From a virus (lineage: Duplodnaviria > Caudoviricetes), in IMG/VR virus record IMGVR_UViG_3300033061_002769, positions 1,780 through 65,779 of that record: a stretch of DNA of 64,000 bases. The stretch is one strand, 5' to 3'. Each line of letters begins with the position of its first letter. Positions within the stretch are counted from its first letter, which is position 1. A program made the translations under genes and the position numbers. The notes below the pieces were generated by a model that was given only the letters and a program-made list of their open reading frames with translations, made no database searches and had not been told where the DNA came from. Of this stretch, positions 1 through 64,000 are shown piece after piece.

Positions 1-42
1 GATTTGTCCGGATCGGGTTCCTTGCGCCAAGGTGTTTGAATT

Positions 43-990
43 ATGACTAAACCGATGGAGTGGTGTGAAGGTCAACCGAATGACCCGCAACCAATCTTTT
101 ATGCGGGTGTAAACGCTTCGAGTCATCTGCGTGCTCTGCTCGACGCAAATATGAATTCTATTTGTATCAGTTATTATACGCAGAGGCAGTCTCTATTTAG
201 CAAACGGGAACCTTATTGGTTAAAGCTGGCTAAAAAAGGCAAGCTTCGGGTTATGGCTGATTCAGGAGCTTTCAGTTTTTTAATTCGCGCTTACAATAAG
301 CGTGAGTCTGAGAAGGAGATTCTCAAACAGATAGATTCTTATCTTTTTGGTGGTCAAAGCAATCCCTTTGGATATGTAAGTTGGATTCATTCCTATAGTC
401 ATCTTCTTGACTTCTATATCACTTTTGATTATCGGATCAGTTGCTCCCTGATCTATGCTATGACAGAGCGGCTCAACAAAGCGGGTATTTGTCCTGTTCC
501 AGTATATCATGGGGATTCGTCAGGAGATTGGTTGAGACGTTATGCAGAAGAAGGACACAAACTGATCGCGGTCAGCGATTCCTACTTTATGCATGAGAAA
601 ATAAAGTTGAGAAGATTTCTTGATCAGGTTTTTTCCCTCGGTACAAAACTTGGTCTGAATTACCACGGTCTCGGAATCACAGGTAACGAGATGTGGGAAT
701 ATCCTTGGTACAGTGTTGATTCGACAAGTTGGAGAAAGGTGGCTGGGTTTGGGAATATCTTAGTACCGCAAGGATACAGACTTGTATCGTTTCCTGTTTC
801 AGAGGAAAATCCAAAAACCATTGTGAAGGAATCTGCGGGTATCTTGGAGAAGGTCTTGCATGGCAGATTCTCTATAGATGTTCTTAGGAAATCCTTCAAT
901 GCTCGTATGTGTTTTAATGCCTTGATGCTGAAGGAATTCACTGAAAGAAGAAAAGGAGTTTCATGTCTGAAGAAAGCAACTTTGTTTTGA
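43..990 (+). CDS. dpdA: DpdA-like (TGT-fold) 7-deazaguanine DNA transglycosylase
   Basis: TGT/DpdA-type motifs MADSGAFS, PVPVYHG, HGLGIT and SVDSTSW; immediately upstream of folE. Confidence 0.7.
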   Translation: MTKPMEWCEGQPNDPQPIFYAGVNASSHLRALLDANMNSICISYYTQRQSLFSKREPYWLKLAKKGKLRVMADSGAFSFLIRAYNKRESEKEILKQIDSYLFGGQSNPFGYVSWIHSYSHLLDFYITFDYRISCSLIYAMTERLNKAGICPVPVYHGDSSGDWLRRYAEEGHKLIAVSDSYFMHEKIKLRRFLDQVFSLGTKLGLNYHGLGITGNEMWEYPWYSVDSTSWRKVAGFGNILVPQGYRLVSFPVSEENPKTIVKESAGILEKVLHGRFSIDVLRKSFNARMCFNALMLKEFTERRKGVSCLKKATLF

Positions 991-1571
991 GTTCTGGTAC
1001 TCGGGATCAGATACGGCGTGGGGTACTTTCATTGGTTGATGATTTATCTCTTGCTTCTGATCTGGATTCTCACCACTTTGATGGTACCCCGACTCGGGTG
1101 GTCAAAGCCTACGAGGAACTGTTTTCGGGTCTTGGTAAGGACCCGACTTCGGTTCTGACTATTGACTTCCCAGATGGCAACTAGGTCGAGTTCATTGGAG
1201 TCTGCAATATTGATTTTGTCAGCGTTTGTGCTCACCATCTGTTGCCGTTTGTCGGTTATGCGCATTTTGCTTATCTGCCCGATGGTAAAGTTGTAGGACT
1301 GTCTAAGATTCCCCGTCTGATTGATATTCTGGCCCGACGGCCGCAGATTCAGGAAAATCTGACTCGACAGATTGTAGATGTGTTTCAGAAGACTGTCGAG
1401 CCGCGAGGCTGCGCAGTAGTTATCGATGCTTGGCATGCCTGTGTAGCCATTCGTGGCGTTCAGAAACCGCGGACTATGATGCGGACTAGCGCCTTGACGG
1501 GTTGGTTTCTAGAGAAATCAGATTTGAAGCAGGAACTGTTCAGTTTGATCAATCTGGAGGTCAGGAAGTGA
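963..1571 (+). pseudogene. folE: GTP cyclohydrolase I interrupted by one in-frame TAG (1182-1184); pseudogene, readthrough or sequence error
   Basis: One frame reads TPTRVVKAY...[51 protein letters not shown]...RPQIQENLT...HACVAIRGV, i.e. all FolE motifs; the ORF track splits it into 963-1184 and 1242-1571. Confidence 0.85.
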
Positions 1572-3769
1572 TGCCCAACTACGAACAATTCCTTGCCTCC
1601 AAGCAGCGGATCTTTCTGCCTTTGGGACGAGTGGTATCTAGCAAGCAGATTTCAGATCGATTGTTTCCGTTTCAACGAGATCTGGTTCGATGGGCTGTAG
1701 CTAAAGGACAATGCGCAATCTTTGCGGATACGGGTCTTGGTAAGACTAGAATGCAATTGGAATGGGGGCGATTGATTACGAGTGATCCGGCGTTGTTTGT
1801 TGCTCCCTTGAGCGTGGCACGACAGACGATTCGGGAAGGGGAACGGATCGGAGTCGTTCCGACTTACAGTAGAGATGGTTCTGTTTATCGTTTCACGATT
1901 ACTAACTATGAAATGGTTGGTAGTTTTGATCCGAAGGACTTTGCTGCCATTGTCCTCGATGAGAGTTCGATACTTAAAGGGTTGGATGGTAAGACCCGCA
2001 AGTTGCTTACCGAGCGTTTTCATAACGTACCGTACAAATTATGCTGTTCGGCCACCCCAGCACCAAACGATATTACCGAGATTGCCAACCATGCCGAATT
2101 TCTCGGGATCTGTTCCCGGGTAGATATGCTGGCAACCTTCTTTGTGCATGATGATGAGGGCTGGCGTCTCAAAGGTCATGCTGAAGATGCCTTTTACCAT
2201 TGGTTGGCAAGCTGGGGTATGTCGATTCGTTTTCCATCGGATCTTGGTTACGATGATGATGGATTTATTCTTCCCAAGCTTATCATGGAGCCCATCTTTG
2301 TATCAATGAACTCCCGTCCGAAGGGGCGTTTGTTTTGGGCGGGATCGTTGCAAGGTATTACTGAGCGGATCGATGTGCGCCGATCTTCCGCCCCTGCCCG
2401 GTTGGATGCAGTTGTGGATCTGGTAAATGGAAACAAAGATCAGTGGATTCTTTGGTGTGGGCTCAATCTGGAAAGCACCGAGTTAGCGAAGAGGATCGAG
2501 GGATCGGTGGCAGTGTCAGGAAACGATTCAGCCGAGACGAAGGCGGCAGCGTTCGAGGCTTTTCAGGATGGAAAATTTCGTCATCTTATTACCAAACCCC
2601 GCATCGGCGGGTTTGGAATGAACTTTCAGAACTGTCACAATATGGCCTTTGTCGGTTTGGGGGACTCCTGGGAGGCGTATTATCAATGCGTCCGACGGTG
2701 TTATCGTTTTGGCCAGAATGAGCAAGTTCGGGCCTATGTGGTATTATCCGATGCCGAGCGCTGCGTTTTTGAAAATGTCATGTCGAAACAGAAGGAGGCT
2801 GATATAATGGCAAACAAACTAATAGCCCATGTTAAGGAGTTTGAACGAGCGACAGTTCGCAGCCCCACGCGGGCGGTTCAAAGTAACCTGCCCTACGTGA
2901 AAGACGGGAGCAAGGGCCAAGGTTGGAAAATGCTCTTAGGTGACAGCGCCGAACGACTGAAGGAACTGAAAACTGACAGTATCGCCTTGTCGTTATTCTC
3001 TCCGCCATTCCTCAGTTTATACGTTTACAGCGCTACTGAGCGTGATTTGGGAAATTCCCGGACGGCTGAGGAGTTTTGGAAACACTTCACGTTTATCAGC
3101 AAGGAACTTTTACGGGTTACCATGCCGGGGCGGAATTGCTGCGTGCATGTTTCGCAGGTGCCTTCGTTTAAGTATATCGATGGGTATATCGGACTGAAGG
3201 ATCTGCGGGGAGATTGCATTCAGAACTTTCGCGAGAATGGTTGGGTTTACCATGGAGATGTCTGTATTGACAAAGATCCGCAGGTACAGGCTATACGATC
3301 CCATTCCAAAGCTTTGCTGTTTGTCCAATTGAAAAAGGACGCGGCTTGGTTGCGTCCGGGTCTGGCCGACTTCATTCTGGTTTTTCAGAAACCGGGTGAC
3401 AATCCGATTCCGATCCACCCGGATATCACCAACGAACAGTGGATTGAATGGGCACACCCGGTTTGGTATGGAATCAAAGAGACCGAGACTCTCAACGTTC
3501 GGGTGGCGCGGGAGGAAAAAGACGAGCGGCATATCGCTCCCTTGCAATTGGGAGTGATAGAACGTTGCATCCGGTTGTGGTCGAATGAGGGTGAATTGGT
3601 TCTTTCTCCGTTTGCAGGTATCGGTTCTGAGGGATATATGGCGGTGCAGTTGAAGCGGCACTTCGTAGGGATTGAACTGAAACCGTCGTACTATAAGACT
3701 GCCGTGGCCAATCTGCGAAAAGCGGAAGGGCGGGTGTGGCGGAAGAAATTGATTGAGGAGGAAAAGTGA
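1571..3769 (+). CDS. SF2 (SNF2-like) helicase fused to an N4/N6 DNA methyltransferase
   Basis: Helicase motifs DTGLGKT, VLDESS, SATP and QCVRRCYRFGQ; methylase motifs SPPF, LSPFAGIGS and GIELK; start taken at ATG 1571 (TGATG overlap with the folE stop). Confidence 0.85.
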   Translation: MPNYEQFLASKQRIFLPLGRVVSSKQISDRLFPFQRDLVRWAVAKGQCAIFADTGLGKTRMQLEWGRLITSDPALFVAPLSVARQTIREGERIGVVPTYSRDGSVYRFTITNYEMVGSFDPKDFAAIVLDESSILKGLDGKTRKLLTERFHNVPYKLCCSATPAPNDITEIANHAEFLGICSRVDMLATFFVHDDEGWRLKGHAEDAFYHWLASWGMSIRFPSDLGYDDDGFILPKLIMEPIFVSMNSRPKGRLFWAGSLQGITERIDVRRSSAPARLDAVVDLVNGNKDQWILWCGLNLESTELAKRIEGSVAVSGNDSAETKAAAFEAFQDGKFRHLITKPRIGGFGMNFQNCHNMAFVGLGDSWEAYYQCVRRCYRFGQNEQVRAYVVLSDAERCVFENVMSKQKEADIMANKLIAHVKEFERATVRSPTRAVQSNLPYVKDGSKGQGWKMLLGDSAERLKELKTDSIALSLFSPPFLSLYVYSATERDLGNSRTAEEFWKHFTFISKELLRVTMPGRNCCVHVSQVPSFKYIDGYIGLKDLRGDCIQNFRENGWVYHGDVCIDKDPQVQAIRSHSKALLFVQLKKDAAWLRPGLADFILVFQKPGDNPIPIHPDITNEQWIEWAHPVWYGIKETETLNVRVAREEKDERHIAPLQLGVIERCIRLWSNEGELVLSPFAGIGSEGYMAVQLKRHFVGIELKPSYYKTAVANLRKAEGRVWRKKLIEEEK

Positions 3770-4860
3770 AAATAGCAATGAAGAGTTTGCGTGAAGCTTA
3801 CCAGATTGTAGATGCAGTCAGCAGCCACGCTGGGCTTCTGTGCAGCCAATTTGTCAGGACGGAAGTCAGTCCTAAATGTCTGACCATGAATCTGACCGGG
3901 TTGGCGCTGGCAGAAGCGTCAGTAGTTGGAGGTGACATTTCGGTTGAAAAAGAAAAGGTTATCCCAAAGAAGATCTTGTATCTGGATCGTCGTCTATTTG
4001 GAGGTTTTCTGTCGGCTCATCCACGTGCGGAGAGTATGTCATTTCGCATTGCGGATGAACAGGTGATCCTGCGGTGTGGGTCCCATCAATTGAGCATCAG
4101 CAATGCCGAGATCTCCGGTTACCAGACTTGGAAACCATCCGAGGCCAAACCTTTGACGCTCCGAAAGGCCGAGTTGCAGCAATTGACTCTGCTGCGGGAT
4201 TATGTATCGGATACGTCGGCCGCCGATCATTTGAACGCCATTCGTTTGGTGTCCAAGTACGGAGCTATCGCCACCGACAGTTTTGCCATGGCTGCTGTGC
4301 TGGATTCCGAAACCCGGCTGAAGGGATTCTTTCCGTCGCTTCTTCCACGGTTGATTTCCGGGGAACCGAAAGCGGTGATAGAACCGGGCGGAGTTGGTAT
4401 TCTTTTTCCAATCGGCTATTTGTACCAACCGATAAGTGAGAATTGTCTGAAGTCATTTCCTGAGAAGCAACTTCGGGTGATCATTTCGCAAGTTTCGGAG
4501 GCGGGATATCTTGTTGCGTTTCCACTGAAAACTTTACGAGAAGTGTTAAGCCAGCTTACCGCCTTTATCTTTGGTGGAACGGAGTTGCAGACGGCTTTGA
4601 TCCAATGTCAGGCCGGCGCGGCGGGAACCTGTCTTTCCTTAAAATTGCCTCAAGGAGTTACTCAACGGACTTTGAAGATTCCGGTAGCCAAGGAATTTCA
4701 GATGCAGTGGTCTGTGAAGCATCTTATGCCATGGATTCAGGGACTGCCGGATGGAGTGGAGACTGTTGAGTGTCTAAAGCTCGACTTTGGTACTGCGTTT
4801 CGGGCAGCTTGGGAAGGCCGGATTTATCTACTGATGGTTGCTGAGATTGCTGGGGCCTGA
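3766..4860 (+). CDS. Divergent DNA polymerase III beta sliding clamp-like protein
   Basis: 364 aa (DnaN-like length); ATDSFAMA resembles the DnaN ATD-x-x-RLA motif; lies in the replication block. Confidence 0.5.
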   Translation: MKIAMKSLREAYQIVDAVSSHAGLLCSQFVRTEVSPKCLTMNLTGLALAEASVVGGDISVEKEKVIPKKILYLDRRLFGGFLSAHPRAESMSFRIADEQVILRCGSHQLSISNAEISGYQTWKPSEAKPLTLRKAELQQLTLLRDYVSDTSAADHLNAIRLVSKYGAIATDSFAMAAVLDSETRLKGFFPSLLPRLISGEPKAVIEPGGVGILFPIGYLYQPISENCLKSFPEKQLRVIISQVSEAGYLVAFPLKTLREVLSQLTAFIFGGTELQTALIQCQAGAAGTCLSLKLPQGVTQRTLKIPVAKEFQMQWSVKHLMPWIQGLPDGVETVECLKLDFGTAFRAAWEGRIYLLMVAEIAGA

Positions 4861-4866
4861 ATCATG

Positions 4867-4990
4867 GGAAACCGCTCAGAAACGAGCTATAACGAATCCC
4901 CGTCCGAGGGGATATCTAGGGTCCATCCGGGGCCTGACAATCGATTCTGGCTTGGGTCTACGGGCAAATCCGGGGTGTTTTGGGACTGGG
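4867..4990 (+). repeat. ~125-bp intergenic element, copy 1 of 3
   Basis: GGAAACCGCTCAGAAACGAGCTATAACGAATC...GATATCT.GGGTCCATCCGGGGCCTGACAATCGATTCTGG...GTCTACGG recurs on the - strand at 21716-21840 and 43682-43799. Confidence 0.9.
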
Positions 4991-5062
4991 ACATTGCGCA
5001 CGTGCAATTTTTGCGTTTCGGCGGATGAGTGTCTGAAAGGATAGAAAGGCGGAGTAGAAATT

Positions 5063-5464
5063 ATGACCAAAACAAACACAACCATTTTAGCGGTCTTTGC
5101 GGTCCTACTGGCCGCAAACCTCGCAGCGAAGATCAATCGCAACCAACTGGGTTTGATATTCAACCCAGATCATTTCACCCTGGCAGGTGAAACAGTCAGT
5201 CTGAAAACTCAGCAATTCCTGCCGGCCGAGCAGGTTACTGTTCTACTGCAAGGATCAACTACCTGTTTCACCTGCTGGACGTTGCCACAGACTGCCGGAA
5301 CAGCGCGGTCGCGTCAGGTACACCGTAATGGGCTACTCCAGTACGAGGGAGTCGAGTATGTCTATACCGTAGCGACTGCGACGGAGCCCTCGATGATTCG
5401 GTTCACAGCGGAGAACTGGGCGCTGAACGACAAAGTAGGATTGACGTACTACCCGACGCAGTGA
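5063..5464 (+). CDS. Hypothetical protein with hydrophobic N-terminus
   Basis: 133-aa ORF with GGAG RBS upstream; N-terminal hydrophobic stretch. Confidence 0.6.
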   Translation: MTKTNTTILAVFAVLLAANLAAKINRNQLGLIFNPDHFTLAGETVSLKTQQFLPAEQVTVLLQGSTTCFTCWTLPQTAGTARSRQVHRNGLLQYEGVEYVYTVATATEPSMIRFTAENWALNDKVGLTYYPTQ

Positions 5465-5566
5465 GGAAACCATGAGCATTATGTCCCATTTTCTGTTCGG
5501 AGTTCTAATAGGTTGGCTTTCTGGATTTGCGATGGGATGGATAGTCAGAGAAGGAACGAAGAAATA

Positions 5567-5782
5567 ATGATCAACACCCTAACCATCCTCGGTCTCTCGC
5601 TCGGGATCATGAGTGGGTATCTCTATCTGCGCACGCGCCTCGGTCCGTTCCGCCAACTCCAGCGGGCGGCAACATTTGCGCGGGCGTGCGTGATCTGCGC
5701 CGGAAAGGTGGCTCCGGCGATAGTAGGAAATTGGCGCTGGTACTGGCCGGATGCGGTCAGGGAAGCGAAGGAAGGGCAATGA
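5567..5782 (+). CDS. Small membrane protein
   Basis: MINTLTILGLSLGIMSGYLYL hydrophobic helix; ATGA overlap with the next gene. Confidence 0.5.
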   Translation: MINTLTILGLSLGIMSGYLYLRTRLGPFRQLQRAATFARACVICAGKVAPAIVGNWRWYWPDAVREAKEGQ

Positions 5783-5958
5783 CCAACGAACATCCCGAAC
5801 CCTGCCTACGTTGTGGTGGCACAGGAGCAATCCAGGTGGATAATGCAACTCCAGTCACAACCGTGATCGGGATGGTGCCGTGTCCGCATTGTGGCGGGAG
5901 CGGTAAAGTGTACTGCTCTGAATCTATTATTTCACCGCAAATGAAGGAGAAGCCATGA
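5779..5958 (+). CDS. DnaJ-type zinc-finger small protein
   Basis: Two CxxCxGxG motifs (CLRCGGTG, CPHCGGSG). Confidence 0.6.
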   Translation: MTNEHPEPCLRCGGTGAIQVDNATPVTTVIGMVPCPHCGGSGKVYCSESIISPQMKEKP

Positions 5959-6169
5959 GCAACCAGTGCCTCAAACATGAACACGACTGGGAATTGTCCG
6001 GTGGGTGGGGAGTAATAATCGGGCTATCGCGGTGCAAAAAGTGCGGCTGTCTATCGCGAGACGAGTACTTCAAGAAATGGAGGGAATCCCGATGGAACTA
6101 ACGTGTGAGAAACAAGGGAATATCTACGTCCTGCGTGTATATGGTGAGATACGTGGATTCGTGTTTTGG

Positions 6170-7417
6170 TCAGAGGAACTCTTGACCGGCTTTCGCATCA
6201 TCGTGAAACATCTTCACCGTTTCCAGCGAGTATTCGGTCAGGTCCTTGCCGATGAGATCCAGCTTTTTCAATACATCGCTGGTCACGGTGATGATGTGAC
6301 ACCCAACACTCTCCGCGTGAAAGATGTTTAGCAATTCGCGCGGGCTGGCCCAGATCAACTCGCAGCCTGGAACCCCATTCACCATCTCGACCGCTTCCGC
6401 CATCAGAGGCACCGGATCGCGGCCGGTGTCGGCAATCCTGCCCGCGAAAACCGACACGTAGGACGGAACGCCCCCGGTGAGCGCCGCACAGACGTCCCGC
6501 ACCTGCTCCACTGTCAGGATTGCCGTGACGTTCAACTTCACTCCCTGCCGCGAAAGTTTCCGCGCCAAATCGCATGAACTCTCCCGCCGGGTGTTGGTCA
6601 CAGGTATCTTGACGTAAACGTTCGGTCCCCAGGCGGCGATCTCTTTCGCCTGCCGTTCCATTTCCGGGAAGTCATCGGCAAACACCTCAAAGGAAATGGG
6701 CCGGTCCGGTATCGCCCGCAAAATGTCTTTGGCGAAGCTCACGTAGTCCCGAACGCCGGCCTTCCGCATCAGAGTCGGATTGGTGGTGAATCCCCTGACG
6801 AGCGGATTACGGTACAGGTCCAGCATCGCCGCCTTGTCGGCGCCGTCAGCGAAAATTTTGATCTTGAGTTCAGTTACAGAAGGCACTTGACCAAGAATCC
6901 AATCTGCTGCTTCTTGAAGCGATGTGACTCTTATGTCTCCTGGGGGAGATGACTTTTGTTCATCATACCCATAATCAATGAAGACAGTACGGCACCCTGC
7001 ATGCCGCCCCGCTTCAATGTCACGCCACCGATCCCCGATCATGAAACTGTTCGCAAGATCAATGTCATGCCAACGGGCCGCGGCTAACAAGAGCCCGAAA
7101 AGTGGTTTGCGGCAATCGCAAAAATCCGAGTCATCATGACAACAGACTAATATATCGTCCAACAGCAGCACCCTCTTGAGCCGCTCGTGCATTGCGTCTA
7201 CGACTGAGCGGCTTTGTGTACCTCGCGCGACGTCCGGTTGATTGGTAACTACTACCAGCAGGTATCCTCTCCGCTTCAGCCGTTCCAGAACGCCAGCCGC
7301 CTCCGGAAAGATTTCCATCTCTTTGACCGAAGCTGGCGGATAGGGTTTGCCGCCGCGCACTACGACGCGGACCAGCACGCCGTCGCGGTCCAGGAAGACG
7401 GCTCGCTGTTTCACCAT
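6170..7417 (-). CDS. gmhB: Fusion of D,D-heptose-1,7-bisphosphate phosphatase (GmhB, HAD) and transaldolase
   Basis: N-terminal FLDRDG, VVTNQP, CDCRKP and MIGDRWRDIEAG; C-terminal GFTTNPTL, ISFEV, VYVKIP, NVTA, SVFAGRI and WASPRE; no stop at the linker ADWILGQVPSVTELK. Confidence 0.9.
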   Translation of the reverse strand: MVKQRAVFLDRDGVLVRVVVRGGKPYPPASVKEMEIFPEAAGVLERLKRRGYLLVVVTNQPDVARGTQSRSVVDAMHERLKRVLLLDDILVCCHDDSDFCDCRKPLFGLLLAAARWHDIDLANSFMIGDRWRDIEAGRHAGCRTVFIDYGYDEQKSSPPGDIRVTSLQEAADWILGQVPSVTELKIKIFADGADKAAMLDLYRNPLVRGFTTNPTLMRKAGVRDYVSFAKDILRAIPDRPISFEVFADDFPEMERQAKEIAAWGPNVYVKIPVTNTRRESSCDLARKLSRQGVKLNVTAILTVEQVRDVCAALTGGVPSYVSVFAGRIADTGRDPVPLMAEAVEMVNGVPGCELIWASPRELLNIFHAESVGCHIITVTSDVLKKLDLIGKDLTEYSLETVKMFHDDAKAGQEFL

Positions 7418-8007
7418 GCTGATTCCCATTTAGTCTCTGCCTGCTTGAGCTCAGGGTGAGAGACAAGCAAGTGCCAAACCACGGCCTGAAACGCCTCGGT
7501 GTGGGGCGTGACGCGTTGCGGATTCACCGTGGGAACAATGACGCAGGCACCGGCGACTTTCGCGGTGTAGCCGCCGTCTCTGCCGACGATGCCACCGATA
7601 CGCGCACCGACTCCCTTGGCGTAGTCGAGGGCATTCACAATATTGGTGCTGACGTTATGTTCACGGTTGCCGCCGCCCACCGAGAACACCAGAATCATGT
7701 CCTGGCGGCGAAGCCTGCTGGTCTTGAGCCAGGATTCGAAGATCCCGCCCCAACCCTCGTCGTTGGTTCTGGCCGTCAGCTCGGCGACGTTGTCCGTAGG
7801 CGTGTAAGCTTCCATGCCTGTAATCTTTCTGAAATCGTTGACCGCGTGTGAGGCGTTGGCCGCGCTGCCTCCCACCCCCAGCAGAAAGAGTCGTCCACCT
7901 TCCTCTCTGGTTTCCGCGAGCAGCTTGGTCAATTTCTCGATCTTGGCGGTGTCCAACCGCTCCAGCACCTGTTTTGCCTCGCTCAGAAACTGTTCGCTGA
8001 AGTTCAT
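7411..8007 (-). CDS. gmhA: Sedoheptulose-7-phosphate isomerase (SIS domain)
   Basis: GVGGSAANASHAVNDF, LTARTND, SVGGGN and PHTEAFQ; sits within the heptose cluster. Confidence 0.85.
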   Translation of the reverse strand: MNFSEQFLSEAKQVLERLDTAKIEKLTKLLAETREEGGRLFLLGVGGSAANASHAVNDFRKITGMEAYTPTDNVAELTARTNDEGWGGIFESWLKTSRLRRQDMILVFSVGGGNREHNVSTNIVNALDYAKGVGARIGGIVGRDGGYTAKVAGACVIVPTVNPQRVTPHTEAFQAVVWHLLVSHPELKQAETKWESAW

Positions 8008-8708
8008 TTCGCTCCCTGGCTTGAAAGATAGCGGCCCAGTTCTTCAATCCCGGCAAACGATCCGATTTCGTAAAACCGCTCCGGCACTTCGAACGAAGCC
8101 AGTTGGCCCTCTGCCAGAAGCGCCTGGTATAGGCCGGCCAGATCGCAGGCCTGACCCGTGGGTATCCTGTCGAACGCGGACGAACGGAAGTATCCAAGGC
8201 CGTAGTCTATATGAAGCATTTTGGACGTGCGGTTCTTCTTATCGTAGGCTACGATATTGCCATCCGCAAATTCCACATTGCTCGCGTCAAATTGGCCGAG
8301 ATTCCGGTAAACGGTCATCAGGCCCCGCTTTCCGCTCTCGACAAAGGCCCGCTCCACGGACGTGTAGTCGCACGGAAGATAGGAATCTCCGTAAATGACG
8401 CCGAAAGCATCTCCCAGCAGCGGCAACGCATTTCGAATTGCTCCGGCGGTGCCCAGCAGTACGGGACCGTCGAACGCGTACTCGATCTTCAGCCCGAACC
8501 TCTGTCCATCACCGAGAAAATCCGCGATCATTTTACCCCGATATCCCACGAGAAAAACCACGCGCCGAACGCCCGAGGCGGCAAGAAGCCTCATCTGGTG
8601 CACGGCGAACGGCTCTCCGTTGACCTCGACGAGAGCCTTGGGAATCTTCTCGGTTAGGGGCCGGAGCCTCATCGCCACGCCCCCGGCAAGCACCGCAATC
8701 GGCAACAT
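8004..8708 (-). CDS. hddC: Heptose-1-phosphate nucleotidyltransferase (HddC-like)
   Basis: LAGGVAMRLRPLTEKIPKALV, LGTAGA, YGDSY and IDYG; adjacent to hddA and gmhA. Confidence 0.8.
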   Translation of the reverse strand: MLPIAVLAGGVAMRLRPLTEKIPKALVEVNGEPFAVHQMRLLAASGVRRVVFLVGYRGKMIADFLGDGQRFGLKIEYAFDGPVLLGTAGAIRNALPLLGDAFGVIYGDSYLPCDYTSVERAFVESGKRGLMTVYRNLGQFDASNVEFADGNIVAYDKKNRTSKMLHIDYGLGYFRSSAFDRIPTGQACDLAGLYQALLAEGQLASFEVPERFYEIGSFAGIEELGRYLSSQGAK

Positions 8709-8715
8709 AAATCCG

Positions 8716-9699
8716 TCAGGAATGTGTGAGCACTGTTGTGCCCGAAAAATCAAATCGGAAGCGCACTTCTCTCAGGCCGGCCTTGCTCATTGCGTGACGC
8801 AGGCGTGTCTTGTCTTCCGCGTAGAACATCAGGAAGCCGCCGCCACCGGCCCCGATTAATTTGCCTCCCAGCGCACCGTTGTTACGTCCGGCCTCGTACC
8901 ACTCGTCGATCTGGGGATTGCTCATCCCCGCGGTCCTTTTCTTCTTGTGCTCCCAATGCACGTGCATGAGGTCGGCGAACTTGCGCAAATCGCCGCGCTC
9001 AAAAGCAGTCTTGCTCTCCTCGCCAAGCCGCTTGGTGAAATGCAGATTCTCCAGCATCTCCACGTCCTTCTGCCTGCTGCGGTCGTCCTGATCGCGAAGG
9101 ATCCCGGTGGCGCTCCGCGTGAAACCCGTGAAGAACAGTGTCAGGTTGTCTTCGAGGTTATACCGCGTTTCGGAGTCCATCTGCAATGGCTCAACAGTCA
9201 CACGGTCGTCCGGGTGGAAGGTAAAACAGGTAATGCCGCCGAACGCGGCAATGTACTGATCCTGTTTCCCGATCTTTTCTCCTACCAGGTCCAGTTCCAC
9301 GTGGCAGGCTTCCTCCGCCAGTTGCTGCACCGGCGTAATCTCCCTCCTGAGGACGTGCAATGCCCGCAGGAGGGCAGTAGTGAAGCTACCCGACGATCCC
9401 AGCCCAGTCCCTGCTGGGATGTCCGACAGGCTGGTGATCTCGATGTGGGGATCGTTGATTCCCGCAAGTTTCAGCGCTTCGCGGACGATCGGATGGCGGA
9501 TCTCATCCACGCTTTGCACCATCTCCATCTGCGAGTACTTGACGATAATCTCCCGTACGAAAGTCTCATGCAGCGTGATGTAGACGTACTTGTCAATGGC
9601 GGCAGAGACCACAAATCCGCCGAATTCGTGGAAGTAACTGGGAAGATCGGTTCCTCCTCCGCCCAGCGAAATGCGCATAGGGCTGCGAGTGATGATCAT
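8716..9699 (-). CDS. hddA: D-glycero-alpha-D-manno-heptose-7-phosphate kinase (GHMP family)
   Basis: RISLGGGGTD, PAGTGLGSSG, GKQDQY and GGKLIGAGGGGF. Confidence 0.9.
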   Translation of the reverse strand: MIITRSPMRISLGGGGTDLPSYFHEFGGFVVSAAIDKYVYITLHETFVREIIVKYSQMEMVQSVDEIRHPIVREALKLAGINDPHIEITSLSDIPAGTGLGSSGSFTTALLRALHVLRREITPVQQLAEEACHVELDLVGEKIGKQDQYIAAFGGITCFTFHPDDRVTVEPLQMDSETRYNLEDNLTLFFTGFTRSATGILRDQDDRSRQKDVEMLENLHFTKRLGEESKTAFERGDLRKFADLMHVHWEHKKKRTAGMSNPQIDEWYEAGRNNGALGGKLIGAGGGGFLMFYAEDKTRLRHAMSKAGLREVRFRFDFSGTTVLTHS

Positions 9700-10670
9700 C
9701 GTTCAGACTCCTGATAAACCTTGGCTACAATTCGCAGAGCTGCCTGGGCATCACTCAAGCCAGGGTTTGGTTCGCGGTTCTGCCGGATATCGTCGAGGAA
9801 GGCCTGGAACTCCGCCTCCCAAGAGTTGTCCGCCATAGGGTATTCCCAGATAAAGGTATCCGGCGGACCCATTTGTGTGCTCATCTTGTACCAGGCAAGC
9901 CGCTCCACGCCATAGCTGCCACCCAGCCCGCTAATCTCCAGCTTCCCCGCGCGCCCGTAGATCTCCAGTGAGAACAGATTCTTCCATTCGGTCCAGGTGG
10001 CATGCAAAAAGGCCACCTGGCCAGTGGGAGTCTTAAGCAACAGAAAAGCATTGTCCTCCACTGGCATCTGCCAGAAGTAGCGGGCCACCGTTCCCCGCAC
10101 CTCGCCGAAATCACCCAGGAACCACCGGGCTAAATCGATCAGGTGCATGCCCTGGTCAATAAGCTCTCCACCGCCTGATTTTTCGGGCTCCGCCCGCCAC
10201 TCCTTGTCATAGCCCGGTCTGCCACCGTGGCCATACCGACCGCGAACGAACATCAGGTCCCCGAGTTCACCCGTACGAAAGATCTCATGAGCCTTCTGAA
10301 GTGCCCGATGGTAGCGGTGGTTAAACCCTACTCGCACCTTTACGCCCATTCTTTGCGCTGCTACCGCAACGGTATCCAATTCACCGGCGCGGCGGGCGCC
10401 TGGTTTCTCGATTAGTACATGCTTGCCTGCCGCAGCCGCCTTCGCGGCAATCGGCGCCAGCATATCATGGGTCGTTGCGGCCAAAACAATGTCCACATCG
10501 TGGCACAAAATAGCCTCTTGCCAGTTCATTGTAGAACGAGCGTTGTGCTTCCGAGCCAATGATAAAACCCGTTCAAGATTCAGATCGCAGCAAACTGTAA
10601 CAGTAGCCCCACGTACGGTCTCGGCTCTCTTACATCCAATCCGACCACAACCAATGATAGCGACTTTCAT
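9696..10670 (-). CDS. Gfo/Idh/MocA family oxidoreductase
   Basis: GCGRIG Rossmann motif, HVLIEKP, GFNHRY and GGGELIDQGMH. Confidence 0.9.
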   Translation of the reverse strand: MKVAIIGCGRIGCKRAETVRGATVTVCCDLNLERVLSLARKHNARSTMNWQEAILCHDVDIVLAATTHDMLAPIAAKAAAAGKHVLIEKPGARRAGELDTVAVAAQRMGVKVRVGFNHRYHRALQKAHEIFRTGELGDLMFVRGRYGHGGRPGYDKEWRAEPEKSGGGELIDQGMHLIDLARWFLGDFGEVRGTVARYFWQMPVEDNAFLLLKTPTGQVAFLHATWTEWKNLFSLEIYGRAGKLEISGLGGSYGVERLAWYKMSTQMGPPDTFIWEYPMADNSWEAEFQAFLDDIRQNREPNPGLSDAQAALRIVAKVYQESER

Positions 10671-11617
10671 TAGTAGCTCCCCAAACGGCACCCTGTAAGA
10701 TATTCAATTGTCTTCACAACGCTTTGCCGGATGGTCAATCGAGGCATCCAACCAAGACTACGTATTTTGGTAGAATCCAAAAAGATGAAAGGACTATCTC
10801 CCGCCCAACCACGCTCGCCTTCGGAGTAGGTACGTTTAGGATGAAGACCCAAAAGCTCGGTAATCCAATCGATTGACCTGTCCACCGTACAGTACTCGTC
10901 TGTTCCCAGATTGAAGATGCTGACTCTGTCTTTCATCTTTCCCAAAGCAAGCACCATAGCATCTACACAATCCTGAACATACAGATAGGACTTGCGCTGT
11001 TTCCCATTTCCGAGCACGTCCAGTCTATCGGGATGTACCTGAAGCTGCTGGTAGAAATCGATCACATGACCATGCGTATAACGCTCGCCAAGAATCGATA
11101 CAAGTCGAAAAATACTGGACTGAAAACTAAAACTTTCACAGTAAGCGGCAATCAGACCCTCGGCTGCAAGCTTGGAAGCACCATAAAAAGAAGTCTGGAT
11201 CGGAAACGGGGCTCCTTCCGGAGTGGGAAATACATCAGGCTCCCCATACACTGAACTCGTTGAGGTAAACACAATTTTCTGGACGACGTTCTTGTGCATG
11301 GCCTCCAACACATTGAAGGTCCCTATCGTATTTTGTTCAAGATCCTTGCGAGAATGACGAGTTCCAAATCGGACATCAGCATTTGCGGCCAGATGAAAAA
11401 CCAACTCGACCCCCCGCATCGCATAAATAAGAAGATTGATATTGAACAGGTCGCCAGTTACTAATCGGAAAGAAGAGACTTTCAACGCCTGTTCAAGAAA
11501 TTCAAGACGACCCGTGGAGAAGTTATCAAACCCTACAACATTGTGACCTTCCGCCAGTAGCCGATCAACAAGGGCACTTCCAATAAATCCCGCAGCACCT
11601 GTAACGAAAACTTTCAT
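10670..11617 (-). CDS. NAD-dependent nucleotide-sugar epimerase/dehydratase (extended SDR)
   Basis: TGAAGFIGS, HLAA, TSSVYG and YGASK (YxxxK). Confidence 0.9.
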   Translation of the reverse strand: MKVFVTGAAGFIGSALVDRLLAEGHNVVGFDNFSTGRLEFLEQALKVSSFRLVTGDLFNINLLIYAMRGVELVFHLAANADVRFGTRHSRKDLEQNTIGTFNVLEAMHKNVVQKIVFTSTSSVYGEPDVFPTPEGAPFPIQTSFYGASKLAAEGLIAAYCESFSFQSSIFRLVSILGERYTHGHVIDFYQQLQVHPDRLDVLGNGKQRKSYLYVQDCVDAMVLALGKMKDRVSIFNLGTDEYCTVDRSIDWITELLGLHPKRTYSEGERGWAGDSPFIFLDSTKIRSLGWMPRLTIRQSVVKTIEYLTGCRLGSY

Positions 11618-12321
11618 CCGTAGTAAGCCTCAGCGTCTTCTTTACCTACCCAAATCTTTAAGACCGATAGATCGGGATCTTGCTTCCAATCACTTTCCCC
11701 CTCCGGACGGTGCCCAACACCTATTCCTGGACGACCTGGTAAACCCTTGATCCCTACACAATGTCCCGGTTCCTTGCTAAGTCCTGCAACCGACATTCCC
11801 TCCCACAACTGAACATCGATGAAAGTAGCTGACGGACGCTGACAGATCTTCTGAAGCCGATGTAACAGACAAAAACGAATTCCTGTCTGACACAAACTGG
11901 CATGATGCGCGTTTGGCAGTAAACGATACTGTCGGAAAGGAATGTGGTAATACCGCGCCGGAGTCTCTCCTACGATTTCATGTTTTTCCAGCATCTTGCA
12001 CATAAACTCCAAATACTCAGGAGAGTACCAATCGTCGTCTTCAATAAACAAAATACGATTATATTGTATCTCTGGAAGAGCTGCAAGAATATTCCGCGCC
12101 AGAGTGTTCTGCCCCGATTGCCATTTAGGTTTTGGATAGAGAATCGTAGCAAGCGTGTCCAATTGGAAATCCGTTTGGATAGTGGAAGGATCGCCATCGT
12201 CTACAATAATCCATTGAATAGGTGTATGGTAAGTTTGTCGAAGAACATACTTTTTGCACAAGACGAACGCTGCCGGTCGTCCTCCCGTAGGAGTTATTAA
12301 AGTCACTCCACCACTTTCCAT
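11614..12321 (-). CDS. GT-A fold glycosyltransferase
   Basis: LITPT, WIIVDDG and FIEDDDWY (DxD-type motif). Confidence 0.7.
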   Translation of the reverse strand: MESGGVTLITPTGGRPAAFVLCKKYVLRQTYHTPIQWIIVDDGDPSTIQTDFQLDTLATILYPKPKWQSGQNTLARNILAALPEIQYNRILFIEDDDWYSPEYLEFMCKMLEKHEIVGETPARYYHIPFRQYRLLPNAHHASLCQTGIRFCLLHRLQKICQRPSATFIDVQLWEGMSVAGLSKEPGHCVGIKGLPGRPGIGVGHRPEGESDWKQDPDLSVLKIWVGKEDAEAYYG

Positions 12322-13016
12322 TTTTCCTGAAGCCTCTGGTACATTTCCTGGGCGCTTGTTTCTTGATCCACCATTGTCCGCGAGTATGATACCGTAGCGT
12401 CCATCCTTCCGAATCCGTGTCGCATAACCACCTCTGAAGTCACTGCCAAACGAAAACCCGCCTCTTGAACCCGTCGGCAGTAGTCATTGTCCTCGCATCC
12501 GTATCCGTCAAAACGCGCATCCAAAAGGCCGACGCGATCAATTACTAAACGCTTCAAATAAACGCCTGTGAAGTAGAGAGGTTGTTTACTGTAGACCAAC
12601 CCGTCTTTGCCATACCGTGTGCTTTGCAAGAGATTGCCAACATTGCCCAAAAACTGGGGAGAGAGCAATCCGATCTCTGGCGAACCATGCGCATTGCGTG
12701 ATAAATCTACAAGACAATTCTCGCGAGTCCATTGTATATCGTCATTGACCAGAAACACGTCATCCTTGCCCGCAACTTGGATACCCAGATTTGCGTTTCG
12801 CGCAAAGACGAAGGGTTCAGGGCCTTCGAGGTAGTGCCATTTATTCGTATCAGACCAGAGACGGCGGCAACAGGGACAGACATTTTCACTCAATTGAACT
12901 CCGCGTGACTTGACTACAATCACACGGGCATCAGGTTCATAGCAAAGAAGCGAAAGCCGGAACTGCCGGAAGATGTCCTCAAACCCAGTCAGTACGACCA
13001 CAGTGACGTTAGACAC
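12303..13016 (-). CDS. GT2 glycosyltransferase
   Basis: FARNANLG, LVNDD and GLLDARFDGYGCEDNDYC. Confidence 0.8.
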   Translation of the reverse strand: MSNVTVVVLTGFEDIFRQFRLSLLCYEPDARVIVVKSRGVQLSENVCPCCRRLWSDTNKWHYLEGPEPFVFARNANLGIQVAGKDDVFLVNDDIQWTRENCLVDLSRNAHGSPEIGLLSPQFLGNVGNLLQSTRYGKDGLVYSKQPLYFTGVYLKRLVIDRVGLLDARFDGYGCEDNDYCRRVQEAGFRLAVTSEVVMRHGFGRMDATVSYSRTMVDQETSAQEMYQRLQEKWKVVE

Positions 13017-13788
13017 GTGGTTCGTCCTTCCAGAGCGTCAACGTCTTTGAATCTTTTATCCAGTTATGAGTGAAAGCGAGCCCCTTGTATTGCACATGCC
13101 AATTCCGAGCGAGATCCGTAGGGCTATACCGGGCCATACGCTCGTGAATCACTTTGCGTTCGGCCTGCGCTGCTGTCCGTAATGGATAATGTTTCAGAAT
13201 GAACTTTTCAGGGTGAATCCGAATACCGCCAAACCCCGCGAAGTGACCGCCGCTGGACGCCAAGTCTACTCGCTGACCAGTATTCTTCCAAGCCTTGACC
13301 TGACGTGTAGGGCTTCGGATCGGATCGTCTATCAGATAATAGCGGAAGTGTCGTTCAGGATCGCCCTGATATAGATCGTCGGTAGGCAAAAAATGATAGA
13401 CCCGATGATTGATAGCATTGTAGCCTTCAGCTTCCACCCGCTGCATGCCTTCTAGCAAGGTTTCACCCAGACGAGAGCTACGGCGGATCTCGTCGGCATC
13501 ATGATGAATGCACCAGTTTGCTGGAGAGACGAAAGCCAATTCCTCCACCCGTTTCAACATCAAGCCCCATTCATAATATTGCGACGGGCCATCGAAAGGC
13601 CACTTTTCGTATCCGACTAGTGGAAAACTGCGGGCAATGTCCGCACTATTGTCGTTGGACCAGTTGTCAATGATGTAGATACCGATACCCTGATCGTACA
13701 GATGGCGCAAGATCCATGGAAGGATGTCGGCTTCATTGTAGACACAGAGAAAGGCAGTGATAGAAAATCCTGCACTAAGATTGCTCAT
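13009..13788 (-). CDS. GT2-like glycosyltransferase
   Basis: VYNEADIL, IIDNWSND, HHDADE and LKHY. Confidence 0.75.
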   Translation of the reverse strand: MSNLSAGFSITAFLCVYNEADILPWILRHLYDQGIGIYIIDNWSNDNSADIARSFPLVGYEKWPFDGPSQYYEWGLMLKRVEELAFVSPANWCIHHDADEIRRSSRLGETLLEGMQRVEAEGYNAINHRVYHFLPTDDLYQGDPERHFRYYLIDDPIRSPTRQVKAWKNTGQRVDLASSGGHFAGFGGIRIHPEKFILKHYPLRTAAQAERKVIHERMARYSPTDLARNWHVQYKGLAFTHNWIKDSKTLTLWKDEPRV

Positions 13789-14365
13789 ACAATCCCGTAA
13801 ACGTGTATTTTCGGTACTCCGGACGCCATTGTGTAATGCCAGTCAACAGATGAAACGCAACCAGCATCCGGTCTACTGTCTCTCGGGTCCACAAGGCATA
13901 ATGTGCTTCTTGCAGTTCCGGATCATAGTTCACAGAAAAGTACAGATGTCCACCGGGTTTCAACACTCGTCGGATCTCTGACACCATCCGTTCTGGATTC
14001 GGGGTGTGGTCAATGACGTTGATACACCAAACGTAGTCAAATGAATTTGCGGGGGAACTCAATTCCTCTCCATCTTCCGCTCGGTAGTTAACCCACGGAG
14101 ATCGATAAGAAAAGATCTTGTCATACTCAAACAGTAGTGGGTCTACGGCTACGATAGGAGTCCCTTTGAATCCTAACGTGCTTACTAATCCACACCCAAG
14201 GTCCAGACCCAAACCGACCTCTTTCTCAATCTCACTCCACAAAAGTCCAGCATCAGCCCGATAGTCATTCCAGCGACGGTGCAAATATTTCTCCGCGTTG
14301 CCACCTTCTTCATCTACAAAGCAACGCCGCCAGAATCCCACCTCGACTTGTTGCTGAGAAGTCAC
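13775..14365 (-). CDS. Class I SAM-dependent methyltransferase
   Basis: LDLGCG, SFDYVWCINVIDH and EIRRVLKPGG. Confidence 0.9.
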   Translation of the reverse strand: MTSQQQVEVGFWRRCFVDEEGGNAEKYLHRRWNDYRADAGLLWSEIEKEVGLGLDLGCGLVSTLGFKGTPIVAVDPLLFEYDKIFSYRSPWVNYRAEDGEELSSPANSFDYVWCINVIDHTPNPERMVSEIRRVLKPGGHLYFSVNYDPELQEAHYALWTRETVDRMLVAFHLLTGITQWRPEYRKYTFTGLYEQS

Positions 14366-15240
14366 TGCAATACCTCCTGGTACACTTTCATCAACTTTTG
14401 CGCAACGTTACTCCAGGTCAATCGTCTGGCTGCCTCGTTCGGTCGCCAATCCCACAAATCCATATCATAAGCTTTCCGAATCTGCTCTTTGAAATACTCC
14501 GGCGACCCATTCGGGTCTACGGTTACCAACCCTGGATACCACTCATTACCACGATTAGCCGATGTCGCCAGCACCCGACAACCTGAGCAAAGAGCTTCAC
14601 CGATGACTAGTGACATTCGTTCCGTATGACTAGCCGACACAAAAACCTTACGGCGTTTATATTGCTCCGGCATTGCTTCATGTGGAAAACCCTGGAGGTA
14701 ATCGAATGGGATATCCAATACATGGCATGCTTCTTCAACTGCGGCCCGCCGCTTCCCATCGTTCTTACGAGCACCAACCGAACAAACTCCCACCCGATCC
14801 GATCCCTCACCAAATGCATGAAATATCGAATCTGTGCCATTCGGGATAGGAGTGTATGGAATACACTCCCCCAACCACACACGCATTTCCTCGCCCTCAG
14901 TACAGGAAAACGGGAGTATCACTGATGCCATTTGTAACCATGCTGCAATCTCTTTCGGCTTCAAGCCGCAGTCTTCGTCAGGATAGAAGATCGGAGTCAC
15001 CACGTATGGTTTCTCTTCCCACGTCGCTACCTTAAAGTTTCCCCGACTCCACAAAAAATTACAGTGGAACACATGTATCAAATCCGCGCGTCCCAGGCTC
15101 TTTAGGTCTTCCGTACCGTCCCAACAGTCCACACCTGCGCGTTGAAGAGCCGCTAGGGTAGCATCCAATGCAATCAGATCTCCTCCGAGATAATCCCGCT
15201 TCCGGTTCAGAAATGCTATACGCATCGCAGCTTCTCGCAA
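14362..15240 (-). CDS. GT-B (GT4-like) glycosyltransferase
   Basis: GGD motif, IPNG and VFVSASHTERMSLVIGEALCSG. Confidence 0.75.
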   Translation of the reverse strand: MREAAMRIAFLNRKRDYLGGDLIALDATLAALQRAGVDCWDGTEDLKSLGRADLIHVFHCNFLWSRGNFKVATWEEKPYVVTPIFYPDEDCGLKPKEIAAWLQMASVILPFSCTEGEEMRVWLGECIPYTPIPNGTDSIFHAFGEGSDRVGVCSVGARKNDGKRRAAVEEACHVLDIPFDYLQGFPHEAMPEQYKRRKVFVSASHTERMSLVIGEALCSGCRVLATSANRGNEWYPGLVTVDPNGSPEYFKEQIRKAYDMDLWDWRPNEAARRLTWSNVAQKLMKVYQEVLQ

Positions 15241-15872
15241 GTCCGTCGGCAGTACAATCCGTGGTCTCCGAAACCCATCCTTCCTGTACTATTGTTCGGA
15301 TGGGGACGGTAATGAAACAATGGCTCATGCAACGCCACGATCTTCCACCCACAGGAAACTATTTTACCCCACAGTAGCCAATCCTCATAGATGTCGCGCT
15401 GCTCGTCGTACCCGCCTACCTGTTCCCAGGCTTGCTTCCGAAACATCGAGCAGCAAAACAGGAGATTGCCCTCTAGAAAACGTTCCGCCGTAAAAGGAGG
15501 AGATACCCGCGCCACGCGTCCATCTGGCCAAACCAGACTTGGGGCCACCACTCCTACTTCAGACGTTATCAACTCTAAACAACGTTCGATGTACGTTGAC
15601 TCAATCCAGTCATCGGCATCCAGAGGTACAATAAACTCTGATCGAGCGGTTGTAATACCGATATTGCGGGCATTGGCCTGTCCCTGCGGCAAGCGGCTCA
15701 TCCAGATAATTCCGTCTCCCTGAGCACGGACCACATCGTGAGAGTTGTCAGTAGATTCCCCATCCACAACAATAATCTCATCGGGGCGAACCGTCTGCGT
15801 CAAAGCACTGCGGAGAGCATCAGCCAAGAACTGGCCATAGTTTAGATTCGGAATGACAACAGCGACACTCAT
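15216..15872 (-). CDS. GT2 glycosyltransferase
   Basis: VVIPNLNYG, IIVVDG, ARNIG, LDADD and EDWLLW. Confidence 0.9.
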   Translation of the reverse strand: MSVAVVIPNLNYGQFLADALRSALTQTVRPDEIIVVDGESTDNSHDVVRAQGDGIIWMSRLPQGQANARNIGITTARSEFIVPLDADDWIESTYIERCLELITSEVGVVAPSLVWPDGRVARVSPPFTAERFLEGNLLFCCSMFRKQAWEQVGGYDEQRDIYEDWLLWGKIVSCGWKIVALHEPLFHYRPHPNNSTGRMGFGDHGLYCRRTCEKLRCV

Positions 15873-16720
15873 ACAACTTCTTCTACCTTTCTTCTGAAGC
15901 TATACAGAATGTCCTGATGTGTAGCTCGCACATCGGAGAAATCCATCATATCCAAATCAATCCGTTCACCGACCAGAAAACGGTCGTTCAATTCTTCAGC
16001 ACTTCCACCCATGCTAACTTGGGGCCAGGCTGTCTGAACCAGATTATGAGGGATGCCTACCAGACTGCTATGCTGATCATAGAATATTTCCAGCGGTTGC
16101 CCCGACCGCTGCATATAAGCTTCCAACCTGTTGGGGCAATCGAACTCCAAACAGCGCACCAACGGGAGAAGGTCGTCGGTCCGGAATACATGACCATCAA
16201 GCGAGTAAGAATACCGGAAGTTCTCTGAGCCCGGAACCTGCTCTTTCCTAGTTACGTAATCCCGTTGAATGTTCTGACCCAGACGAAATGAAAAACACTG
16301 GCCAGACTGTAGTTTTGGAACAAGAGGAGCAGACCGATAGAATACATCGTCGTCTACCAGCATAGTTGTCAATGCTGTATCAGGAAGAATAAGTGAAAGC
16401 AAATCGTCCCGAAAAGAGGAACCCTGCTGAAGAAAGAAAACCTTAGAAGGGTGTTCCGCGATCAGGATTCGGTAGGCTTCCCGATATCGGTCCTCAGTAG
16501 CCAGGAACAGAACGGTGGCCGGAAGTAGCTGCGGAGCAAACCGTATCAGGCTCCTCAGTAGAGCATCAAGCTGGGTGGCCCGATCTTTGGAGAAAATGAT
16601 TGTGTTAATACTCACGTGAGGTTCAACAGGCGTTAGAGAAACCAACCAGATCCCGTCACGCATTAGGACACGAACAGGCGCTGGCGCATCAGATCTTTTG
16701 ATGAGAGGATTCGAGATCAC
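15869..16720 (-). CDS. Putative GT-A glycosyltransferase, paralog of domain 2 of the 1639-aa protein
   Basis: IIFSKDRATQLDALL and VDDDVFY; long near-identical blocks shared with 51357-56276. Confidence 0.6.
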   Translation of the reverse strand: MISNPLIKRSDAPAPVRVLMRDGIWLVSLTPVEPHVSINTIIFSKDRATQLDALLRSLIRFAPQLLPATVLFLATEDRYREAYRILIAEHPSKVFFLQQGSSFRDDLLSLILPDTALTTMLVDDDVFYRSAPLVPKLQSGQCFSFRLGQNIQRDYVTRKEQVPGSENFRYSYSLDGHVFRTDDLLPLVRCLEFDCPNRLEAYMQRSGQPLEIFYDQHSSLVGIPHNLVQTAWPQVSMGGSAEELNDRFLVGERIDLDMMDFSDVRATHQDILYSFRRKVEEVV

Positions 16721-17124
16721 GATTCGGGGCTCAGTCTATCCAACAATCTACCGCAGTATGGACAGTATATGATACCCTGGGCAGCAATGCAGCCGCCGTG
16801 TGAGTCGCAAGAATCAAGGTGGAATGAACCATCTTGTTCCTCATGGATGGGGTAAGATTTCCCCTCAGTGCAACCTGCATGAACCTGTTTGTATTCGTCG
16901 ATTGCTTCCTTCTCCTTCAAATACTTTTCGTAGAGGCTCGGGTCCTCCGTCTGCGCCTTGGAGCAGGCTTGCAGATAATCGATGGAGTCACGCCCCATGA
17001 TCTTTAGAGCTCGCCGGTCAAGTTCAGCTTCTGCAGCAGTGGCTGCTATCATGTATGGCTGAGGCGATTCTGACGAGGGTTTAGACGCGATTTGGTAATT
17101 TCTGCATCTCTTTTTATGTCTCAC
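16717..17124 (-). CDS. Hypothetical protein with a scaffold-C-terminus-like segment and a Cys-rich end
   Basis: RD.I...A..KA..E.P..Y..Y pattern shared with the scaffold C-terminus; CPYC motif. Confidence 0.55.
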   Translation of the reverse strand: MRHKKRCRNYQIASKPSSESPQPYMIAATAAEAELDRRALKIMGRDSIDYLQACSKAQTEDPSLYEKYLKEKEAIDEYKQVHAGCTEGKSYPIHEEQDGSFHLDSCDSHGGCIAAQGIIYCPYCGRLLDRLSPES

Positions 17125-17130
17125 GCTAGA

Positions 17131-17730
17131 TTATACTGGATTCTTGACCACCCACCAGAATCGAAACCTGACTTGTCTTTCAGGCAACAGTTCGTCTACC
17201 GCCTCAATTACTCCAAAGTCTTTCAGAACAACATAGTCATCGCCGCAAATCACCTTTCGGGCTTTAGGACCATACAAACGAATATCCCCTGCACAGCCTT
17301 CATAGCTGTGATCTCCGTCAATGTAGACTAAATCTGCTTGGTCTACTTGATCATAGACCAGTTTAGAATCTCCACGAACGACGCGGATCTTCTCCCAAAG
17401 ACCGACTCGGCGCATGTTTTCTTCAAACACCTTGAAGAAGTCCCGTGGGACCCCGCCGTTCTTGAGCACTGCAACCAGGTTGTTGTTATCGGGTTTCTCG
17501 GCAGGTTCATACCAACGGTCTACGCAGGTTATCGTATCGACTCGCTGGGCAAACCAGCCGGCAGAGAGCCCAAAGAGGGTTCCAATCTCAATCACTGAAC
17601 GGATATCATATTCCGCAATCAGCCGTTCTAACTCTTCGCGGTTCTCCTGGAGTAGCCAACCAGTCACTCCAGGTAAAGAATCAACCAGACCCGGGTTGAT
17701 TATACATTCCGCCATCGGCTTCCTTCGCAA
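17131..17730 (-). CDS. SAM methyltransferase (Methyltransf_24-like)
   Basis: IEIGTLFGLS, YIDGDHSYEG and ICGDDY. Confidence 0.85.
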   Translation of the reverse strand: MRRKPMAECIINPGLVDSLPGVTGWLLQENREELERLIAEYDIRSVIEIGTLFGLSAGWFAQRVDTITCVDRWYEPAEKPDNNNLVAVLKNGGVPRDFFKVFEENMRRVGLWEKIRVVRGDSKLVYDQVDQADLVYIDGDHSYEGCAGDIRLYGPKARKVICGDDYVVLKDFGVIEAVDELLPERQVRFRFWWVVKNPV

Positions 17731-18497
17731 GGAGCTGTACGTCCCTCAGAAAAAGATACTGAACCACTCCAGTCATTGGCTTGGTGAAAGACGGCCGGGA
17801 AAAATTCCCAATCGTATCCGAAGTTTTTGCCCGCCTGGCAAGCTTCCCGATAAAGTGGGATGCCGTACTTGGCTGCCAACAATGTTAGGATCGATTGGTC
17901 TGCACGGTGCTCCCGCTGCTCTGGCAATTCAGAAGCGTAGGTACTCGGCATGTTTGTGTTGGCATGGAGATTCAGCAAATACGTCTGCCATTCCATAAGC
18001 AGTTGTTGTACGAGCCACGGCCCTTTTTTGAAAAGCATGAATCGTCCTACTCCTGCCTTCAATGCATGATAACGCGGATCGTCCATCCCCATCACTATGT
18101 AGCAATCTCGTTTGCACCACTGCCGTTGCCACCAGGTCGAAGCCTCAAACAACATGATCCCGTCCCGTTCGGCAATCTGGTACAACGGAATGAGATTGGA
18201 AACCGGATAAGTATCTCCATCGGTATAGAGTACTATGTCTCCAACCTCACATCGGTTCAAGGCGTCCATGATGATATAGGATTTCCAACACCACCAACCG
18301 AAGCCTCGCCTAAAAGGAAGCGGTTCCCACAACCACCGATTGAGTGCGTAGAACTCCTGTTCGGTAAGCCATTTGTCATCATAGACAAGTACCTGGTCGG
18401 CCCCAAGTCGAGGCGCGTCCTCGACTATCTTTTGGACAGTCCGATCATAGACTGCTCCACCAAATGTGATGTAGACCCTTTTCATAACTCCTTCCAC
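17700..18497 (-). CDS. Putative glycosyltransferase
   Basis: RGFGWWCWKSYII, LYTDGD (DxD-like) and EHRADQSIL; paralog of 20962-21711. Confidence 0.6.
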   Translation of the reverse strand: MEGVMKRVYITFGGAVYDRTVQKIVEDAPRLGADQVLVYDDKWLTEQEFYALNRWLWEPLPFRRGFGWWCWKSYIIMDALNRCEVGDIVLYTDGDTYPVSNLIPLYQIAERDGIMLFEASTWWQRQWCKRDCYIVMGMDDPRYHALKAGVGRFMLFKKGPWLVQQLLMEWQTYLLNLHANTNMPSTYASELPEQREHRADQSILTLLAAKYGIPLYREACQAGKNFGYDWEFFPAVFHQANDWSGSVSFSEGRTAPCEGSRWRNV

Positions 18498-19072
18498 CAG
18501 AACGAAGCATTTGACCCATGTTTCGGAAACGCTTCCCTGACTGCCTGAACGACTCCGGGAAAATAAGGTACTCCCTGCGAATCGGAATGGTAGTCATCAC
18601 CGCAAATCACTTTTTTCGCTTTGGAAAGATAAAGACAGATGTCTCGACTGCATCCCTCGTAGGAATGATCTCCATCAATGTAGACTAAATCCACCTCCAG
18701 AACCTGCCAAAAGACTTCTTCGGAACGGCCGCGAATAGCGGTGATCTTCCCCCAAACTCCAGCCGCTTCCATATTACTACGGAACAGGTCGAAGAATGGA
18801 TTGGGAAAGCAACCGATACGCAAGGTCTCGACAAGATTATTCTCGCAGGGCCAAACTGCGCTCTCCTCAAACGGATCTATGCACCAAAGATGCTGTACTC
18901 GTTTGGCTATCCAAACTGCCGAACGTCCCAGAAAAGTTCCGATCTCCAATGCTGTCTCAATTTCATGCTTCTCAATCAGTTGCACAAGTTCGTCCTGATT
19001 GGCTTGAGGAAACCAGCCGAAGATCTCCGGAATCTCGGTCATACAATTACTTTCCACCAAAAAGATCCGCAA
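18482..19072 (-). CDS. SAM methyltransferase (Methyltransf_24-like)
   Basis: LEIGTFLGRS, YIDGDHSYEG and ICGDDY; paralog of 17131-17730. Confidence 0.85.
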   Translation of the reverse strand: MRIFLVESNCMTEIPEIFGWFPQANQDELVQLIEKHEIETALEIGTFLGRSAVWIAKRVQHLWCIDPFEESAVWPCENNLVETLRIGCFPNPFFDLFRSNMEAAGVWGKITAIRGRSEEVFWQVLEVDLVYIDGDHSYEGCSRDICLYLSKAKKVICGDDYHSDSQGVPYFPGVVQAVREAFPKHGSNASFWWKEL

Positions 19073-20085
19073 GCTTTATGGCCGGGGAGCTTCTGGTACA
19101 ACATTTCCCGAATACTGTTACGTTGATATTCATCTCCACAAATAACCCGTTGCGCTTTTGGGAGACAAGCAATAATAGCGTTTTCGACTTCCGAAAGAGA
19201 GCGTTCCCCGTTGATAAATACCAGATCGGCATGGGTCGCATCGGTAGTCATTAGTTGTTTAACCCTTTGAGCGAGCCAGGATGATACGGCGGCGCAAATT
19301 CCCTCTCCTAAAACTGACTGAATCTTATGTTCTTGGATTAGACTTTCTAACCTCTTGAGATTGTCTGCCGACATCCACTCGGCTTCCGGTGGGTGTAAGC
19401 CCATCTCAGCTACCACAACAGGAGAGATACCGTGCTTGCGGAAAAATACTGCGTCGTTGTGTTCAAAGGAAATCGGACGGCGGTCTGGTTCACGAAAAGC
19501 GCTGGGAAGAAACGCATGATCCACAAAACACCCGTCGCAGACTCCGACACGATATCCGGCTTTCCGGGCGCGGTAACAGTAGTCGTCATCCTCGCGCCCG
19601 TAGTCAGTGTAGTCTTCATCCAACAGCCCAATCTTGTCAACCATCTCCCGCTGAAGGTAGACACAGATAAAGGCAACCATAACCACCTCGCGAACGCCTG
19701 ACTCGGCCAGTCCTTTCTTTTGTGGAAGATTGCCGGTTCGATTCGTGACTGCCGCCACAATTCCATAACCGGAGCGTGCTGCCTTAGACAAAGCTGTAAA
19801 TCCCCAAACAGTCTTCAGCACAGCATCATCGTTGAGCAGGATGACATCGTTGGTTCCCGCTGCCCGTATGCCCAAATTACAGTTTCGGGAGAAAACAAAA
19901 GGTTGGATACCTGGCAGGATCGTGACTTGTCCAGAACCGAACTCCGGCGGAGGGGGTAGGTAGGAATCAGGAAGACCGTCATCTATGACGATCACATCCG
20001 CGCCTGGCTCATGGCAGCGGACAGCGGAAAGGCAAGCATTGAGATTAGCTGCTGCCTTTGTGGGAATTACTATAATGAACGGCAC
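19039..20085 (-). CDS. GT2 glycosyltransferase fused to a degenerate methyltransferase domain
   Basis: VIDDG, FSRNCNLG, LLNDD and EDDDYC; C-terminal DLVFING...ICGDEY is a decayed copy of the neighbouring MTase. Confidence 0.75.
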   Translation of the reverse strand: MPFIIVIPTKAAANLNACLSAVRCHEPGADVIVIDDGLPDSYLPPPPEFGSGQVTILPGIQPFVFSRNCNLGIRAAGTNDVILLNDDAVLKTVWGFTALSKAARSGYGIVAAVTNRTGNLPQKKGLAESGVREVVMVAFICVYLQREMVDKIGLLDEDYTDYGREDDDYCYRARKAGYRVGVCDGCFVDHAFLPSAFREPDRRPISFEHNDAVFFRKHGISPVVVAEMGLHPPEAEWMSADNLKRLESLIQEHKIQSVLGEGICAAVSSWLAQRVKQLMTTDATHADLVFINGERSLSEVENAIIACLPKAQRVICGDEYQRNSIREMLYQKLPGHKACGSFWWKVIV

Positions 20086-20091
20086 ACAGTT

Positions 20092-20208
20092 TCATTTACC
20101 CTTAGAAGGTTTATTAGCAGGTTTGGTGGAAGGAGTTTTGGACCCTTTGCGCTGGATAGTTACATCCTTATCGCCCCACCCGTATTTTTCGCGGTTGATA
20201 ATCTTCAT
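20092..20208 (-). CDS. 38-aa basic peptide coupled to the ART gene
   Basis: Manual translation MKIINREKYGWGDKDVTIQRKGSKTPSTKPANKPSKGK; ATGA overlap with the ART stop; fills the gap. Confidence 0.45.
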   Translation of the reverse strand: MKIINREKYGWGDKDVTIQRKGSKTPSTKPANKPSKGK

Positions 20209-20957
20209 TGGCTTGCTCTCAACGTAACTAATGTAATTGTAGCCTTCTTACCATGGATTTCGCCCTTAACTTTCTCCCTGCCCACCATTGTGTATCTAGT
20301 GCCCCGTCTCACCAACATTTCAATTTCCGCTTTGTCCTTAGATACGTACCCAGCTTTCGTTCCTTGTGGTAAAATTATCCTTGCTACGATCCTACCACCA
20401 AATCCATTAATTGCATACTGAGAGTGCAAAGTCGTTGATGTAAAACCCTTATCAGTAAAGGACTGACCCGGTTTCAGATTTGCTATGACCGATGCTGCAT
20501 TATTGAACCCACGGTATACAGCTACCGTCTCTGGAAGAGATGCTTTAGACAATGCCAAATCTAATTTGCTAAGATGATCTGAACTAGATTTATCAAACGC
20601 AGTCCCGAAGCGGAGATAACCATTGATGTTTTTATAGTCGTAATCCCGATATGCTTCAATGGCGGAACGTTCACTTTCGGTAAGGGACTCATACCACTTT
20701 CCGCTTAGACGCATCCCTTCGATATGCCCGGCATCCTTCTCACCAGAATAATCGAGATTACGGGACCGCACATCTAAAACAGAGGATGAGCCTAACGTCC
20801 CTTTGCCTCCTACAACAGCAGGATTACCAGCCTTCACCTCACCACCGGCTCCCAACAATACATGCTGACCCTCAATAGTAACCCAGTGGTCTCCCTCCTG
20901 AACCTTATCTACGGCATCAACTAGAAGCAAAGTTGTTAGCAGAGATTTCCTTCTCAT
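20205..20957 (-). CDS. R-S-E class (VIP2/Alt-like) ADP-ribosyltransferase with an N-terminal WVTIxGQHV tag
   Basis: AIEAY...INGYLR, VYRG (R), GFTSTT (S) and EIEML (ExE); start at ATG 20957 with GGAG RBS. Confidence 0.85.
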   Translation of the reverse strand: MRRKSLLTTLLLVDAVDKVQEGDHWVTIEGQHVLLGAGGEVKAGNPAVVGGKGTLGSSSVLDVRSRNLDYSGEKDAGHIEGMRLSGKWYESLTESERSAIEAYRDYDYKNINGYLRFGTAFDKSSSDHLSKLDLALSKASLPETVAVYRGFNNAASVIANLKPGQSFTDKGFTSTTLHSQYAINGFGGRIVARIILPQGTKAGYVSKDKAEIEMLVRRGTRYTMVGREKVKGEIHGKKATITLVTLRASQ

Positions 20958-20961
20958 TCGG

Positions 20962-21711
20962 TCACTCCACGTTTCGATATTGGCTTCCAACAACCGCTGC
21001 CGTTATTACGCTCTCCTCTGGCGGGCGAGGGTTCGCCTGATGAAAGACACCCATCTCCTCATCAGCTTCGGGATAGAGAGTGTACCCATACTTGTGAGCC
21101 AACAGAGTCAGAATGGCCTGCTCGGCGCGATGTTCAATAAAACCCTCCAACTCGGGAGCCAACACCGAAGGATCAAACGTAGTCGCTAATGGGTTTACGC
21201 AGTAGGTCAACCACTCCATCAGAAACTGATAGGGACGCCAGGGTCCCTTTTCAAACAACATGAACCGAGCTACGGCTGCCTGTGCATCGTGATAACAGAC
21301 TGTATCCTGCGCCATAACAACAAAACAGTCCCGTTTGCACCACTGACGGTTGTTAAACCGATTATGAAACAGCATTATACCGCCATCGGTATGAGTCTGT
21401 TCGTAGAAACGACGGAAGGGCTTTACGGGATAGCAGTCGGCATCGGTGTACAAAACCACATCGCCATCACGCATGAACTTTTCCATGCAATGAAGAATAA
21501 TAAATGGTTTCCACGCATACCAGCCAAAGCCGCGTTTATGCAGATGATCCCACAGCCAATGATTCTGTCTATAGAATTCCTGTCGGGTCAACCAAACATC
21601 ATCGTAGACCCGGACTTCGTCAGCACCTAATACGGGAGCTCGCTCGACGATCAGACGGGTAGTCTCATCGTAGAGCGCTCCTCCAAAGGTGATATACAGT
21701 TTCTGCGCCAT
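20962..21711 (-). CDS. Putative glycosyltransferase
   Basis: RGFGWYAWKPFII, LYTDAD and EHRAEQAIL; paralog of 17700-18497. Confidence 0.6.
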   Translation of the reverse strand: MAQKLYITFGGALYDETTRLIVERAPVLGADEVRVYDDVWLTRQEFYRQNHWLWDHLHKRGFGWYAWKPFIILHCMEKFMRDGDVVLYTDADCYPVKPFRRFYEQTHTDGGIMLFHNRFNNRQWCKRDCFVVMAQDTVCYHDAQAAVARFMLFEKGPWRPYQFLMEWLTYCVNPLATTFDPSVLAPELEGFIEHRAEQAILTLLAHKYGYTLYPEADEEMGVFHQANPRPPEESVITAAVVGSQYRNVE

Positions 21712-21715
21712 GCTC

Positions 21716-21840
21716 CCCAGGCCCAAAACCCCCCTCGAATTCAGCCGTAGACCGCCCCAGAATCGATTGTCAGGCCCCGGATGGACCCCAGATATCCCTC
21801 TTGAGAGCGATTCGTTATAGCTCGTTTCTGAGCGGTTTCC
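21716..21840 (-). repeat. ~125-bp intergenic element, copy 2
   Basis: Reverse-complement match to 4867-4990; ends just upstream of the ATG at 21711. Confidence 0.9.
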
Positions 21841-21902
21841 AGGGTTTCTACCATTGGTTCCAGCCTAAGTCCTTGATTCTATTGGGGTTAATTGCCCCAC
21901 TG

Positions 21903-22142
21903 CTAGGTAGTAGGTGTTAACCAACCGGAGTTGAAGTACATCTCCATCAATGCATCGTCGGTGTAACACAACGTCCCATCGAACGGGATTGCGTCACCAA
22001 CATCATACAAGGACCCCTTGTACTCCAGATTGTCACGGTTGCTGAGATATGCCGCGCCTCCCTTGGGTTCATAGTTGCGCGCACCCAGTGTTGCAAAGTC
22101 GTGTCGGATACCGACATTGATTGCAGTGTTCGGATTTGCCAT
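21903..22142 (-). CDS. Hypothetical protein
   Basis: 79-aa ORF with RBS, in operon orientation. Confidence 0.55.
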   Translation of the reverse strand: MANPNTAINVGIRHDFATLGARNYEPKGGAAYLSNRDNLEYKGSLYDVGDAIPFDGTLCYTDDALMEMYFNSGWLTPTT

Positions 22143-22211
22143 TGTTTCACCCCTTCCGGTTTCTCAAGAAATCATACCACGAGACAACGATCGTTGCCCA
22201 GAAAGCGTTTT

Positions 22212-22463
22212 CTAGGTAAAGGGATCAATTGCCGAAAGGGTCTCGTCCCAAGCCGACCGGTCATATCGGTTCATGGTATCAATGACTTGTGCCATCTCGA
22301 TATTGACGCCCCGCAACTGACCGACCAACCAAACCCAGAACAGTTTCGCCGGGGCATCACCAGGTGATGTAGATTGCTGAAGAGCAAGGTAAGTCGAAAG
22401 CTGTGTCTTCAGTGTAGATACTGTCGTATCCAGAGCGGAAGCTGCCGCTGTTCTAACTGCCAT
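22212..22463 (-). CDS. Hypothetical protein
   Basis: 83-aa ORF with GGAG RBS. Confidence 0.6.
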   Translation of the reverse strand: MAVRTAAASALDTTVSTLKTQLSTYLALQQSTSPGDAPAKLFWVWLVGQLRGVNIEMAQVIDTMNRYDRSAWDETLSAIDPFT

Positions 22464-22475
22464 TTCAATTTCTCC

Positions 22476-23048
22476 TTATGCAAACGGAAAAGCATCAACG
22501 TGAGAGTTTGGGTTTAGATTCAAGACCCGCACTCGGTGAGCCTCCAACTGAGGAAGCATAGTGCGAAAGCGGGGTATCCATTGTTCAAACTCTTCTTTGC
22601 CGCTCGGGTCCATATCGAACCCAACCAGGTAAATCGTTTTCGCGTGTTTCAAATACGCGACATTGATAGCGCCATAGCCCGAGTTGCCCCCCGTACAGAC
22701 AATGCCCGGATCATCACTCAGACCCTTCTCATATGACCACTGAAGATAGATCGCTCCGGAAATGCCTCCGCATTCGGGCCAGGTCTCCAGTGGAACAGCC
22801 AGATACTTCTCCCCGACGAAGCGCTCCAAAAAATCGCGACGGCGGTGTATCCACCGGTTGTCCAGTGAAAACACCACCGTCGCAAGGCCTAACGCCTCAA
22901 GGAGGAACGATGCTTCATTTACCGCCAGTACGGTCTTACCATGTAAAGAGAAAAGATCGAAATTATGTACCGACGGACCGTTTGCTACCACCCATACTTC
23001 GTCCCAGTATGGTAGCGAGACGAGACCGTAACTGTTGTTTGGTGCCAT
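22476..23048 (-). CDS. DUF115/MptE-like (Maf/sialyltransferase-type fold) putative glycosyltransferase
   Basis: VVANGPS, LAVN, GGNSGYGAI and IYLVGFDM; paralog of 50711-51388. Confidence 0.6.
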   Translation of the reverse strand: MAPNNSYGLVSLPYWDEVWVVANGPSVHNFDLFSLHGKTVLAVNEASFLLEALGLATVVFSLDNRWIHRRRDFLERFVGEKYLAVPLETWPECGGISGAIYLQWSYEKGLSDDPGIVCTGGNSGYGAINVAYLKHAKTIYLVGFDMDPSGKEEFEQWIPRFRTMLPQLEAHRVRVLNLNPNSHVDAFPFA

Positions 23049-23448
23049 CAGTTTTCAACCCGCGTTGGTAACAGAGATCGGCAATCTGCTTTCGGTTGAG
23101 AAAATCCAAATCTTTCAGGGGATCAGGGATCTCTGATAAAGTAGACTCTCCAGGTTCCGATTGGCATTCGGAGTTCAGCGGGATCACCTCTCTCTGGGCG
23201 CGAGCCTCACAAAGATAAGACGACCCCGCAGCATACTCCAAAGTCTCGATAGCATGGACGGGGCGTTCATAGAGCTGCCGCAAGGCTTGCTCATTCAACG
23301 CCCCCTCCGGAACCTCATCCCCCATCTCCAAATGACGCACACCCTCCACGGTTCCAATGTCGATCCCCGATCCCTTGCAGACTATGAATCGTGCGGTCGC
23401 AAAATCTACATTCTTCTCGTGAGGGCGTGCGCAGAGAAGTTCAGGCAT
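22963..23448 (-). CDS. Hypothetical head-region protein with a C-terminal SAP-like motif
   Basis: RKQIADLCYQRGLKTDGTKQQLRSRL fits the SAP pattern; follows the capsid gene. Confidence 0.55.
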   Translation of the reverse strand: MPELLCARPHEKNVDFATARFIVCKGSGIDIGTVEGVRHLEMGDEVPEGALNEQALRQLYERPVHAIETLEYAAGSSYLCEARAQREVIPLNSECQSEPGESTLSEIPDPLKDLDFLNRKQIADLCYQRGLKTDGTKQQLRSRLATILGRSMGGSKRSVGT

Positions 23449-23470
23449 ATTGCGTTCCTTTTCGGTTTCT

Positions 23471-24475
23471 CTACTGGATTACGCTCAAGAGCATGTAACC
23501 CAGGTACTTGCTGACGAGACCGAAGGTATAAGCCTGTTCGATCTCGACGTGGTCGGCAGCATCGATCTCCCAACGATACTTCTTGATCCGCATGCCGGCG
23601 GCCGTAGCGCCTGTCAGACCCGTCCAGTTGAAGGTATAACCCGCACTGGGCTGCATGATCCCCGGAGAATCCGCAGCATAGGCCAGCAAAGCATGCTTGC
23701 CCGAAATGAAGTCGAACGTATCGGGCGTGGTATCCGAGTCGGCTACCAGGTCCTCAGCCGAGGTTGTCTGGATACCCGACATCACCACAACACGCTTGAC
23801 CTTGAACAGCGCAGCGAGGTCCGTCGTGGTGACGACGACGGCGCCCGGAGCGGTTTGGCCGTACTTCAAACGGTCGATAATCTCGGGATTGGTAAGCAGT
23901 GTCACGAAGACCTGCGCGCCCAGTACCAAAATATTGGGCCACATTCCTGTAGCTTTCTTGATGGCCAGTTGTCCGGCCAGAACGTCCTCGATAGGCGTGG
24001 ACCCACTGAGGTTCCAGTACTTGACGTGGGTAGCATCGGCAGCTGCCTGGCCTGCCAGCTCCGTACCCCAAAGACCGGTAGCGAAGTAGGCGCTACCCCA
24101 GGCAACGTCACGGTTGACAAGAGCCTGTTGTGTCAACCAGAACGTAGCGTCACGGTCAGGTTGAAGGGGTGAATCGCTGTTGTCCCGGATCTGGTCATCG
24201 ATAATCTTCTTTTCGGCCCAGACGTCAGCAATGTACGTCTTGGTCGTCAGTTTGTAACCTCCAGCGGCAGCCGGGGTACCGGGTGCACGCTTTTGCATGT
24301 TGTTGCGGAAGAAGTCGCCGCGATTGTAGACGAAGTACACATCGCTTTTGTTGGTAACCGGGATAGGCGGAAACACAACATTGGCAACGAAGTCACTCTG
24401 GTCTTGCAAGTAGCCCACTGACAACATTGTCAGGGGCCTGTTAACGTGGACATCACCAAGGGTTGGAAGAGGCAT
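23471..24475 (-). CDS. Major capsid protein
   Basis: 334 aa, downstream of the scaffold and cement genes; HK97-fold (capsid E-like) appearance; strong RBS. Confidence 0.8.
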   Translation of the reverse strand: MPLPTLGDVHVNRPLTMLSVGYLQDQSDFVANVVFPPIPVTNKSDVYFVYNRGDFFRNNMQKRAPGTPAAAGGYKLTTKTYIADVWAEKKIIDDQIRDNSDSPLQPDRDATFWLTQQALVNRDVAWGSAYFATGLWGTELAGQAAADATHVKYWNLSGSTPIEDVLAGQLAIKKATGMWPNILVLGAQVFVTLLTNPEIIDRLKYGQTAPGAVVVTTTDLAALFKVKRVVVMSGIQTTSAEDLVADSDTTPDTFDFISGKHALLAYAADSPGIMQPSAGYTFNWTGLTGATAAGMRIKKYRWEIDAADHVEIEQAYTFGLVSKYLGYMLLSVIQ

Positions 24476-24529
24476 TTGTTTTCTCCTTGCTCTCTAAATT
24501 CTATCTCGTCGGAGGACGCATACGCCCCC

Positions 24530-24895
24530 TTACATCTTCGATGCCTTGGGCTGATAGATGATATCGGCCAAGTAGGTGCTGACGCCGGCTGTAAGCGCAA
24601 TGCCTAGCACGTAGGCACCACTGGTAGCAGCAACGGCACAACCGCTGCCGTCGGTAGAAACATCATCGCCTGCGTTGAACGCGCCGCCACACTTCACTTT
24701 CGTGATGTCACCTGGATAACACACTGCTCCCGGATCGGCCGCTGCTGGCTTGTCCTGAATAACCCCAACGGCGTAGCCGCCGGCACTGGGGGTTGCGAGT
24801 TGGCCATTGGTATCGATCTTCACGAACGTGTACTGCTTTGACGCAAAGGTCGCCGTGGCCTTGATGGACTTGGTCTTCACGATTTCGTAGGCCAT
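24530..24895 (-). CDS. Capsid cement/decoration protein (DUF2190-like)
   Basis: 121 aa, Gly/Ala-rich (GVIQDKP, GDDVSTDGSGCAV); directly upstream of the capsid gene. Confidence 0.7.
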   Translation of the reverse strand: MAYEIVKTKSIKATATFASKQYTFVKIDTNGQLATPSAGGYAVGVIQDKPAAADPGAVCYPGDITKVKCGGAFNAGDDVSTDGSGCAVAATSGAYVLGIALTAGVSTYLADIIYQPKASKM

Positions 24896-24926
24896 GTCTT
24901 TCTCCTTTGATTGATTGAACTGAAAC

Positions 24927-25003
24927 TGGTAGACCCTGTAGGAATTGAACCTACAACCGTCGGATTATAAATCCGCTGCTCTGACCCACTGAGCTAAGGG
25001 TCT
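24927..25003 (-). tRNA. tRNA-Ile with UAU anticodon
   Basis: AGACCCT TA GCTC AGTGGGTCA GAGC A GCGGA TTTATAA TCCGA CGGTT GTAGG TTCAATT CCTAC AGGGTCT A CCA: perfect 7-bp acceptor stem, D and T arms, encoded CCA, anticodon TAT, A73. Confidence 0.92.
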
Positions 25004-25013
25004 CCGTTAGAAA

Positions 25014-26504
25014 CTACTGTTGGACTGCAAACTGCCGGTGCTGGCGTTCGTAATCCAAGTAGACCTCAGGGCATTCCTCCATAGCCTTAGCCGTAGCCTT
25101 GCCTTCGGAGATGTTATCGCGCTTGGCGATCTCATGGACTTTGGCTTCCCATGCCCGTTCGGCTGGGATCGTGCCTCCCGCCTTGCCTACTTCGCCGTAG
25201 TGGATAGCCAAAGCCTTGTCGGCTGCCTTCAGGTCAGCGAGCGTCTTCATGAAGTCGTCACTTTGCTCGCCGCCCAAAGCATCGGCAAGCTTCATCAATC
25301 GAGCGCCCTTTTCATCGGCCGTGCCGGCTGTATGGGGAAGCTCCTCCTCAGCCCGTTTTGCAAAATGCATCAGGCGCTCGCGCTTGCTGATCTCCGCCAG
25401 TTGCAGTTCGGCCTTGGCTACCCGATCCTCGGCAGATGCAACTTTGGCGACCAGAGCTTTGCGTGCTTTCTCTTTTTCCTGCTCTGCAGCTTCCTCTTCA
25501 GCCGTTTCGGCAGCCTCTTCGGCAGCGGAGCCCTCGTCGTCCTTGGCTTTCTGGCAGGCTGCCAGCATCGCCTTCCGCTTCTCCTCATCGGCCGCCATGA
25601 ACTCCTTCCGCTTCTCCATCGGCAGCGAAGCGTAGAGCTTGCGGTCTTTCTTAGACATCTTGAGAACGATGTCATTCTCCAGCTTCAGGGCGTCATTTTC
25701 GGCCTTGAAAACCGTCAGTTGAGCGTCCTGTTCCGTAACACGCTTTTCAATCTCATCTAGTGTCATTCCTGTTTCTCCTTTGTTAAGAACCTCGGGCAAC
25801 TCGTTGTCGCCCTTGTCTGGGTTTGCAGCACGCCAAGCGGCGCGTACTTTGACCTTGACGCCGGATAGCGCTTCGGTCGGAATCTGAACCTTCTTGCCTC
25901 GAAAACCTTTTCCAAGCGCAGCAATTGCTGCTCCCACGATGCCCGGGTCAGGCTTGCCTCCGGGGGTGGAGGTAAGACGAAGCTTCCAATGACTAGGAAC
26001 GTCATCAGGTGCGTAAGCAAAATCGCTTCTGGGAAAGCTCACTCCGTCTTGCATTTTGCCATCAACTGCCTTACAGATCAGATCATTTTCATCCCATTCA
26101 TCAGCAGCTTTCTTTGCCTGACCCGGAGTGATAGTACGAAAGCGTTCAAAACTATCAGGATCTTCTTGTCGGAATCGAAATGACTCACCTGTCTCGTCCA
26201 CTTCCAAACCTTTGAAGTCGTGATCAGATAGCCATTTCTTAGCTGAAGCAACAGTCCAGTTTCCCTTGTCGAAGATTACTGACTGGACCTTAGACCCGCC
26301 ACCGGACTTAGGAAAACCAAGGACGAACTTGACTCCGCTAACGCCCTTGCAAATCTCTGCAAACTCTTCGCCGGAGTCGCGCTTCCAGAGCGCGACCATT
26401 GCATGCCGGATCTTGCGCCCTGTCTTCGGATCAATTGAACTGTTGGCAGGGGTGTCACAAAGACTCACCTCATCCACAACAAGCGAATGCAACTCGGTAG
26501 CCAT
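25014..26504 (-). CDS. Head scaffolding protein (multi-domain)
   Basis: N-terminal EVSLCDTPAN motif typical of XkdF-type head modules; long Glu/Lys/Ala coiled coil; lies between protease and capsid genes. Confidence 0.7.
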   Translation of the reverse strand: MATELHSLVVDEVSLCDTPANSSIDPKTGRKIRHAMVALWKRDSGEEFAEICKGVSGVKFVLGFPKSGGGSKVQSVIFDKGNWTVASAKKWLSDHDFKGLEVDETGESFRFRQEDPDSFERFRTITPGQAKKAADEWDENDLICKAVDGKMQDGVSFPRSDFAYAPDDVPSHWKLRLTSTPGGKPDPGIVGAAIAALGKGFRGKKVQIPTEALSGVKVKVRAAWRAANPDKGDNELPEVLNKGETGMTLDEIEKRVTEQDAQLTVFKAENDALKLENDIVLKMSKKDRKLYASLPMEKRKEFMAADEEKRKAMLAACQKAKDDEGSAAEEAAETAEEEAAEQEKEKARKALVAKVASAEDRVAKAELQLAEISKRERLMHFAKRAEEELPHTAGTADEKGARLMKLADALGGEQSDDFMKTLADLKAADKALAIHYGEVGKAGGTIPAERAWEAKVHEIAKRDNISEGKATAKAMEECPEVYLDYERQHRQFAVQQ

Positions 26505-26534
26505 AACCTCTTCTCCTTTTGAGTATAGCTGATT

Positions 26535-26789
26535 TTAATCCATGATTCTGGCGCGAAAATAGCTACCGGAATAATTAGCCGGAAGCGCGGCAAACCACTC
26601 CTCGGGTTTCTCTTTTGCTGTCACTTGCCGTTCCCCGCCGTCTATAACAACCGGGTTTGCCATGACATTATCCATAAGCCTCTCGTAGCCAGGCTCGGCT
26701 TTAGAGGTGATCTTAGCACCGTCTAAGAACACATGTCCGGCAATTGTCTGCTTGAATTCGCGGATCACGTACAACCCACAGGTTTTCAT
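26535..26789 (-). CDS. Hypothetical protein downstream of the kinase domain
   Basis: GGAG RBS then MKTCGLY; 84 aa. Confidence 0.55.
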   Translation of the reverse strand: MKTCGLYVIREFKQTIAGHVFLDGAKITSKAEPGYERLMDNVMANPVVIDGGERQVTAKEKPEEWFAALPANYSGSYFRARIMD

Positions 26790-26805
26790 TTGTGCTCCCC
26801 ACCAA

Positions 26806-28923
26806 TCAACGTTTATAACGACTAAGATCTCTCCATTCTGGTATCTTGGCCAATCGGTTAATGCGTTGTCCCACTCCAACGACAGCCCTCTCCGGCAAAC
26901 CAGCACTGCGAAGAGCATCTAAGATTGACTCGCGGGCTGCAATATACGGCTTTGCATAGGGGGCTACCGAAGGTGGAGGAAGATCAGATCCTGCGGCAAA
27001 TCTATGAGCCGCCTCATAAACAAACTCGTTATTGTACGTACCCTGGTAGTTGCCTTTATCTGGAAATGAAAGCCCATGGTCAATGAGGTGAAGCCTTCCC
27101 CCTGGCTCCACTAGCCAATTGCCCGCATGTCTGTCCTCATTCCCAATTACATAGTCAAAGACAGCTGCTCGGGCCAATCCTTCACGTCCATCATAAGTAT
27201 CTTCAGGAAACGAGCTCTTTATAGCTTCCTCACCGGGCATAAAGGCCATCATGGCCCCCCGTTCACCATCGACCTCTCGTATTGCAACCGGAGCAACCAT
27301 ATCATCCATCCCGACAATCTTGGCTACTTGCCAGGCGGCGAACTCACGCTCAGTTTCATACCCTGGCGTGATATTAGTGCGCAATGGTTCAAGCGAAGCG
27401 CCAGATTGAGGTTTAAAAACAGCTTTGTCTCCGTTTGCCAAAGTGACAAGCATGGTCTCATTCTCCCCGCCCCCAAGATCCTTCCTGCCGCTAATCCCTT
27501 GCGATAATAAATTCTTCTCTGCAACGCCCGGACCAGATGATCCGCCTGTGACTTCAGGAGACCCTTCCCCACCACCATCTCCGGACCATCTTCCCTGTTC
27601 ATCACGTGGCTGATCAAGATCATACTTCACCAAGTTCGCCTCTTCGATCTTTTGCCGTTTCCCGCGCCCACCAATACTGAAAGCCCGTAATTCACCAGTC
27701 TTGATCTTCTTCCAGGTTTCCGGGTCGTCCACACGGAATCCTCCAAACCATCCTACGCACTTCAGGTCCAGAGCGGCATCGATACCCTGATCGTGAAGAG
27801 ATTTGAGCATCACCTCCTGCTTCTCCTGTGTAAAGACAACAGACTCGACCAGACGCCCGATACCAACCACGTCATCATTCTTGTTGGTCTCGTGCATCTC
27901 GCCCGCTTTGCGGGCATGGAGAACAAATTCGTAGGCACTGGACTCCAACATTTCGGAGGAGATCACGTCGCCTTGGGCGTCGGTTATAGATTTGCCATCA
28001 ATAGCGACTATTGAGAACCATCCGAAGACAAGTTGCCGTTCAGGGTCCAGTTTGACAATAGCACCTTCAATCTCGAAGTCCCGTTCGTTCGTCTTCTCAA
28101 CAAAAGTTCCTGTCAGAGGATACTCCTTCCGCTCACCACCAATACATAACACGATTATGCTGAACGTAACCTGAACCGGGTCAATCCTCTGAACGGGCAG
28201 ATCGGCTTTAGGATCAATGTAGGCCAACGTAACATGCGATGTATAGCCAAAATTCTTACGAGGTTCAAACCCAGCAGACTCCAAAGCTTCTACCAGCTCA
28301 CAACGAAAGTCCTGAATCTTCGTTGATTCAAACGTAGCAATCGCAACATCTTTGTTGTCCGAATGCTCAGTAGCGTTGAATCGCCCCGGACCTCCCAGTT
28401 CACCTGAAACCGGAGCGTGACTAGACGCAAAGTTCTGGATAGCAGTTTCAAGAGCGGGAAGCATTGCCGCATCTACTTCTTCCTGCTTCCCCAAATATGC
28501 CAGTGTCAGATGAAGATCCCCAAAAGACTCACCGTCTTCCAAAGCGAGTTTGGCAGCCGTCTCGGAATCAGGAAAGAAGGCAATCATGATACCGCTACCG
28601 GCCTTCTCGATATCGATCCAGTCGGCTTTCTCGACATCCTCTTCATCTGCCGTCCCATCGGTGATAATGACAAATTCCTGATCCTTAGCAAGATCTACGA
28701 ATGCATTGCAAACCGAAGCAACATCCGATTCGCTCTTACTGGCAAGGACACGCATTTCAGTAATAGCCTTTTCGACATCTTCAGTATATCCGCGCTGAAC
28801 AAGTGAGACGAGCGTCGGGTACTTCTTGCCATCCTTGTTGACCACGGCAATCAAGTCCGAGTATCCAGAACTTGAGGCAAACTGTCCAAGCGCCTCAGTC
28901 ACATTTGCGATTTCCAGACCCAT
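26806..28923 (-). CDS. Polyprotein: N-terminal domain + 2H phosphoesterase + XkdF-like prohead protease + PI3/PI4K/HipA-like kinase
   Basis: 2H motifs LHLTLAY and SHVTLAY; protease-like QLVFGW, DAQGD, GEMH and AFSIGG; kinase AVFKP, REFAAW, DRHAGN and IDHG. Confidence 0.8.
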   Translation of the reverse strand: MGLEIANVTEALGQFASSSGYSDLIAVVNKDGKKYPTLVSLVQRGYTEDVEKAITEMRVLASKSESDVASVCNAFVDLAKDQEFVIITDGTADEEDVEKADWIDIEKAGSGIMIAFFPDSETAAKLALEDGESFGDLHLTLAYLGKQEEVDAAMLPALETAIQNFASSHAPVSGELGGPGRFNATEHSDNKDVAIATFESTKIQDFRCELVEALESAGFEPRKNFGYTSHVTLAYIDPKADLPVQRIDPVQVTFSIIVLCIGGERKEYPLTGTFVEKTNERDFEIEGAIVKLDPERQLVFGWFSIVAIDGKSITDAQGDVISSEMLESSAYEFVLHARKAGEMHETNKNDDVVGIGRLVESVVFTQEKQEVMLKSLHDQGIDAALDLKCVGWFGGFRVDDPETWKKIKTGELRAFSIGGRGKRQKIEEANLVKYDLDQPRDEQGRWSGDGGGEGSPEVTGGSSGPGVAEKNLLSQGISGRKDLGGGENETMLVTLANGDKAVFKPQSGASLEPLRTNITPGYETEREFAAWQVAKIVGMDDMVAPVAIREVDGERGAMMAFMPGEEAIKSSFPEDTYDGREGLARAAVFDYVIGNEDRHAGNWLVEPGGRLHLIDHGLSFPDKGNYQGTYNNEFVYEAAHRFAAGSDLPPPSVAPYAKPYIAARESILDALRSAGLPERAVVGVGQRINRLAKIPEWRDLSRYKR

Positions 28924-28926
28924 ACA

Positions 28927-31290
28927 CTACCTTCCTCTCACCATCTCACGCAGAGTAGGCAAGGTCACCAAAGTCATCGACCGAACCCGAAATGAGCCAA
29001 CTCCCTTAGAGACATAATACTTCGTACCTCCGGCACGCTTGTCAGCTACTACAGTAAACATCTTGATTCGGCTGCGAACAGACTCCCCCACCTTACGGTC
29101 CATGGCAACCTTGCTCATGGTAATCTTCCCGTTCCTACTATCTACCATAGTTTTCAATTCGACCCCGACTTTGTCGTTGCGCAAATCGAATGCTGAGTTA
29201 TCACCGGTCCTAGGAATACCCAATGCACGACTGATAATCCGCTCCTGCTCATCTGCAATCCGCTGCTTGTCGGCTCCGCAAGGTTTTCGAGAGTCCAAGG
29301 CCCTCTGCGCTCGCTCGGATAGTTTAGGAAGTATAGCAACTGTACCTGCGACTCGCGGGTTGCCCCGGATCACTTCGCCTTTGTCGTTGACCATCACATG
29401 CTGACCGTTGATTGTGACCCATTCACCCTCCTCGTCATCCCCGGCCTTCTCGACTTGGTCGCGCTCAATCTTCTTCAGCACTCGTCCAGCCCAAAGAGCG
29501 GCCCGCGATCCACCCCAGGCATTGCGCCAAATGTCGGGCGTGTCGGTTGCTGTATCTTCAGTGGCAAAATAGGCAGCGATCTTTCGGACCTCGACTTCGG
29601 CAATGCCCTCGCCCTTGGAAAGCGGCTCGGTGATGCCGTTAATGGAAGTCCCAGCTTCCTGTGCCGTCTTGCAGGCACGGTTGACTTCAATGGGAGGTAA
29701 ATAGAGCGTAAGAGTATGATCTTCAGCTTTCTCCAAATCCTCGTTGCCCTTGTCGGTATCATCGTCAGTCAGACTGTGTAGAATGAGATAGACACCCGGT
29801 TTCAGTTCATCATCGTCAGTCACATCAATCTCTTTGATTTTGCCATTGTGCCAACGAAGCATGTCGGCATGTTCAGGGTCGTTGGGTTTGAGCAAATCCT
29901 TGATGTCTAACTTGTAATCCTCGGGACAGTCAGCATCGACCCAACTCTTAAGCAACTCCATGCCACGTGAATGCATTACAACGCCGATCTTCATGTTGGG
30001 ATGAATTTCGGAGTCTGTGTAGACATCCAGCAGATAATCCAACTGCCGGATTTTGGCATTCTCAAATGGTTCACCCGGTTTCCCATCGTTGCCTTTCCCG
30101 GGGGGTACTTCCTCGGGATGTTCTATGTAATGTTCAATCAAGCTTCCTACATCGCTCGATTCCCGACCTTCCATCTCGCCCAGACGCCACGGTCGAAGAG
30201 CATCGGCAGGTTCAGCACGTTCCATTTCCGGGTTGTGTTTAGCAATAGCGTCTGCTGTTTCAATAGCACGCGGCAACGGGGAACTGTGCAACACATCCAA
30301 TCCACCTTTAAGAGCGATCCGTTGGCCCAACTTGTCGGCCAGCACGCGTCCCTTGGAGTTGAGCGAGATAGAAGAATTACCACTGATGCGTTTAGCAATC
30401 TCTTCAAGTTGCCCTTCACGTTTTAGATATTCCCCAGAATGCAAAGCGGCGCGGCCGCGTTCTCCATAACGAGTTGAATCCGATCTTTCAGACTCTTGAT
30501 AGTCGCCATTTATAATCCAGCCACCACCTACAATACGTTCCGCTGGAATACCTTTGTCTCGCGCCATGCGAACATGGGTAATGCCCGCAAAATCCTTCTG
30601 CCAGTAAAGCGATCCGTCATCCGTCCGGATTGCAGAGAATTGCCCCTTATCAGGAGGAACGGGATCTGGTTTTGGAAGCGCTCGTGGAGAAAGTTTATCA
30701 GTATCTCCTCCCCCATCACCAGCAGTCCACTTCCCGCTTTCATCTCGAGGTTGGTTCTCGGAGTACTTCTTGATCTCTGCTACAATTGCCTCATAGTCGC
30801 TCATGTCGAGAACCGGTTTCTTGATCAGCAACTCTGTAATCTTCTCCGTAATGACATGCAACGGTTCGTCTTCTTTAATCTCCTCACGGGCCGTCTCCAA
30901 CAATCGAATAAACAACGGCACGTCCAGCGTGATCTTATCCTGTTTGGAGATCAACGGCAAAGCCAATACACCTACGTTAGGTGGAGCTACATCCTGCGTA
31001 CCCGGATCGTCCTTTCTTTTGTCTGATCCAAGAGGACGGTTGACATGAACATCACCTACTGTAAGAGCGTCCTTATGAATCCAAACCTTCTTCTCCGAGT
31101 TCCACAAATAGCCTGCATCTTCCAGCACGCGGTACGCCTTAATATAGGCGTGCATCTCCGTCCGCCCGTCACTGACATGAGAATTAAACGCCGCGCGAAA
31201 GAGCGTCTGAGCAACATCGTCGGGTAGCGCCGCGCGGACTGCCTCAGGAAGATCACCATTCGCGGAGTAGTGAATGACGCGGAGTTTCAT
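28927..31290 (-). CDS. Polyvalent head protein: ChaB-like + histidine-phosphatase-like + further domains + C-terminal PD-(D/E)xK-like domain
   Basis: LPEAVRAALP..AQTLFRAAFNS (ChaB-like); SSPLPRAIETA, LGEMEG and VMHS (His-phosphatase-like, no clear RHG); AFDL...VELKT. Confidence 0.65.
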   Translation of the reverse strand: MKLRVIHYSANGDLPEAVRAALPDDVAQTLFRAAFNSHVSDGRTEMHAYIKAYRVLEDAGYLWNSEKKVWIHKDALTVGDVHVNRPLGSDKRKDDPGTQDVAPPNVGVLALPLISKQDKITLDVPLFIRLLETAREEIKEDEPLHVITEKITELLIKKPVLDMSDYEAIVAEIKKYSENQPRDESGKWTAGDGGGDTDKLSPRALPKPDPVPPDKGQFSAIRTDDGSLYWQKDFAGITHVRMARDKGIPAERIVGGGWIINGDYQESERSDSTRYGERGRAALHSGEYLKREGQLEEIAKRISGNSSISLNSKGRVLADKLGQRIALKGGLDVLHSSPLPRAIETADAIAKHNPEMERAEPADALRPWRLGEMEGRESSDVGSLIEHYIEHPEEVPPGKGNDGKPGEPFENAKIRQLDYLLDVYTDSEIHPNMKIGVVMHSRGMELLKSWVDADCPEDYKLDIKDLLKPNDPEHADMLRWHNGKIKEIDVTDDDELKPGVYLILHSLTDDDTDKGNEDLEKAEDHTLTLYLPPIEVNRACKTAQEAGTSINGITEPLSKGEGIAEVEVRKIAAYFATEDTATDTPDIWRNAWGGSRAALWAGRVLKKIERDQVEKAGDDEEGEWVTINGQHVMVNDKGEVIRGNPRVAGTVAILPKLSERAQRALDSRKPCGADKQRIADEQERIISRALGIPRTGDNSAFDLRNDKVGVELKTMVDSRNGKITMSKVAMDRKVGESVRSRIKMFTVVADKRAGGTKYYVSKGVGSFRVRSMTLVTLPTLREMVRGR

Positions 31291-32294
31291 TATGCCGCTA
31301 CCTCTTTCAAACTATCAGCATCGATTGCCGTAGTACATCGGCAAGAAGGATGCGGATCAGGTGGCTCCATGATTCCCGGTGCAAATTCCTCATCCATACC
31401 TGCCGTTTCCTCATCCAGACCCGCGCACTCAGAACAGGTCCGATCATCCATCGAAGCTATCCACCGCCGCCGTGCTGTATGCGGAAGCAATCCTTGTTGC
31501 CGGGCCTGCCGCCAAAGCTCGCGTTGTCCTTTATTTGCGGCTCTTATGCTCTCGGTCCTAGCAATGTTTCGCGCTCGATACTGTAAATACCGTTCCCGAT
31601 ACCGTTGCACCAGTTTGTCGATGTAGTTCTTATCAAGGCTCTGTCCCGTGTTAAGCGCCCGAAGGAGAGTTGGGTCGAAACGACCGTCGCGCAAGGAACG
31701 GGACAGAGCATTGCGCAGCGCCGAGCCCCCCGACTCCAGCGCCTTACGATAATTGGTTACGGCTTGTTCCATACGAGCCGTCAACCCGATTATGCCTTTG
31801 ATCTCGCGTGCCTGTTCATAAGGATGACCCCCTTCACGAAAGGCCCTCAGGATAACCTGCTGAACTGCTTCACGCTGACTCTGGGTAACCTGTTGAATCA
31901 AATTGAATGTGTAGGATTGCAAAAAGTTCACCGATTCGGGATTCAACAAATCGAACGAGAGATTCACACTCACTTTAGCGGGCAGACGCATCATTGCTAC
32001 CTTGGCTCCAGCTGCGTAGGCCATCTGAATGGCATCACGCACGCTCTGGATGTTGGCCTCCAGACCTTTGCCTTGGAGAGCCCCGGTCAGCCGCTCGTCC
32101 AATGCCAGAATCGCCATGACTTGATTGACGTCTCCGCTTTCCAATGCTGCACTCAACTTGTTCAAAGCGATCTGACTTTTTACAGCTTCGATCGCCGCCA
32201 GGTAGGCGTTGCGAATCTTCGGTTCCATTGACGCTGCTGCTAGCAGCAACGGATCGTCGGAGGAGAGCATCACTTTGAGAATAGTTATGGGCAT
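31290..32294 (-). CDS. MuF (Mu gpF/SPP1 gp7-like) head morphogenesis protein
   Basis: IARTE...RRWIASMDDRTCSEC...HPSCRC; immediately after the portal gene. Confidence 0.9.
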   Translation of the reverse strand: MPITILKVMLSSDDPLLLAAASMEPKIRNAYLAAIEAVKSQIALNKLSAALESGDVNQVMAILALDERLTGALQGKGLEANIQSVRDAIQMAYAAGAKVAMMRLPAKVSVNLSFDLLNPESVNFLQSYTFNLIQQVTQSQREAVQQVILRAFREGGHPYEQAREIKGIIGLTARMEQAVTNYRKALESGGSALRNALSRSLRDGRFDPTLLRALNTGQSLDKNYIDKLVQRYRERYLQYRARNIARTESIRAANKGQRELWRQARQQGLLPHTARRRWIASMDDRTCSECAGLDEETAGMDEEFAPGIMEPPDPHPSCRCTTAIDADSLKEVAA

Positions 32295-32296
32295 AA

Positions 32297-33772
32297 CTAC
32301 ACTGCTGTCTCCAAACGATCTCCCGCTTCCTGTTGGTTTGTCGGACTACTCGCCGTAGGCTTCTTCCCCGTCGGTCGTGTAGCGGCTCCGGGTTGTTGTG
32401 GCACAGGCGGTTGTTTCGATCCTGCCTCGGCATCTTCCGGTTCCTCGGGCAGACGTCCGACTTTTCTGACGTAGTTTGCTGTCTCGCGATCAAAAAATGT
32501 CATGCCCGACGCTGATAGTTTGCTGATGAAGTCCGCCAGCTCCTCCAAATCCCGGACACCGATCTCACCCGCAACCAGCTTTGGGGCATCCGTGATATCC
32601 ATCGCGTTCAGAGACAAAAGGCGTGGGATAGCAATCCGATTGATCACAGCTGCAACCGAATCCATGAACGCTCCAATAGCCAATGAGAAGATCTGTGTAG
32701 CACTCATATGCAAGGCCCGACTGCCCGTAGGTGTCTGCCCGAACTGCACAAAGCCCGCCAAAACGGTATTGAGCATGTCGGCGTTGTAGCGTTGAATCGC
32801 CGCTCCGGGGTCCGTCTGTTTAGCCCCGGCTGTTCGCAACAGTTCCAACTTGACATGCGGGTTGCCCTTCTCATCGTAAGCTTGTGGGAGAACAATACCA
32901 GCCTGATCATCGATACGGATGTCACGAACCAGTTTACGGGCAGCATCGGCCCCAGTCAACCCGTTCATGTTCATCTGGGCCAACGCTTCGGCGCTCATGT
33001 AAAGAACCGGAATGCCGCAAAGATCGCGTTCGATTCCGATTCCCTCGATCTCTTCCAGGCGGCGCTTGAAGACCCACGAACGGTAGCAGTTGCGCAACAG
33101 GCTTCTGCCTTCAGGATTATTTTTCAGGTTGGTTGTACGGAACAACAACAGCTTTTCAATTGGAATAGGAACCGTCCGATAGTCAGGAGCAGCCAACTGC
33201 ACAGCGCCCTGAAGGCCACCCTCATCGTCCCAGATCCAGTAAAGAATCGACTCCTGGGCACGAGGAGCAATCTTGCGCCATCCGATAAGTCCATCATCGT
33301 ATTTTGATGCCTTGCGGCCATCAGGTCCCTGTCGTCGTTTGTAAACCGTCTCGAACAGAGCAAAGCCAAAGGCAAACATACTAACACATTCGGAAACGAA
33401 ATCTTCCCAGGTATGGCTCATGTCCTCCATACATTCGGTAACGAACTGAGCCAGCTTCTCACCCTGCTTTGTCTTGGCCGGTTCCACCCGCCACTCGGCA
33501 CGCCGAAGGATCATTTCAAGAGCAAAAAACATCGATCCGATGACCGCATCATTATCGCGCATCTCACGGTAGATTTGTTTAGCACGAGCAGTGGAAAGAT
33601 CACGAAGCCACTCTTCAAAAATGTACCCAGTTCCTTTTGTACGCAGCAAACCCGAAACACCAAACTCTGCCATTGGCGTTGGCTTAGGGAGATCCTTTGG
33701 AATAGTTCCCGGTATCACAGCAATCTCTTGTCGCGGTGAAACTACTTTTGCAATTTTATCTATCAAAGCCAT
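32297..33772 (-). CDS. Portal protein (Mu gp29/DUF935-like)
   Basis: 491 aa between TerL and MuF; NPEGRSLLR and GIERDLCGIP. Confidence 0.85.
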   Translation of the reverse strand: MALIDKIAKVVSPRQEIAVIPGTIPKDLPKPTPMAEFGVSGLLRTKGTGYIFEEWLRDLSTARAKQIYREMRDNDAVIGSMFFALEMILRRAEWRVEPAKTKQGEKLAQFVTECMEDMSHTWEDFVSECVSMFAFGFALFETVYKRRQGPDGRKASKYDDGLIGWRKIAPRAQESILYWIWDDEGGLQGAVQLAAPDYRTVPIPIEKLLLFRTTNLKNNPEGRSLLRNCYRSWVFKRRLEEIEGIGIERDLCGIPVLYMSAEALAQMNMNGLTGADAARKLVRDIRIDDQAGIVLPQAYDEKGNPHVKLELLRTAGAKQTDPGAAIQRYNADMLNTVLAGFVQFGQTPTGSRALHMSATQIFSLAIGAFMDSVAAVINRIAIPRLLSLNAMDITDAPKLVAGEIGVRDLEELADFISKLSASGMTFFDRETANYVRKVGRLPEEPEDAEAGSKQPPVPQQPGAATRPTGKKPTASSPTNQQEAGDRLETAV

Positions 33773-33783
33773 TTGACCTTCTT

Positions 33784-34650
33784 TTACGAACTACATTTTC
33801 GCATCATACCTTCTCGGGTCTTCACTGAAATCATTTGGCGGTGTACTGGGTCCGTCATTTGCTTCTTTGTACATTGAGAAAGATGCGCTCGTACTTTTGG
33901 GTCCGCCATCTTTTTCTTCATCCATTTGGAATGCTGAGCGCACTGCTGTTTGTAAGTCGGGTCGTTAATAGCCTTTTCCAACATCGTCTTTCGGATCGTA
34001 GCTGCAACACGAGCCTTGAACTCAGGATTGGCCCAACGACGTTTTGCATTTTCTGACATCTTTGCCCGGAATGCAGGATCTTGTTTCACCTTCTTCAAGG
34101 TACGGCTAACCCGCGCCTTGAATTTTGGATCGCTCCATCTTTTCTTAGCTCTTTCAGAACGGCGCGCCCGCTCTTTTGGATCTGCTCCAATATGAAGTGC
34201 TCTTTCCGAAATTTTTGCGCGGTGCTCGGGATCACAATCAGCCTTGCGCATTCCCTCAATTACCTTTTTGCGAAACTTGGAATTGCTCCAATTCCGTTTT
34301 GTCGTATATGATAACCTCTTACAAGACCGTTTGCAAAGATTTCGTATTCCATCCCCACCATCCGTTGAATTAGTAAGGTTGCAACCCCGCCTCCGCAACT
34401 TATATATCCATTGCATCTCAGCGGTCGCAGGGTCGCTCACATCAACCTGAAGAATTACTAGTTGGGGTTCCAATCCCTTCCGTAATAGCAATTGAATCCA
34501 ACAAATCTTGTGAGTTCGATGTTCTCCAGTAAAATTCTTTGCTTCTTTGATATGTCCTCGGTAGCGGTGCACAGGATTCTTTGAATACCCCACATAACGA
34601 ATTACTCCATCACGCGGGTCAGTCAAAGCATAAACCGAAGCAGTGTTCAT
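33784..34650 (-). CDS. Free-standing GIY-YIG homing endonuclease with basic repeats
   Basis: VYALTDP...RYVG, LTN..DGGDG; repeated K/R-rich WSDPxF units (NUMOD3-like). Confidence 0.8.
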   Translation of the reverse strand: MNTASVYALTDPRDGVIRYVGYSKNPVHRYRGHIKEAKNFTGEHRTHKICWIQLLLRKGLEPQLVILQVDVSDPATAEMQWIYKLRRRGCNLTNSTDGGDGIRNLCKRSCKRLSYTTKRNWSNSKFRKKVIEGMRKADCDPEHRAKISERALHIGADPKERARRSERAKKRWSDPKFKARVSRTLKKVKQDPAFRAKMSENAKRRWANPEFKARVAATIRKTMLEKAINDPTYKQQCAQHSKWMKKKMADPKVRAHLSQCTKKQMTDPVHRQMISVKTREGMMRKCSS

Positions 34651-34788
34651 AATTCAGCAGTCTTCTCTAAGACTATCCCAAAACTTCCCGATTCTTCTCA
34701 TCTACGCCGTCGTAGGCGCTGTTTTCGGGGTCCGGGTGGGGGTAAACTACCCCGACAAGATGAGAGATCGGCCTAAAGCGCTGTAGTA

Positions 34789-34941
34789 TCACTTTGCCAT
34801 CCTCCAACTTGCCCCTAGCAAGCAAAGGCCAGCGACAACCCAAGCGGCAGGAATGTAAATCAGTTCAATGCCGTACACAAGACATCCAAAACCGATAAAC
34901 AATAGTACGTCACGCAACTCGATGTTTTTCCAGAAAGTCAT
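34789..34941 (-). CDS. 50-aa membrane protein after TerL
   Basis: Manual translation MTFWKNIELRDVLLFIGFGCLVYGIELIYIPAAWVVAGLCLLGASWRMAK; starts 3 nt after the TerL stop. Confidence 0.6.
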   Translation of the reverse strand: MTFWKNIELRDVLLFIGFGCLVYGIELIYIPAAWVVAGLCLLGASWRMAK

Positions 34942-34944
34942 ATT

Positions 34945-36438
34945 TCAATACTCCCGAGCTTCGTTACTCGTTCTCCAAGGACTTTCGCGTATCTCCGAAA
35001 TGACCGAAAACAACTGAGGGGTCTCCCCGCGAACCTTCTCGACAAATGCCAACATGCAAGCCTCAGCCCGATCCGGCGACTTGACGCCCCGTTTACGCAT
35101 CTCGTCTTTACCCTCAATGACAACCTGACCACGAGCATTGTGCGAATATCGAATCGCTGCTAACTGCCCGATCATTTTGTCGTCATCAATACCGCGCAGA
35201 TCGCCAACCTGAGCCCGAAGCCGCAGTCCCCAATAATACTCAGCCTTGGCATTCGCAAACTTTTCTTTATTACGCGGTTCGGAACCTACGTTCACCGCGT
35301 GGACTACTTTGGCACCAAAAATATCACGTAGGTAGGTAAACATATTCCAACCTACACCGATGCTGTCCACATTCAGTCGCGCTAGATTCTCTTTGAAGGG
35401 AGCTAAAGCTGCCACAACACTACCACGCGGATCGGGCTGAGGCCATGCTTTCGTGAGAACAATGCAAGGCCCATCTCGAATTACCAGGACCGTCTCAGCC
35501 TCGCCGGGACCGGCTACATCAAGACCTGCACAGTAGATGCTAACGCCTGCTGTTTCCTTCATGCCTTCCCGAACACGAGCACGCTCCAACCATGAGAGCG
35601 GAATTAGCGTATCATCACTCTCCGTCGGAAACTCTCCTAAAACCTTGTATTGAAAAAAAGGATGTAGTGGACCCCATTCCTGGAATGTCTCCTTAACCCA
35701 ACGTCGTCCGCAAAGATAAGGACGTGTATTCTTGTCCAACTCAGACTCATCCAACTCCATCAAGTCCTGCCCATGGCCAACAACAACATTGGCACCGGTC
35801 TCATCCTGAAATGTAAGTGATACCCGTTGAAGATTAGGTGTATCAAAAGCGCTGATCGTATAAGTACTCCAATTCGCCCGGTTAACTGTAAAAGCATCAT
35901 GGAATGGTCCACCGATAATCGCCGGGTTTCCTATAGCCAGCAACCTTGCATCGCCACTAGCCATAAGTCCCTGAATCGCAGACCAGATCTCATTCCGAAC
36001 ACCGGGAGCTTCATCGATAATGATCAAGATTCTCCCACTGCGAAACCCCTGAAAGCGCTCCGTCTCGTTCGTGCTCAAGCCAATCGCGTAGTTTTTCTCA
36101 CTCAGCTTAATCTCCTTTTCCAAAATATGAGGATACTTAACACGCCCCATTCGCGCGCTCTTCTGCGCGGCGTCGCGGATCTCGCCCCAGAGTACAGTCT
36201 TTACCTGAAAGTTTGTAGGCGCTGTAGTAATAGCTATTGCGTCCGGATAAGTTGTAACCCACCAGAGTACCGCTGCCGCGCTGATAAAAGTCTTTCCTGA
36301 AGCATGACACGACTTCACAGCCGTTCGTCGGTTGTTAGCAATACTTTCTAGAATCGTAGCCTGCATATGCCAAATGGAATGCCCCAACACACCCCGAGCA
36401 AATCCTACCGGCGTTCCGAGACTTTTGGCATCCAGCAT
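34945..36438 (-). CDS. terL: Terminase large subunit
   Basis: Walker A-like SCHASGKT, Walker B IIIDEA and RNase H-like GLDVA. Confidence 0.9.
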   Translation of the reverse strand: MLDAKSLGTPVGFARGVLGHSIWHMQATILESIANNRRTAVKSCHASGKTFISAAAVLWWVTTYPDAIAITTAPTNFQVKTVLWGEIRDAAQKSARMGRVKYPHILEKEIKLSEKNYAIGLSTNETERFQGFRSGRILIIIDEAPGVRNEIWSAIQGLMASGDARLLAIGNPAIIGGPFHDAFTVNRANWSTYTISAFDTPNLQRVSLTFQDETGANVVVGHGQDLMELDESELDKNTRPYLCGRRWVKETFQEWGPLHPFFQYKVLGEFPTESDDTLIPLSWLERARVREGMKETAGVSIYCAGLDVAGPGEAETVLVIRDGPCIVLTKAWPQPDPRGSVVAALAPFKENLARLNVDSIGVGWNMFTYLRDIFGAKVVHAVNVGSEPRNKEKFANAKAEYYWGLRLRAQVGDLRGIDDDKMIGQLAAIRYSHNARGQVVIEGKDEMRKRGVKSPDRAEACMLAFVEKVRGETPQLFSVISEIRESPWRTSNEAREY

Positions 36439-36440
36439 TG

Positions 36441-36857
36441 CTACTTACCAAAAAACTTCAACAATTCCGTGGCGTGAGAAAGTATTAGGGCAGATCCTGC
36501 ACCACCGAGCACTAACAACACAGGTCGTAGGTTATCTATCCATTGCGTATTCACACGTTTGGAGACGAAGGAAGCGGTCAGATGTTCTGACAGATCAGTT
36601 TCTATTTTTTCCACCTCAAGGTTTACCGTCTCCACCTGTTCATGAAGACTATTGTCCGCCTTTTCTACATCACTGCGAAGGGTGTCAATAAGAGGACAAG
36701 CCATTCCATGTTGCCGAAGCGATATCTCGTGGCTTAGGAGAGTTTCCTGTTGTTTGGAAACTGCACCATTGATCTTGTCCAAACGCCCAACAACCGACAT
36801 CACTCCGACATGGATCTCTGCCAATGCAGTAACTGTTTCACGTTCAAACTGGGTCAT
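36441..36857 (-). CDS. Coiled-coil protein with a C-terminal hydrophobic helix
   Basis: 138 aa; C-terminal VLLVLGGAGSALIL. Confidence 0.6.
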   Translation of the reverse strand: MTQFERETVTALAEIHVGVMSVVGRLDKINGAVSKQQETLLSHEISLRQHGMACPLIDTLRSDVEKADNSLHEQVETVNLEVEKIETDLSEHLTASFVSKRVNTQWIDNLRPVLLVLGGAGSALILSHATELLKFFGK

Positions 36858-36934
36858 AAAGTGAAATCCTAAGCTGAATAGCGAAGCTTATTCCCCCTCC
36901 GGACCAACCGTTGCAAAGGTATGGCTGAACTCGC

Positions 36935-37306
36935 TCATTTCGTTTTCGGTGGCGGCGCCTTCGCCTGTTGCGGAGGCTGCCATGTCAGATCCCGCGAGAG
37001 CATCCACCCAGGCCAGTCCTTCGAGAGCACCTGGATCTTCTCTCCCAGGGCCTTGTTCGCCTCGGCGATCTGGTCCTGAAGCTTCTTCTCCTCGGCGCCC
37101 ACGCGTTCTTTCAGGTCTGCGATAGCAGCGCGCGCTTCGTTCGTTTTGTTGAGCAGCGTCATCAGTTCCAGCTTCTGTTCCGCGGTCAGGGCAGTCGGCG
37201 CCTTCGCCGATACGGCGGTCTGTTCAGGTTTCTTTTCATTCGGCTTGCTCGCGCTATCCTGCGCGAGTGCCGCAAAGGTCATTGCGAAAATCAGTAGAGT
37301 TTTCAT
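36935..37306 (-). CDS. Signal-peptide-bearing coiled-coil protein
   Basis: MKTLLIFAMTFAALAQ followed by a heptad-like segment. Confidence 0.65.
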   Translation of the reverse strand: MKTLLIFAMTFAALAQDSASKPNEKKPEQTAVSAKAPTALTAEQKLELMTLLNKTNEARAAIADLKERVGAEEKKLQDQIAEANKALGEKIQVLSKDWPGWMLSRDLTWQPPQQAKAPPPKTK

Positions 37307-37309
37307 TCG

Positions 37310-37393
37310 TCACCAGAGATTCGAGTTCAGATACCATTGCCAAAACCAGAAGGCCAAAGCCTGCCAGTAAGCAATCCAGAATTCAAATTCCAT
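37310..37393 (-). CDS. 27-aa Trp-rich micro-ORF
   Basis: MEFEFWIAYWQALAFWFWQWYLNSNLW; GGAG RBS; abuts both neighbours. Confidence 0.4.
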   Translation of the reverse strand: MEFEFWIAYWQALAFWFWQWYLNSNLW

Positions 37394-37394
37394 T

Positions 37395-37484
37395 TTACTC
37401 TCCAATCAGATCCGGCCCGGCTAGAACCAGGATCAGAAGTAAGCCAGCTACGAGCCGAAGAAAGCTGAGTAGTATTAGTTCCAT
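37395..37484 (-). CDS. 29-aa hydrophobic micro-ORF
   Basis: MELILLSFLRLVAGLLLILVLAGPDLIGE; TAATG overlap with the fibre gene stop. Confidence 0.4.
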   Translation of the reverse strand: MELILLSFLRLVAGLLLILVLAGPDLIGE

Positions 37485-40400
37485 TATGGCGCCGCGCATC
37501 CTACCGCAGTGATAAGTCCGCCGCTTACGGTCATGGTCTTTACCGCCGTTCCCGCGCCGCAACTGACAGATGCGCTGAGACCGGCCGCAGCGTTCGGCGC
37601 GGTGATGCCAGTGTAGACGAACAGATTATCAACATAGGAACCAAGAAATGTATTCCCAACCGCTCCGAGGCTATAAGAACTCCCGGCGCCAGGCAGGATA
37701 TGTCCGCTTGCTGTTACCGTTCCACCCACAATCAGATCGGTCAGTGTCGTAATCGTACCATCATTAGCAATCGTAAAATCATAGATAGGAACATTAACCC
37801 CAGCCGGGTCAAATCTTACGATCTTGAAATCATAACCATGGTATCCGATCAGGAAACCTCGATCATAGGTAGCGCTTCCGGTATCAAACAGAACAGCGTT
37901 ATTCGCATCCGTGTCGTTAAATTCCGCTACCGCCTTAGCGTTGATATCAGAAGACACAACCCTGGTGTAACCACTCCCTTTGAGGCCAGAGGAGAAAGTC
38001 TGGGTGGCAGTGAAGGTTTGCGCCGCGTCCAACAGCGCCGGATTTCCCCAGATTAGAGGATTGTCCGTGCCGGTCGTTGTCATCATGACCTTGTTTGCGG
38101 CACCGGGCGCAGCGGAAGGGAACAGAAGATTGTAGTTTGCTCCTGTAGCTGTTCCAGCGTAGAGATTGACGAAACTCCCGCCTGCCGCTGTCTGAAGCGC
38201 GAGAAAGGCTGGAGCGGCACCGATAGTGTACAGCGTGTTCTGCGTGCCGTGGAATGGACCGATCCGCTTCGTAGCAGTGCCGATGCTCAAATATGCCGTA
38301 GCGCCTGGATCACTGATAGGCTCGAGCGTGAACGGTCCGCCTACGGCTTTGATCAGTTTGAAGGCGTCAACTCCACGCGCATAGAAGAAGGTATCTCCCG
38401 CGCTCGCAGGAGCTGCCTGTAGTCCGACGTGAAAATTGTTGGAACCATCCAACCCCAACGTACTAATCGCGGTCCCAGCAGAATCCTTCCACCGAATATA
38501 TTTATCATTCGATAGGTCCGCTCCATACAAGAGACTCAAAATCCCGTCGTTGCCAAGCCTCATTCGTTCAGTGCGTGAAGCCGCGCCGATTGCAGTCGTA
38601 TAGAATCCCAACTCAGTGCCCTTCACTGAATCGGTGAAGGTTTCGGCTGCGCGAGCGGTTATGCTGGCTATGTTGCCATATGAAGTCGCACCGTAACCGC
38701 CGATGACTAACCCGCCAAGGTAGTCACCGGATTGAATAGCAGTCGGGCTGCCGATTGTGCCCCGCGCTGAACGAATGATTATCGAAGCGTTCGCGGTGGC
38801 ATTCGCTTTTGTGAAATAGAAGAAATCCGTATCTGATGTCGCCGCCTCAAAGATTGTATTTGCTCCTGGAGATACACCTAATCCGAACTTTCCAGCATCG
38901 GTAATGGTTAATCGTACCTTCGGTGTTACTGACGCCTTCGGAGTAGTCCAGAACAGCAGTTCAGTACCCTTGGCAGTATCACTGAAGGCTTCCGTCGCTC
39001 GCCCTTGTATCGCTGCTGAGGCCACGGTTGCCCCTCCCCAGGTCGTTGCTCCATAACCACCGAATGCCAATGTGCCGAGGTAGTCGCCACTCAATAATGC
39101 CGTGTAGGATGATGGAGTCCCGCGAGCCGCCCGGAGAACCTGGAATCCTGGGATGGTTCCAGATGCGCCGTATCCCTCTATGTATTGGCCTCCGAGATCC
39201 GTCGTATGCCTTAAGACGGATCGCAGGTTCGCGCTATCCCACCAGATCGTAGTATCGTCCAGCAGGCCATTCGCAGCAGCATAAGGGATATACTGAGCGA
39301 TGAGACCGTTCACTCCACCGCCACCCGCGCAATACCACTTTGTTCCAGCATAAGTGCAGTCTACGCGATCATCTTTCTTAACTGTGACCGACACTGCGAT
39401 GTTCCCGGCTGCTGTCAGTCCGGTCGGAGCGTTGTCGGTGAAGATGAGGCTGAGTTTACGGCCGATAGAGCCGTGCGTGATCGTATCAATGGGGGTCGCT
39501 CCTGTAATAGTGACAACCGGATTTAGTGGAGCGGCGATGGATGCGGCGGAAGCGATTATCGGAACAACGGTATCAACTCCGATGTTCTGGCCCATCACAA
39601 AATCAGTGAACGTCTGCCCGCCAGCTGTGTAGTACACCGGCGCTGTCGCCAGGCTGAAATCATTGAGTCCTATTGCCATGCTGGTGGAACCGGATGGAAG
39701 ATCTAATCCGACGGACATAGTAACCGGGTATGTTAGATTTCTTCCGACTCGATTCCCATTGATAATGACGTTGGTGTAGTTTGCGCCTGGTACCTGCATC
39801 CCGACATCGCAATTGGTAAGATCGTTCCCGATCAGTTGCAATCCGTTTACCGTTGCGGAACTTCCGCCAAGAAACTGCATGCAGTACCCATTTAGAAATC
39901 CGCTAACCTCAGTATCGGATATTCTGAAGTTGCTGCCTGACATCAGGTTTGAGATACCGTTCTGAACCGTTTCGGCTCCTCCGCCCTGTGCCCTGATGTG
40001 TGAACCGGAGATCATGATGTTGCTATTGAAAGTTCCGGATGGATTGGCTCCCTCCATATAGATTCCTGACTGCCCCATGTCATCGATCATCACATTGTCG
40101 AACCAGACATCCTGAATAGCATTTACAGAATCAGTGATTAGGTGAGCACCCGCCCATCCGCCTAACCAAGAGTCGAAGATTTCTATTCCAGCCGATCCAG
40201 TGATGTGCACTCCGGCCCGAAGACTGTATGTAGCATGCCAGGGATAGGATGAGGTAAAAGAACTGTCGCTGACATGCACGCCGGAAACAGGGCCTCCGCT
40301 CACCCCGTCCTTTGTCAGGTCAAGACCGTACCGGGCTGAATGACCTCCCGTACATGGGGCTTCTCCAGTCGGACAGGCATGCTGCCACTCCTGAACGTAA

Positions 40401-41335
40401 CGCACGTTGCGAATCATGGCTGACGATGAATAGACACCGACGCCATCATAACCATTCAACAAATCCAGATTGCGCAATTCCGCATTGATATGGTTCGGAT
40501 AGATCGCAACATGCGCACCTGACGTTACCTGAAGACTCTGCGGAGATTCACTTGTCAGATCACGTAAAATGTATTTCGCACCCGCCACTCCTCCGGGAGT
40601 CCCGAGTTGGAATTGATTACCTGATGTAAATGAGACATCGCGAGCGAGTAACGTAACGCCAGTACCCGCGCCGCGAATCGTGATACTCTGGCTGCTCCCT
40701 GCGATGTGATACTTCGTTGTGCCATAGATAAAGTACCGGCCAGCGGGGATCAGAATGTCAGCATTGCCGTATCCGCCCGGTTGACCGGCGGCATTGAAGT
40801 AGGCGTGGTAAATCGCCTCGGTTACACCGTTGTCGATGGAACCGATGGTATACCCGGCGGAATAACTGGCAGGCGCTACGAACTTCACAGTCCCGGTTGC
40901 GGCGCCAGGGGTGCAGGGAGTGGAAGTCGAAGCCAAACTCAGTACGGTTTTGGTTCCGCCGCTGCCTTTGATCACGAACGGGAAACCAACGGTATCTCCG
41001 TCAACTCCGAGCGGACACGGGGTGAGAGTGACTGTTTCTGTGTCTGTTGCTGTGAGCGTCGCGGGCGACGTTGGAGACTGCGACCAATCATAGTCCGTAG
41101 CAAGCAGGGTCGTTGATGCCGCCCCGCAAGAAATCCACTGGAAGTTACTGGCGCCGTCAGTACCCCAGCACTGGCCGGCGGTTCCGTCTGAACCTGTTAC
41201 CGTCATCAGATGATCTGTGCCTGTCGCGGGCGCGCGGAACCCGACAGTGTGACCATCTCCGGTCCGCATCCGGAGTTCACGGCCCTGGCCCCACATGGCG
41301 GAAGCGGCGATAAGCAATACAAGAAGTTTTCTCAT
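37484..41335 (-). CDS. Tail spike/fibre with a beta-helix (pectate-lyase-like) region and duplicated fibre modules
   Basis: ILIPAGRY..ITIRGAG beta-helix entry; two RG...SGDYLG...GGYG...KGTEL units; start at ATG 41335 (ATGA overlap). Confidence 0.75.
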   Translation of the reverse strand: MRKLLVLLIAASAMWGQGRELRMRTGDGHTVGFRAPATGTDHLMTVTGSDGTAGQCWGTDGASNFQWISCGAASTTLLATDYDWSQSPTSPATLTATDTETVTLTPCPLGVDGDTVGFPFVIKGSGGTKTVLSLASTSTPCTPGAATGTVKFVAPASYSAGYTIGSIDNGVTEAIYHAYFNAAGQPGGYGNADILIPAGRYFIYGTTKYHIAGSSQSITIRGAGTGVTLLARDVSFTSGNQFQLGTPGGVAGAKYILRDLTSESPQSLQVTSGAHVAIYPNHINAELRNLDLLNGYDGVGVYSSSAMIRNVRYVQEWQHACPTGEAPCTGGHSARYGLDLTKDGVSGGPVSGVHVSDSSFTSSYPWHATYSLRAGVHITGSAGIEIFDSWLGGWAGAHLITDSVNAIQDVWFDNVMIDDMGQSGIYMEGANPSGTFNSNIMISGSHIRAQGGGAETVQNGISNLMSGSNFRISDTEVSGFLNGYCMQFLGGSSATVNGLQLIGNDLTNCDVGMQVPGANYTNVIINGNRVGRNLTYPVTMSVGLDLPSGSTSMAIGLNDFSLATAPVYYTAGGQTFTDFVMGQNIGVDTVVPIIASAASIAAPLNPVVTITGATPIDTITHGSIGRKLSLIFTDNAPTGLTAAGNIAVSVTVKKDDRVDCTYAGTKWYCAGGGGVNGLIAQYIPYAAANGLLDDTTIWWDSANLRSVLRHTTDLGGQYIEGYGASGTIPGFQVLRAARGTPSSYTALLSGDYLGTLAFGGYGATTWGGATVASAAIQGRATEAFSDTAKGTELLFWTTPKASVTPKVRLTITDAGKFGLGVSPGANTIFEAATSDTDFFYFTKANATANASIIIRSARGTIGSPTAIQSGDYLGGLVIGGYGATSYGNIASITARAAETFTDSVKGTELGFYTTAIGAASRTERMRLGNDGILSLLYGADLSNDKYIRWKDSAGTAISTLGLDGSNNFHVGLQAAPASAGDTFFYARGVDAFKLIKAVGGPFTLEPISDPGATAYLSIGTATKRIGPFHGTQNTLYTIGAAPAFLALQTAAGGSFVNLYAGTATGANYNLLFPSAAPGAANKVMMTTTGTDNPLIWGNPALLDAAQTFTATQTFSSGLKGSGYTRVVSSDINAKAVAEFNDTDANNAVLFDTGSATYDRGFLIGYHGYDFKIVRFDPAGVNVPIYDFTIANDGTITTLTDLIVGGTVTASGHILPGAGSSYSLGAVGNTFLGSYVDNLFVYTGITAPNAAAGLSASVSCGAGTAVKTMTVSGGLITAVGCAAP

Positions 41336-43656
41336 GTGATTGGTACTCCGTAAAGAGGAACGTTGGCCTGTTCCCATTTTGTCCCATTATAGATCAGTGG
41401 GAACTTCGACCAGGTATTAGCATCGGCAGTCGGTTGGGAAAGATTTAGGAATACTACATTCCAGACCACTATGCGGTTACCTGGACCATCTTGGACCAGT
41501 CGGATATTTAGCTTACTACCGGCGGTTAGAATCCCACCGGTATAAATCGGCGCTTCAATAGCAGTAGATGCCCGGTCCAAAAGGATCGAATGGTTGATAC
41601 CGGCAGCCAGATCAACAGTAATAATATCTGCACCGGCATAATCCTGCCAACCGCCACTCGTGGGCGAAACAGTGGAAGGGATGCCCGACTGAGCAATCAT
41701 CCCGATACCTCCGGTTGCAACGCCCCCGCTGATGTTCCGGATAGCGGTCTTCCAGTCACCGATAATAGCTCCCGTGATAAGGGCGAACTTCCACAATGCC
41801 AGACGGTTCTGCGTAGACAGTGACACCGCCTCAACAACGTAAGTCCCCAGAGCCTTTATCTGGGGCAGATTCACGGTAATCCGCTGCCCCGGTGCCAGCC
41901 CTCCCCGATAACTCTGTAATTCCACCCGCTCACACATGCGGGCGTGATAATCGGCCAACTGCTGCGCTACGCCCGTCACCGATTCAATCTGCGGAACACC
42001 GCCTGTAATCGAATAATGCAAATCGTACTGGCCTGAACCTCCCTCCACCCGCTGCCGAGCCGCTATGGCCACAAAGTTGAACGCCTGCTCCACGTAGGAA
42101 ACCAATGGATAATAGGCAATAGCAATCGTATCTGTCTCCGACAGAACCGTTCCCCCCACATCCTGCGTAACCGTTGTAGACCCTAAAGACCAATACCAAT
42201 CCTTTCCGGTACCACTAACCGGGTCATTCAACAACCCTACAGTCTTCTGCATTCCGTTTACTGTAATCATCGGCTCAGTGGCAAGCGGACGTAAAGCGTT
42301 GAACTCCTGCGATGAGTCGTCGCCCGAAAAACTATCAGTCTCTAAAATAGATCCTTGGACGTTACCGCGTTCAACCAACGCGGCATTAGCATACTTCTCC
42401 CGCGTGATGGTGTTGGACAACTGAAGCAAGACATTACCATCGCTAGCATCAATCACGCTAACATTCCACGGGGCTGGATTGGCAACCGCTCCCTGTGTCT
42501 CAAAGTGCAATACCCGAAGCGGTGTCGCATAGTACCAGTAGTTATCTGTCCCATTGCTAATATAGCTCGTCAGCGCATTCAGGGCTGAGTCTATGGAATC
42601 ATCGGGAGAGAATGAGATCTGAATCACTATTGGTCCATCCACTATACCCGATGTCAGAAAACCCTCATTCTCAACCAGTGCAATAAGCGCTTTGGCGATG
42701 TCCCCAGCCTTCATATTGAAGTAGTCGAGAACATTAGCAGCCTTGATCGTATAAGTCACTACCAGCATGTCAACACCCGGAACCAGCAGCGGACCGTTGT
42801 CATCTTCCCAGATAAGATTCTGCGTGCTCCACGCTCCCCAATACCATTGCGCCGTGTGAGAAGCCGGGGTGCTAGAATCTGCGTAAGGAGCAAACGTCTG
42901 CGGTACCCCGTTCAACGTCACGCTAACCATCTCCACCGGCGCCTGACTCAGAAAGAAAATGCGGTACTGTAATGAATCATAGGGAGGAATGCTCGATGTA
43001 TACTGTTGAATGGTATCGGTCTGGGTAGGATCAAATGCCACTGTGTTACGCAGCAATCGGTGGGCAAGAATGGATTCCCACGCTACACACTGACAGACTG
43101 TCTGCACTGCGGCGATGGTAGAATAGTTGGTCACTTGGATTTGATCGATGGAGCCGCCGAATTGAACGCCGTAAGTGTCATGCGTTAGCAAAACCGCCTG
43201 ACCTACATCGGGCACGAAAGAGCCATCGAAACTGAATATAGTGAAATTCAGCGTCGGCCGGTTGCTCAAACTGCTCTCCAACGCCATGCTCCCTTCCAAC
43301 ACATAAGGAAGAGTTGATCCTGGAACCTCGTAGGAGATCTTTCGGAAGATAATCGCCTGTCCGCCTGTAACATTGGCCGGCGGGGCCGCAGTAAGAGTTG
43401 CCTGATTGGTACCGATATACGATGCTACAGTAGTCCAGAAGGTGGCGAAACTGACCTGGGGACTTCCCCCATAAAGCCCGCCCACCAACAGGATAGGACA
43501 ACCTACGTCCGTCGGCGCGAATGAGAACCCCGATGCCGGGTCTATAGAGATTGCAGCCCCCGTGACCACAACATAGGTATTGCAACTCCCGAGGTATAGA
43601 TGTAACGCTGAAGCGTTACCAGGTGTAGGAACGTAACCCATCAGACAAATCCACAA
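41332..43656 (-). CDS. Minor tail (hub/baseplate-like) protein
   Basis: 774 aa, beta-rich, between the tape measure and fibre genes; exact start uncertain. Confidence 0.6.
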   Translation of the reverse strand: MWICLMGYVPTPGNASALHLYLGSCNTYVVVTGAAISIDPASGFSFAPTDVGCPILLVGGLYGGSPQVSFATFWTTVASYIGTNQATLTAAPPANVTGGQAIIFRKISYEVPGSTLPYVLEGSMALESSLSNRPTLNFTIFSFDGSFVPDVGQAVLLTHDTYGVQFGGSIDQIQVTNYSTIAAVQTVCQCVAWESILAHRLLRNTVAFDPTQTDTIQQYTSSIPPYDSLQYRIFFLSQAPVEMVSVTLNGVPQTFAPYADSSTPASHTAQWYWGAWSTQNLIWEDDNGPLLVPGVDMLVVTYTIKAANVLDYFNMKAGDIAKALIALVENEGFLTSGIVDGPIVIQISFSPDDSIDSALNALTSYISNGTDNYWYYATPLRVLHFETQGAVANPAPWNVSVIDASDGNVLLQLSNTITREKYANAALVERGNVQGSILETDSFSGDDSSQEFNALRPLATEPMITVNGMQKTVGLLNDPVSGTGKDWYWSLGSTTVTQDVGGTVLSETDTIAIAYYPLVSYVEQAFNFVAIAARQRVEGGSGQYDLHYSITGGVPQIESVTGVAQQLADYHARMCERVELQSYRGGLAPGQRITVNLPQIKALGTYVVEAVSLSTQNRLALWKFALITGAIIGDWKTAIRNISGGVATGGIGMIAQSGIPSTVSPTSGGWQDYAGADIITVDLAAGINHSILLDRASTAIEAPIYTGGILTAGSKLNIRLVQDGPGNRIVVWNVVFLNLSQPTADANTWSKFPLIYNGTKWEQANVPLYGVPIT

Positions 43657-43681
43657 TACATCGAAGTGAAATCGGCCCTAG

Positions 43682-43799
43682 CCCCAATGCCAAAACCCCC
43701 TCGAATTCAGCCGTAGACCGCCCCAGAATCGATTGTCAGGCCCCGGATGGACCCCAGATATCCCTTCGGACGGGGATTCGTTATAGCTCGTTTCTGAGC
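43682..43799 (-). repeat. ~125-bp intergenic element, copy 3
   Basis: Near-identical to copy 2 over about 75 bp; lies between the tape measure and hub genes. Confidence 0.9.
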
Positions 43800-43853
43800 C
43801 ATTCTGAGCAGTTTTGGCATCTAATCTAGCTTAAGCTCTTGATTTCATTAGGG

Positions 43854-46800
43854 TTAGAGCTTTGCCCCTACCCTTCGAGCGGCCTTGACCGCCCGGTTCA
43901 TGATATCGGAAACCAATTCCTGTGTAACGCCCGAAAACTGACAATTCTGAAATGTAACCCCAGACGGACCGCCTCCGACCGTCGCCGCAGCAACTTCGTG
44001 GGCCGGAACCACGTACTCGCCCGCGTGTATCAATGCCAACATGTCTTCAGGTACAAAGCCCCCTTCCTTAAACATCGTCAGCGGAGCCCACGCAGCAACT
44101 GCGCCGTAGGCAACGCCCGCAGCAGCGGCGCCAAGAGCCGGACCGACAAACGGAATAGCCGCATAGGCAGAGAATGCTTTGGCAGCCGCCAGCGCGGCAT
44201 AGCTCATCACTTCAGCGAAGTTCGCAGCAAATGTCTGCGCCTTACCAAAGATCAACGTAACGACAAGCGATTCAGCCCATTTCATGATAGCGTTGATAAG
44301 CGTCGTCAAAAACATCTCGGCAATCTGAAGACCTACCGCCCGGATGTTCTTACCAAAATTGTGGAAATCTATAATTGCCCGCGCAATTCCCTGACCAAGA
44401 CGAGAAAACGCCGCATCCACAGTATGCATCATATCCCGATACAGATTGCCGGCGGCGTTGGCCAGCGTATTAAGCGCCTTCATATGCATCTCAAGATTCG
44501 TAAGCGCAATGATCTGCCGACTAGCACTGACACCTAGTTCGGCAGCCGATTTAATCTCGTGTTGCAGCTCAACCATTTTGAGCTGATTGATCTTCTCCTG
44601 CGCTTCCCCTTTTGCCTCAAGAGCCGCGATATGCTGATGCTCCAGCTCAATGACAAGCGGAAGATCTGTCTTTGCCAACCTGCTAAGACCCTGACTGACC
44701 TGTGCCCATGCGGCTTGTACCTGCTGTGCCGAGGTATCTCCGCTCTCGGCTACAACCCGGTAGGCATCAATCAGATCCAACAGTTTCTGTTTTGCCAGAC
44801 CTTCTACATCCAGACCCAGATTTCTGAATGCCTGGTCAAGAGTATACACAAAAGGAGGTAGATCTTCAAGCTTAGGTACCAGATTGTCAACAGCGGCAGC
44901 GGCGGCATTCAAGTCCACCGGCATAGAAGCAAGAAGCCCTGCCGGCCCCGCCGCCATCATTAACTCGTTCATCCGGGCCTGAGCAGCATTGACCTTATTG
45001 ATGGCCTCGGACATCTCAACCGCTGATCGAGCACCGGTTTCATATCCAACAGTAACTTCCCGCAGTTCCTTCCACGCAGCTTCTAGAATCTCATTCTGCG
45101 CTCTCCAAGCAATATTTTCGGAATCCAATATATACCGCAGCGCCTGGGCAGTACTGACCATCGCTCTCGCGGGATCAAAGAACTCCTTCAAAACTCTGTT
45201 GACTTCCTTCAGTTCAACTCCCGCATTCTTAGCGGCGGTTTCCAAAGCTCCATGCGCTGAAGCTACTTCATACACCGTTGCTACATGACCTTCCGCTAAC
45301 GGTTTCCCCGTCCGAAACGATTCGTTTATCTCACTATAAGCAATGCGGGCAACTTCCAACGTCCTGTTAGCCTGTTCCTGATCCGTAGCAATTTTCTTGA
45401 TCGCCGCCGCTACCTCGTCGCTCAAAGTATTCATAATGACATGAATGCCTAACGACTTACTCATCTCCGCGTTGTAGGCTTTGCGGGACGCCGTCAGCAG
45501 CGTAAGAAGTTTCTCATGCTCACGAGCGGTAATAACACCACCAGCCAGCGCCTTACCAAGCAACTCTTCAGCCTTCTCAAAGTCGCCTGTAGTCGCAGCC
45601 GCTTTCATCTGCGTAACCATAAACTTCTGAAACTCTTCATCGATGCCGCGACCTTTTTCCCGCAACTCGTCCAACTGCGTTTTTGTAGCTACCAGCGCCG
45701 CCACAAACGCAGCCACAGCGAATCCAGCAAACGTCACCGATAGGGCCGTCATCGTAATACCAAGTCCGGCAAACGCTGCTGTAATACTGGGCAAGAGAGC
45801 CACAAGGGCTCCCCATCCTATCACTGATCCTTTAACCAAAAGGGTAAGAGGCACAAGCGCAGCCGCCAATGCAGCCAAAGCGACAATGGTATTCTTAATC
45901 GGTCCGGGAAACTCCTCAAAGGTTTTCACCAAACTTCGAAGAGCAGGCAAAAACATAGTGTTGACAACCCCAACGACTGTAGTTGCAACTTCTGCCATCG
46001 ACTTGCCAACGTCCTGCATCACGAATTCCATCTGAGTATGAAAGTTCTGCCATTGCCCAGTAAGGTCCTTCGCTGTCTTTTCCCCCAAACCAGCATACCG
46101 CGACATGGCCTTGCTTAACACTTCCAGACGTTCAGACATATCCATAGCTTTAAACGTCTTCCCTGCTTCCGAAGTGGCTACCCCCATAGCATCAGCAAGT
46201 TGCTTCATCGAAATCCCCAACATCATCAACTGCCGCCCGCCCGCCATACCGTAGGCCACCATGCGTGACATCATGTTAGAGACTCCCTCAAAGCCGTGGT
46301 TAGTAGCGCGGGAGGCATCCGCCGCCAACTCTAAGGCAACTGTGGTTTGCTCGGTTGTCATCCCAAGGTTTCCCATCTGCTGATTAATACGCCGCAAGGG
46401 TTCCTCAGCTACAGCCAGCGTCAATGCCATCTCTTTCAACGACTCAATACGCTCCGTAGCAACCTTCGCACTTCCTATCAGAGAAGTCAGAGCCTCGACA
46501 GCACGCTCCTCTGACGCCCAAGCTTCTAATGCCGCCTCACCAAACTCCTTCAAACCTACCGTAACTGCCAGAGCAGCGGCCAAAGCGCCAAGCTGGTGGA
46601 CCATCCTCTCAAGCGCTGATTCGGTTTCAGGAACAGCACGTCCAACAGCCGCTGTTGCTCGTTCCAACTCCTCCTGCGCCCGAGCCAGGGTCTCTGCACT
46701 GACTTTGCCCGCGTCAAAGGCGGCGCTAAGCTCATCTACAACTTCTCTCGCGGTCTTCACGCGATCTTCTAACTCTGCTTGTCTATCAATCACCTCCTGA

Positions 46801-47189
46801 GCGGCCTTACTAAAACCACTTATGCTTTCCGTTGCTCCGTCGGCTGCCGGCTTCATAGAATCCAAAAGTTGCGAAGCCGCCTCAGCCACCTCTTTTCCTA
46901 CTGTGGCGCTGGATTCGGAAAGCGCTTTCAAAGTATCAGCAAGCGCAACACCGGCTGTAGCATCAGCCTGTAAGACCGACTCAAAAATTCGCAGGTTCCC
47001 CTCGGTCAACCCAGACCGTGCCCCAAGCTCCTGAATACTCTCTGCTGCATTCTTGAGCACAGTCGCAGTTGTTGCAGCCTGTTCCCCTACCTGTTTCAAG
47101 TTTTCTTTGAAACCGGCAACCTGAACGACGGTATCGCCAAAGTTAGCGCGAAGGTTGACTACTAGATCAGCGAGAGTTTCCACGTTCAC
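43854..47189 (-). CDS. Tail tape measure protein
   Basis: 1111 aa, Ala-rich and helical; follows the chaperone pair; C-terminal GGFVP...IHAGEYVVP. Confidence 0.9.
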   Translation of the reverse strand: MNVETLADLVVNLRANFGDTVVQVAGFKENLKQVGEQAATTATVLKNAAESIQELGARSGLTEGNLRIFESVLQADATAGVALADTLKALSESSATVGKEVAEAASQLLDSMKPAADGATESISGFSKAAQEVIDRQAELEDRVKTAREVVDELSAAFDAGKVSAETLARAQEELERATAAVGRAVPETESALERMVHQLGALAAALAVTVGLKEFGEAALEAWASEERAVEALTSLIGSAKVATERIESLKEMALTLAVAEEPLRRINQQMGNLGMTTEQTTVALELAADASRATNHGFEGVSNMMSRMVAYGMAGGRQLMMLGISMKQLADAMGVATSEAGKTFKAMDMSERLEVLSKAMSRYAGLGEKTAKDLTGQWQNFHTQMEFVMQDVGKSMAEVATTVVGVVNTMFLPALRSLVKTFEEFPGPIKNTIVALAALAAALVPLTLLVKGSVIGWGALVALLPSITAAFAGLGITMTALSVTFAGFAVAAFVAALVATKTQLDELREKGRGIDEEFQKFMVTQMKAAATTGDFEKAEELLGKALAGGVITAREHEKLLTLLTASRKAYNAEMSKSLGIHVIMNTLSDEVAAAIKKIATDQEQANRTLEVARIAYSEINESFRTGKPLAEGHVATVYEVASAHGALETAAKNAGVELKEVNRVLKEFFDPARAMVSTAQALRYILDSENIAWRAQNEILEAAWKELREVTVGYETGARSAVEMSEAINKVNAAQARMNELMMAAGPAGLLASMPVDLNAAAAAVDNLVPKLEDLPPFVYTLDQAFRNLGLDVEGLAKQKLLDLIDAYRVVAESGDTSAQQVQAAWAQVSQGLSRLAKTDLPLVIELEHQHIAALEAKGEAQEKINQLKMVELQHEIKSAAELGVSASRQIIALTNLEMHMKALNTLANAAGNLYRDMMHTVDAAFSRLGQGIARAIIDFHNFGKNIRAVGLQIAEMFLTTLINAIMKWAESLVVTLIFGKAQTFAANFAEVMSYAALAAAKAFSAYAAIPFVGPALGAAAAGVAYGAVAAWAPLTMFKEGGFVPEDMLALIHAGEYVVPAHEVAAATVGGGPSGVTFQNCQFSGVTQELVSDIMNRAVKAARRVGAKL

Positions 47190-47533
47190 CCCAAATAAGG
47201 CAGAAAGGCTGCGGTAGTTTCTTGAAAGCTGCGAATATCAGCATCTGTTTGTCCATCTTCTTTTTCATCGGAGACTAGTGACGGAAAGATCTTCTCGGGC
47301 GGAATCCGATTGCCCACATGACAAGCGACCAGAGCGTAAAAACGAGCGTCCCACAGACGTTGCTCCAACTGCCATTCAATCAACAGAAGACAAAGTTGAC
47401 GCAGAGTCAACTGACCGGCAGCGGTTCGGCTTAGTCGAAAACGTCCGCAGGCAAGTCGATACCAGACGCCCCACCATCGCTCTTTACCAATACGCCCACT
47501 TTCGGAGCCATTGTGGGCGCTCCGGATTCCCCC
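47186..47533 (-). CDS. Tail assembly chaperone, -1 frame extension (GT-type product)
   Basis: The -1 frame is open from the GGGGGAA heptamer (47527-47533) to the stop at 47186. Confidence 0.7.
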   Translation of the reverse strand, partial: GGIRSAHNGSESGRIGKERWWGVWYRLACGRFRLSRTAAGQLTLRQLCLLLIEWQLEQRLWDARFYALVACHVGNRIPPEKIFPSLVSDEKEDGQTDADIRSFQETTAAFLPYLG

Positions 47534-47958
47534 ATTTCTTCCTTCGTAGGACTGTTAGCAGTCTGCCCCTGCAGGAAGGACTTGAAAATGCTCGGGATGG
47601 AGGCCGGAGTAATCAATCGCCCTACCTGGTGAATTGTGAGAGGCCACTGCGGAACTCCGTCCGCTCCATACTTATGAAGAGACGCCCATAGCAGCGCTCG
47701 CAGATCCCGCATGGAGACAAACTTGAGAACCTGAAAAGGATCAACAACGTCGGCTGTGGAAGGAACTGCTTCTCTGTCAAACTTCCGTGCCTGTTGCAGA
47801 GCTTCTAGAGCAGGCTTGAAGCTCTCAAACAAGGTCGCCAGCGTATCCAAAAAGAACTTGCCGGTAGCCTCCTCGTAAGCAACCATCGTATTTGCATTAA
47901 AGCACATCATGTACTCTTTACCATCCAGTACAATGGGGATGATAGTTTCGGCGATCAC
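47431..47958 (-). CDS. Tail assembly chaperone (G-type)
   Basis: Between the tail tube and tape measure genes; contains ATG GGG GAA. Confidence 0.75.
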   Translation of the reverse strand: MIAETIIPIVLDGKEYMMCFNANTMVAYEEATGKFFLDTLATLFESFKPALEALQQARKFDREAVPSTADVVDPFQVLKFVSMRDLRALLWASLHKYGADGVPQWPLTIHQVGRLITPASIPSIFKSFLQGQTANSPTKEEMGESGAPTMAPKVGVLVKSDGGASGIDLPADVFD

Positions 47959-47966
47959 GTTTCCTC

Positions 47967-48392
47967 CTACGCCCCGACGATGGCATCGGTGATTGCCAGT
48001 TCAATCTTTGCGGACAGAACGTTATCCACCGGTGCTGCAAACGAATGGTCGCCGATGTAGGCAGAGAAGGTGAGCGTACCCGAGGCGCTGGGAAAAATCA
48101 ACTGGTAGCCACGTTTGGTCAACGCCACCATCAGACTCCACAGACCGGTCGCAAACGCATGGGTCACGTCGGCGCTATCGAAGTTAACCTCGAACGTCAC
48201 ATTGCCGGCATCAATCAGTACTGCCAGTTTCTTCCGCCAGAATCCGGCGGTGTCGTGTGTAGTAATGTCCACAATGTGCGGCTTGGCAGTAGGGCCAGCA
48301 ATGGACCGGACCTGACCGATAGTCGCATAAGTTGTTGGTGACGCGGCGTTACCCAACTTTAATTGGGAACCTTTCGCTGTAGTTATCGCCAT
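47967..48392 (-). CDS. Tail tube (major tail) protein
   Basis: 141 aa; IGQVRSIAGP...VDITTHD...IDAGNVTFEVNF. Confidence 0.8.
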   Translation of the reverse strand: MAITTAKGSQLKLGNAASPTTYATIGQVRSIAGPTAKPHIVDITTHDTAGFWRKKLAVLIDAGNVTFEVNFDSADVTHAFATGLWSLMVALTKRGYQLIFPSASGTLTFSAYIGDHSFAAPVDNVLSAKIELAITDAIVGA

Positions 48393-48437
48393 AGCTTTCT
48401 GTTGCTCCTTTGTTTGTTGATTGGTAGACCTGCCACT

Positions 48438-48857
48438 CTATCCAGGCAGGACCACTTTGACTTCTTCTTCCCGGTTTTCGTAGTTCGGCAGGTATTCCAA
48501 CTCGATACCGACTTTACGAAGGAACCGAGACACATCCGTAGCCGTCGCAGTACCACTTTGCAGTCGTTGTTGCCAATAACGCAGCTCCGGTCGTAACTGC
48601 GCCGCGCGATAAACGTTTGAAGTGATATCGATTAGAATTGCTAAACAGCGCTCATCGGCCCGCAAACTACGAATTCCAGCATCCGGTTTGACTTGGATAT
48701 CAAAACACTGCAACATTGCCCGAGCCGCATGCAAAGCAGCGGCCGAGATACGATGAGGACTTGATTTGCCCGGAGCAGTGGACGGGGCGTTTTCAGCAAG
48801 GAACATATTACCGATCCAGTTCCCAGTCTCTGAAAAGACCTTCAGTTTCAGGAGCAA
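48438..48857 (-). CDS. Hypothetical protein
   Basis: 139-aa ORF in operon orientation; start uncertain. Confidence 0.5.
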   Translation of the reverse strand: MLLKLKVFSETGNWIGNMFLAENAPSTAPGKSSPHRISAAALHAARAMLQCFDIQVKPDAGIRSLRADERCLAILIDITSNVYRAAQLRPELRYWQQRLQSGTATATDVSRFLRKVGIELEYLPNYENREEEVKVVLPG

Positions 48858-49110
48858 AACGAGGTTCTGTATCGGTGTGAGAAGTTACATTGACCTCTCG
48901 TTTAATCTGTTTTCCGCCGGAATCAAAAAGAGTCGGCATCGGAGGAGCAACAGGCTTCGCTACAGAATGAATGCTTCGAACATGGTCGTCCATTAAAGAC
49001 AAATCATAGGTATCGTATTCGCACTGCGTTCCGTCAGGCCAAGTCTTGTTGCAGAGATAGCGCGTCTGCCCACACCAGATGAAAGTCTCATATGTTATGG
49101 AACCTGCCAT
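48808..49110 (-). CDS. Hypothetical protein
   Basis: 100-aa ORF with RBS; Cys-containing N-terminus. Confidence 0.55.
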   Translation of the reverse strand: MAGSITYETFIWCGQTRYLCNKTWPDGTQCEYDTYDLSLMDDHVRSIHSVAKPVAPPMPTLFDSGGKQIKREVNVTSHTDTEPRFAPETEGLFRDWELDR

Positions 49111-49181
49111 TTTCCCCTCTTACCGAACGCCATCCCGACCAAACCAAGCCAGAAGCATCGCCAATACCCAAAAGAGCTTTT

Positions 49182-49583
49182 TCATCGCGCCTTCATCACC
49201 CGCCAGTTGGATGTAAGATTCGGACGCCCGTTGGCATCGTTGAATTGCAGTGGTCCCTGTTGCATGGCCTGAATGTAAGCGTAACCCACCAACGGGTCAG
49301 GACTACCTACCAGACCGGCTTTGGCGTCCTGAAGCGCATCGAAGATTGCCTGCCATTTTGCATAGGCCGTTGCATAATCCAAACGACCGGCACGCACACG
49401 GGTTTGGAATGTCAGTTTCAGATTCTCACGTCCCAACGTATCGGCCGAGTATCCACCGGTCGAAAACACAGCAACTACCTGCGCTTGATCATCAGGACAA
49501 TAGCCAATATAGCAAGGCCAGCCTGTAGCTCCGCCCACCAGACCCTTAGCCGTCAGGTAATCCCTGATGTTGTCAAGCAGCAT
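49182..49583 (-). CDS. Tail terminator/minor capsid-type protein
   Basis: 133 aa in neck position; N-terminal LLDNIRDYL and C-terminal D.NGRP...N. Confidence 0.7.
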   Translation of the reverse strand: MLLDNIRDYLTAKGLVGGATGWPCYIGYCPDDQAQVVAVFSTGGYSADTLGRENLKLTFQTRVRAGRLDYATAYAKWQAIFDALQDAKAGLVGSPDPLVGYAYIQAMQQGPLQFNDANGRPNLTSNWRVMKAR

Positions 49584-49589
49584 TGTGAT

Positions 49590-49919
49590 TTACTTGACTA
49601 CAACCACCGGCACCGGGTCCTTAGGACGCATTGTGGTACCAAAGATTTTGAGCCAATGGATTTTGCCCTTGGCATCCCGCCAGCCAATTGACTTCGCATT
49701 TTTGATAAACGTGTACTTACTGCCTGTCTCCAGACTAGCCCCGCAGCCTTCGGTTATCCAAAGCACATCGGCCAATTCAATCGTGTACAGGCATCGGTGC
49801 ATCCCTAACGTGCTTACTGTATACCGACTGAACACCAAACCCGTTTCCTCCCGGGCGTCGGCAACGATAGACAACACCCCCAACAGAAGCAAGAATCCCA
49901 AAAAGATACGCATGTTCAT
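49590..49919 (-). CDS. Small signal-peptide protein inserted in the neck module
   Basis: MRIFLGFLLLLGVLSIVADA. Confidence 0.55.
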   Translation of the reverse strand: MNMRIFLGFLLLLGVLSIVADAREETGLVFSRYTVSTLGMHRCLYTIELADVLWITEGCGASLETGSKYTFIKNAKSIGWRDAKGKIHWLKIFGTTMRPKDPVPVVVVK

Positions 49920-49943
49920 TCTCCTCTGCCAGATTATACTGGA

Positions 49944-50375
49944 TTATAAAACTCCGAGCACACGTTTGATGCTATCTAAAATTCGGCCTGGCAATTCGCT
50001 TTGTCGGTCTTTCAATGGATTCTCCAAAAACTTCGGTCCGCTGCCCGGCTTCGACCAAGCTACTACCGGGTCCAAATTCTCATGCACATATACAGCATAG
50101 CCAACGGCCTCACTTCCATAACCCAGATCAATAGCCACACCCTCTTCAGTATCATAAGCAAACTCCGGTGTGACGCCCGGAGGGGTATGTCTGCCTACAT
50201 GCCCACTGTTCATCAGTGCACTTGTGTCTACCGGGCAGACTTCTTTGGACGCCGCCATAACCTCTTCGGCAAACAGATAAAGCCCCTGCTTAGCGGCCGT
50301 CCGCACTTTGCCCATGTCCAGTTTGTTGCCCAAACCACTCAAGTCGAGCGTAAACGTGAAATCATCCACTGGCAC
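49944..50375 (-). CDS. HK97 gp10-like neck protein
   Basis: CPVDTSALMNS, YAVYVHE and KFLENP. Confidence 0.8.
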   Translation of the reverse strand: MPVDDFTFTLDLSGLGNKLDMGKVRTAAKQGLYLFAEEVMAASKEVCPVDTSALMNSGHVGRHTPPGVTPEFAYDTEEGVAIDLGYGSEAVGYAVYVHENLDPVVAWSKPGSGPKFLENPLKDRQSELPGRILDSIKRVLGVL

Positions 50376-50718
50376 TCCCCATCACGACTTTTACATACTG
50401 GTCGCTTACTTCGTCCACATGCCGTTCGATATTGAGTATAGGAGGAAACGGAGCTGCATCCCCTAGGATGTAGACACAATCCTCGTAACCAATATTAGGA
50501 GTCGCCAAAATGATGATCTCCGAACTAGAAACGACTTCAGCACCTTCACCACGAACACGAGCCTGTGCTGGAACACGAGACTTCTTGTAGATGCGCCGCC
50601 CCGTGAAAGTCTGTGCTGCGCCATAGACCGGTTTCCCGTAAGCGTCACGTGACGCCAATGGTGTCCATACCACAGTCTGTGGACACATGTCCATGAAATC
50701 ATCGACAAAGCTAGACAC
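50362..50718 (-). CDS. Head closure/stopper protein
   Basis: 118 aa, RDAYGKP motif, neck position. Confidence 0.7.
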   Translation of the reverse strand: MSSFVDDFMDMCPQTVVWTPLASRDAYGKPVYGAAQTFTGRRIYKKSRVPAQARVRGEGAEVVSSSEIIILATPNIGYEDCVYILGDAAPFPPILNIERHVDEVSDQYVKVVMGSASG

Positions 50719-51388
50719 GAGTTGTCTCCAAGAGCGATTCCAAAGATTGAAATGGCCAACACTTCAATCCAGACTCCGGTGTAGCATTGATCACCTCAAC
50801 TCCAATTTTAGCCAGCGGCTCTACCAGTGAATCAAAACAGGGCAGCATTGAATCGCGAATGACACTCTCGAATCCATCAGGGCGTATCTCATCATGCCAA
50901 TGCGTACGGCCATTAATAGCGCGCATGTCCACGCCCAAAAGCACAATCCGCCGAACGTCGTAATGCACAGCCAGATTCATCGCCTGATAAGTACTGTTCG
51001 ACCCATGACGCAGTCCCAACGGGGCCGTCTCCAATCCAAGCTGCCCAGTCAGCCGCAAATAATGAACTTGCGGATGGCCCTGAAAAGCTGGGCTGCTCGT
51101 CACCCAGAAGCCCCGATAAATCATTTCGTGGAAGCATACGGGTGAAGCCGGAACCGTACTTATTGAACGAAGGTTCTTGGCCATCTGATACTGCCACCAA
51201 TGCTCATCACAGAAATAGAAGACCGATGCCCAGGGTGCCAACCGCCAACTGTCATTAATAGTAATCACCCGTCCATGACCCCGAAGAACATCAGCATCGA
51301 ATCCTCGCAATGACGGGCCGCCGGCAAGGATAAAGCAGGTTTCATCAGGCCATGATTTAGGTACTGACCAAAGCATCTCTTTCCTCAC
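50711..51388 (-). CDS. DUF115/MptE-like putative glycosyltransferase
   Basis: ILAGGPSL, ITIN, GSNSTYQAMN and IVLLGVDM; paralog of 22476-23048. Confidence 0.6.
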   Translation of the reverse strand: MRKEMLWSVPKSWPDETCFILAGGPSLRGFDADVLRGHGRVITINDSWRLAPWASVFYFCDEHWWQYQMAKNLRSISTVPASPVCFHEMIYRGFWVTSSPAFQGHPQVHYLRLTGQLGLETAPLGLRHGSNSTYQAMNLAVHYDVRRIVLLGVDMRAINGRTHWHDEIRPDGFESVIRDSMLPCFDSLVEPLAKIGVEVINATPESGLKCWPFQSLESLLETTRV

Positions 51389-54300
51389 TTATACGGAGAG
51401 TTTCCGCTACAACCTCTACCGTCTCTGATAAATCTCCGTTGATGAAATGAACTCCTGAGCACGCAAATGCACCCTGATAGATCGGTAAATTCCGCATCAG
51501 CACCGGCATTCCCCAGGCCAATGCTTCTCGGGGAACGAGTGGTGACAACTCCGAGGTGGAGGTAAACAGCAGCACATCCATCGCTGCGTAGAAGCGGTCC
51601 ACATCATTACGTTCACCCCAGATGTTACAGTTGACAGGACGGATCTTCATCAACGGTTCCCAGTAATCTGAAAAATTTAGCGCCTGATTCCCAACAAAAT
51701 GGAACTCAACAGCCGGCAACTCCCGCGCGATCTCAAAAGCTTCACGCTGATTCTTGCCTGGTGTAAAGAGCCCAACGTTAAGTACATGTTTCAGATCTGG
51801 ATCTAGACCCAGCGAGGTCAGAGCTATCGTCCTATCGGGCCGTACCTTCGGAGAGACTGAATATTCAGCAATCGAACACGGTATGAGCGGGTGGGCTTCT
51901 CGGCACAGATCAGCGTGATGTTGACAAACAACGACAAACGCATCGGGTATCCATCGCTTTGCTCTTGGATCGAAGCTACTGTCGTGGGATGTCTCGACAA
52001 GGCGGTAGCGCCTGTCGTTACGGTAAAGCACTTCACAAGCAGGGTTCGGAAGGAAGTACTCAGCGTGCTCTTGTAGGTGCACGATGTCTGGATTGAACTC
52101 AGTTAGCATCTCGGACAGCGCCGCCACACGATTCATGTGTCCATGGAATGGATGAAGGATGCCCATATCCTCGATTTGCTTCCTCTGCACCACGAAGTCC
52201 GACCCGTAGTAGTTCCATTCAACCACACACACTTCGGCCCCGACCGCGCGCAGGTCCCGAACACAGTTGAGCGCATACTGCGGAAGTCCGCCGGTGGAGA
52301 GATGCGGAACGATCTCCAGCACCCGCCAAGGATGAATGCCTAGAACTTCCGGGAACTGGGTCACCCTCTGAGGCATTGCTTCCGGGAACTGGGTTGCGCT
52401 CCGGGGCATTGGCAGAGCCGAGTTGATCGCGTCCTTCACCATCTCGACTGTAATTGCCTTGGTGCATTCGAAGTTCTTCTCACGTGGACACCATTCGGGG
52501 TCGGCTCGGTTGAGTAGATAAGTCGTGTCGTTGAAGCACCCGTGACATACGGACTCATTGATGACTCGGTAGCAGTCCTGCATCTCCACGTAGCGTGGGG
52601 TCATTCCGGATATGAGCACGACAGGGACGCCAAGAGCCCAAGCAACCCAGGCGAGGCCCGAGGATACACCGATGAACAGATCCGCGTGCTGAATGTTTCG
52701 GATTGTCTCCTCAATAGGCCGATCGTTCCAGCGCAATACACCGCCAAGGTGAGTAGGTTCCTTGCTCACGGAGGCTACAGAATAGCCCATGGTAGATAGG
52801 TAATCGGCAATAGCCTGCCACTTGTCTTGTGTCCACTGCTTCCCCACGTACCCGCGCGAGTAAGCGCGCTCGGCCTGGCCAATGACTTGAAATGCCGAGA
52901 ACTCAGAGAACGCGACATACTTCTCTTTGGGGGCAGGCAAATCAGAGGTGTAAATCTTCGGCCGAATCTCCCGGTAGTCCAATCCCAATATATCCGAAGC
53001 CACCTTTTGTAGCGGTATAGTACGCCAAGGAATGCGGTTGCGGTGGCCTCCGTCCCCATCCCAAGCCCCAATGAGGTAAGTCGCACAGTAGCTTTCACGC
53101 TGGGCTTCACCTGGGTTGTAGAATGTGATTTCCGGGTAGGCAGACTCAAACAAATCCTTCCAGAATGTCTCAACCTCGACTTGGCAACCACATTGCTGGC
53201 GCAGTTCATCGGCATAGGGCATCCAGGCCACTGTGTCTCCCAATGCGGAACTAGTGAGCACCACGAGCACACGCTTGCCCCGCAAGTCCATCTCGTGACG
53301 CAACACCTCGACTCCGTTCTCCGTCACTGTGACTCGCCAAGGGATGCGATACCTCGGGTTCGCGGCGGCATAATAGCCCGGTCCGATGGTCGTCGTATAG
53401 ACATTCTCACCAGTCGCCATGTTGTCAAATCGGACAGTGCACTCAGTCTTAGAATCCTCACTGACGCGGACAAATGCTCCATCATTGAACAGTAGGCGAA
53501 CCTGGCTACCACCCGGAGTAACGACCGCCCGAGGAGGCCCATCCGACTGCTCTCCCGAGAGCGCAGCAATGACTTCGGGAGGGCCAGCGGCAAACATACC
53601 GATCCGAACAGCAGGGTTACCCAAAGACATCACGTCAAAGAATGGAAACTTCGTGCGGAGTAACTTCCTGAACGCCGCATATCCACCATCGAGGTGATAC
53701 TCGCCTACAATGAAGCCAATTCTGTTGGCAGCGACGAAAGAACTCATCTGCTTGACAATCTCCACTTCGCTGCCCTCGCAGTCAAGCTTCAACAGATCGA
53801 TATAGACAGCTTCCTCAGCCACGTTTTCCATCGTTACCGACGGCACACCGGTCTCGCTTATCTCTCGCTCGCCGGCCGCTCCACCAGGAAGGGCATACAC
53901 ACCCTCCTTGGTGGTCAGAATCCCGCCCCCAGTCGGATAACCTCTGTGTTCCGCAAGCACAGTCTTCTCGGGTTCGTAAGAGACCGCCTGCCGCCGGACC
54001 TGAACACTCGTTCTGCCGTTCGCCCTCATGTTCCGCTCATACAGAGAGGCAGATTGCCGGTTGGGTTCATAGACAATTAAGTGACTCTCAGGCCACAACG
54101 ATTTCGCCAGCAACCCGAACGTCCCGATGTTTCCACCCACATCCACAATGGTCTCCGGCTTCGGGATCAGTTTGGACAATTCCCTCAAGCAGTAGCAGTC
54201 GTTGATGATCACCTCATCCACAACGTAGCGGTCGCGCTCATGCGGCAACTGAATCACCATCCCATCCGCTTCAGTAACACAGGACCGAAGATGCTTGTAC

Positions 54301-56276
54301 CTCTCATGGATCATGTCAGTAAGCGCCTGTTGGCAATCAGCCAGTTGGTGCACAACTGAGGCGGAATGAAAGCGGTAGTGAAAAAGGGGTTTCTGTACCA
54401 CAGCTACCTGCCATCCTGCCAGCATGATTTTGATCCAGAGATCCCAATCCTCGTGCCGCTCCTGCTCGTCAAACCCACCGGCCTCTGACCACGCCTGTTT
54501 GCGGAACATAGAGGCGCAGAAAACCGGGTTGGACTGGAACATGTCGATAAGCGTAATCCTGTCCGGTGGGTTCCAGCTATTCTCCTGCTCACCGAAACAC
54601 TGAATGCCAGTGGAGACCAACCCGACACATTCAGTTATCTTCGCCCGGCATTCCTCGATGTACGTGGACGCAATCCAGTCATCCGAGTCAAGGCAGATAA
54701 TATACTCTCCAGACGCGGCCTCGATCCCTCTATTCTTAGCAGCCCCTTGGGTGCCCGTAGCCTGCAATACCTTTACCTGAGGGTAGCGAGCAGCGACTTC
54801 CAAACTGTCATCAGTCGAGCCGTCATCCACCACGATGATCTCCTGCGGCAGCACGGTCTGCTTCAAACAAGACTCAATTGTCTCTGCTAGGTAGCGACCA
54901 TAGTTCAAATTCGGGATCACTACGGTAACCGCCGCCCCCTCCCTGGCGTTCGCCTTGAACACGTAGGGAATATTCACGTGTGTCGAGTCCACATTGGAGA
55001 AGTCCATCGCCTCCACGTGTATCTTCTCACCATACAGGAATCGCCCATTGAGTTCTTCCGCACTACCGCCCATTGACTTCTGCGGCCATGCCGTCTGCAC
55101 CACGTTATGTGGAATGCCAACTAGGCTATTCCACTGATCGTAAACGACTTCCAACTGCCTACCCCTGCGCTGCATGGCAGCCTCCAATCGGTTCGGACAG
55201 TCAAAGTCAAGATCCGCTATCAGCGGCAGAATTTCATCAGTGCGTAATACATGACCATCAAGCGAGTAGGAGTAACGGAAATTCTCGCTACCCGGAGATT
55301 GAGGAGCATCCGTATGCCAATCACGCACAACATTCAACCCTAAACGATAAGAGAAGCACTGCCCTAAGTTCAGACGTGGAACCACGGGAGCCGACCGATA
55401 GAATACATCATCATCTACAAAAAAGACGGTCTGCTCGCATGGTTCAATGAGCTTCAGCAAGCTCCCCTTGAAATCGTCCCCCTGCAAGACAAACTGAACA
55501 CCCTTATGACCTTGCATCAAGACCTGATAACCTTTGCTGTAGTTAGCCCCCGTAGCAAGATACAAAACTTTCACTGGAAACAGGTCAGGAGCGAATCGTT
55601 CCATGCTGTTCAACAGCGCATCCAACTGCATCGCGCGATTCTTGGAGAAGATAATAACGTTCGGCTTCAATGCTTTCCTCCGCAACAATATATCGTCGTA
55701 GTCCTCTTCGACCACTTCAAAATCAGGGAGCATGGCCAGGAACTCGTCACGCAATGCCTGACCCTCATACATCTCGATCTTGTAGGACTCAACAAAGATC
55801 CAGTCGGTCTGGCCGAGAATTTTCCGGCCGCCCCTAACCATGTCCTTCTCAGCACCTTGGATGTCCGCCCAGAGCAGATCGATGTGGGAGATTTCGTGCA
55901 TCCATGCTAGATCATCCAACGTCAAGCAAGACACAATCACTGAACGGTCAAAAGTGATCTCAGGATGAACCGTCGTGTGCAGTTTCGGCTTGCGAATGGA
56001 ACTGGAGCGGGCTGTCTCGATGGCACTTTCATCCCCGGACAGGTAGAAGTCGATATCGCCACCGTGGGAAGCGACAGCCACGGAGAGTGGGTAGATGCCA
56101 GGAACCTCCCGCAAGATTGGAAAATGCCTCGGGTCAGGCTCAACAGCGATATAGACTGGGAAGCCATTGCAAGCTGCCCGCAGCCAACGTGTATCTGCAC
56201 CTTGGTGTGCCCCCAGTTCCACAACCACCGGGCTGTTCAGTCTGGCCAGGATCTGCTGAATGCGGGATTTGATCAT
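51357..56276 (-). CDS. 1639-aa glycosylation mega-enzyme: FkbM MTase + GT-A-like + GT2 + FkbM MTase + Aah/TibC-type heptosyltransferase + GT4-like
   Basis: VELGAHQG/DIQGAE; IIFSKNR..DDDVFY; VVIPNLNYG..LDSDD; VDVGGNIG/KLDCEGSE; ALGDTVAW.PY, FIGVSSGLAW and CHGC..WCP..FECT; PHLSTGG, NVGLFTPGKNQ and ELSPLVPREAL. Confidence 0.88.
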   Translation of the reverse strand: MIKSRIQQILARLNSPVVVELGAHQGADTRWLRAACNGFPVYIAVEPDPRHFPILREVPGIYPLSVAVASHGGDIDFYLSGDESAIETARSSSIRKPKLHTTVHPEITFDRSVIVSCLTLDDLAWMHEISHIDLLWADIQGAEKDMVRGGRKILGQTDWIFVESYKIEMYEGQALRDEFLAMLPDFEVVEEDYDDILLRRKALKPNVIIFSKNRAMQLDALLNSMERFAPDLFPVKVLYLATGANYSKGYQVLMQGHKGVQFVLQGDDFKGSLLKLIEPCEQTVFFVDDDVFYRSAPVVPRLNLGQCFSYRLGLNVVRDWHTDAPQSPGSENFRYSYSLDGHVLRTDEILPLIADLDFDCPNRLEAAMQRRGRQLEVVYDQWNSLVGIPHNVVQTAWPQKSMGGSAEELNGRFLYGEKIHVEAMDFSNVDSTHVNIPYVFKANAREGAAVTVVIPNLNYGRYLAETIESCLKQTVLPQEIIVVDDGSTDDSLEVAARYPQVKVLQATGTQGAAKNRGIEAASGEYIICLDSDDWIASTYIEECRAKITECVGLVSTGIQCFGEQENSWNPPDRITLIDMFQSNPVFCASMFRKQAWSEAGGFDEQERHEDWDLWIKIMLAGWQVAVVQKPLFHYRFHSASVVHQLADCQQALTDMIHERYKHLRSCVTEADGMVIQLPHERDRYVVDEVIINDCYCLRELSKLIPKPETIVDVGGNIGTFGLLAKSLWPESHLIVYEPNRQSASLYERNMRANGRTSVQVRRQAVSYEPEKTVLAEHRGYPTGGGILTTKEGVYALPGGAAGEREISETGVPSVTMENVAEEAVYIDLLKLDCEGSEVEIVKQMSSFVAANRIGFIVGEYHLDGGYAAFRKLLRTKFPFFDVMSLGNPAVRIGMFAAGPPEVIAALSGEQSDGPPRAVVTPGGSQVRLLFNDGAFVRVSEDSKTECTVRFDNMATGENVYTTTIGPGYYAAANPRYRIPWRVTVTENGVEVLRHEMDLRGKRVLVVLTSSALGDTVAWMPYADELRQQCGCQVEVETFWKDLFESAYPEITFYNPGEAQRESYCATYLIGAWDGDGGHRNRIPWRTIPLQKVASDILGLDYREIRPKIYTSDLPAPKEKYVAFSEFSAFQVIGQAERAYSRGYVGKQWTQDKWQAIADYLSTMGYSVASVSKEPTHLGGVLRWNDRPIEETIRNIQHADLFIGVSSGLAWVAWALGVPVVLISGMTPRYVEMQDCYRVINESVCHGCFNDTTYLLNRADPEWCPREKNFECTKAITVEMVKDAINSALPMPRSATQFPEAMPQRVTQFPEVLGIHPWRVLEIVPHLSTGGLPQYALNCVRDLRAVGAEVCVVEWNYYGSDFVVQRKQIEDMGILHPFHGHMNRVAALSEMLTEFNPDIVHLQEHAEYFLPNPACEVLYRNDRRYRLVETSHDSSFDPRAKRWIPDAFVVVCQHHADLCREAHPLIPCSIAEYSVSPKVRPDRTIALTSLGLDPDLKHVLNVGLFTPGKNQREAFEIARELPAVEFHFVGNQALNFSDYWEPLMKIRPVNCNIWGERNDVDRFYAAMDVLLFTSTSELSPLVPREALAWGMPVLMRNLPIYQGAFACSGVHFINGDLSETVEVVAETLRISEERDALVST

Positions 56277-56333
56277 ATGAAGATGATACCGGAACTGCGG
56301 GCTAAGTCAAGAGTTTTTTCAGGCGTTGTAGAT

Positions 56334-57167
56334 TCAAGCCAACCCGTCCACAGTTTTGACGGCAGCGACGGCCAAGCCGTAAAAAGTTTTCACGCTTGCT
56401 TTTACAAGATCATTGATGGTTTTGAGGTTGCCGCCCGCCGCCGGGATGAAGTAGCGGCGGTATTGGGGGACGAGGATGTTTGAGTATGGATCATTGTACA
56501 GACTGAGAATTTCTTTAGAACTTAACACCCGGTTATAGACGCTGACATCTCGGATCTGTCCGGCCCAATATGCCGCAACGGCTGCACTCCATCGACCCAT
56601 GTTAAATGACATTACATCGTTAGAGGTGTTCGTTGGATTCGCCGCGAACATGATGCCGTTCACACTCATGTACCCTTCCGCAGCGGACACGCGGCTCAAC
56701 GAGATGTGAGTCCAATTGGTGGTAGTTGGGACACCAGAATCTATGTAGATGTTTGCCTGATATACCTGGACTGTTCCGTCCCTGTTGGGAACGATCGCTC
56801 CATCGGGAATACCGCTACTATCGCCTAATCCTAATGCTCCACCGACACTTGAGCCCGTCGAGGCTGGCTTACAGTCCACAACTAGTGTCCATCCATCCCG
56901 AGGCAACGGCAGCGTTCCGATCACCACGCAATCGTCGCTCCCATCAAAGTCAAGACAAAACCCTCGACTGGACCCGACCCAGTCGGTTGCTGGGTCCATG
57001 CCAGTTAAAGTGCCAACATCACCTCGGACTACATTCAGCAAAGAACTACCTGCGCCCTCATTGATCAGCCATCTACCAACCAACCCTCTCGACATCGGAT
57101 GCCCCAGGTCGATCATCGAACCTGGGGGAGGTTTGGTGTAGCCACGGCCTGCGCGGGAATAACTCAT
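56334..57167 (-). CDS. LamG/concanavalin A-like virion lectin-fold protein
   Basis: GLVGRWLINEGAG, LDFDGSDD, WTHI and GQIRDVSVYNRVLS. Confidence 0.8.
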   Translation of the reverse strand: MSYSRAGRGYTKPPPGSMIDLGHPMSRGLVGRWLINEGAGSSLLNVVRGDVGTLTGMDPATDWVGSSRGFCLDFDGSDDCVVIGTLPLPRDGWTLVVDCKPASTGSSVGGALGLGDSSGIPDGAIVPNRDGTVQVYQANIYIDSGVPTTTNWTHISLSRVSAAEGYMSVNGIMFAANPTNTSNDVMSFNMGRWSAAVAAYWAGQIRDVSVYNRVLSSKEILSLYNDPYSNILVPQYRRYFIPAAGGNLKTINDLVKASVKTFYGLAVAAVKTVDGLA

Positions 57168-57781
57168 CCGATGGAGTCTCCAGTATTCAGGTGAACCTTA
57201 ATATGAACGTCGGCTCCAGCCGCTCCTTCGTGGCGGAAGATGACAGCGATACGTTTGATACCAACGCTGAAATCTATGGCACAGATGAACCGCTCGGCGT
57301 CGTTCCAGATCACATCGGAACTGTCTTTTTGATTTGTCAGCCCGCGAGCCAGCCAAACAGCTATTGGTGGACCTGTCGGAACTATCTTGTCACAGTCGGC
57401 CCATTCGGAGTCGGCCAGAGTCCCGGTATCTTGGATGTAGAGAATATCTCCAGCGACGAACCCGGTCGTGGATGCGACAACCAATTCTGTTTCCCCAGCA
57501 GGTTCCGTAGCCGTCATCGCTTCGGTGTCGGCAGTAGAAACCTGTGCTGTGAATCGGGCATACTCAACCCAATCTTCATCACCCGCTTCCGCTGCGGAGT
57601 ACTGGACGATAAACGACCCTGGATTAGTATTAGCCGCGGCCTCGACCGAGGCGTGGAACATGGACAGTATCCCAGCCAGCTTCGTAGCGACGTTGATCGC
57701 CGCGCTGAAGACGCTGTTTGGATGGGTCACGGCCTGATGAGCGATGACTACCGTTCCCGCGGTTTGTAAAAGTGATGCCAT
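57164..57781 (-). CDS. Hypothetical beta-rich virion-like protein
   Basis: 205-aa ORF, coupled to its neighbours. Confidence 0.6.
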   Translation of the reverse strand: MASLLQTAGTVVIAHQAVTHPNSVFSAAINVATKLAGILSMFHASVEAAANTNPGSFIVQYSAAEAGDEDWVEYARFTAQVSTADTEAMTATEPAGETELVVASTTGFVAGDILYIQDTGTLADSEWADCDKIVPTGPPIAVWLARGLTNQKDSSDVIWNDAERFICAIDFSVGIKRIAVIFRHEGAAGADVHIKVHLNTGDSIG

Positions 57782-57782
57782 G

Positions 57783-58142
57783 TTACACTCCTATCGTCAA
57801 CCCGTACCACTTGTAGATGCAGGCTATTTCGGCCTTGCACTCGTTGATGAGAATGTCGGCCATTCCTTCCACTACCGCCGCTGAACCACCGCCACTCGAC
57901 ATGGCGCGGATGCTGGTGTGCAACTCGACAATATCACCCGCAACGATGGTTGCTTTCTCGGCTGCCGTGATCTGGCCCGGCCCCGTACCCTCAACCATCG
58001 ACGTGCTTCCCATCCGTCCACAGGTGAGCATGACCGACTTCCAGGTCTTGGCCGCGCTATTCGATCCGCTTGGGCACGGGAAGTGCAGGATCACCCTATA
58101 GTCATCTGAGCCCTGCTGCTCCATGATGTGAATTTTTGCCAT
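57783..58142 (-). CDS. Hypothetical protein
   Basis: 119-aa ORF with strong RBS. Confidence 0.6.
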   Translation of the reverse strand: MAKIHIMEQQGSDDYRVILHFPCPSGSNSAAKTWKSVMLTCGRMGSTSMVEGTGPGQITAAEKATIVAGDIVELHTSIRAMSSGGGSAAVVEGMADILINECKAEIACIYKWYGLTIGV

Positions 58143-58203
58143 TTGTCTCTCCTATTTCTCCGGCATCGGCCGGTTTAGCCAATTTCCATTAACGTCAGTG
58201 GAC

Positions 58204-60159
58204 TCACGTATGGGTAATCCAAGAATTGTCGGGGCTGAAAAACAGTGCGTCAGCCGTAAGCGCCTGACCGATAATACGAATGACAACATCGGTCGTAGTC
58301 GGCTGTATGCTCGTAACGTTACCGGCTGTTTCTGAAACGTATACAGGGGCACCTATTGTCATCGTCGGGAATCGAGCATCCGCCCGCACCTCGCCCCACA
58401 GTAGCATCTTAGTGGCTGATCCGTCTCCCGCCGCCGCCAACACACAGATACCAAGCAGATTGCGAGAGTCACCAGCACCTGCCGCCGCCGCATTGGCATC
58501 TGTCAATTCCCATCGGGAGTCGGCGGTTTGCAAATAACACAGATCGCCAAACACCAATGTAGCTCCGGCTGTTCCTGAGATCACAATCCCGGAGTATTTC
58601 CCGTCGGCTGATAGAGATGAATCCAGCGCTAGGCCCGTGTTCTCGCCGAGATCGAGTTCGGCAGCGAGAGGATTGGCGGAGGACGTTCCACTAGTACCCC
58701 CAGTCCCTCCAGTACCTGCTGTCCCAGAGGTCCCGCTCGTTGAACTAATTCCTGAAGTACCGCTTGTTCCAGTAGTACCCGAACTGCCCGATACGCCCGT
58801 AGTTCCACTTGAGGCACCCGTTGTACCTGATGTCCCCGAAGTTCCAGATACCCCCGATGTGCCACTTGTTCTTGACGCGCCCCCAGTGCCTGACGTACCG
58901 CTACTCGCGCCTGTTGTACCCGAAGTCCCCGCTGTCCCCGAAGTTCCAGATACCCCTGTTGTGCCGCTCGAAGAGGCACTAGTGCCGGATGTACCGGCAG
59001 TACCTGAGGTGCCCGTTGTCCCACTTGAAGATGCCGAGGTCCCGCTGGTCCCCGCCGTCCCACTCGTCCCCGATATACCCGTGGTACCGCTACTCGCTCC
59101 AGTCGTGCCAGAAGTGCCAGCGGTTCCTGAAGTCCCTGAAACACCAGACGTACCACTAGATGCTCCCGTAGTCCCCGAGGTTCCTGCCGTCCCCGAAGTC
59201 CCCGTAGTTCCGCTCGACGCTCCAGTTGTCCCTGATGTTCCCGAAGTACCTGACACACCTGTTGTGCCACTGGAGGCTGCCGATGTGCCCGAGGTACCCG
59301 CAGTTCCGCTGGTCCCACTTGTGCCTGAACTTCCACTTGACCCGGCAATCGAAATACCGGACGTTCCCGACGTGCCCGTAGTACCGCTGGAAGCCCCAGT
59401 AGTGCCAGAAGTTCCGGCAGTCCCGGAGGTTCCTGTTGTCCCACTGGAAGCTCCGGTTGTTCCCGACGTGCCTGCCGTTCCCGACGAACCAGGCACACCG
59501 GGTGCTCCAGAAGCACCACTCACCCCCGAAGTTCCACCTGTCCCGCTTGTCCCCGAGCTTCCACTAGAGCCGGAGATAGATGTACCTGATGTACCCGAGG
59601 TTCCTGTCGTACCGCTGGAAGCCCCCGTAGTTCCGGAAGTGCCGGCCGTGCCTGAGGTACCACTGCTGCCCGACACACCTGATGTACCACTAGAAGAAGC
59701 TGAGGTGCCTGAGGTTCCGCTCGTTCCAGACGCGCCTCCGGTCCCGCTAGTTCCTGAACTTCCGCTGGAGCCGGCAATAGATGTTCCAGACGTTCCCGAT
59801 GTGCCAGTAGTACCACTGCTCGCTCCAGTTGTGCCCGAAGTGCCGGCTGTACCTGAAGTTCCCGATGCACCCGTGGTTCCGCTACTTGCACCTGTTGTAC
59901 CAGATGTCCCGCTAGTTCCCGATATACCAGATGTCCCACTTGAGGCACCAGTTGTGCCTGAGGTCCCGGCTGTGCCTGAGGTCCCAGCTGTTGAAGAAAT
60001 ACCTGAGGTCCCCGCAGTACCACTACTCCCAGGAATAGTAAGCCCACTGGTTCCAGATGAGCCGGAAACACCAGAACTTCCCGAAACGCCCTGCGGCCCA
60101 GCAACGCCTAGTTCAAGAATCACTACCGGCGACTCGTCTATTTCAATTGTCATTGGCAT
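58204..60159 (-). CDS. Collagen-like Gly-X-Y Ser/Thr-rich fibre with a globular C-terminal domain
   Basis: GPQG start, then ~470 aa of [16 protein letters not shown] units; C-terminal ~155-aa beta domain ([20 protein letters not shown]). Confidence 0.85.
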
Positions 60160-60162
60160 AAA

Positions 60163-60531
60163 CTAAGGAGCAATCCCAAGCTCTAGCGTAGCCTGCCCTC
60201 GTAAGAGAGCATCAATCACGATACCATCCGGTGAAGTCACAATCAGTTCATGAACTGCCACTGTGAAATCCAAAGCCTCCGAAAGCGCGGCAGAAATTGT
60301 AACAACAATATTAGGCGCAATAGCAGCCAAGACAAGACCGCCTCCAGGCAGACTGGTCAATGTCAAAAGAGATGAAGAGTCATGACGATTACGAAACGTC
60401 CAACGTGCGCTGTGGGTACTATAGTTCACAACCACCCCATCAATCCTAACCGTAATCTGACGAGACCAGGTTTTACCCTGGTAGATGGTGAAGTTGTACA
60501 CGCCCGGAATCATGGTTTCTCCTCCCAGCAT
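60163..60531 (-). CDS. BppU-N-like fibre adaptor protein
   Basis: [11 protein letters not shown]...V..STHSAR; upstream of the collagen-like gene. Confidence 0.6.
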
Positions 60532-60677
60532 CGAGATTGATCTTTTTCCACGCGAGTCATGTCATCTATCTAGATAGATCCAATCGCAGGAAGAAAATTA
60601 CGATAATTACTGCAACGATAATCAAGGCGGCAGTTTCCATCACTTGCCGAGCTTACCTCTGGCTTTGCCATTCATCC

Positions 60678-60905
60678 TTATTTCTCCGGCGGCGGCTCAG
60701 TCGGCGTCCACGGCGAAGGGAATTGCTTCATGTAAAGTTTGACCGCGAACAGAGCGTTAAATACTGCTGTGCCGATGACCGGCTCCCAGAAATCCCAATC
60801 CAAGAGGTAACCTCGGTAGTAACCAGCCACCCCGGTGATCGTCAGCGTGCTCAGACTGCCCAGAGCAGCCGCTACCAGCCCATGAATCCAACGCTTCCAG
60901 GTCAT
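60678..60905 (-). CDS. Holin-like two-helix membrane protein
   Basis: 75 aa, two hydrophobic segments, Pro-rich tail; ATGA overlap. Confidence 0.45.
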   Translation of the reverse strand: MTWKRWIHGLVAAALGSLSTLTITGVAGYYRGYLLDWDFWEPVIGTAVFNALFAVKLYMKQFPSPWTPTEPPPEK

Positions 60906-61096
60906 TTTAGTAATTCTCCGCTGAACAACCGCTTCAGCCCGATTCCGGCGTCGATCCAGAACTTGTCCCAAGCCACTCGGTCGGACATCACCTGATCCGA
61001 GAAGCGTTTCCCCTGCTCAGTCTGGAGCCAGCGGAAATACTCAGCAACTGCTTCTGCCACCGCCCGGATGGTTTCTAAGATAGCTACGGGAGTCAT
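60902..61096 (-). CDS. Hypothetical protein
   Basis: 64-aa ORF coupled to both neighbours. Confidence 0.55.
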   Translation of the reverse strand: MTPVAILETIRAVAEAVAEYFRWLQTEQGKRFSDQVMSDRVAWDKFWIDAGIGLKRLFSGELLK

Positions 61097-61097
61097 G

Positions 61098-61565
61098 TCA
61101 ACCTGCTACAACCTGGTACCACATCCAATTTCCGAATGGTCCGGTTTGAGCAACCAGTTTCACTCGATAGCCCTCAGCGGTCGTTATAATTGATCCGACG
61201 GACATCGTGTCTTTCGGTCCCCGATGGAAACGATCTGTATAACCAGGCATCTTGGGTCCCAAGTCTGCGACGCCGGCCGGAAGCGGCTGGCCGCCGAAAT
61301 CCGGTTCCAGAATATAAACTTCGGCGCGATCATCGCTCAACTCAATCATGACCGGATTTACATCATTTGAACCGACCCGCCAGAACAATGGAGGCAGTGG
61401 TCCGGCGGGCCATCTCTCCCGCTCCAACGGACCATAGTATCGTTCGATTCCAAGTTTCCATGCCTCGCACGCCTGGATATAAAGCGAGTATGCTAGATCA
61501 TTCAAACTCGCCGCATGACGGACACACATCACCCGATAGGATTCAACAGTTTCACGCTCAAACAT
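61098..61565 (-). CDS. Hypothetical protein
   Basis: 155-aa ORF with strong RBS. Confidence 0.6.
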   Translation of the reverse strand: MFERETVESYRVMCVRHAASLNDLAYSLYIQACEAWKLGIERYYGPLERERWPAGPLPPLFWRVGSNDVNPVMIELSDDRAEVYILEPDFGGQPLPAGVADLGPKMPGYTDRFHRGPKDTMSVGSIITTAEGYRVKLVAQTGPFGNWMWYQVVAG

Positions 61566-61778
61566 GTCTCTTCTCCTTAAATTCCTCTTTTAGCCAATCC
61601 GCAAGCGACTGTCCGCTACACTCAGGATGTGCCCGCAATCGTGCCCACATAGCCTCCAGCACCTCCAAGACAGCCTGCTGGTATCCTTCGTCCCTGCCTT
61701 CTGTATAGGTTTGGCTAAAGCCACTCATTGATACAACAGGTGTTACCTGCTCACGCTTTCAGAACTGACTCAATCTCT

Positions 61779-62066
61779 TCAACTCCCCCAAGAGACATAC
61801 AACGTCCCACCGCCTGTGCTCTGGATCACGGAAACCTTCTCACCAGCCGTAAACTGAAAAAGCTCCGGAACTTTGGCGGGCAAAAACATACAAGTGTTAT
61901 CAGCTACCGGCGCCGCTCCGAAGACCACAAAACAATCCACCGTGCTGACCAGCCGTACAGCATCTGCATTGATAGCTACGCTTTCAGCATGCGATGCTCC
62001 GACAGATACTGAAAGGGTGTTTGCCGGCGTGACAGCCGGGTGCATGATACGACGAGTGTAATTCAT
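61779..62066 (-). CDS. Small beta-rich virion-like protein
   Basis: 95 aa, GGAG RBS. Confidence 0.6.
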   Translation of the reverse strand: MNYTRRIMHPAVTPANTLSVSVGASHAESVAINADAVRLVSTVDCFVVFGAAPVADNTCMFLPAKVPELFQFTAGEKVSVIQSTGGGTLYVSWGS

Positions 62067-62097
62067 CTTACTCCTTTGTCCGCTTACTAGAACAGGA

Positions 62098-62541
62098 TCA
62101 CAATCCTGTAGTGGAATCGGTATTCAACGGAGCCGCTTGATTCATACCATCCGTTTTAGCTGCTGGACGTACTCGGTCGGCATCGGCATCCTGCGCCCGT
62201 TTCTCCGCCCATGACAACCCGCCGGCATAGGGAGTCACAGCAGCCAATGCAGCACGCGCCCGAAGCTGGCGGGCCAGCTCCTTATACTGTGAATGACGAT
62301 TAGAGTAGGAGATCGAAAGATCCCCTACACTTTTTGACTGCGCTATCTGAGCAAACTTCCCCAGAATCGCCTCGGCAGCAATAGCCGCAGCAAGCAGAAC
62401 ATTGGTTGGAGACTTTGCGGCTGCATAGAAGATCTCCTCATCGCTTAAGGTCCAAGACTGCGTGGAAACGGTATCGTTGATAAGAAAGCGGATTTCGTCA
62501 AGAGGACTGCTACTTGGATCGCCGGTGTAAGTCCAGCTCAT
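62098..62541 (-). CDS. Head-tail connector/adaptor protein
   Basis: WTYTGDP...EIRFLINDT, LSDEEI and SVGDLSISY. Confidence 0.75.
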   Translation of the reverse strand: MSWTYTGDPSSSPLDEIRFLINDTVSTQSWTLSDEEIFYAAAKSPTNVLLAAAIAAEAILGKFAQIAQSKSVGDLSISYSNRHSQYKELARQLRARAALAAVTPYAGGLSWAEKRAQDADADRVRPAAKTDGMNQAAPLNTDSTTGL

Positions 62542-63086
62542 ATCGATTGCTCCTTATCTTCTTTCTTCTCCTCGGCATCGGTCAACATCTTCCTAAAGAT
62601 TTCGACCGAGATTGCCCCATCCTCGCCTGTGCCTGAGTGTTTCAGATCGATAGGCGCGTCCAGTCCGCGCAGCCGGGATAATCGCTCGGAGATCTTCAGT
62701 GCTACTTGTACTGCCTTCACATCGCCCCGCTTGACCTTGGGCGAGATGTGACTGAGCAGCTTCCGGCAGCGTTCGATCTCCACCTGTCGCGCCCGGGGGA
62801 TTTTCTCTTGGAGCTCGGCATCGAACCGATCCAATAAACGCATGATGATATTGTAGGCGGTAGTATATGAGACACCAAGCTTCCTACCGACATCCAAATA
62901 GCTCAAACCTTCCAACCGGAGATCCAACGCTTTCTGCTCCAGTATCCGAGATCTTAGATACCGGGCTGAACCCGGATTGAATGGACGGTTATCCCTAGTA
63001 CGTTTGGCTGCTCGCTTCACTCTCGCACTGACGGGGGAGCTTGCTTTGCCCACTGATTTCAGCAGTATTTTTCGTTTATCCATCAA
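62538..63086 (-). CDS. terS: Terminase small subunit (HTH)
   Basis: ALDLRLEGLSYLDVGRKLGVS HTH followed by GDVKAV..LKISER..LRGLDAP. Confidence 0.65.
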   Translation of the reverse strand: MMDKRKILLKSVGKASSPVSARVKRAAKRTRDNRPFNPGSARYLRSRILEQKALDLRLEGLSYLDVGRKLGVSYTTAYNIIMRLLDRFDAELQEKIPRARQVEIERCRKLLSHISPKVKRGDVKAVQVALKISERLSRLRGLDAPIDLKHSGTGEDGAISVEIFRKMLTDAEEKKEDKEQSI

Positions 63087-63393
63087 TGAAAACCGTGATC
63101 AAACCGAAAAGGGGCCATGGCAGGCATGCTGCACGGGTTGGTCCAACGGCAACCCCAACGGCCCCTGTTGTGGTAGAACGATCCAGCAGTGGAGGGTCAA
63201 GCTCCGCCATGATCTGACTCCTACCGACACTCATTATTGATTCCGTTGACCCACTCATCGAGAAATTCACTAACAGGAGATACCACTGATTGTTGTTTGC
63301 TCATTGGAAAACTTTTGAAGGAAGGAAAACTCAAATGCGGGGGATGGAGCGATGCCGGATCCCCCGCGCCAAGCTGCATGTCTGGTCGTATTC

Positions 63394-63654
63394 TTAAGCG
63401 GCCAGCCCGCCTGCCGCCAAGGACGTTCCGGACATGTGCGAAATTGTTGTCATCCCTAAATTATACTCCGACGCCCGCCGCAGACCCATAACAGGTCCCC
63501 GCCGCAGACATCTGTCTTCTGTGAAACACTCTTCCATCTGTTCTTGTTCTGCTTCCCAAAGAGTTGGCCCTCGCGCCCAGAACCGGATCTTTACCATTGA
63601 CGCAAAGGCTCCGACCAACAGAAACAGAAGCGCAACCACTGCTACAATCTCCAT
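63394..63654 (-). CDS. Small membrane-anchored hypothetical protein
   Basis: N-terminal hydrophobic helix; AGGAG RBS. Confidence 0.5.
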   Translation of the reverse strand: MEIVAVVALLFLLVGAFASMVKIRFWARGPTLWEAEQEQMEECFTEDRCLRRGPVMGLRRASEYNLGMTTISHMSGTSLAAGGLAA

Positions 63655-64000
63655 CTGTTTGCCTTCTCCTTTCCTGACTGCCGTACAACTATGCCGAGAT
63701 TATACTGAATTCGTTTCATGAATTCTAACATTTTTCCTGCCAGTCTTTACCGCTCGGGCGTGGAAAAGAAGAGTTTTCGCCAGACGTCGGGCCTAGCAAG
63801 GAGAAAAAATAATACGACAAGTACCAGTCCGATCAGAATCAATGCTAATGACCACTCTGTTTATTCCTCACGACTTTCAGATGACCATCAATCTTGTCCA
63901 CCATCTTATTTCCGCCGCGGTACTGCTAACAGAAAAAGCACCAAACCCCAACCAACTACAAAAACAACCTGATCAACAAATGCCGGACTCATACCACCTC

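Follow-up and report, generated by a model that had tools for sequence, protein, structure and literature searches.

Whether a phage can sugar-coat its own collagen-like fibre, and whether it brings along genes for one of the sugars, is the question raised by the locus analysed here. The window, i.e., the whole 64,000-nt stretch under analysis, spans bases 1780-65779 of one 65,779-bp virus record, a siphovirus-like contig of an uncultured, soil-type phage (CheckV completeness 52%) with Mu-like portal, MuF, terminase, major head, tape-measure and tail-tube genes, all on the - strand. An Illumina adapter stands at the contig start, a sign of an unpolished assembly. A sequence-only reading had placed a heptose block, a TibC/Aah-like domain and a Gly/Ser/Thr fibre within one - strand run and interpreted them as a self-contained glycosylation system for the virion. 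All three components are present in that run, and the interpretation as a whole is partly supported: judging from these genes, the phage probably sugar-coats its own collagen-like fibre, and its captured heptose operon is what sets it apart.

The proposed acceptor is a 651-aa collagen-like fibre (58204..60159, - strand; Pfam Collagen, E = 9e-35), composed of a short N-terminal segment, a tract of ~480 residues in Gly-Thr/x-Ser/x triplets and an all-beta C-terminal domain of ~155 aa, homologues of which adjoin TibC-like genes in four other loci (L003, L046, L061 and L081). Residues 18-497 consist of 31% Gly, 29% Ser, 26% Thr, 8% Ala and 1% Pro, so that Ser and Thr make up 55% of the tract; its 144 G-X-Y triplets carry Thr at X in 98 cases and Ser at Y in 98, with ~24 short interruptions. 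A tandem repeat was looked for at the DNA level in the fibre gene and none was found, and its Ser/Thr content is not approached by that of any other ORF in the window. Between the fibre and the 1639-aa enzyme described next lie three ORFs (56334..58142, - strand), not two as counted earlier; those of 119 aa and 205 aa are without any match, and the one of 277 aa is a ConA/Laminin_G_3-like virion protein (Pfam Laminin_G_3, E = 9e-10; phrog_8510, virion structural protein).

The 1639-aa protein (51357..56276, - strand; Pfam and NCBIfam matches) has six domains: an FkbM MTase (residues 21-183), an uncharacterised domain (~200-445), a GT2 (450-666), a second FkbM MTase (709-849), a TibC/Aah-like domain (919-1286) and a GT4 (1329-1633). 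The uncharacterised domain is a paralogue of ORF 15869-16720, since both match the same places in loci L005-L007. The TibC/Aah-like domain (52419..53522, - strand), the proposed initiating O-glycosyltransferase, had been recognised from the start and scores 236.7 bits against TIGR04414 (Aah/TibC), above the NCBIfam cut-off of 200, and E = 4e-42 against the TibC structure (PDB 4RAP). Asp-110, Lys-230, Trp-305 and the four iron-finger Cys are kept, the adenine-contacting Arg-286 of TibC is replaced by Thr, and the beta-hairpin "thumb" of TibC is deleted. Correspondingly, phage TibC-like enzymes as a group are devoid of the dodecamer thumb and often of the adenine-binding Arg. A change of Thr-226 to Ala together with a 14-residue insertion in the phosphate-binding loop is found in the window's domain alone; such changes might make the enzyme less active or alter how it uses its donor. 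The 1639-aa gene is followed directly downstream by a gene for a 225-aa sialyltransferase-like/Maf(DUF115)-like protein (50711..51388, - strand; phrog_4603, E = 9e-35; weak Pfam MptE-like match).

The proposed pairing of transferase and fibre is supported by its recurrence across phages and its specificity for Ser/Thr collagen. A Pro-free Ser/Thr collagen ORF lies within 10 kb of the TibC-like domain in 40/81 phage loci, a fraction that rises to 16/22 where both flanks are complete and is 1/17 for loci under 10 kb; six fibre genes are within 63 bp of the domain. In the closest relative (L002), whose major head protein is 72% identical to that of the window phage, the collagen gene ends ~28 bp before a TibC-GT4-MTase-GT2 gene. 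Conversely, IMG/VR records picked only by a Gly-Thr-Ser DNA pattern contain TIGR04414 in 14 of 48 cases (3/4 of those at least 90% complete), versus none of 46 viral control records with Pro-type collagen (0/11 complete ones; Fisher p = 4e-5). In both directions the counts are uncorrected for ancestry that contigs have in common. In a tree built with FastTree only, the phage enzymes group together as the sister of the autotransporter-linked ones (split support 100). Clade A (50 rows) holds Acetobacteraceae, Burkholderiaceae, E. coli and C. rodentium enzymes encoded beside autotransporters and has 0 collagen neighbours; clade B, to which the window's domain belongs, holds all viral contigs, diverse MAG contigs and all 45 collagen neighbours. 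The pairing ranges from the 66-kb siphovirus-like contig to the isolate Microcystis phage Mel-JY01 (190 kb, T4-like capsid) and phages of 285-735 kb, in loci that differ in domain architecture (shuffled), gene order and orientation. Given its recurrence in phages of widely different kinds, its restriction to Ser/Thr-type repeats and its absence from the autotransporter-linked clade, the predicted pairing of the TibC-like transferase with a Ser/Thr collagen fibre as enzyme and acceptor is well supported.

Additional enzymes that could act on such a glycan are encoded by 12 tightly packed ORFs (11614..20085, - strand; Pfam), proposed to elongate and O-methylate it. By start position these are GT2 (11614), an unannotated ORF (12303), GT2 (13009), MTase_11 (13775), GT1/GT4 (14362), GT2 (15216), two unannotated ORFs (15869 and 16717), MTase_24 (17131), an unannotated ORF (17700), MTase_24 (18482) and GT2 (19039). 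In L002 and L005-L007, TibC-like genes are fused to, or neighboured by, homologues of ORFs 15216-15872 and 15869-16720 and of the MTase_24 genes. The ~15 GT-like and ~6 MTase-like domains first counted come down to nine verified GT domains (eight by Pfam and the sialyltransferase-like one by PHROG), with one further weak match, and five MTase domains. Each GT is predicted to be a soluble protein: a crude hydropathy scan found no multi-pass membrane protein among the GT genes and no ORF of the 12-ORF cluster rich in transmembrane segments, in agreement with the earlier remark that flippase, GtrA and integral-membrane GTs are missing, which applies to this 52%-complete contig.

The heptose-nucleotide block (6170-11617) consists of six compacted, co-oriented genes, unlike most bacterial-type loci. 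Its core (6170..9699, - strand) comprises, in order of coordinates, one ORF (6170-7429) in which a HAD-IIIA/GmhB-like phosphatase (residues 1-170) is fused to a transaldolase (residues 186-414; TIGR02134, 343.9 bits vs a cut-off of 282), a SIS/GmhA-like isomerase (7411-8007; TIGR00441, 49 bits, below cut-off), a nucleotidyltransferase (8004-8753; best match MurU, 111 bits; HddC, 65 bits) and an HddA-like GHMP kinase (8716-9699; best family HddA, 158 bits, below the cut-off of 600). A GFO/IDH/MocA oxidoreductase (9696-10691) and an SDR epimerase/dehydratase (10670-11617), both - strand and assigned by Pfam and NCBIfam, are proposed sugar-nucleotide modifying enzymes. Of the full heptose pathway read earlier, the four enzyme classes and the transaldolase are present; the GmhA, HddA and HddC matches all fall below NCBIfam cut-offs. 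By its GHMP kinase and NTP_transferase, the cassette is of the predicted alpha type (HddA/HddC-like); the nucleotide of its product is uncertain because the nucleotidyltransferase scores higher against MurU than against HddC. The core shares 60-76% identity with Acidobacteriota MAG proteins and with operons of like gene order on metagenome contigs that are not from phages, and the oxidoreductase and SDR genes are 64-68% identical to, and syntenic with, bacterial-type loci. The cassette is of bacterial origin, its proposed source being the host lineage, probably Acidobacteriota.

That heptose would be the sugar set on the fibre by the TibC-like domain is a weaker link than the enzyme-fibre pairing. 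TibC uses ADP-beta-heptose (PMC4358343) and the pathway co-encoded here is alpha-type, so that anomer and nucleotide differ. The Thr at the position of Arg-286 and the insertion in the phosphate loop weigh in the same direction. Among TibC-bearing viral records, gmhA occurs in 2 of 49 sampled (1/7 of those at least 90% complete) and an HddA-type kinase in 0/50, and the complete Mel-JY01 genome has no heptose genes. One of the two gmhA carriers, a 285-kb TibC/collagen jumbo phage (G003), encodes an HldE-type ADP-heptose pathway, which differs from the window's cassette and is an independent instance of heptose genes alongside this pairing. The expected co-occurrence of the parts in related phages therefore holds for transferase and fibre, not for the heptose genes; "self-contained" fits this phage and is no description of the module in general, because 47/49 other TibC-bearing viral records are without gmhA.

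We lean, by a little, towards cytoplasmic O-glycosylation of the fibre by the TibC-like domain, elaboration of the glycan and a captured heptose supply as the full explanation. The acceptor would be the ~480-residue Gly-Thr-Ser tract of gp58204-60159, modified in the host cytoplasm, and the initiating enzyme the TibC-like domain of the 1639-aa protein, whose clade keeps the BAHT catalytic Asp, Lys and Trp and the iron finger but has lost the ring-forming thumb; Ser/Thr collagen repeats would have taken the place of beta-helical autotransporters as its substrate. Extension and O-methylation of the glycan would fall to the fused GT4, GT2 and FkbM domains, together with the sialyltransferase-like neighbour and the 12-ORF cluster. 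The transaldolase would make sedoheptulose-7-P, from which the captured operon would produce an NDP-D-glycero-alpha-D-manno-heptose that the oxidoreductase and the SDR enzyme may go on to modify; if so, the phage is self-sufficient for one or more sugars of its glycan. Heptose would enter the glycan through whichever GT can use it, and the glycan may stabilise or shield the Pro-free triple helix.

There is a lesser but real possibility that the TibC-like enzyme glycosylates the fibre while the heptose operon and the 12-ORF cluster serve another target, such as host envelope polysaccharide or LPS (e.g., to block superinfection), other virion proteins or a soluble product, the three parts then not being one system. 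A distance of 31-45 kb separates cassette and GT cluster from the genes for the fibre and the TibC-like enzyme, the syntenic bacterial operons presumably feed cell-surface glycans, and the rarity of heptose genes beside TibC and the unlike donor (PMC4358343) point the same way. However, neither a flippase or polymerase nor a GtrA-like or multi-pass membrane GT is found on the contig, although, at ~52% completeness, membrane components may be encoded in the missing part. In addition, other phages have TibC-like proteins fused to homologues of GT-cluster genes, translational coupling links the cassette to the GT cluster, and all parts share one - strand run with the virion genes.

It is improbable that the collagen-TibC pairing merely reflects an inherited common structural gene block, with the TibC-like domain modifying another virion protein, a host protein or a glycolipid. 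The contigs are not phylogenetically independent, 6/22 full-flank loci are without a collagen ORF within 10 kb, and a collagen triple helix is structurally unlike the beta-helix loops modified by TibC (PMC4358343); yet the pairing spans unrelated virion types, genome sizes and gene orders, excludes Pro-type collagen, and leaves the fibre as the only comparably Ser/Thr-rich ORF in the window. That the cassette is host DNA joined by misassembly, or a prophage flank, is very improbable, despite its bacterial-type identity and gene order, its GC of 0.57 against ~0.50, a nearest viral GHMP kinase only ~40% identical and the adapter at the contig start. It is internal, with an SNF2-helicase/DNA-methylase gene in lower-GC DNA on its left and the phage GT cluster on its right; its status as real phage DNA is supported by the exact ATGA stop/start overlap (11614-11617) that joins the SDR gene to the phage GT2 gene (11614-12321), by its position as a GC island with lower-GC phage DNA on either side and by the GmhB-transaldolase fusion, found only here (0/49 bacterial-type loci). 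Hypermodification of phage DNA by the GTs and sugar pathway, as in phages glycosylating hydroxymethyl-pyrimidines, deserves equally little credence: phage GTs are known, according to work cited in PMC12619734, to add diverse glycans to DNA, and the DNA-methylase/helicase gene is nearby, but a thymidylate-synthase/hydroxymethylase-like gene was looked for on the contig and none was found, the TibC family targets protein serines (PMC4358343), and the specific Ser/Thr collagen link would be left unexplained.

Read as the glycosylation of the phage's own fibre, the locus is comparable to the TibC-TibA and Aah-AIDA-I systems of E. coli (BAHT; TIGR04414; PDB 4RAP/4RB4; PMC4358343), to whose enzymes the phage domain is homologous over the whole enzyme, sharing the N-terminal beta-barrel, the GT-B catalytic core and the iron finger with the catalytic residues and four Cys listed above. 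In both cases a cytoplasmic enzyme hyper-glycosylates, on the phage side by prediction, Ser of a long repetitive protein encoded nearby. In contrast to TibC/Aah, the phage enzyme belongs to a separate clade, lacks the thumb needed for the dodecamer ring and the Arg-286 adenine contact of TibC, is embedded in a six-domain protein, faces a viral Gly-X-Y collagen-like fibre instead of a beta-helical autotransporter, and is accompanied by an alpha-type NDP-heptose pathway instead of using ADP-beta-heptose. The cassette itself shares with the GDP-D-glycero-alpha-D-manno-heptose pathway (GmhA, HddA, GmhB, HddC; NCBIfam NF049969/NF049965/NF050049) all four of its enzyme classes, grouped in a single operon (SIS isomerase, GHMP kinase with HddA as best family, HAD-IIIA phosphatase and NTP_transferase). 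It differs in that all four enzymes are under the curated cut-offs and the phosphatase is fused to a transaldolase; the oxidoreductase and SDR enzyme suggest a modified heptose.

Virus-encoded glycosylation of virions has also been described elsewhere. Mycobacteriophage GTs decorate the phages' own virion proteins, where capsid and tail-tube subunits carry the glycans at their C-termini, with a proposed role in particle shielding (Freeman et al., 2023, PMC10527164, as presented in PMC12619734); these GTs are unrelated and small, and a TibC-like domain, a collagen-like acceptor and a sugar-nucleotide operon are absent there. Likewise, virus-borne sugar-nucleotide synthesis and many GTs decorate the surface fibrils of giant viruses, which, unlike the phage, are eukaryotic viruses and use other sugars and enzymes (review PMC9614988). 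As to the acceptor, the collagen-like Gly-X-Thr repeats of the Bacillus anthracis exosporium glycoprotein BclA (PMC10050317) and of Riftia cuticle collagen are densely O-glycosylated, and in the latter glycosylated Thr replaces hydroxyproline as triple-helix stabiliser (Mann et al., 1996, as cited in PMC11766948). BclA repeats are Pro-rich (GPT), whereas the phage tract is of the Pro-free type. The systems are found in different organisms, with different sugars and, to present knowledge, different enzymes; no homology is implied. The Riftia case nevertheless provides a precedent for a Pro-free Gly-Thr-Ser helix that perhaps needs its sugars.

The apparent link between the TibC-like domain and a Ser/Thr collagen-like fibre is the strongest result of the analysis, and gene neighbourhoods point to it in both directions of search. 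In the window, the domain occupies residues 919-1286 of the six-domain, 1639-aa enzyme (51357-56276, minus strand), and the fibre is a 651-aa Gly-Thr-Ser protein (58204-60159, minus strand); both of them, like the heptose genes, lie where the sequence-only reading had placed them, with three ORFs between fibre and enzyme instead of the two that it had counted. At least 594 IMG/VR contigs encode a relative of the domain according to an alignment-based scan, and a search of viral contigs with one sequence of the domain as query gave no match. In a sample of 81 phage loci, composed of 80 IMG/VR loci and one of Microcystis phage Mel-JY01, a Pro-free Ser/Thr collagen-like ORF is located no more than 10 kb from the domain in 40 cases. 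This pairing is found in 16 of the 22 loci with both flanks complete and in 1 of the 17 loci shorter than 10 kb, so that contig truncation accounts for most of the missing fibres; in six loci fewer than 65 bp separate the fibre gene from the TibC-like domain. In the reverse direction, 48 viral records picked solely by Gly-Thr-Ser-encoding DNA were set against 46 controls picked by a Gly-Pro-x collagen pattern. The TIGR04414 domain is present in 14 of the former (13 above cut-off), including three of the four that are at least 90% complete, and in none of the controls (0/46; 0/11 complete; Fisher p = 4e-5).

The association also follows phylogeny. In a FastTree of 152 TibC-like domains, which splits into two clades with support of 100, clade A (50 rows) comprises Acetobacteraceae and Burkholderiaceae enzymes as well as those of E. 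coli and C. rodentium, whose genes have an autotransporter directly downstream, and contains no collagen neighbours. Every viral contig falls in clade B, together with metagenome-assembled genome (MAG) contigs from a broad spread of phyla, and so do all 45 loci with a collagen link. The pairing is carried by a 66-kb siphovirus-like contig, a T4-like isolate and phages of 285-735 kb, and the domain architectures vary among loci, a GT4 domain accompanying the TibC-like domain in 41/81. In the closest relative of the window (L002, head protein 72% identical) the collagen gene abuts a TibC-GT4-MTase-GT2 gene. Among the loci examined, the window has the largest glycosyltransferase/methyltransferase (GT/MTase) set accompanying the domain. 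Of its GT-like and MTase domains, 9 and 5 could be verified, against the roughly 15 and 6 claimed from sequence alone; no ORF of the GT cluster has a membrane-spanning profile, in support, for this contig, of the claimed absence of membrane GTs. Clade-B genes with Gly-Thr-Ser collagen neighbours were additionally seen on MAG contigs of very different phyla (L321-L347), some of them archaeal (Nitrosotalea, Thermoplasmatales); such contigs could be prophages or phage DNA that was binned into MAGs. A further observation concerns Mel-JY01 (PP395634.1), in which a 1016-codon open frame (L001:2-3049, plus strand) encodes a tract of Gly-Ser/Thr triplets some 600 residues long. The annotation of the record has a hypothetical CDS at 739-2298 on the minus strand and a short plus-strand CDS in its place, so that the fibre gene is probably mis-annotated.

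The fibre of the window matches the Pfam collagen family (PF01391, E = 9e-35), with Gly at every third residue in long runs. It contains 144 Gly-X-Y triplets, with Thr at X in 98 and Ser at Y in 98, and the tract is broken every 4-8 triplets by interruptions of 1-4 residues, about 24 in all. No tandem repeat was found in the fibre gene at the DNA level, which argues against an assembly artefact and for a repeat kept at the level of the protein. An AlphaFold model of the C-terminal domain from a five-sequence alignment had a mean pLDDT of 47, too low to be of use. Among the ORFs of the window, only the fibre and, weakly, a 1297-aa tail protein are Ser/Thr-rich.

The TibC-like domain itself exceeds the TIGR04414 cut-off (236.7 versus 200 bits) and aligns with TibC (PDB 4RAP) over residues 24-384 (E = 4e-42). 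With residue roles taken from the TibC structure paper (PMC4358343), Asp-110 (catalytic base), Lys-230 (beta-phosphate) and Trp-305 (heptose O4) are kept in the window, as they are almost throughout the 152 aligned sequences. The four iron-finger Cys residues (339, 342, 358 and 370) are all present in the window as well; clade-B rows have them in 101-102 of 104 cases and clade-A rows in 47-48 of 48. Other contacts have changed. Arg-286 of TibC touches adenine N1, which is the basis of ADP specificity and is said to exclude guanine (PMC4358343); this position is Arg in 48/48 clade-A rows, Thr in the window and variable in clade B (Thr 51, Arg 32, Ile 8, Val 6). Thr-226, a beta-phosphate contact in the S-T-x3-K loop of TibC (PMC4358343), is replaced by Ala in the window, where a 14-residue in-frame insertion (domain residues 213-226; window positions about 52830-52880) separates the S-T motif from Lys-230. 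Neither the substitution nor the insertion occurs in the other 151 aligned sequences, and the nearest relatives (L002, L003, L005 and L007) retain S-T and a short loop. The beta-hairpin thumb, which mediates the dodecameric ring of TibC (PMC4358343), spans 29-30 residues in clade-A enzymes; the window, like the median of clade B, has 19, a 10-residue deletion. The window contains no autotransporter gene, and its domain falls in clade B, outside of the clade of characterised enzymes (support 100, branch length 0.55). Taken together, the kept catalytic residues, the changed contacts and the separate clade argue for a domain predicted to work like the bacterial autotransporter heptosyltransferases (BAHTs) TibC and Aah, yet not belonging to their characterised clade. 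Without Arg-286 and with its phosphate loop remodelled, the domain could have a changed donor, though these features do not establish one. Residue 286 was also considered as a marker of the type of co-encoded heptose pathway and was rejected, since a 285-kb jumbo phage (G003) has Ser-286 yet an ADP pathway.

The heptose cassette (6170-11617, minus strand) encodes a GmhB-transaldolase fusion, GmhA, HddC-like and HddA-like enzymes, a GFO/IDH/MocA protein and an SDR. Its SIS_2, GHMP kinase, HAD-IIIA and NTP_transferase classes all occur, in consecutive overlapping ORFs (6170-9699), and 49-69 of 80 bacterial-type loci have the same gene order. All four enzymes fall below their equivalog cut-offs (HddA, 158 versus 600 bits; HddC, 65 versus 300; GmhA, 49 versus 209; GmhB, 105 versus 178), and the nucleotidyltransferase scores higher as MurU (111 bits) than as HddC. 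Thousands of proteins share 70-76% identity with the kinase, and JGI names its 70-75% identical homologues D-glycero-alpha-D-manno-heptose-7-phosphate kinase; its nearest viral match is only about 40% identical. The 80 metagenome loci retrieved with the kinase (51-76% identity) in many cases share the order (SDR)-GFO-kinase-nucleotidyltransferase-GmhA-GmhB-transaldolase, and none of them contains a match to any window phage gene. The sequence-only reading had allowed that the cassette could be host DNA joined by misassembly. Against this, it forms a 57% GC island with lower-GC DNA on both flanks, its first gene starts within an ATGA shared with the stop codon of a phage GT2 gene, and GmhB and transaldolase, which are separate in 49/49 bacterial-type loci, are fused in the window alone. 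On these sequence features, the cassette is read as a bacterial operon captured by the phage, and hence as true phage DNA. Several of the named nearest kinase matches belong to Acidobacteriota (Ca. Sulfotelmatomonas, Bryobacteraceae), and because relatives of the captured operon include this phylum, it is the likely host lineage. The GFO-HddA-HddC-GmhA-GmhB-transaldolase operon was also observed to be very common in Acidobacteriota-like contigs (L413-L492; at least 8000 candidates at E <= 1e-10), and in bacteria the linkage of transaldolase to a heptose-nucleotide pathway seems to be an ancestral trait.

On whether heptose is the sugar placed on the fibre, the arguments point both ways. In favour, the cassette is coupled to the GT cluster, homologues of which are fused to TibC-like proteins elsewhere. 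Additionally, G003, which also carries the TibC/collagen pair, independently encodes a different heptose route, with GmhB and an HldE-type kinase above cut-off: a 326-aa ORF (L403:9590-10570, minus strand) fuses the HldE domain-II adenylyltransferase to GmhA and adjoins a stand-alone HldE domain-I kinase and GmhB, making up a complete phage-encoded ADP-heptose pathway. Several observations weigh against heptose. The donor of TibC is ADP-beta-heptose, whereas the window cassette is of the alpha-anomer type, and its enzymes score below cut-off with a nucleotidyltransferase that leans towards MurU. The sequence-only reading had also looked to co-occurrence of all the parts in other phages, which is borne out for the transferase and the Ser/Thr collagen fibre and fails for the heptose genes: gmhA is present in 2/49 TibC-bearing viral records (1/7 near-complete) and absent from the complete Mel-JY01 genome, and an HddA-type kinase occurs in 0/50 TibC-bearing records. 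The gmhA gene is not significantly enriched with the domain (2/49 and 0/14 pattern-picked TibC-positive records versus 0/80 domain-free ones). On balance, heptose probably enters a glycan built by the GTs of this phage, and it is somewhat doubtful that the TibC-like domain itself transfers it.

The window covers bases 1780-65779 of one 65,779-bp virus record, about 52% complete (CheckV), and almost all of its genes lie on the minus strand. From 63 kb downwards they are small regulators, the fibre, three small ORFs, the 1639-aa enzyme and a sialyltransferase-like gene, followed by neck genes, tail tube, tape measure and two large tail proteins; then terminase, a GIY-YIG gene, a Mu-like portal (nearest match in a phage collection 44% identical), MuF, two polyvalent head proteins and the major head protein; and then an ADP-ribosyltransferase, a 12-ORF GT/MTase cluster and the six-gene sugar-nucleotide block ending at 6170, to the left of which lies, among other genes, a plus-strand SNF2-helicase/DNA-methylase fusion. 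The polyvalent head proteins (26806-31290, minus strand) combine a 2H phosphoesterase, an XkdF-type protease and a PI3/4-kinase-like domain in one and ChaB with a histidine phosphatase in the other. The major head protein gene is separated from a 496-aa ORF by a tRNA-Ile (anticodon TAT; 24927-25003, minus strand). The 262-aa ADP-ribosyltransferase (20205-20993, minus strand), of the exoenzyme family (PF03496, E = 2e-25), has the head genes on one side and the GT cluster on the other. The GIY-YIG ORF (33784-34650, minus strand; weak match, E = 2e-4) sits between portal and terminase genes, as expected of a homing endonuclease insertion. PDB sequence searches returned nothing significant for residues 200-445 of the 1639-aa enzyme or for the ORFs at 17700-18497 and 12303-13016, and the ORF at 15869-16720 belongs to virus-rich hypothetical families (Atlas) with a weak GT2 lead. 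A promoter and terminator scan of 5-23.5 kb performed no better than on shuffled sequence. Bases 1-32 of the contig, outside of the window and 1780 bases upstream of its start, are an Illumina TruSeq adapter (GACTGGAGTTCAGACGTGTGCTCTTCCGATCT), either left untrimmed at the assembly end or marking a physical end of the genome; a search for terminal repeats on the contig gave none.

A Pro-free Gly-X-Y tract is without the usual triple-helix stabilisers. Glycosylated Thr acts as a stabiliser in Riftia cuticle collagen (Mann et al. 1996, as relayed in PMC11766948), and O-linked glycans densely cover the collagen-like region of B. anthracis BclA (PMC10050317). A joint reading, which we regard as rather unlikely to hold in full, is that clade-B TibC-like proteins are widespread, undescribed viral collagen O-glycosyltransferases whose sugars would stand in for hydroxyproline and hold Pro-free Gly-Thr-Ser triple helices together on particles. 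The window phage would then be the furthest along: having captured the full heptose operon of a bacterium and joined transaldolase to GmhB, it would also have reshaped the TibC-like donor loop for an alpha-linked NDP-heptose, resulting in a methylated heptose coat on the fibre. Such a glycan could serve stabilisation, shielding or receptor binding, and mycobacteriophage glycans are reported to shield virions, as summarised in PMC12619734. More broadly, the at least 594 contigs and the tight, specific Ser/Thr collagen association point to what may be a common, undescribed fibre decoration of phages, with possible consequences for receptor binding, the stability of the particle and fibre folding without proline. 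In JGI pipelines such genes already carry the name 'autotransporter strand-loop-strand O-heptosyltransferase'. No paper that combines 'collagen-like', 'heptosyltransferase' and 'phage' turned up in a full-text search, and none in the literature searched links TibC-like enzymes to phage collagen-like proteins. Because the phage brings its own donor operon, the window is the most useful test case for sugar identity; what it adds, besides the large GT/MTase set, is a small, siphovirus-like carrier and a captured heptose operon that is complete, of the alpha type and marked by a fusion specific to the phage.

To our knowledge, protein heptosylation by TibC/Aah is known for autotransporter adhesins alone, and phage virion glycosylation is known experimentally from mycobacteriophages alone. 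In the latter, the acceptors are the C-termini of capsid or tail-tube subunits, whereas the major head and tail-tube ORFs of the window contain no Ser/Thr-rich tract. The fibre differs from usual collagen-like (PF01391) proteins, being atypical in its 1% Pro and frequent interruptions. Judged by homology, the system is predicted to be a BAHT-type protein O-glycosylation with a new class of acceptor in a viral setting.

Follow-up and report, generated by a model that had tools for sequence, protein, structure and literature searches.

A prohead protease polyprotein with 2H phosphoesterase and PI4K-II-like kinase domains as a candidate cargo carrier of an uncultured phage

In a 64,000-nucleotide stretch of an IMG/VR virus record (IMGVR_UViG_3300033061_002769, positions 1,780 to 65,779; hereafter the window), we analysed a head-module gene, P0001, and confirmed five parts in its product: a 92-aa leader, a 2H phosphoesterase, an XkdF-type prohead protease, a linker and a PI4K-II-like kinase. 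The catalytic residues of the domains are intact, the joints between them are disordered and conserved, and the modules are shuffled among relatives. We read P0001, with a probability of roughly 60%, as a capsid-maturation protease enlarged into a cargo carrier that would be loaded into the capsid, cut itself and have its enzymes injected. Its position between MuF and the scaffold and capsid genes, the protease matches, the joints, the modularity and a conserved scaffold strand support this reading, as do the T4 proteins IPI-III and Alt and the polyvalent effectors as precedents. If loaded and cut as proposed, ready-made enzymes would be delivered at DNA entry, before host signalling defences act.

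Gene architecture and head module

The head module runs in the order portal, MuF, ChaB/His-phosphatase cargo protein, P0001, 84-aa gene, scaffold, cement protein and major capsid protein (Table 1), and this order is kept in relatives. All three Pfam domains of P0001 exceed their curated cut-offs in a scan listed to E = 1. The leader, N1, forms the N-terminal part of most related polyproteins, having been mapped there in 19 of the 30 closest homologues (P0002-P0031). Its fold matches were weak (YfbM, Z 6.3; CdiI, Z 5.4), no Pfam family was found for it, and an Atlas search gave no useful lead. Two plus-strand ORFs inside P0001 (27127-27507 and 28417-28806) were set aside, since homology backs the minus-strand frame throughout. 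The 20 kb surrounding P0001 had no nucleotide match in isolated phages. The source phage is uncultured, and its record is about 52% complete.

Table 1. Coordinates in the window of P0001, its parts and the neighbouring head-module genes
Feature	Coordinates	Strand	Details
Mu-type portal	32297-33772	-	head-module start, with MuF
MuF-like minor head protein	31290-32294	-	head-module start, with portal
787-aa upstream cargo protein	28927..31290	-	ChaB, capsid N-terminus mimic (31027-31065), header (30706-30768) and His-phosphatase-like module (Pfam, motifs)
P0001 polyprotein gene	26806..28923	-	leader, 2H, XkdF protease, linker/header, kinase; uninterrupted frame of 705 aa
Leader domain N1, aa 1-92	28648..28923	-	folded alpha/beta domain, pLDDT about 90
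Linker 1, aa 93-108	28600..28647	-	DVEKAD and DIEKAG; joint [VI]-x-K107, then A-G; pLDDT < 50
2H phosphoesterase, aa 109-275	28099..28599	-	HxT motifs 28495-28515 and 28219-28239
Linker 2, aa 274-285	28069..28104	-	FVEK277; pLDDT < 50 at 276-285
XkdF-type prohead protease core, aa 286-422	27658..28068	-	His344 in GEMH 27892-27903; Ser416 in FSIGG 27667-27681
Linker 3, aa 423-480	27484..27657	-	joint L-V-K433, then header peptide (27568-27633); low pLDDT
Atypical kinase, aa 481-705	26809..27483	-	Lys504, Glu527; DRHxxN loop 27115-27141; DHG 27064-27087
84-aa gene directly after kinase	26535..26789	-	candidate kinase partner
496-aa scaffold	25014..26504	-	N-terminal strand D-E-V-S-L-C-D-T-P-A-N at 26442-26477, globular part, long E/K/A-rich C-terminal half
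Major capsid protein	23471..24475	-	phrog_1005, E 4e-69; conserved N-terminus 24428-24472

The same modules recur in other arrangements. Some relatives carry N1-ChaB-HisPhos-2H-XkdF in a single chain, others carry N1-XkdF-kinase with no 2H, and relatives of about 430 aa terminate right after XkdF. The kinase and 2H modules also occur on further head proteins, portal and MuF among them, and very long chains with many enzymes contain them too. The 787-aa protein encoded upstream contains two [VL]EKA joints (aa 519 and 613), and its modules form one protein with 2H-XkdF in relatives.

Catalytic domains of P0001

The preliminary description had reported an XkdF-like protease core, two HxT motifs and a kinase with an intact K/E/DRHxxN/DHG set, and all three were borne out. 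Pfam Peptidase_S78_2/XkdF (PF14550) matched aa 289-423 (E 1e-15; 58.3 bits, 61.9 in a second run, against a cut-off of 24). The core contains GEMH (aa 341-344) and FSIGG (aa 415-419), in which H344 is nearly invariant and S416 invariant among relatives, and it aligned with T4 gp21 (5jbl; Z 8.3 over 106 residues) and the VZV protease (Z 4.7). The profile score and the His-then-Ser pair on an assemblin-like fold thus place it in PF14550. P0001 is the only protease candidate of the head module, no other module gene having a protease match. Its XkdF part is putatively proteolytic, the grade that Pfam gives to XkdF activity; a literature search for PF14550 returned no paper, and no experimental cleavage site was found for the XkdF family.

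In the 2H domain, Pfam 2_5_RNA_ligase2 (PF13563) matched aa 136-242 (E 8.8e-10, 39.3 bits, cut-off 27). Its motifs are LHLTLAY (aa 137-143, with H138-L-T140) and SHVTLAY (aa 229-235, with H230-V-T232); H138, T140 and H230 are nearly invariant among relatives, and both H-x-T/S motifs lie on a duplicated alpha/beta lobe fold, as in the 2H phosphoesterase superfamily. The preliminary description had cited phage 2H enzymes such as Acb1 as precedent and read the domain as a pre-made anti-CBASS/type III CRISPR effector. Its 2H identity was confirmed; membership of the Acb1 family was rejected. The Acb1 model PF23474 was absent from the P0001 Pfam matches listed to E = 1 and had no match at E <= 0.001 across the record, although in that run it matched no control genome either. 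The structure is nearer to LigT/CPDase, with drCPDase at Z 18.1 (rmsd 2.8, 160 residues aligned) and LigT-type structures at Z about 16, compared with Z 10.7 for Acb1; the best Foldseek matches were 1iuh, 5h7e and 5ldm, with Acb1 at rank 30. The most likely chemistry would be hydrolysis of 2',3'-cyclic phosphate or 2'-5' linkages, which would allow either breakdown of nucleotide defence signals or action on cleaved RNA ends. Among LigT-like folds the substrate that is cut differs between lineages (PMC11410667), and the 2H substrate is therefore not readable from the fold. With LigT/CPDase rather than Acb1 as the closest relatives, anti-CBASS activity is just one of the options.

The kinase matched Pfam PI3_PI4_kinase (PF00454) at aa 581-625 (E 7.9e-11, 42.8 bits, cut-off 27.1). 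It contains AVFKP (501-505), NEDRHAGNW (595-603) and LIDHGLSF (613-620), which together with E527 supply the catalytic set of that family (K504, E527, D597-R-H-x-x-N602 and D615-H-G); these residues are invariant or nearly so across 42 sequences. The model had a pLDDT of 92.9, and its best fold match was human PI4KII-alpha (4hnd; TMq 0.72, E 5e-8), followed by Fam20 protein and sugar kinases. The family comprised 2,918 representatives at E <= 1e-3.

Lysine joints in disordered linkers

AlphaFold2 predicted four disordered segments in P0001 (pLDDT < 50; aa 93-108, 276-285, 418-436 and 448-471). The lysine motifs that the preliminary description had placed in the linkers, DVEKAD (96-101), DIEKAG (104-109), FVEKTN (274-279) and LVKYD (431-435), all lie in or directly beside disordered linkers between the three well-folded domains. 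At the first joint, Lys107 is invariant in 23 of 23 aligned relatives; P3 is V, I or M in all 23, and the P1' residue is small in 20 of them. At the second joint (K277), Lys is present in 12 of 19 aligned relatives, with V or I at P3. All five kinase-bearing relatives have [VIL]-x-K-Y/A at the third (K433). Among the 30 close homologues, 40 of 52 [VIL]EK triplets fell outside mapped module cores, compared with 34% expected by length (binomial P = 2e-10). By these counts the lysine motifs are more than chance, and their description as conserved joints of the pattern [VI]-x-K in disordered linkers is supported. It is at these joints that the modules are fused, separated or exchanged among relatives, which fits a protease-carried polyprotein cut into separate enzymes. 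K107, however, always precedes the opening strand of the 2H fold and may be invariant owing to a role in that domain, not to cleavage. A fifth copy, DVEKAI (aa 49-54), falls in a leader-domain helix and is an unlikely joint. A W-I-D-[IV]-E-K-A match in distant DUF2213-2H proteins was discarded as a likely artefact of word-based candidate selection.

After K433 the chain continues with the header peptide Y-D-L-D-Q-P-R-D-E-Q-G-R-W-S-G-D-G-G-G. This header (KYxxDQPRDxxGRW) occurs in 37 of 147 kinase-family representatives and is repeated within polyproteins; a second copy lies in the upstream 787-aa protein. Stand-alone kinases have a short pre-sequence ending in x-K-Y ahead of it. A literature search on the header motif found nothing relevant.

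Protease and scaffold strand

In every locus scored (32 rows), the XkdF ORF ends 12-16 aa past the catalytic Ser. A downstream ORF with an E-[VI]-S-L-V-D-x-P-A strand is present in 17 of the 32 XkdF loci, and in the three loci examined closely the ORF begins with the strand. E12, S14 and A20 are shared by all of 46 non-redundant XkdF-phage scaffolds, whose best-conserved part is the E-V-S strand; the C-terminal half of the scaffold in the window we read, from composition alone, as a coiled coil. Single-chain S78 proteases have an E-V-S-x-V-x-x-G-A strand (L-Y-E-V-S-P-V-L-H-G-A) about 28 residues past the Ser, and the N-terminal scaffold strand of XkdF phages matches it. A strict E-V-S pattern had no match in S78 proteases, and a looser one did. 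The strand thus stands within the protease chain in S78 proteases but opens a separate gene, that of the scaffold, in XkdF phages, and at the P0001 locus the kinase and the 84-aa gene separate it from the protease core. HK97/S78-type proteases and T4 gp21 share with P0001 the assemblin-like fold and the order His then Ser; in HK97/S78, T4 gp21 and the lambda C/Nu3-type protease-scaffold fusions, protease and scaffold are functionally linked.

Proposed mechanism and alternative readings

We infer the following course of loading, cleavage and ejection, and with it every substrate. The XkdF core would bring the chain into the assembling procapsid, probably by pairing with the scaffold N-terminal strand E-V-S-L-x-D-x-P-A-N. 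Inside, the protease would cut the disordered joints after the Lys of [V/I/L]-x-K (K107, K277 and K433), freeing the leader, the LigT-like 2H phosphodiesterase and the PI4K-II-like kinase, the last of which would retain the Y-x-x-D-Q-P-R-D-x-x-G-R-W header at its new N-terminus. The folded enzymes, being too large to exit the shell, would stay with the DNA, enter the next host at injection and act ahead of any phage gene expression. Analogy with the T4 internal proteins and Alt makes capsid loading and self-processing plausible. In the preliminary description the chain had likewise been taken for a protease-carried polyprotein; its domains and lysine joints stood up, and gene position and modularity agree with that reading. 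Some observations weaken the cargo-carrier reading. The second joint has no Lys in 7 of the 19 aligned relatives, and no [VILF]EK site was present in the major capsid protein, so the normal substrates of the protease are not identifiable from the joint motif. The putative grade of XkdF activity in Pfam and the completeness of the record also count against it.

The 2H domain and the kinase might instead act in the producing cell, either late or on capsid and scaffold during assembly, for example by phosphorylation. The protease fusion would then merely couple expression or location, and material entering the capsid would be degraded or inert. P0001 does lie in a late structural operon, the conserved 84-aa gene after the kinase would make sense if the kinase must be controlled in the producing cell, and the Fam20 kinases, its nearest fold after PI4KII, phosphorylate proteins and sugars. 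Folded domains fused to a prohead protease would, however, be trapped within the shell, and the spread of both modules over portal, MuF, further head proteins and very long chains is the pattern of injected effectors (PMC5512222); we consider action in the producing cell rather unlikely.

The remaining alternatives concern the form and the function of the cargo. Packaging and ejection of the intact 705-aa chain, or of the chain minus its leader, would make the lysine linkers docking or flexibility elements and not cleavage sites. Some plasmid polyvalent proteins are transferred full length (PMC5512222), and K107 may belong functionally to the 2H domain. The chain nevertheless contains its own protease, its joints fall where relatives have natural gene boundaries or fusion points, and the x-K-Y pre-sequence of the stand-alone kinases likewise speaks for cleavage; we regard an uncut chain as improbable. 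RNA end healing, in which the cargo would repair tRNA cut by host anticodon nucleases, concerns the function of the enzymes and not their delivery, and is compatible with the cargo-carrier reading. The 2H domain would open 2',3'-cyclic phosphates, the His-phosphatase-like module would remove the phosphate and the kinase would phosphorylate the 5'-OH. The closeness of the 2H domain to CPDase/LigT (Z 16-18) and its linkage to a phosphatase-like module and a kinase, here and in relatives, agree with this. Against it, R-I-S-G-N-S replaces the catalytic R-H-G in all 11 members of the phosphatase-like module, the kinase is PI4KII/Fam20-like and not a P-loop polynucleotide kinase, and Iyer et al. found no ligase association for head-linked 2H domains (PMC5512222); RNA ligase and RtcB were not found in the record either, which at about 52% completeness is weak evidence. 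We hold end healing to be an improbable function for this cargo.

Comparison with known systems

The T4 prohead cut follows Glu in L/I-x-E, whereas the conserved joint residue of P0001 is Lys. T4 cargo is separate from the protease and has an N-terminal capsid targeting sequence, and the cargo of P0001 is covalently fused to the protease; with its fused cargo and [VI]-x-K joints, P0001 is an analogue and not a member of the T4-type capsid-targeted internal proteins. What the T4 proteins share with the proposal for P0001 is core loading, an assemblin-fold protease and a short motif in which a hydrophobic residue lies two positions ahead of the cut (PMC9958956). In T4, IPI-III and Alt go into the core, undergo trimming by gp21 and are injected. 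A host nuclease is the target that IPI blocks, and the host RNA polymerase is modified by Alt (PMC9958956).

The general idea of polyvalent head-associated effectors is already published (Iyer et al. 2017, PMC5512222). That study described 2H and kinase domains in polyvalent proteins, with 2H fused to MuF or portal, and proposed a T7 kinase-like action for the kinases and, for the 2H domains on head proteins, the degradation of nucleotide defence signals. Like those proteins, P0001 combines several unrelated enzyme domains in one chain among virion genes, having three catalytic domains in a head module and variable architectures in relatives; 2H on MuF or portal in relatives, processing peptidases and predicted delivery with DNA are further likenesses (PMC5512222). 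XkdF has 0 occurrences in that paper, and the carrier in P0001 is the prohead protease itself. The P0001 kinase is PI4KII-like with a helical C-lobe, and Iyer et al. do not describe [VI]-x-K joints, the header peptide or docking by a scaffold strand (PMC5512222). The present analysis adds the XkdF genes that stop after the Ser together with a conserved scaffold E-V-S-L-V-D-x-P-A-N strand, the recurrent header and the kinase-linked 84-aa gene.

Acb1 (T4 57B; phage FBB1 Acb1, PDB 7t26/7t27; PF23474) is, like the P0001 domain, a phage-encoded 2H fold with two HxT/S motifs, but it is a free protein with no head-protein fusion described in the cited sources, and the P0001 domain is fused to a head protease. 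The same 2H and XkdF core in the same head-module position is found in Arthrobacter, Gordonia and Microbacterium phages (phrog_14859, spanning P0001 aa 109-427, E 1.4e-27; tblastn identity 21-26% over aa 104-435). Unlike P0001, these actinobacteriophage genes had no detected kinase or N1 leader. Their annotation switches inconsistently between "RNA ligase" and "capsid maturation protease", and the actinophage genomics papers searched offered nothing on the function of the fusion. As many isolated actinobacteriophages have this core, experiments are feasible in cultured systems and the annotation is correctable. If the cargo-carrier reading is true, the protease fusion, [VI]-x-K joints, header and scaffold strand would allow such cargo to be recognised in metagenomes and put to the test, and would offer a natural route to load foreign proteins into phage capsids in laboratory strains.

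A possible general loading system and the 84-aa gene

A wider reading, which we put forward tentatively and hold to be possible at best, is that XkdF-type head modules form a general, unrecognised capsid-loading system of four short signals, with the 84-aa protein checking the kinase until it is packaged. The protease may be naturally split and receive its last strand, with the invariant Glu and Ser, from the scaffold N-terminus, so that recruitment, and perhaps activation, of the protease and its fused cargo would be confined to the procapsid interior. The [V/I]-x-K joints may mark the cut points of the cargo, and the Y-x-x-D-Q-P-R-D-x-x-G-R-W header may mark cargo modules across many phage lineages. 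As the fourth signal, a copy of the capsid N-terminal peptide (P-T-x-G-D-V-H-V-x-x-P-L) may address protease-free cargo such as the upstream ChaB protein. The N-terminus of the major capsid protein, P-L-P-T-L-G-D-V-H-V-N-R-P-L-T, is kept in about 50 related loci, and the 787-aa protein contains the mimic L-T-V-G-D-V-H-V-N-R-P-L-G.

The 84-aa gene had no Pfam match. Homologues with 38-43% identity follow the kinase in two loci (L099 and L101), a shortened look-alike is present in a third (L100), and none was found among 80 kinase-less XkdF loci; as far as these loci indicate, the gene appears to occur only beside the kinase. A 127-aa ORF overlapping the 3' end of P0001 was rejected and is better read as this 84-aa gene, with its start ATG at 26787-26789. 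Judged by eye, a G-rich stretch ahead of the ATG is a possible ribosome-binding site.

Position of the polyprotein gene in the head module

The window spans positions 1780-65779 of an IMG/VR virus record 65.8 kb long (completeness ~52%, CheckV), and a search of isolated phages with the 20 kb around the polyprotein gene returned no nucleotide match. The ORF encoding the polyprotein, P0001, was open for 705 aa, and its three Pfam matches all exceeded the curated cut-offs. Its 2H and XkdF pair constitutes one existing PHROGs family, phrog_14859 (aa 109-427, E 1.4e-27). Every motif quoted in the preliminary description was recovered in P0001 where it had been placed.

The head module genes share one strand with P0001 and run from the portal to the major capsid protein, an order that two contigs with relatives (113 kb and 10.6 kb) also keep. 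Because no other module gene had a protease match, P0001 stands in the capsid-maturation protease's place, and this is probably its role. The 496-aa protein has a long, Glu/Lys/Ala-rich C-terminal half, and we read it from composition alone as a coiled-coil scaffold. Between the portal gene and a 497-aa ORF without a family match (34945-36438) lies a gene resembling GIY-YIG homing endonucleases (33784-34650, -).

Coordinates of the head module genes, P0001 domains and associated features
Feature	Position	Strand	Remarks
Mu-type portal	32297-33772	-	head module, 1st
MuF-like protein	31290-32294	-	head module, 2nd
787-aa protein, ChaB and His-phosphatase-like domain	28927-31290	-	head module, 3rd
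P0001 gene	26806-28923	-	head module, 4th
84-aa gene	26535-26789	-	head module, 5th
496-aa putative scaffold	25014-26504	-	head module, 6th
Cement-like protein	24530-24895	-	head module, 7th
Major capsid protein	23471-24475	-	head module, 8th
2H phosphoesterase	aa 136-242 of P0001		PF13563
XkdF-type putative prohead protease	aa 289-423 of P0001		PF14550, E 1e-15
PI3/PI4-kinase catalytic region	aa 581-625 of P0001		PF00454
Scaffold E-[VI]-S-L-V-D-x-P-A-N strand	26442-26477	-	likewise in L008, L039, L044 and 46 scaffolds
84-aa gene homologues	L099 9626-9829; L101 2719-2976		

A proposed protease strand in the scaffold gene

The AlphaFold2 model of aa 1-471 contained three confident domains, the leader (1-92), 2H (109-275) and protease (286-417), with pLDDT below 50 between them (aa 93-108, 276-285, 418-436 and 448-471). 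The modelled protease domain matched T4 gp21 with a Z of 8.3 across 106 residues, and the alignment stopped just past gp21 residue 146. The catalytic serine of gp21 is presumably near position 140.

Among 80 viral loci, all 32 scored XkdF ORFs stopped 12-16 residues past the FSIGG motif of the catalytic serine. A downstream ORF carrying E-[VI]-S-L-V-D-x-P-A was present in 17 of these 32 loci, 88 to 4,206 nt away; in the three most compact loci it began at an ATG of its own, in a different frame, about 10 residues before the strand. Across 46 non-redundant scaffolds, the E-V-S strand region was by far the best-conserved part: E12, S14 and A20 never varied, and V16, D17 and N21 hardly did. Where a single-chain S78 protease is fused to 2H, L-Y-E-V-S-P-V-L-H-G-A lies about 28 residues behind the catalytic serine, a gap equal to the summed spacing over the two XkdF-phage genes. 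The S78 proteases have the strand in the same chain as the serine, whereas in XkdF phages it opens a separate scaffold gene, which points to XkdF proteases being naturally split across two genes. We infer, from sequence only, that the N-terminal end of the scaffold serves to complete or dock the protease, which would thereby be drawn into the procapsid together with any domain fused to it.

The major capsid protein begins with P-L-P-T-L-G-D-V-H-V-N-R-P-L-T (24428-24472, -), and L-T-V-G-D-V-H-V-N-R-P-L-G stands right behind the ChaB domain of the 787-aa protein (31027-31065, -). These were the only two close copies in the window, with one loose pattern match elsewhere. The capsid peptide was conserved in about 50 XkdF loci (including L003, L007, L011, L063 and L070), and its mimic occurred in 13/13 ChaB-bearing homologues. 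The peptide may serve for capsid addressing or for recognition by the protease.

Lys joints and module shuffling

The four linker Lys motifs of the preliminary description all fell in the disordered linkers, within or immediately next to segments with pLDDT <50. For the first joint, a proposed cut site, an alignment of 23 relatives covering aa 1-471 showed that P3 was V/I/M (23/23), P2 could be any residue, P1 was Lys107 (23/23), P1' was A/S/G (20/23) and P2' was Gly (21/23). Of 19 relatives, 12 had [VI]-x-K at the second joint, and all five kinase-bearing relatives had [VIL]-x-K followed by Tyr/Ala at the third. Of the 52 [VIL]EK triplets in the 30 close homologues, 40 were located outside the module cores, where length alone would predict 34% (p = 2e-10), an excess that may partly reflect linker composition. 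The putative scaffold carries M-T-L-D-E-I-E-K (aa 247-254; 25743-25766, -) at the switch from its globular part to its E/K/A-rich half, where [LIV]-x-K was kept in 34/46 scaffolds; this position is a candidate cleavage site, of one type with the cargo joints.

Mapping the modules of P0001 and the 787-aa protein onto 92 homologues revealed that they are shuffled: leader-ChaB-HisPhos-2H-XkdF formed a single chain in P0011, P0013 and P0017, P0003 and P0018 had leader-XkdF-kinase without 2H, and many relatives comprised leader-2H-XkdF only, ending a few residues past the catalytic serine. At aa ~620-787 of the 787-aa protein (28927-29430, -), a Q-V-E-K-A-G joint precedes G-E-W-V-T-I-N-G-Q-H-V-M-V, similar to W-V-T-I-D-D-N-P-V-L-I after the joint in P0003. 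In the C-terminal module of the 787-aa protein, F-D-L-R-...-V-E-L-K looks like a PD-(D/E)xK nuclease motif.

Kinase, header peptide and 84-aa gene

Among the fold matches to the very confident kinase model (pLDDT 92.9), human PI4K type II alpha came first (TMq 0.72) and Fam20 kinases next. The kinase set described earlier as intact was confirmed, with K504, E527, DRHxxN and DHG conserved across 42 family members. A search of 1.84 billion representative proteins yielded 2,918 kinase relatives (E <= 1e-3), in which the kinase was usually C-terminal, in proteins of 200 to >3,000 aa. Behind the third joint, P0001 carries Y-D-L-D-Q-P-R-D-E-Q-G-R-W-S-G-D-G-G-G, with a second copy in the 787-aa protein. 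This header peptide, of which no literature mention was found, occurred in 37 of the best 147 new representatives, typically after [VIL]-x-K; it lay either ~20-35 residues behind the N-terminus, in stand-alone kinases, or inside long chains, with up to four repeats. Actinobacterial genomes contained kinase relatives as three or four tandem copies (L090 and L091, Nocardia; L092, Micromonospora), and the gene upstream of P0002 ends in a second kinase (L101 3-338).

In L099 and L101, two further contigs bearing the kinase, a homologue of the 84-aa gene (38-43% identity) came directly after it, and contig L100 ends after 26 residues resembling the 84-aa protein by eye; none was found in 80 kinase-less XkdF loci. 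Because L099, L100 and L101 are related to each other, this link is suggestive only. The 84-aa protein may partner the kinase or inhibit it.

Possible functions of the 2H cargo

Both catalytic histidines of the 2H domain were present. Like Acb1, the domain has two HxT/S motifs, but it is not an Acb1-family member, as the record contained no PF23474 match at E <= 0.001. In the model, the nearest structures were D. radiodurans CPDase (Z 18.1) and LigT-type enzymes (Z ~16), versus 10.7 for Acb1 and 9.6 for penguinpox cGAMP phosphodiesterase; the Foldseek ranking agreed with this order. Depending on the virus, LigT-like folds have been found to cleave either 2'-5' oligoadenylate or cGAMP (PMC11410667). 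The 2H domain may therefore act against signalling, though nothing points to this specifically, and may equally well act on RNA ends. A complete RNA repair pathway is disfavoured on three counts: the ~52% complete record yielded no RNA ligase or RtcB, the kinase is not of the polynucleotide-kinase type, and the His_Phos_1-like module of the 787-aa protein (aa ~300-310) has K-R-I-S-G-N-S at the expected catalytic R-H-G in 11/11 members (this phage and 10 relatives). That module retains the later H-S-R-G motif and could be a phosphatase that has been inactivated or altered.

Relation to known systems and other genes

The polyvalent protein concept has been published by Iyer et al. 2017 (PMC5512222), including MuF- or portal-fused 2H domains with a proposed role in degrading nucleotide signals, kinases likened to the T7 kinase, and built-in processing peptidases. 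Experimental precedent for the steps of loading, trimming and injection comes from T4 internal proteins and Alt (PMC9958956). Particular to P0001 are the protease itself as carrier, the PI4KII-like kinase C-terminal to it, and the conserved small gene after the kinase. Elsewhere, the phage has three unusual genes, which encode a 1,639-aa chain with an FkbM methyltransferase and several glycosyltransferase domains (51357-56276, -), a collagen-repeat protein (58204-60159, -) and a HAD-hydrolase/transaldolase fusion (6170-7429, -), which suggests extensive glycan-related functions.

Follow-up and report, generated by a model that had tools for sequence, protein, structure and literature searches.

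The N-terminal arm (N-arm) of the major capsid protein (MCP) of a tailed virus is copied, as a peptide of nine identical residues, inside a polyvalent protein encoded by the same head module. In related phages this peptide is found on the head protease or on the portal, and it is therefore probably a capsid address label. We give about even odds to the reading that the tag works as a portable N-arm: copied from the MCP, it would recruit or anchor head proteins by engaging whatever the arm itself binds.

A peptide shared by the capsid and a cargo protein

The window analyzed here is a stretch of 64,000 nucleotides from a 65.8-kb virus contig. All features described below lie on its minus strand, where the head genes follow the order portal, MuF, polyvalent 1, polyvalent 2 with XkdF, scaffold, cement and MCP. 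The Portal_Mu portal protein (32297-33772; Pfam, E = 6.4e-36) and the MuF-like head morphogenesis protein (31290-32294; Pfam Phage_Mu_F, E = 1.2e-11) precede the 787-aa polyvalent cargo protein (P0002; 28927-31290; assigned by Pfam, homologues P0003-P0012). The second polyvalent protein (26806-28923) combines a leader, a LigT-like domain, an XkdF-type head protease and a kinase-like domain, with Pfam matches to Peptidase_S78_2 (E = 1e-15), 2_5_RNA_ligase2 and PI3_PI4_kinase. It is followed by a 496-aa scaffold-like protein with a conserved C-terminal domain (25014-26504; PHROG 19463), a 121-aa cement or decoration-like protein (24530-24895; Pfam Phage_cement_2, E = 2e-4; PHROG 673), whose KPP23 orthologue is a virion protein according to mass spectrometry, and the 334-aa MCP (P0001; 23471-24475; PHROG 1005, E = 4.4e-69).

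Both profile and fold assign the MCP to PHROG 1005 (HK97 fold, lambda gpE-like), the Pfam Phage_cap_E match being sub-threshold. In the AF2 model (pLDDT 93.7) the N-arm, E-loop hairpin and spine helix are visible, and Foldseek gave 3bjq as the best match (E = 6e-20), then phage capsids, with encapsulin shells also among the matches. The protein starts with MPLPTLGDVHVNRPL, and its residues 4-15, PTLGDVHVNRPL (24431-24466), constitute the N-arm motif as judged from sequence and family conservation. Residues 1-20 are modeled as coil with a pLDDT of about 70, so that the motif falls within the flexible arm of a confidently predicted HK97 fold. An assembled capsid of a close relative was not found: sequence and profile searches of the PDB gave 3bjq alone, in which the arm is degenerate (ARVVDPIL).

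The polyvalent cargo protein consists of a ChaB-like leader, the tag, a helical module, a His_Phos_1 domain (Pfam, E = 2.8e-17) and C-terminal modules. The leader domain (residues 1-68; 31087-31290) is conserved in alignment A1; its Pfam ChaB match, at residues 14-57, is weak (E = 1.4e-4, under the gathering score), and relatives carry the ChaB label from JGI. The leader is followed by the tag unit, VWIHK and then DALTVGDVHVNRPLGS (residues 69-89; 31024-31086; alignment A1), and by a basic stretch with the linker motif KDDPGTQDV directly after the tag (30985-31023, from sequence). The protein thus reads IHK-DALTVGDVHVNRPL past its leader, and within ...VWIHKDALTVGDVHVNRPLGSDKRK... it contains GDVHVNRPL (31030-31056), identical to MCP residues 7-15 (24431-24457). 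Domain order in polyvalent proteins differs in nearly every relative, and the head modules of these phages are mosaic.

Hand-reading of both genes bore out the preliminary description, in which the nine residues were identical and six of the nine codons different: GGT GAT GTC CAC GTT AAC AGG CCC CTG in the MCP gene and GGT GAT GTT CAT GTC AAC CGT CCT CTT in the polyvalent gene. Recent gene conversion was set aside, since the codons differ. A six-frame scan located DVHV at only two sites within the window, in the MCP and the polyvalent protein. When the residues of the window's crude 66-protein proteome were shuffled, a 9-mer common to two different proteins appeared in one of 300 shuffles; the remaining long shared words in the window come from full-length paralogues and not from isolated motifs. 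These observations bear on whether the identity could be a functionless by-product, either chance or a recombination remnant joining the 5' end of the capsid gene to head-module genes. The mosaicism described above would favor such an origin, but the rarity of the match in shuffles, the codon differences and the persistence of the unit across three different protein classes and in all but one of 22 diverged cargo proteins make it extremely improbable.

Conservation, register and carriers

On the capsid side, the pattern PTxxDVHVNxPL is an N-arm hallmark of the whole MCP family, as seen in 150 diverged representatives (at most 50% identity); relatives of the MCP number 3,695 at E values up to 0.001. 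The motif His lies at residue 8-12 in 104 of the 150 representatives and at residue 10 in 61, and P4, H10 and L15 are each at least 90% conserved among 121 family members. About two thirds of the MCPs have no leader to remove, and since these leaderless proteins keep the three residues at the same level, the motif must serve some role in the MCP itself. KPP23 and RDJL Phi 1 both retain the MCP motif, with no second copy in either.

The full tag unit comprises two hydrophobic residues, any residue and a Lys, followed by xxPTxGDVHVNxP(L/I/M)G. In alignment A1, K73, V81, H82, V83 and P86 are invariant, K73 being the conserved Lys nine residues before H82 (H-9). Of 22 cargo proteins collected by homology, 21 keep a unit of the form hydrophobic-x-K and then xxPTxGDVHVNRPLG, although their identity around the tag is only 42-60%. 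All 11 ChaB-His_Phos homologues retain it, as do further metagenome loci, and it also occurs in XkdF polyvalent proteins. As it stands there behind three different leader types, the tag is modular. At identical residues, different codons outnumber shared ones in 8 of 13 tag-MCP pairs compared over 20-residue windows, including the pair from this window. Together with the retention at low overall identity, this supports the earlier suggestion of selection on the peptide and not recent DNA copying. The family-wide MCP hallmark and the conserved Lys had not been part of that suggestion, nor had the extension of the likeness to PT and to the upstream hydrophobic-x-K stretch. Self-cleavage of the intein-like HN or FlhB-like NPTH type was considered and dropped, because the position ahead of Pro varies and Asp frequently replaces Asn.

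The register of the Lys is also shared. Of the 22 cargo tags, 21 have it exactly at H-9, as do 22 of the 31 MCPs that bear short N-terminal leaders; the same position corresponds to Met1 of the commonest unextended MCP form, that with His at residue 10. Residue 2 of the 103 unextended MCPs is Pro in 74 cases and Ser, Thr or Ala in 19, which would permit removal of Met. Downstream of the motif, a Lys/Arg-rich stretch usually follows the tag in non-MCP proteins: Lys and Arg make up 19.5% of the 20 residues that come after cargo tags versus 4.7% after the motif in MCPs.

The proteins that carry the tag differ by clade: here it is the polyvalent cargo, whereas elsewhere the tag is on the tail of the portal or on the head protease XkdF. 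The unit forms the C-terminal end of XkdF proteases of about 240 aa at 27 places (20 distinct sequences). It is also present in the Portal_Mu tails of two loci (L096 and L132), whose likeness to the MCP of the same contig extends over at least 20 residues and includes the clade-specific FSVAY. The portal of the phage studied here, read at its C-terminus, carries no tag. Our searches found no cultured phage with a non-MCP tag; Arthrobacter phage Wheelbite gp18 is without one, and the annotated MCP start of that phage yields a shortened arm. Literature searches returned no paper describing the motif and no matching report on XkdF specificity or capsid targeting.

The preliminary description had proposed checking in relatives whether the cargo motif tracks the MCP N-terminus. 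We compared 13 representative same-contig tag-MCP pairs, a set that leaves out the contigs of P0003, P0006, P0008 and P0012, with shuffled pairings, and the outcome was mildly positive. Summed identity was 92 over 13 positions, compared with 81.8 in shuffles (p = 0.0025), and 107 over 20 positions, compared with 92.7 (p = 0.00015), both p-values being optimistic because only about 4-6 clades are represented among the pairs. The tag follows its clade's MCP variant, and the co-variation is modest. Cargo proteins with GMVHRDxPL (L011/L012) or GDVHVPAPI (L010) stand beside an unchanged MCP arm, and one further pair (L076) is discordant for Pro.

Candidate receptor and candidate protease

We propose that the tag marks proteins destined for the capsid interior, as an address or an anchor, by binding, while the head assembles, the same partner as the MCP N-arm. 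If P22 and 80alpha are a guide, the likeliest partner would be the conserved C-terminal domain of the 496-aa scaffold-like protein; failing that, the tag would bind the inner face of the shell. Proteins that carry it would be built into the assembling head or kept there. Family-wide conservation of the scaffold C-terminus is seen in alignment A3 and in KPP23, RDJL Phi 1 and a Klebsiella phage, and the protein is our candidate receptor for both the MCP N-arm and the tag. A complex prediction with scaffold residues 350-496, XkdF residues 276-430 and cargo residues 62-105, run without controls, scored 0.01 against a mark of 0.32 and speaks neither for binding nor against it. The AF2 fold of a C-terminally tagged XkdF protease (A5) had a mean pLDDT of 59.9, with values below 50 in the tag region, too low to show whether the tag folds back onto the enzyme.

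Judging from its sequence context, the conserved Lys is probably a head-protease site, akin to the other linkers of these proteins that end in Lys. The candidate enzyme for cutting such sites is the XkdF (Peptidase_S78_2) domain of the second polyvalent protein (residues 289-423; 27655-28059; Pfam), in which S303, D314, H343, E359, S360 and S415 are invariant (alignment A4). A cut at the Lys would leave a cargo fragment whose free N-terminus equals the mature MCP arm in length.

The capsid-loading signal envisaged in the preliminary description gains from the fact that head proteases and portals also bear this peptide, and recognition by the head protease fits the same data. Portal, protease, cargo and MCP are typical head-protease substrates, as established from lambda and T4, and targeting and protease recognition would therefore yield the same distribution. 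The unit might thus be mainly a docking element for the XkdF-type protease, which would cut at the neighboring Lys or just past the motif, with procapsid targeting left to leader domains (ChaB-like or GQFAS-type). Besides the substrate status of every carrier, the hydrophobic-x-K context of the H-9 Lys resembles the module boundaries LEK, VEK and IEK of both polyvalent proteins, and the same Lys recurs in MCPs with short leaders. An XkdF gene is clear in RDJL Phi 1 and weakly matched, below threshold, in KPP23, and the MCP family and XkdF thus seem to occur together; in 80alpha, a common N-terminal cleavage motif on the MCP and the scaffold offers a precedent. However, protease docking would leave the conservation of the arm in leaderless MCPs unaccounted for, a cleavage-site motif is usually a few loosely conserved residues and not a run of 12-20, and the other linker motifs of these proteins (KDDPGTQDV and QPRDxxGKW) do not occur in the MCP. 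We consider this explanation the main rival, credible if on the unlikely side. Were it correct, the unit would represent the first substrate motif for the uncharacterized XkdF protease family.

The predicted match in length between the new N-terminus and the mature arm, as well as the portal tails with their long arm copies, would also suit a tag that acts only after maturation. Freed at the Lys, it would fill sites that N-arms occupy on the inside of the shell, such as vacant ones around the portal vertex, and keep cargo, remnants of the protease or the tail of the portal on the capsid wall until ejection. Such sites should, however, be occupied one to one by MCP arms, leaving few free, and on the proteases, where the tag is C-terminal, the enzyme would lose it upon a cut at the Lys. 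We regard action confined to this stage as improbable.

The portable-arm reading can be extended to a single code, in which one arm of about 18 residues recruits MCP, portal, protease and cargo, the scaffold C-terminal domain reads it, and the Lys cut releases or activates the recruited proteins. This extension is doubtful; if it holds, the co-variation of tag and MCP marks a co-evolving interface, and the tag would be a natural, transplantable handle by which chosen proteins could be brought into HK97-fold capsids. In its general form, a tag copied from the MCP arm would explain how swappable anti-defense enzyme modules are packaged. It would also be a short defined peptide with which foreign proteins could be loaded into the capsids of phages in laboratory strains.

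Relation to known systems

The entry of minor head proteins, the protease and effectors into the procapsid is known in detail for few model phages, each with its own device. Copying a tag from the MCP arm would give a widespread group of siphophages one simple and general rule. In T4, the CTS peptide of the internal proteins IPI-III and Alt lies at their extreme N-terminus, is removed by the gp21 head protease through a cut at its own C-terminal side, binds the scaffolding core and is unlike the MCP. Our tag, known from sequence, resembles it as a short peptide common to unrelated head cargo, which would be injected, and tied to a putative head-protease site. Unlike the CTS, it copies the MCP N-arm and may be internal, N-terminal or C-terminal. 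In the cargo protein studied here it occupies residues 74-87, after a 73-residue leader; it is near the N-terminus in some relatives only (for example P0198, P0200 and L093) and C-terminal on proteases and portals. Its sole conserved candidate cleavage site, the H-9 Lys, is found at the N-terminal side of the tag.

In P22 and 80alpha, the MCP N-arm contacts the C-terminal helix of the scaffold, which in P22 also brings in the portal and the ejection proteins. The logic proposed here is similar, with the scaffold receiving shell subunits, portal and cargo alike, whereas clients in those phages use different surfaces; we know of no shared peptide copied from the MCP in either. In the 80alpha (Prp) type, a motif at the N-terminus of the MCP recurs on another head protein and is followed directly by the cleavage site. 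A shared motif is present here too, on cargo, protease or portal and not on the scaffold. The HK97 head protease gp4 is targeted via its C-terminal tail, and the lambda or P2 proteases share the C-terminus of their scaffold. There too a short terminal element brings the protease into the procapsid, as the tag that ends the XkdF proteases of one clade may do. Those tails are scaffold-like or dedicated, whereas the XkdF tail copies the MCP arm, a mirror-image strategy.

Encapsulin cargo-loading peptides are also short and dock to the luminal side of an HK97-fold shell, but they have no sequence likeness to the tag and do not mimic the shell's own arm. Encapsulins lack portal, scaffold and protease, whereas portal, MuF, scaffold and head protease are all present here, so this is not a shell devoid of portal, terminase and tail. 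The DarA-Hdf anti-defense head proteins of phage P1 occupy the inner capsid surface and leave with the DNA (PMC12810830); according to the available part of that report, in which MCP-arm mimicry is not mentioned, they bind as folded proteins at penton-hexon junctions. Polyvalent proteins were described by Iyer, Burroughs, Anand, de Souza and Aravind in 2017 as multi-enzyme polypeptides predicted to be packaged and processed (PMC5512222). A term search of that article gave no mention of ChaB, XkdF or linkers, and the peptide and its capsid-protein likeness are not described there. The cargo protein resembles that class as a multi-enzyme polypeptide of the head module, beside MuF and portal: it unites at least two unrelated domains (the ChaB-like leader, His_Phos_1 and conserved C-terminal modules) in one chain, and an assemblin-like processing peptidase is encoded in the same module.

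A peptide shared by the major capsid protein and a polyvalent protein

The head-region genes of the window, which belongs to an IMG/VR record of 65.8 kb, all lie on the minus strand, in the order portal (Portal_Mu), MuF-like, polyvalent 1, polyvalent 2, 127-aa ORF, scaffold-like, tRNA-Ile, cement-like and major capsid protein (MCP). The MCP (23471-24475; 334 aa, PHROG 1005) begins with MPLPTLGDVHVNRPL, and the first polyvalent protein (28927-31290; 787 aa), composed of a ChaB-like leader, His_Phos_1 and further modules, reads VWIHKDALTVGDVHVNRPLGSDKRK directly after the leader. The preliminary description had reported an exact nine-residue match with differing codons, and this was borne out as written: GDVHVNRPL is identical at 24431-24457 (MCP) and 31030-31056 (polyvalent protein), with 6 of 9 codons, read by hand, unlike between the copies. 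A six-frame scan of the window revealed no third DVHV, and when a crude proteome of the window was shuffled 300 times, a 9-mer common to two proteins appeared once.

The second polyvalent protein (26806-28923) combines a LigT-like domain, an XkdF-type head protease (Peptidase_S78_2) and a kinase-like domain. At its N-terminus, the 496-aa scaffold-like protein (25014-26504) carries ...VDEVSLCDTPAN, corresponding to EVSLVDxPAN in relatives. Since strand motifs of this kind usually close HK97-type or XkdF-type protease domains, the protease and scaffold genes may derive from one split ancestral XkdF gene. The tRNA-Ile gene (anticodon TAT; 24927-25003, minus strand; ARAGORN) is located between the scaffold and cement genes, within the head operon, and a GIY-YIG/homing-endonuclease-like gene (33784-34650, minus strand; Pfam E 2.3e-4; PHROG 314, homing endonuclease) sits immediately upstream of the portal gene. 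Downstream of the capsid gene, two stand-alone genes (15216-15872 and 15869-16720) duplicate parts of a ~1640-aa protein (51357-56276), with long identical peptide runs, and the same block holds the paralogous pairs 17131-17730/18482-19072 and 17700-18497/20962-21726.

The N-arm across the MCP family

The MCP was predicted with high confidence to adopt an HK97-type fold (pLDDT 93.7), with residues 1-20, the N-arm, modeled as coil at intermediate confidence. Its sole close solved relative is 3bjq, an isolated prophage protein; PDB sequence, profile and fold searches found no solved capsid of a close relative. Nearly all of 150 MCPs representing clusters at 50% identity start M-P-x-P-T-x-x-D-V-H-V-N/D-x-P-L-T, and P4, H10 and L15 belong to a set of about twenty positions in the full-length protein that are at least 90% conserved. 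Judged from these alignments, the PTxxDVHVNxPL-type N-arm is a hallmark of the family. It occupies the same place in the MCPs of cultured Pseudomonas phage KPP23 (MKPTPGDVHVNRPL) and Roseobacter phage RDJL Phi 1 (...SRSDVHVNRPL), neither of which has a polyvalent protein or a second motif copy, and is decayed only in distant members, such as a Klebsiella phage, 3bjq and Arthrobacter phage Wheelbite. The annotated start of Wheelbite gp25 (contig locus L159, 8718-9677) gives VPEHIDALLTNIS, a shortened arm without the PT..D part; either this clade may have trimmed the arm, or the start may be mis-annotated.

Most MCPs have the His at residue 10, placing Met1 nine residues before it. Of 103 unextended MCPs, 74 have Pro at the second position and a further 19 have Ser, Thr or Ala, residues known to permit Met removal. 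In 22 of the 31 representatives with longer N-termini, the Met1-equivalent position is occupied by Lys preceded by hydrophobic residues (e.g. MLSFVK-SQPTPGDVH), and in the homology-derived set of cargo tags Lys stands exactly nine residues before His in 21 of 22. Because this register matches in cargo and MCPs, we define a common unit of about 18 residues: two hydrophobic residues, x and K, then xxPTxxDVHVNxPL.

Copies of the N-arm in other head proteins

A search with the N-terminal 130 residues of the tagged polyvalent protein recovered K-D-S-P-T-V-G-D-V-H-V-N-R-P-L-G-S after the leader in all 11 homologues (42-61% identity overall), K73, V81, H82, V83 and P86 being invariant. Metagenome loci supplied further examples. 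Among proteins found via the XkdF domain, the tag is placed either behind one of three leader types or close to the N-terminus; at locus L015 the leader before it is of the type that heads the second polyvalent protein of the window. From these sequences, the cargo copy is conserved and modular. Homology-derived cargo tags end in P-(L/I/M)-G, and the following stretch contains 19.5% Lys/Arg, compared with 4.7% after the MCP motif. The polyvalent proteins 28927-31290 and 26806-28923 and their relatives also contain, once or twice each, a conserved KDDPGTQDV linker flanking a DVPLFIRLLE helical module, as well as a likewise conserved (N/D)QPRDExG(K/R)W linker preceding enzyme modules; the MCP has neither linker. 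In a relative (locus L005), the polyvalent protein lacks the ChaB leader and two small genes take its place; the MuF gene there (2-1141, plus strand) is apparently split by an intein-like insert (C...THNC boundaries by eye) containing an opposite-strand ORF (272-1096).

Viral contigs scanned with the pattern K..PT..DVHV(N/D) yielded at least 120 loci, and the matches were classified using an MCP profile. The matches listed include MCPs with 5-8-residue leaders; XkdF proteases of about 240 aa at no fewer than 27 places (at least 20 distinct sequences), whose C-terminal end is the unit plus a Lys-rich tail (...LEK-NDPTVSDVHVDTIM...); portals at loci L096 and L132, with the copy in the C-terminal tail; and polyvalent proteins joining XkdF with NUDIX, methyltransferase, His_Phos, Zeta-toxin or ligase domains. 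The likeness of the portal tails to the same-contig MCP extends over at least 20 residues, including a clade-specific P-x-x-x-FSVAY. Every tag carrier is a protein required inside the procapsid. The tagged XkdF proteases (L063:4417-5145, minus strand, and about 20 similar loci) begin with a beta-rich domain of about 75 residues without family assignment, predicted with pLDDT of about 90 within an otherwise poor fold.

The preliminary description had proposed checking whether the cargo motif co-varies with the MCP N-terminus, and the outcome was mildly positive. Arm and tag both read VHVNRPL in the window's clade and VHVN-x-P-x-x-x-FSVAY in the portal clade, and both lack Pro in the protease clade (VHVDAIL and VHVDTIM). 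Across 13 representative same-contig pairs, summed identity was 92 versus 81.8 in shuffles over 13 positions (p 0.0025) and 107 versus 92.7 over 20 positions (p 0.00015); as only a small number of clades is represented among the pairs, these p-values are optimistic. In 8 of the 13 pairs, the codons differ at the majority of identical residues. The correspondence is incomplete, however, as tags have drifted beside an unchanged MCP arm at loci L011 and L012 (GMVHRDxPL) and L010 (GDVHVPAPI), and the L076 pair is discordant.

Possible roles and known systems

These observations agree with the idea of the tag as a portable N-arm copy, which would recruit proteins to the capsid or retain them there. 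The scaffold C-terminus is what the MCP N-arm contacts in P22 and 80alpha, and the present family shares a conserved C-terminal scaffold domain; by analogy, the scaffold is therefore the most likely receptor of the tag, with the inner shell as an alternative. The main rival explanation is that the unit is a recognition element of the XkdF protease, since MCP, portal, protease and cargo are also what head proteases usually cut. The two polyvalent proteins have further module boundaries that end in Lys, and the resemblance to these suggests cleavage after the Lys of the unit, which would leave the cargo fragment with an N-terminus equal in length to the mature MCP arm. Two thirds of MCPs, however, have nothing to remove, yet their arm is almost invariant, which counts against a pure cleavage role. 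Capsid loading and protease recognition would nevertheless be compatible, since the T4 capsid-targeting sequence shows both.

A literature search for the motif found no paper containing it. The 787-aa protein qualifies as a phage-type polyvalent protein (PMC5512222); the parts of that article reached by term search make no mention of the tag peptide. The tag is not an encapsulin loading peptide. Although it falls outside the positional definition of a T4-type capsid-targeting sequence, by analogy it would act in the same way.
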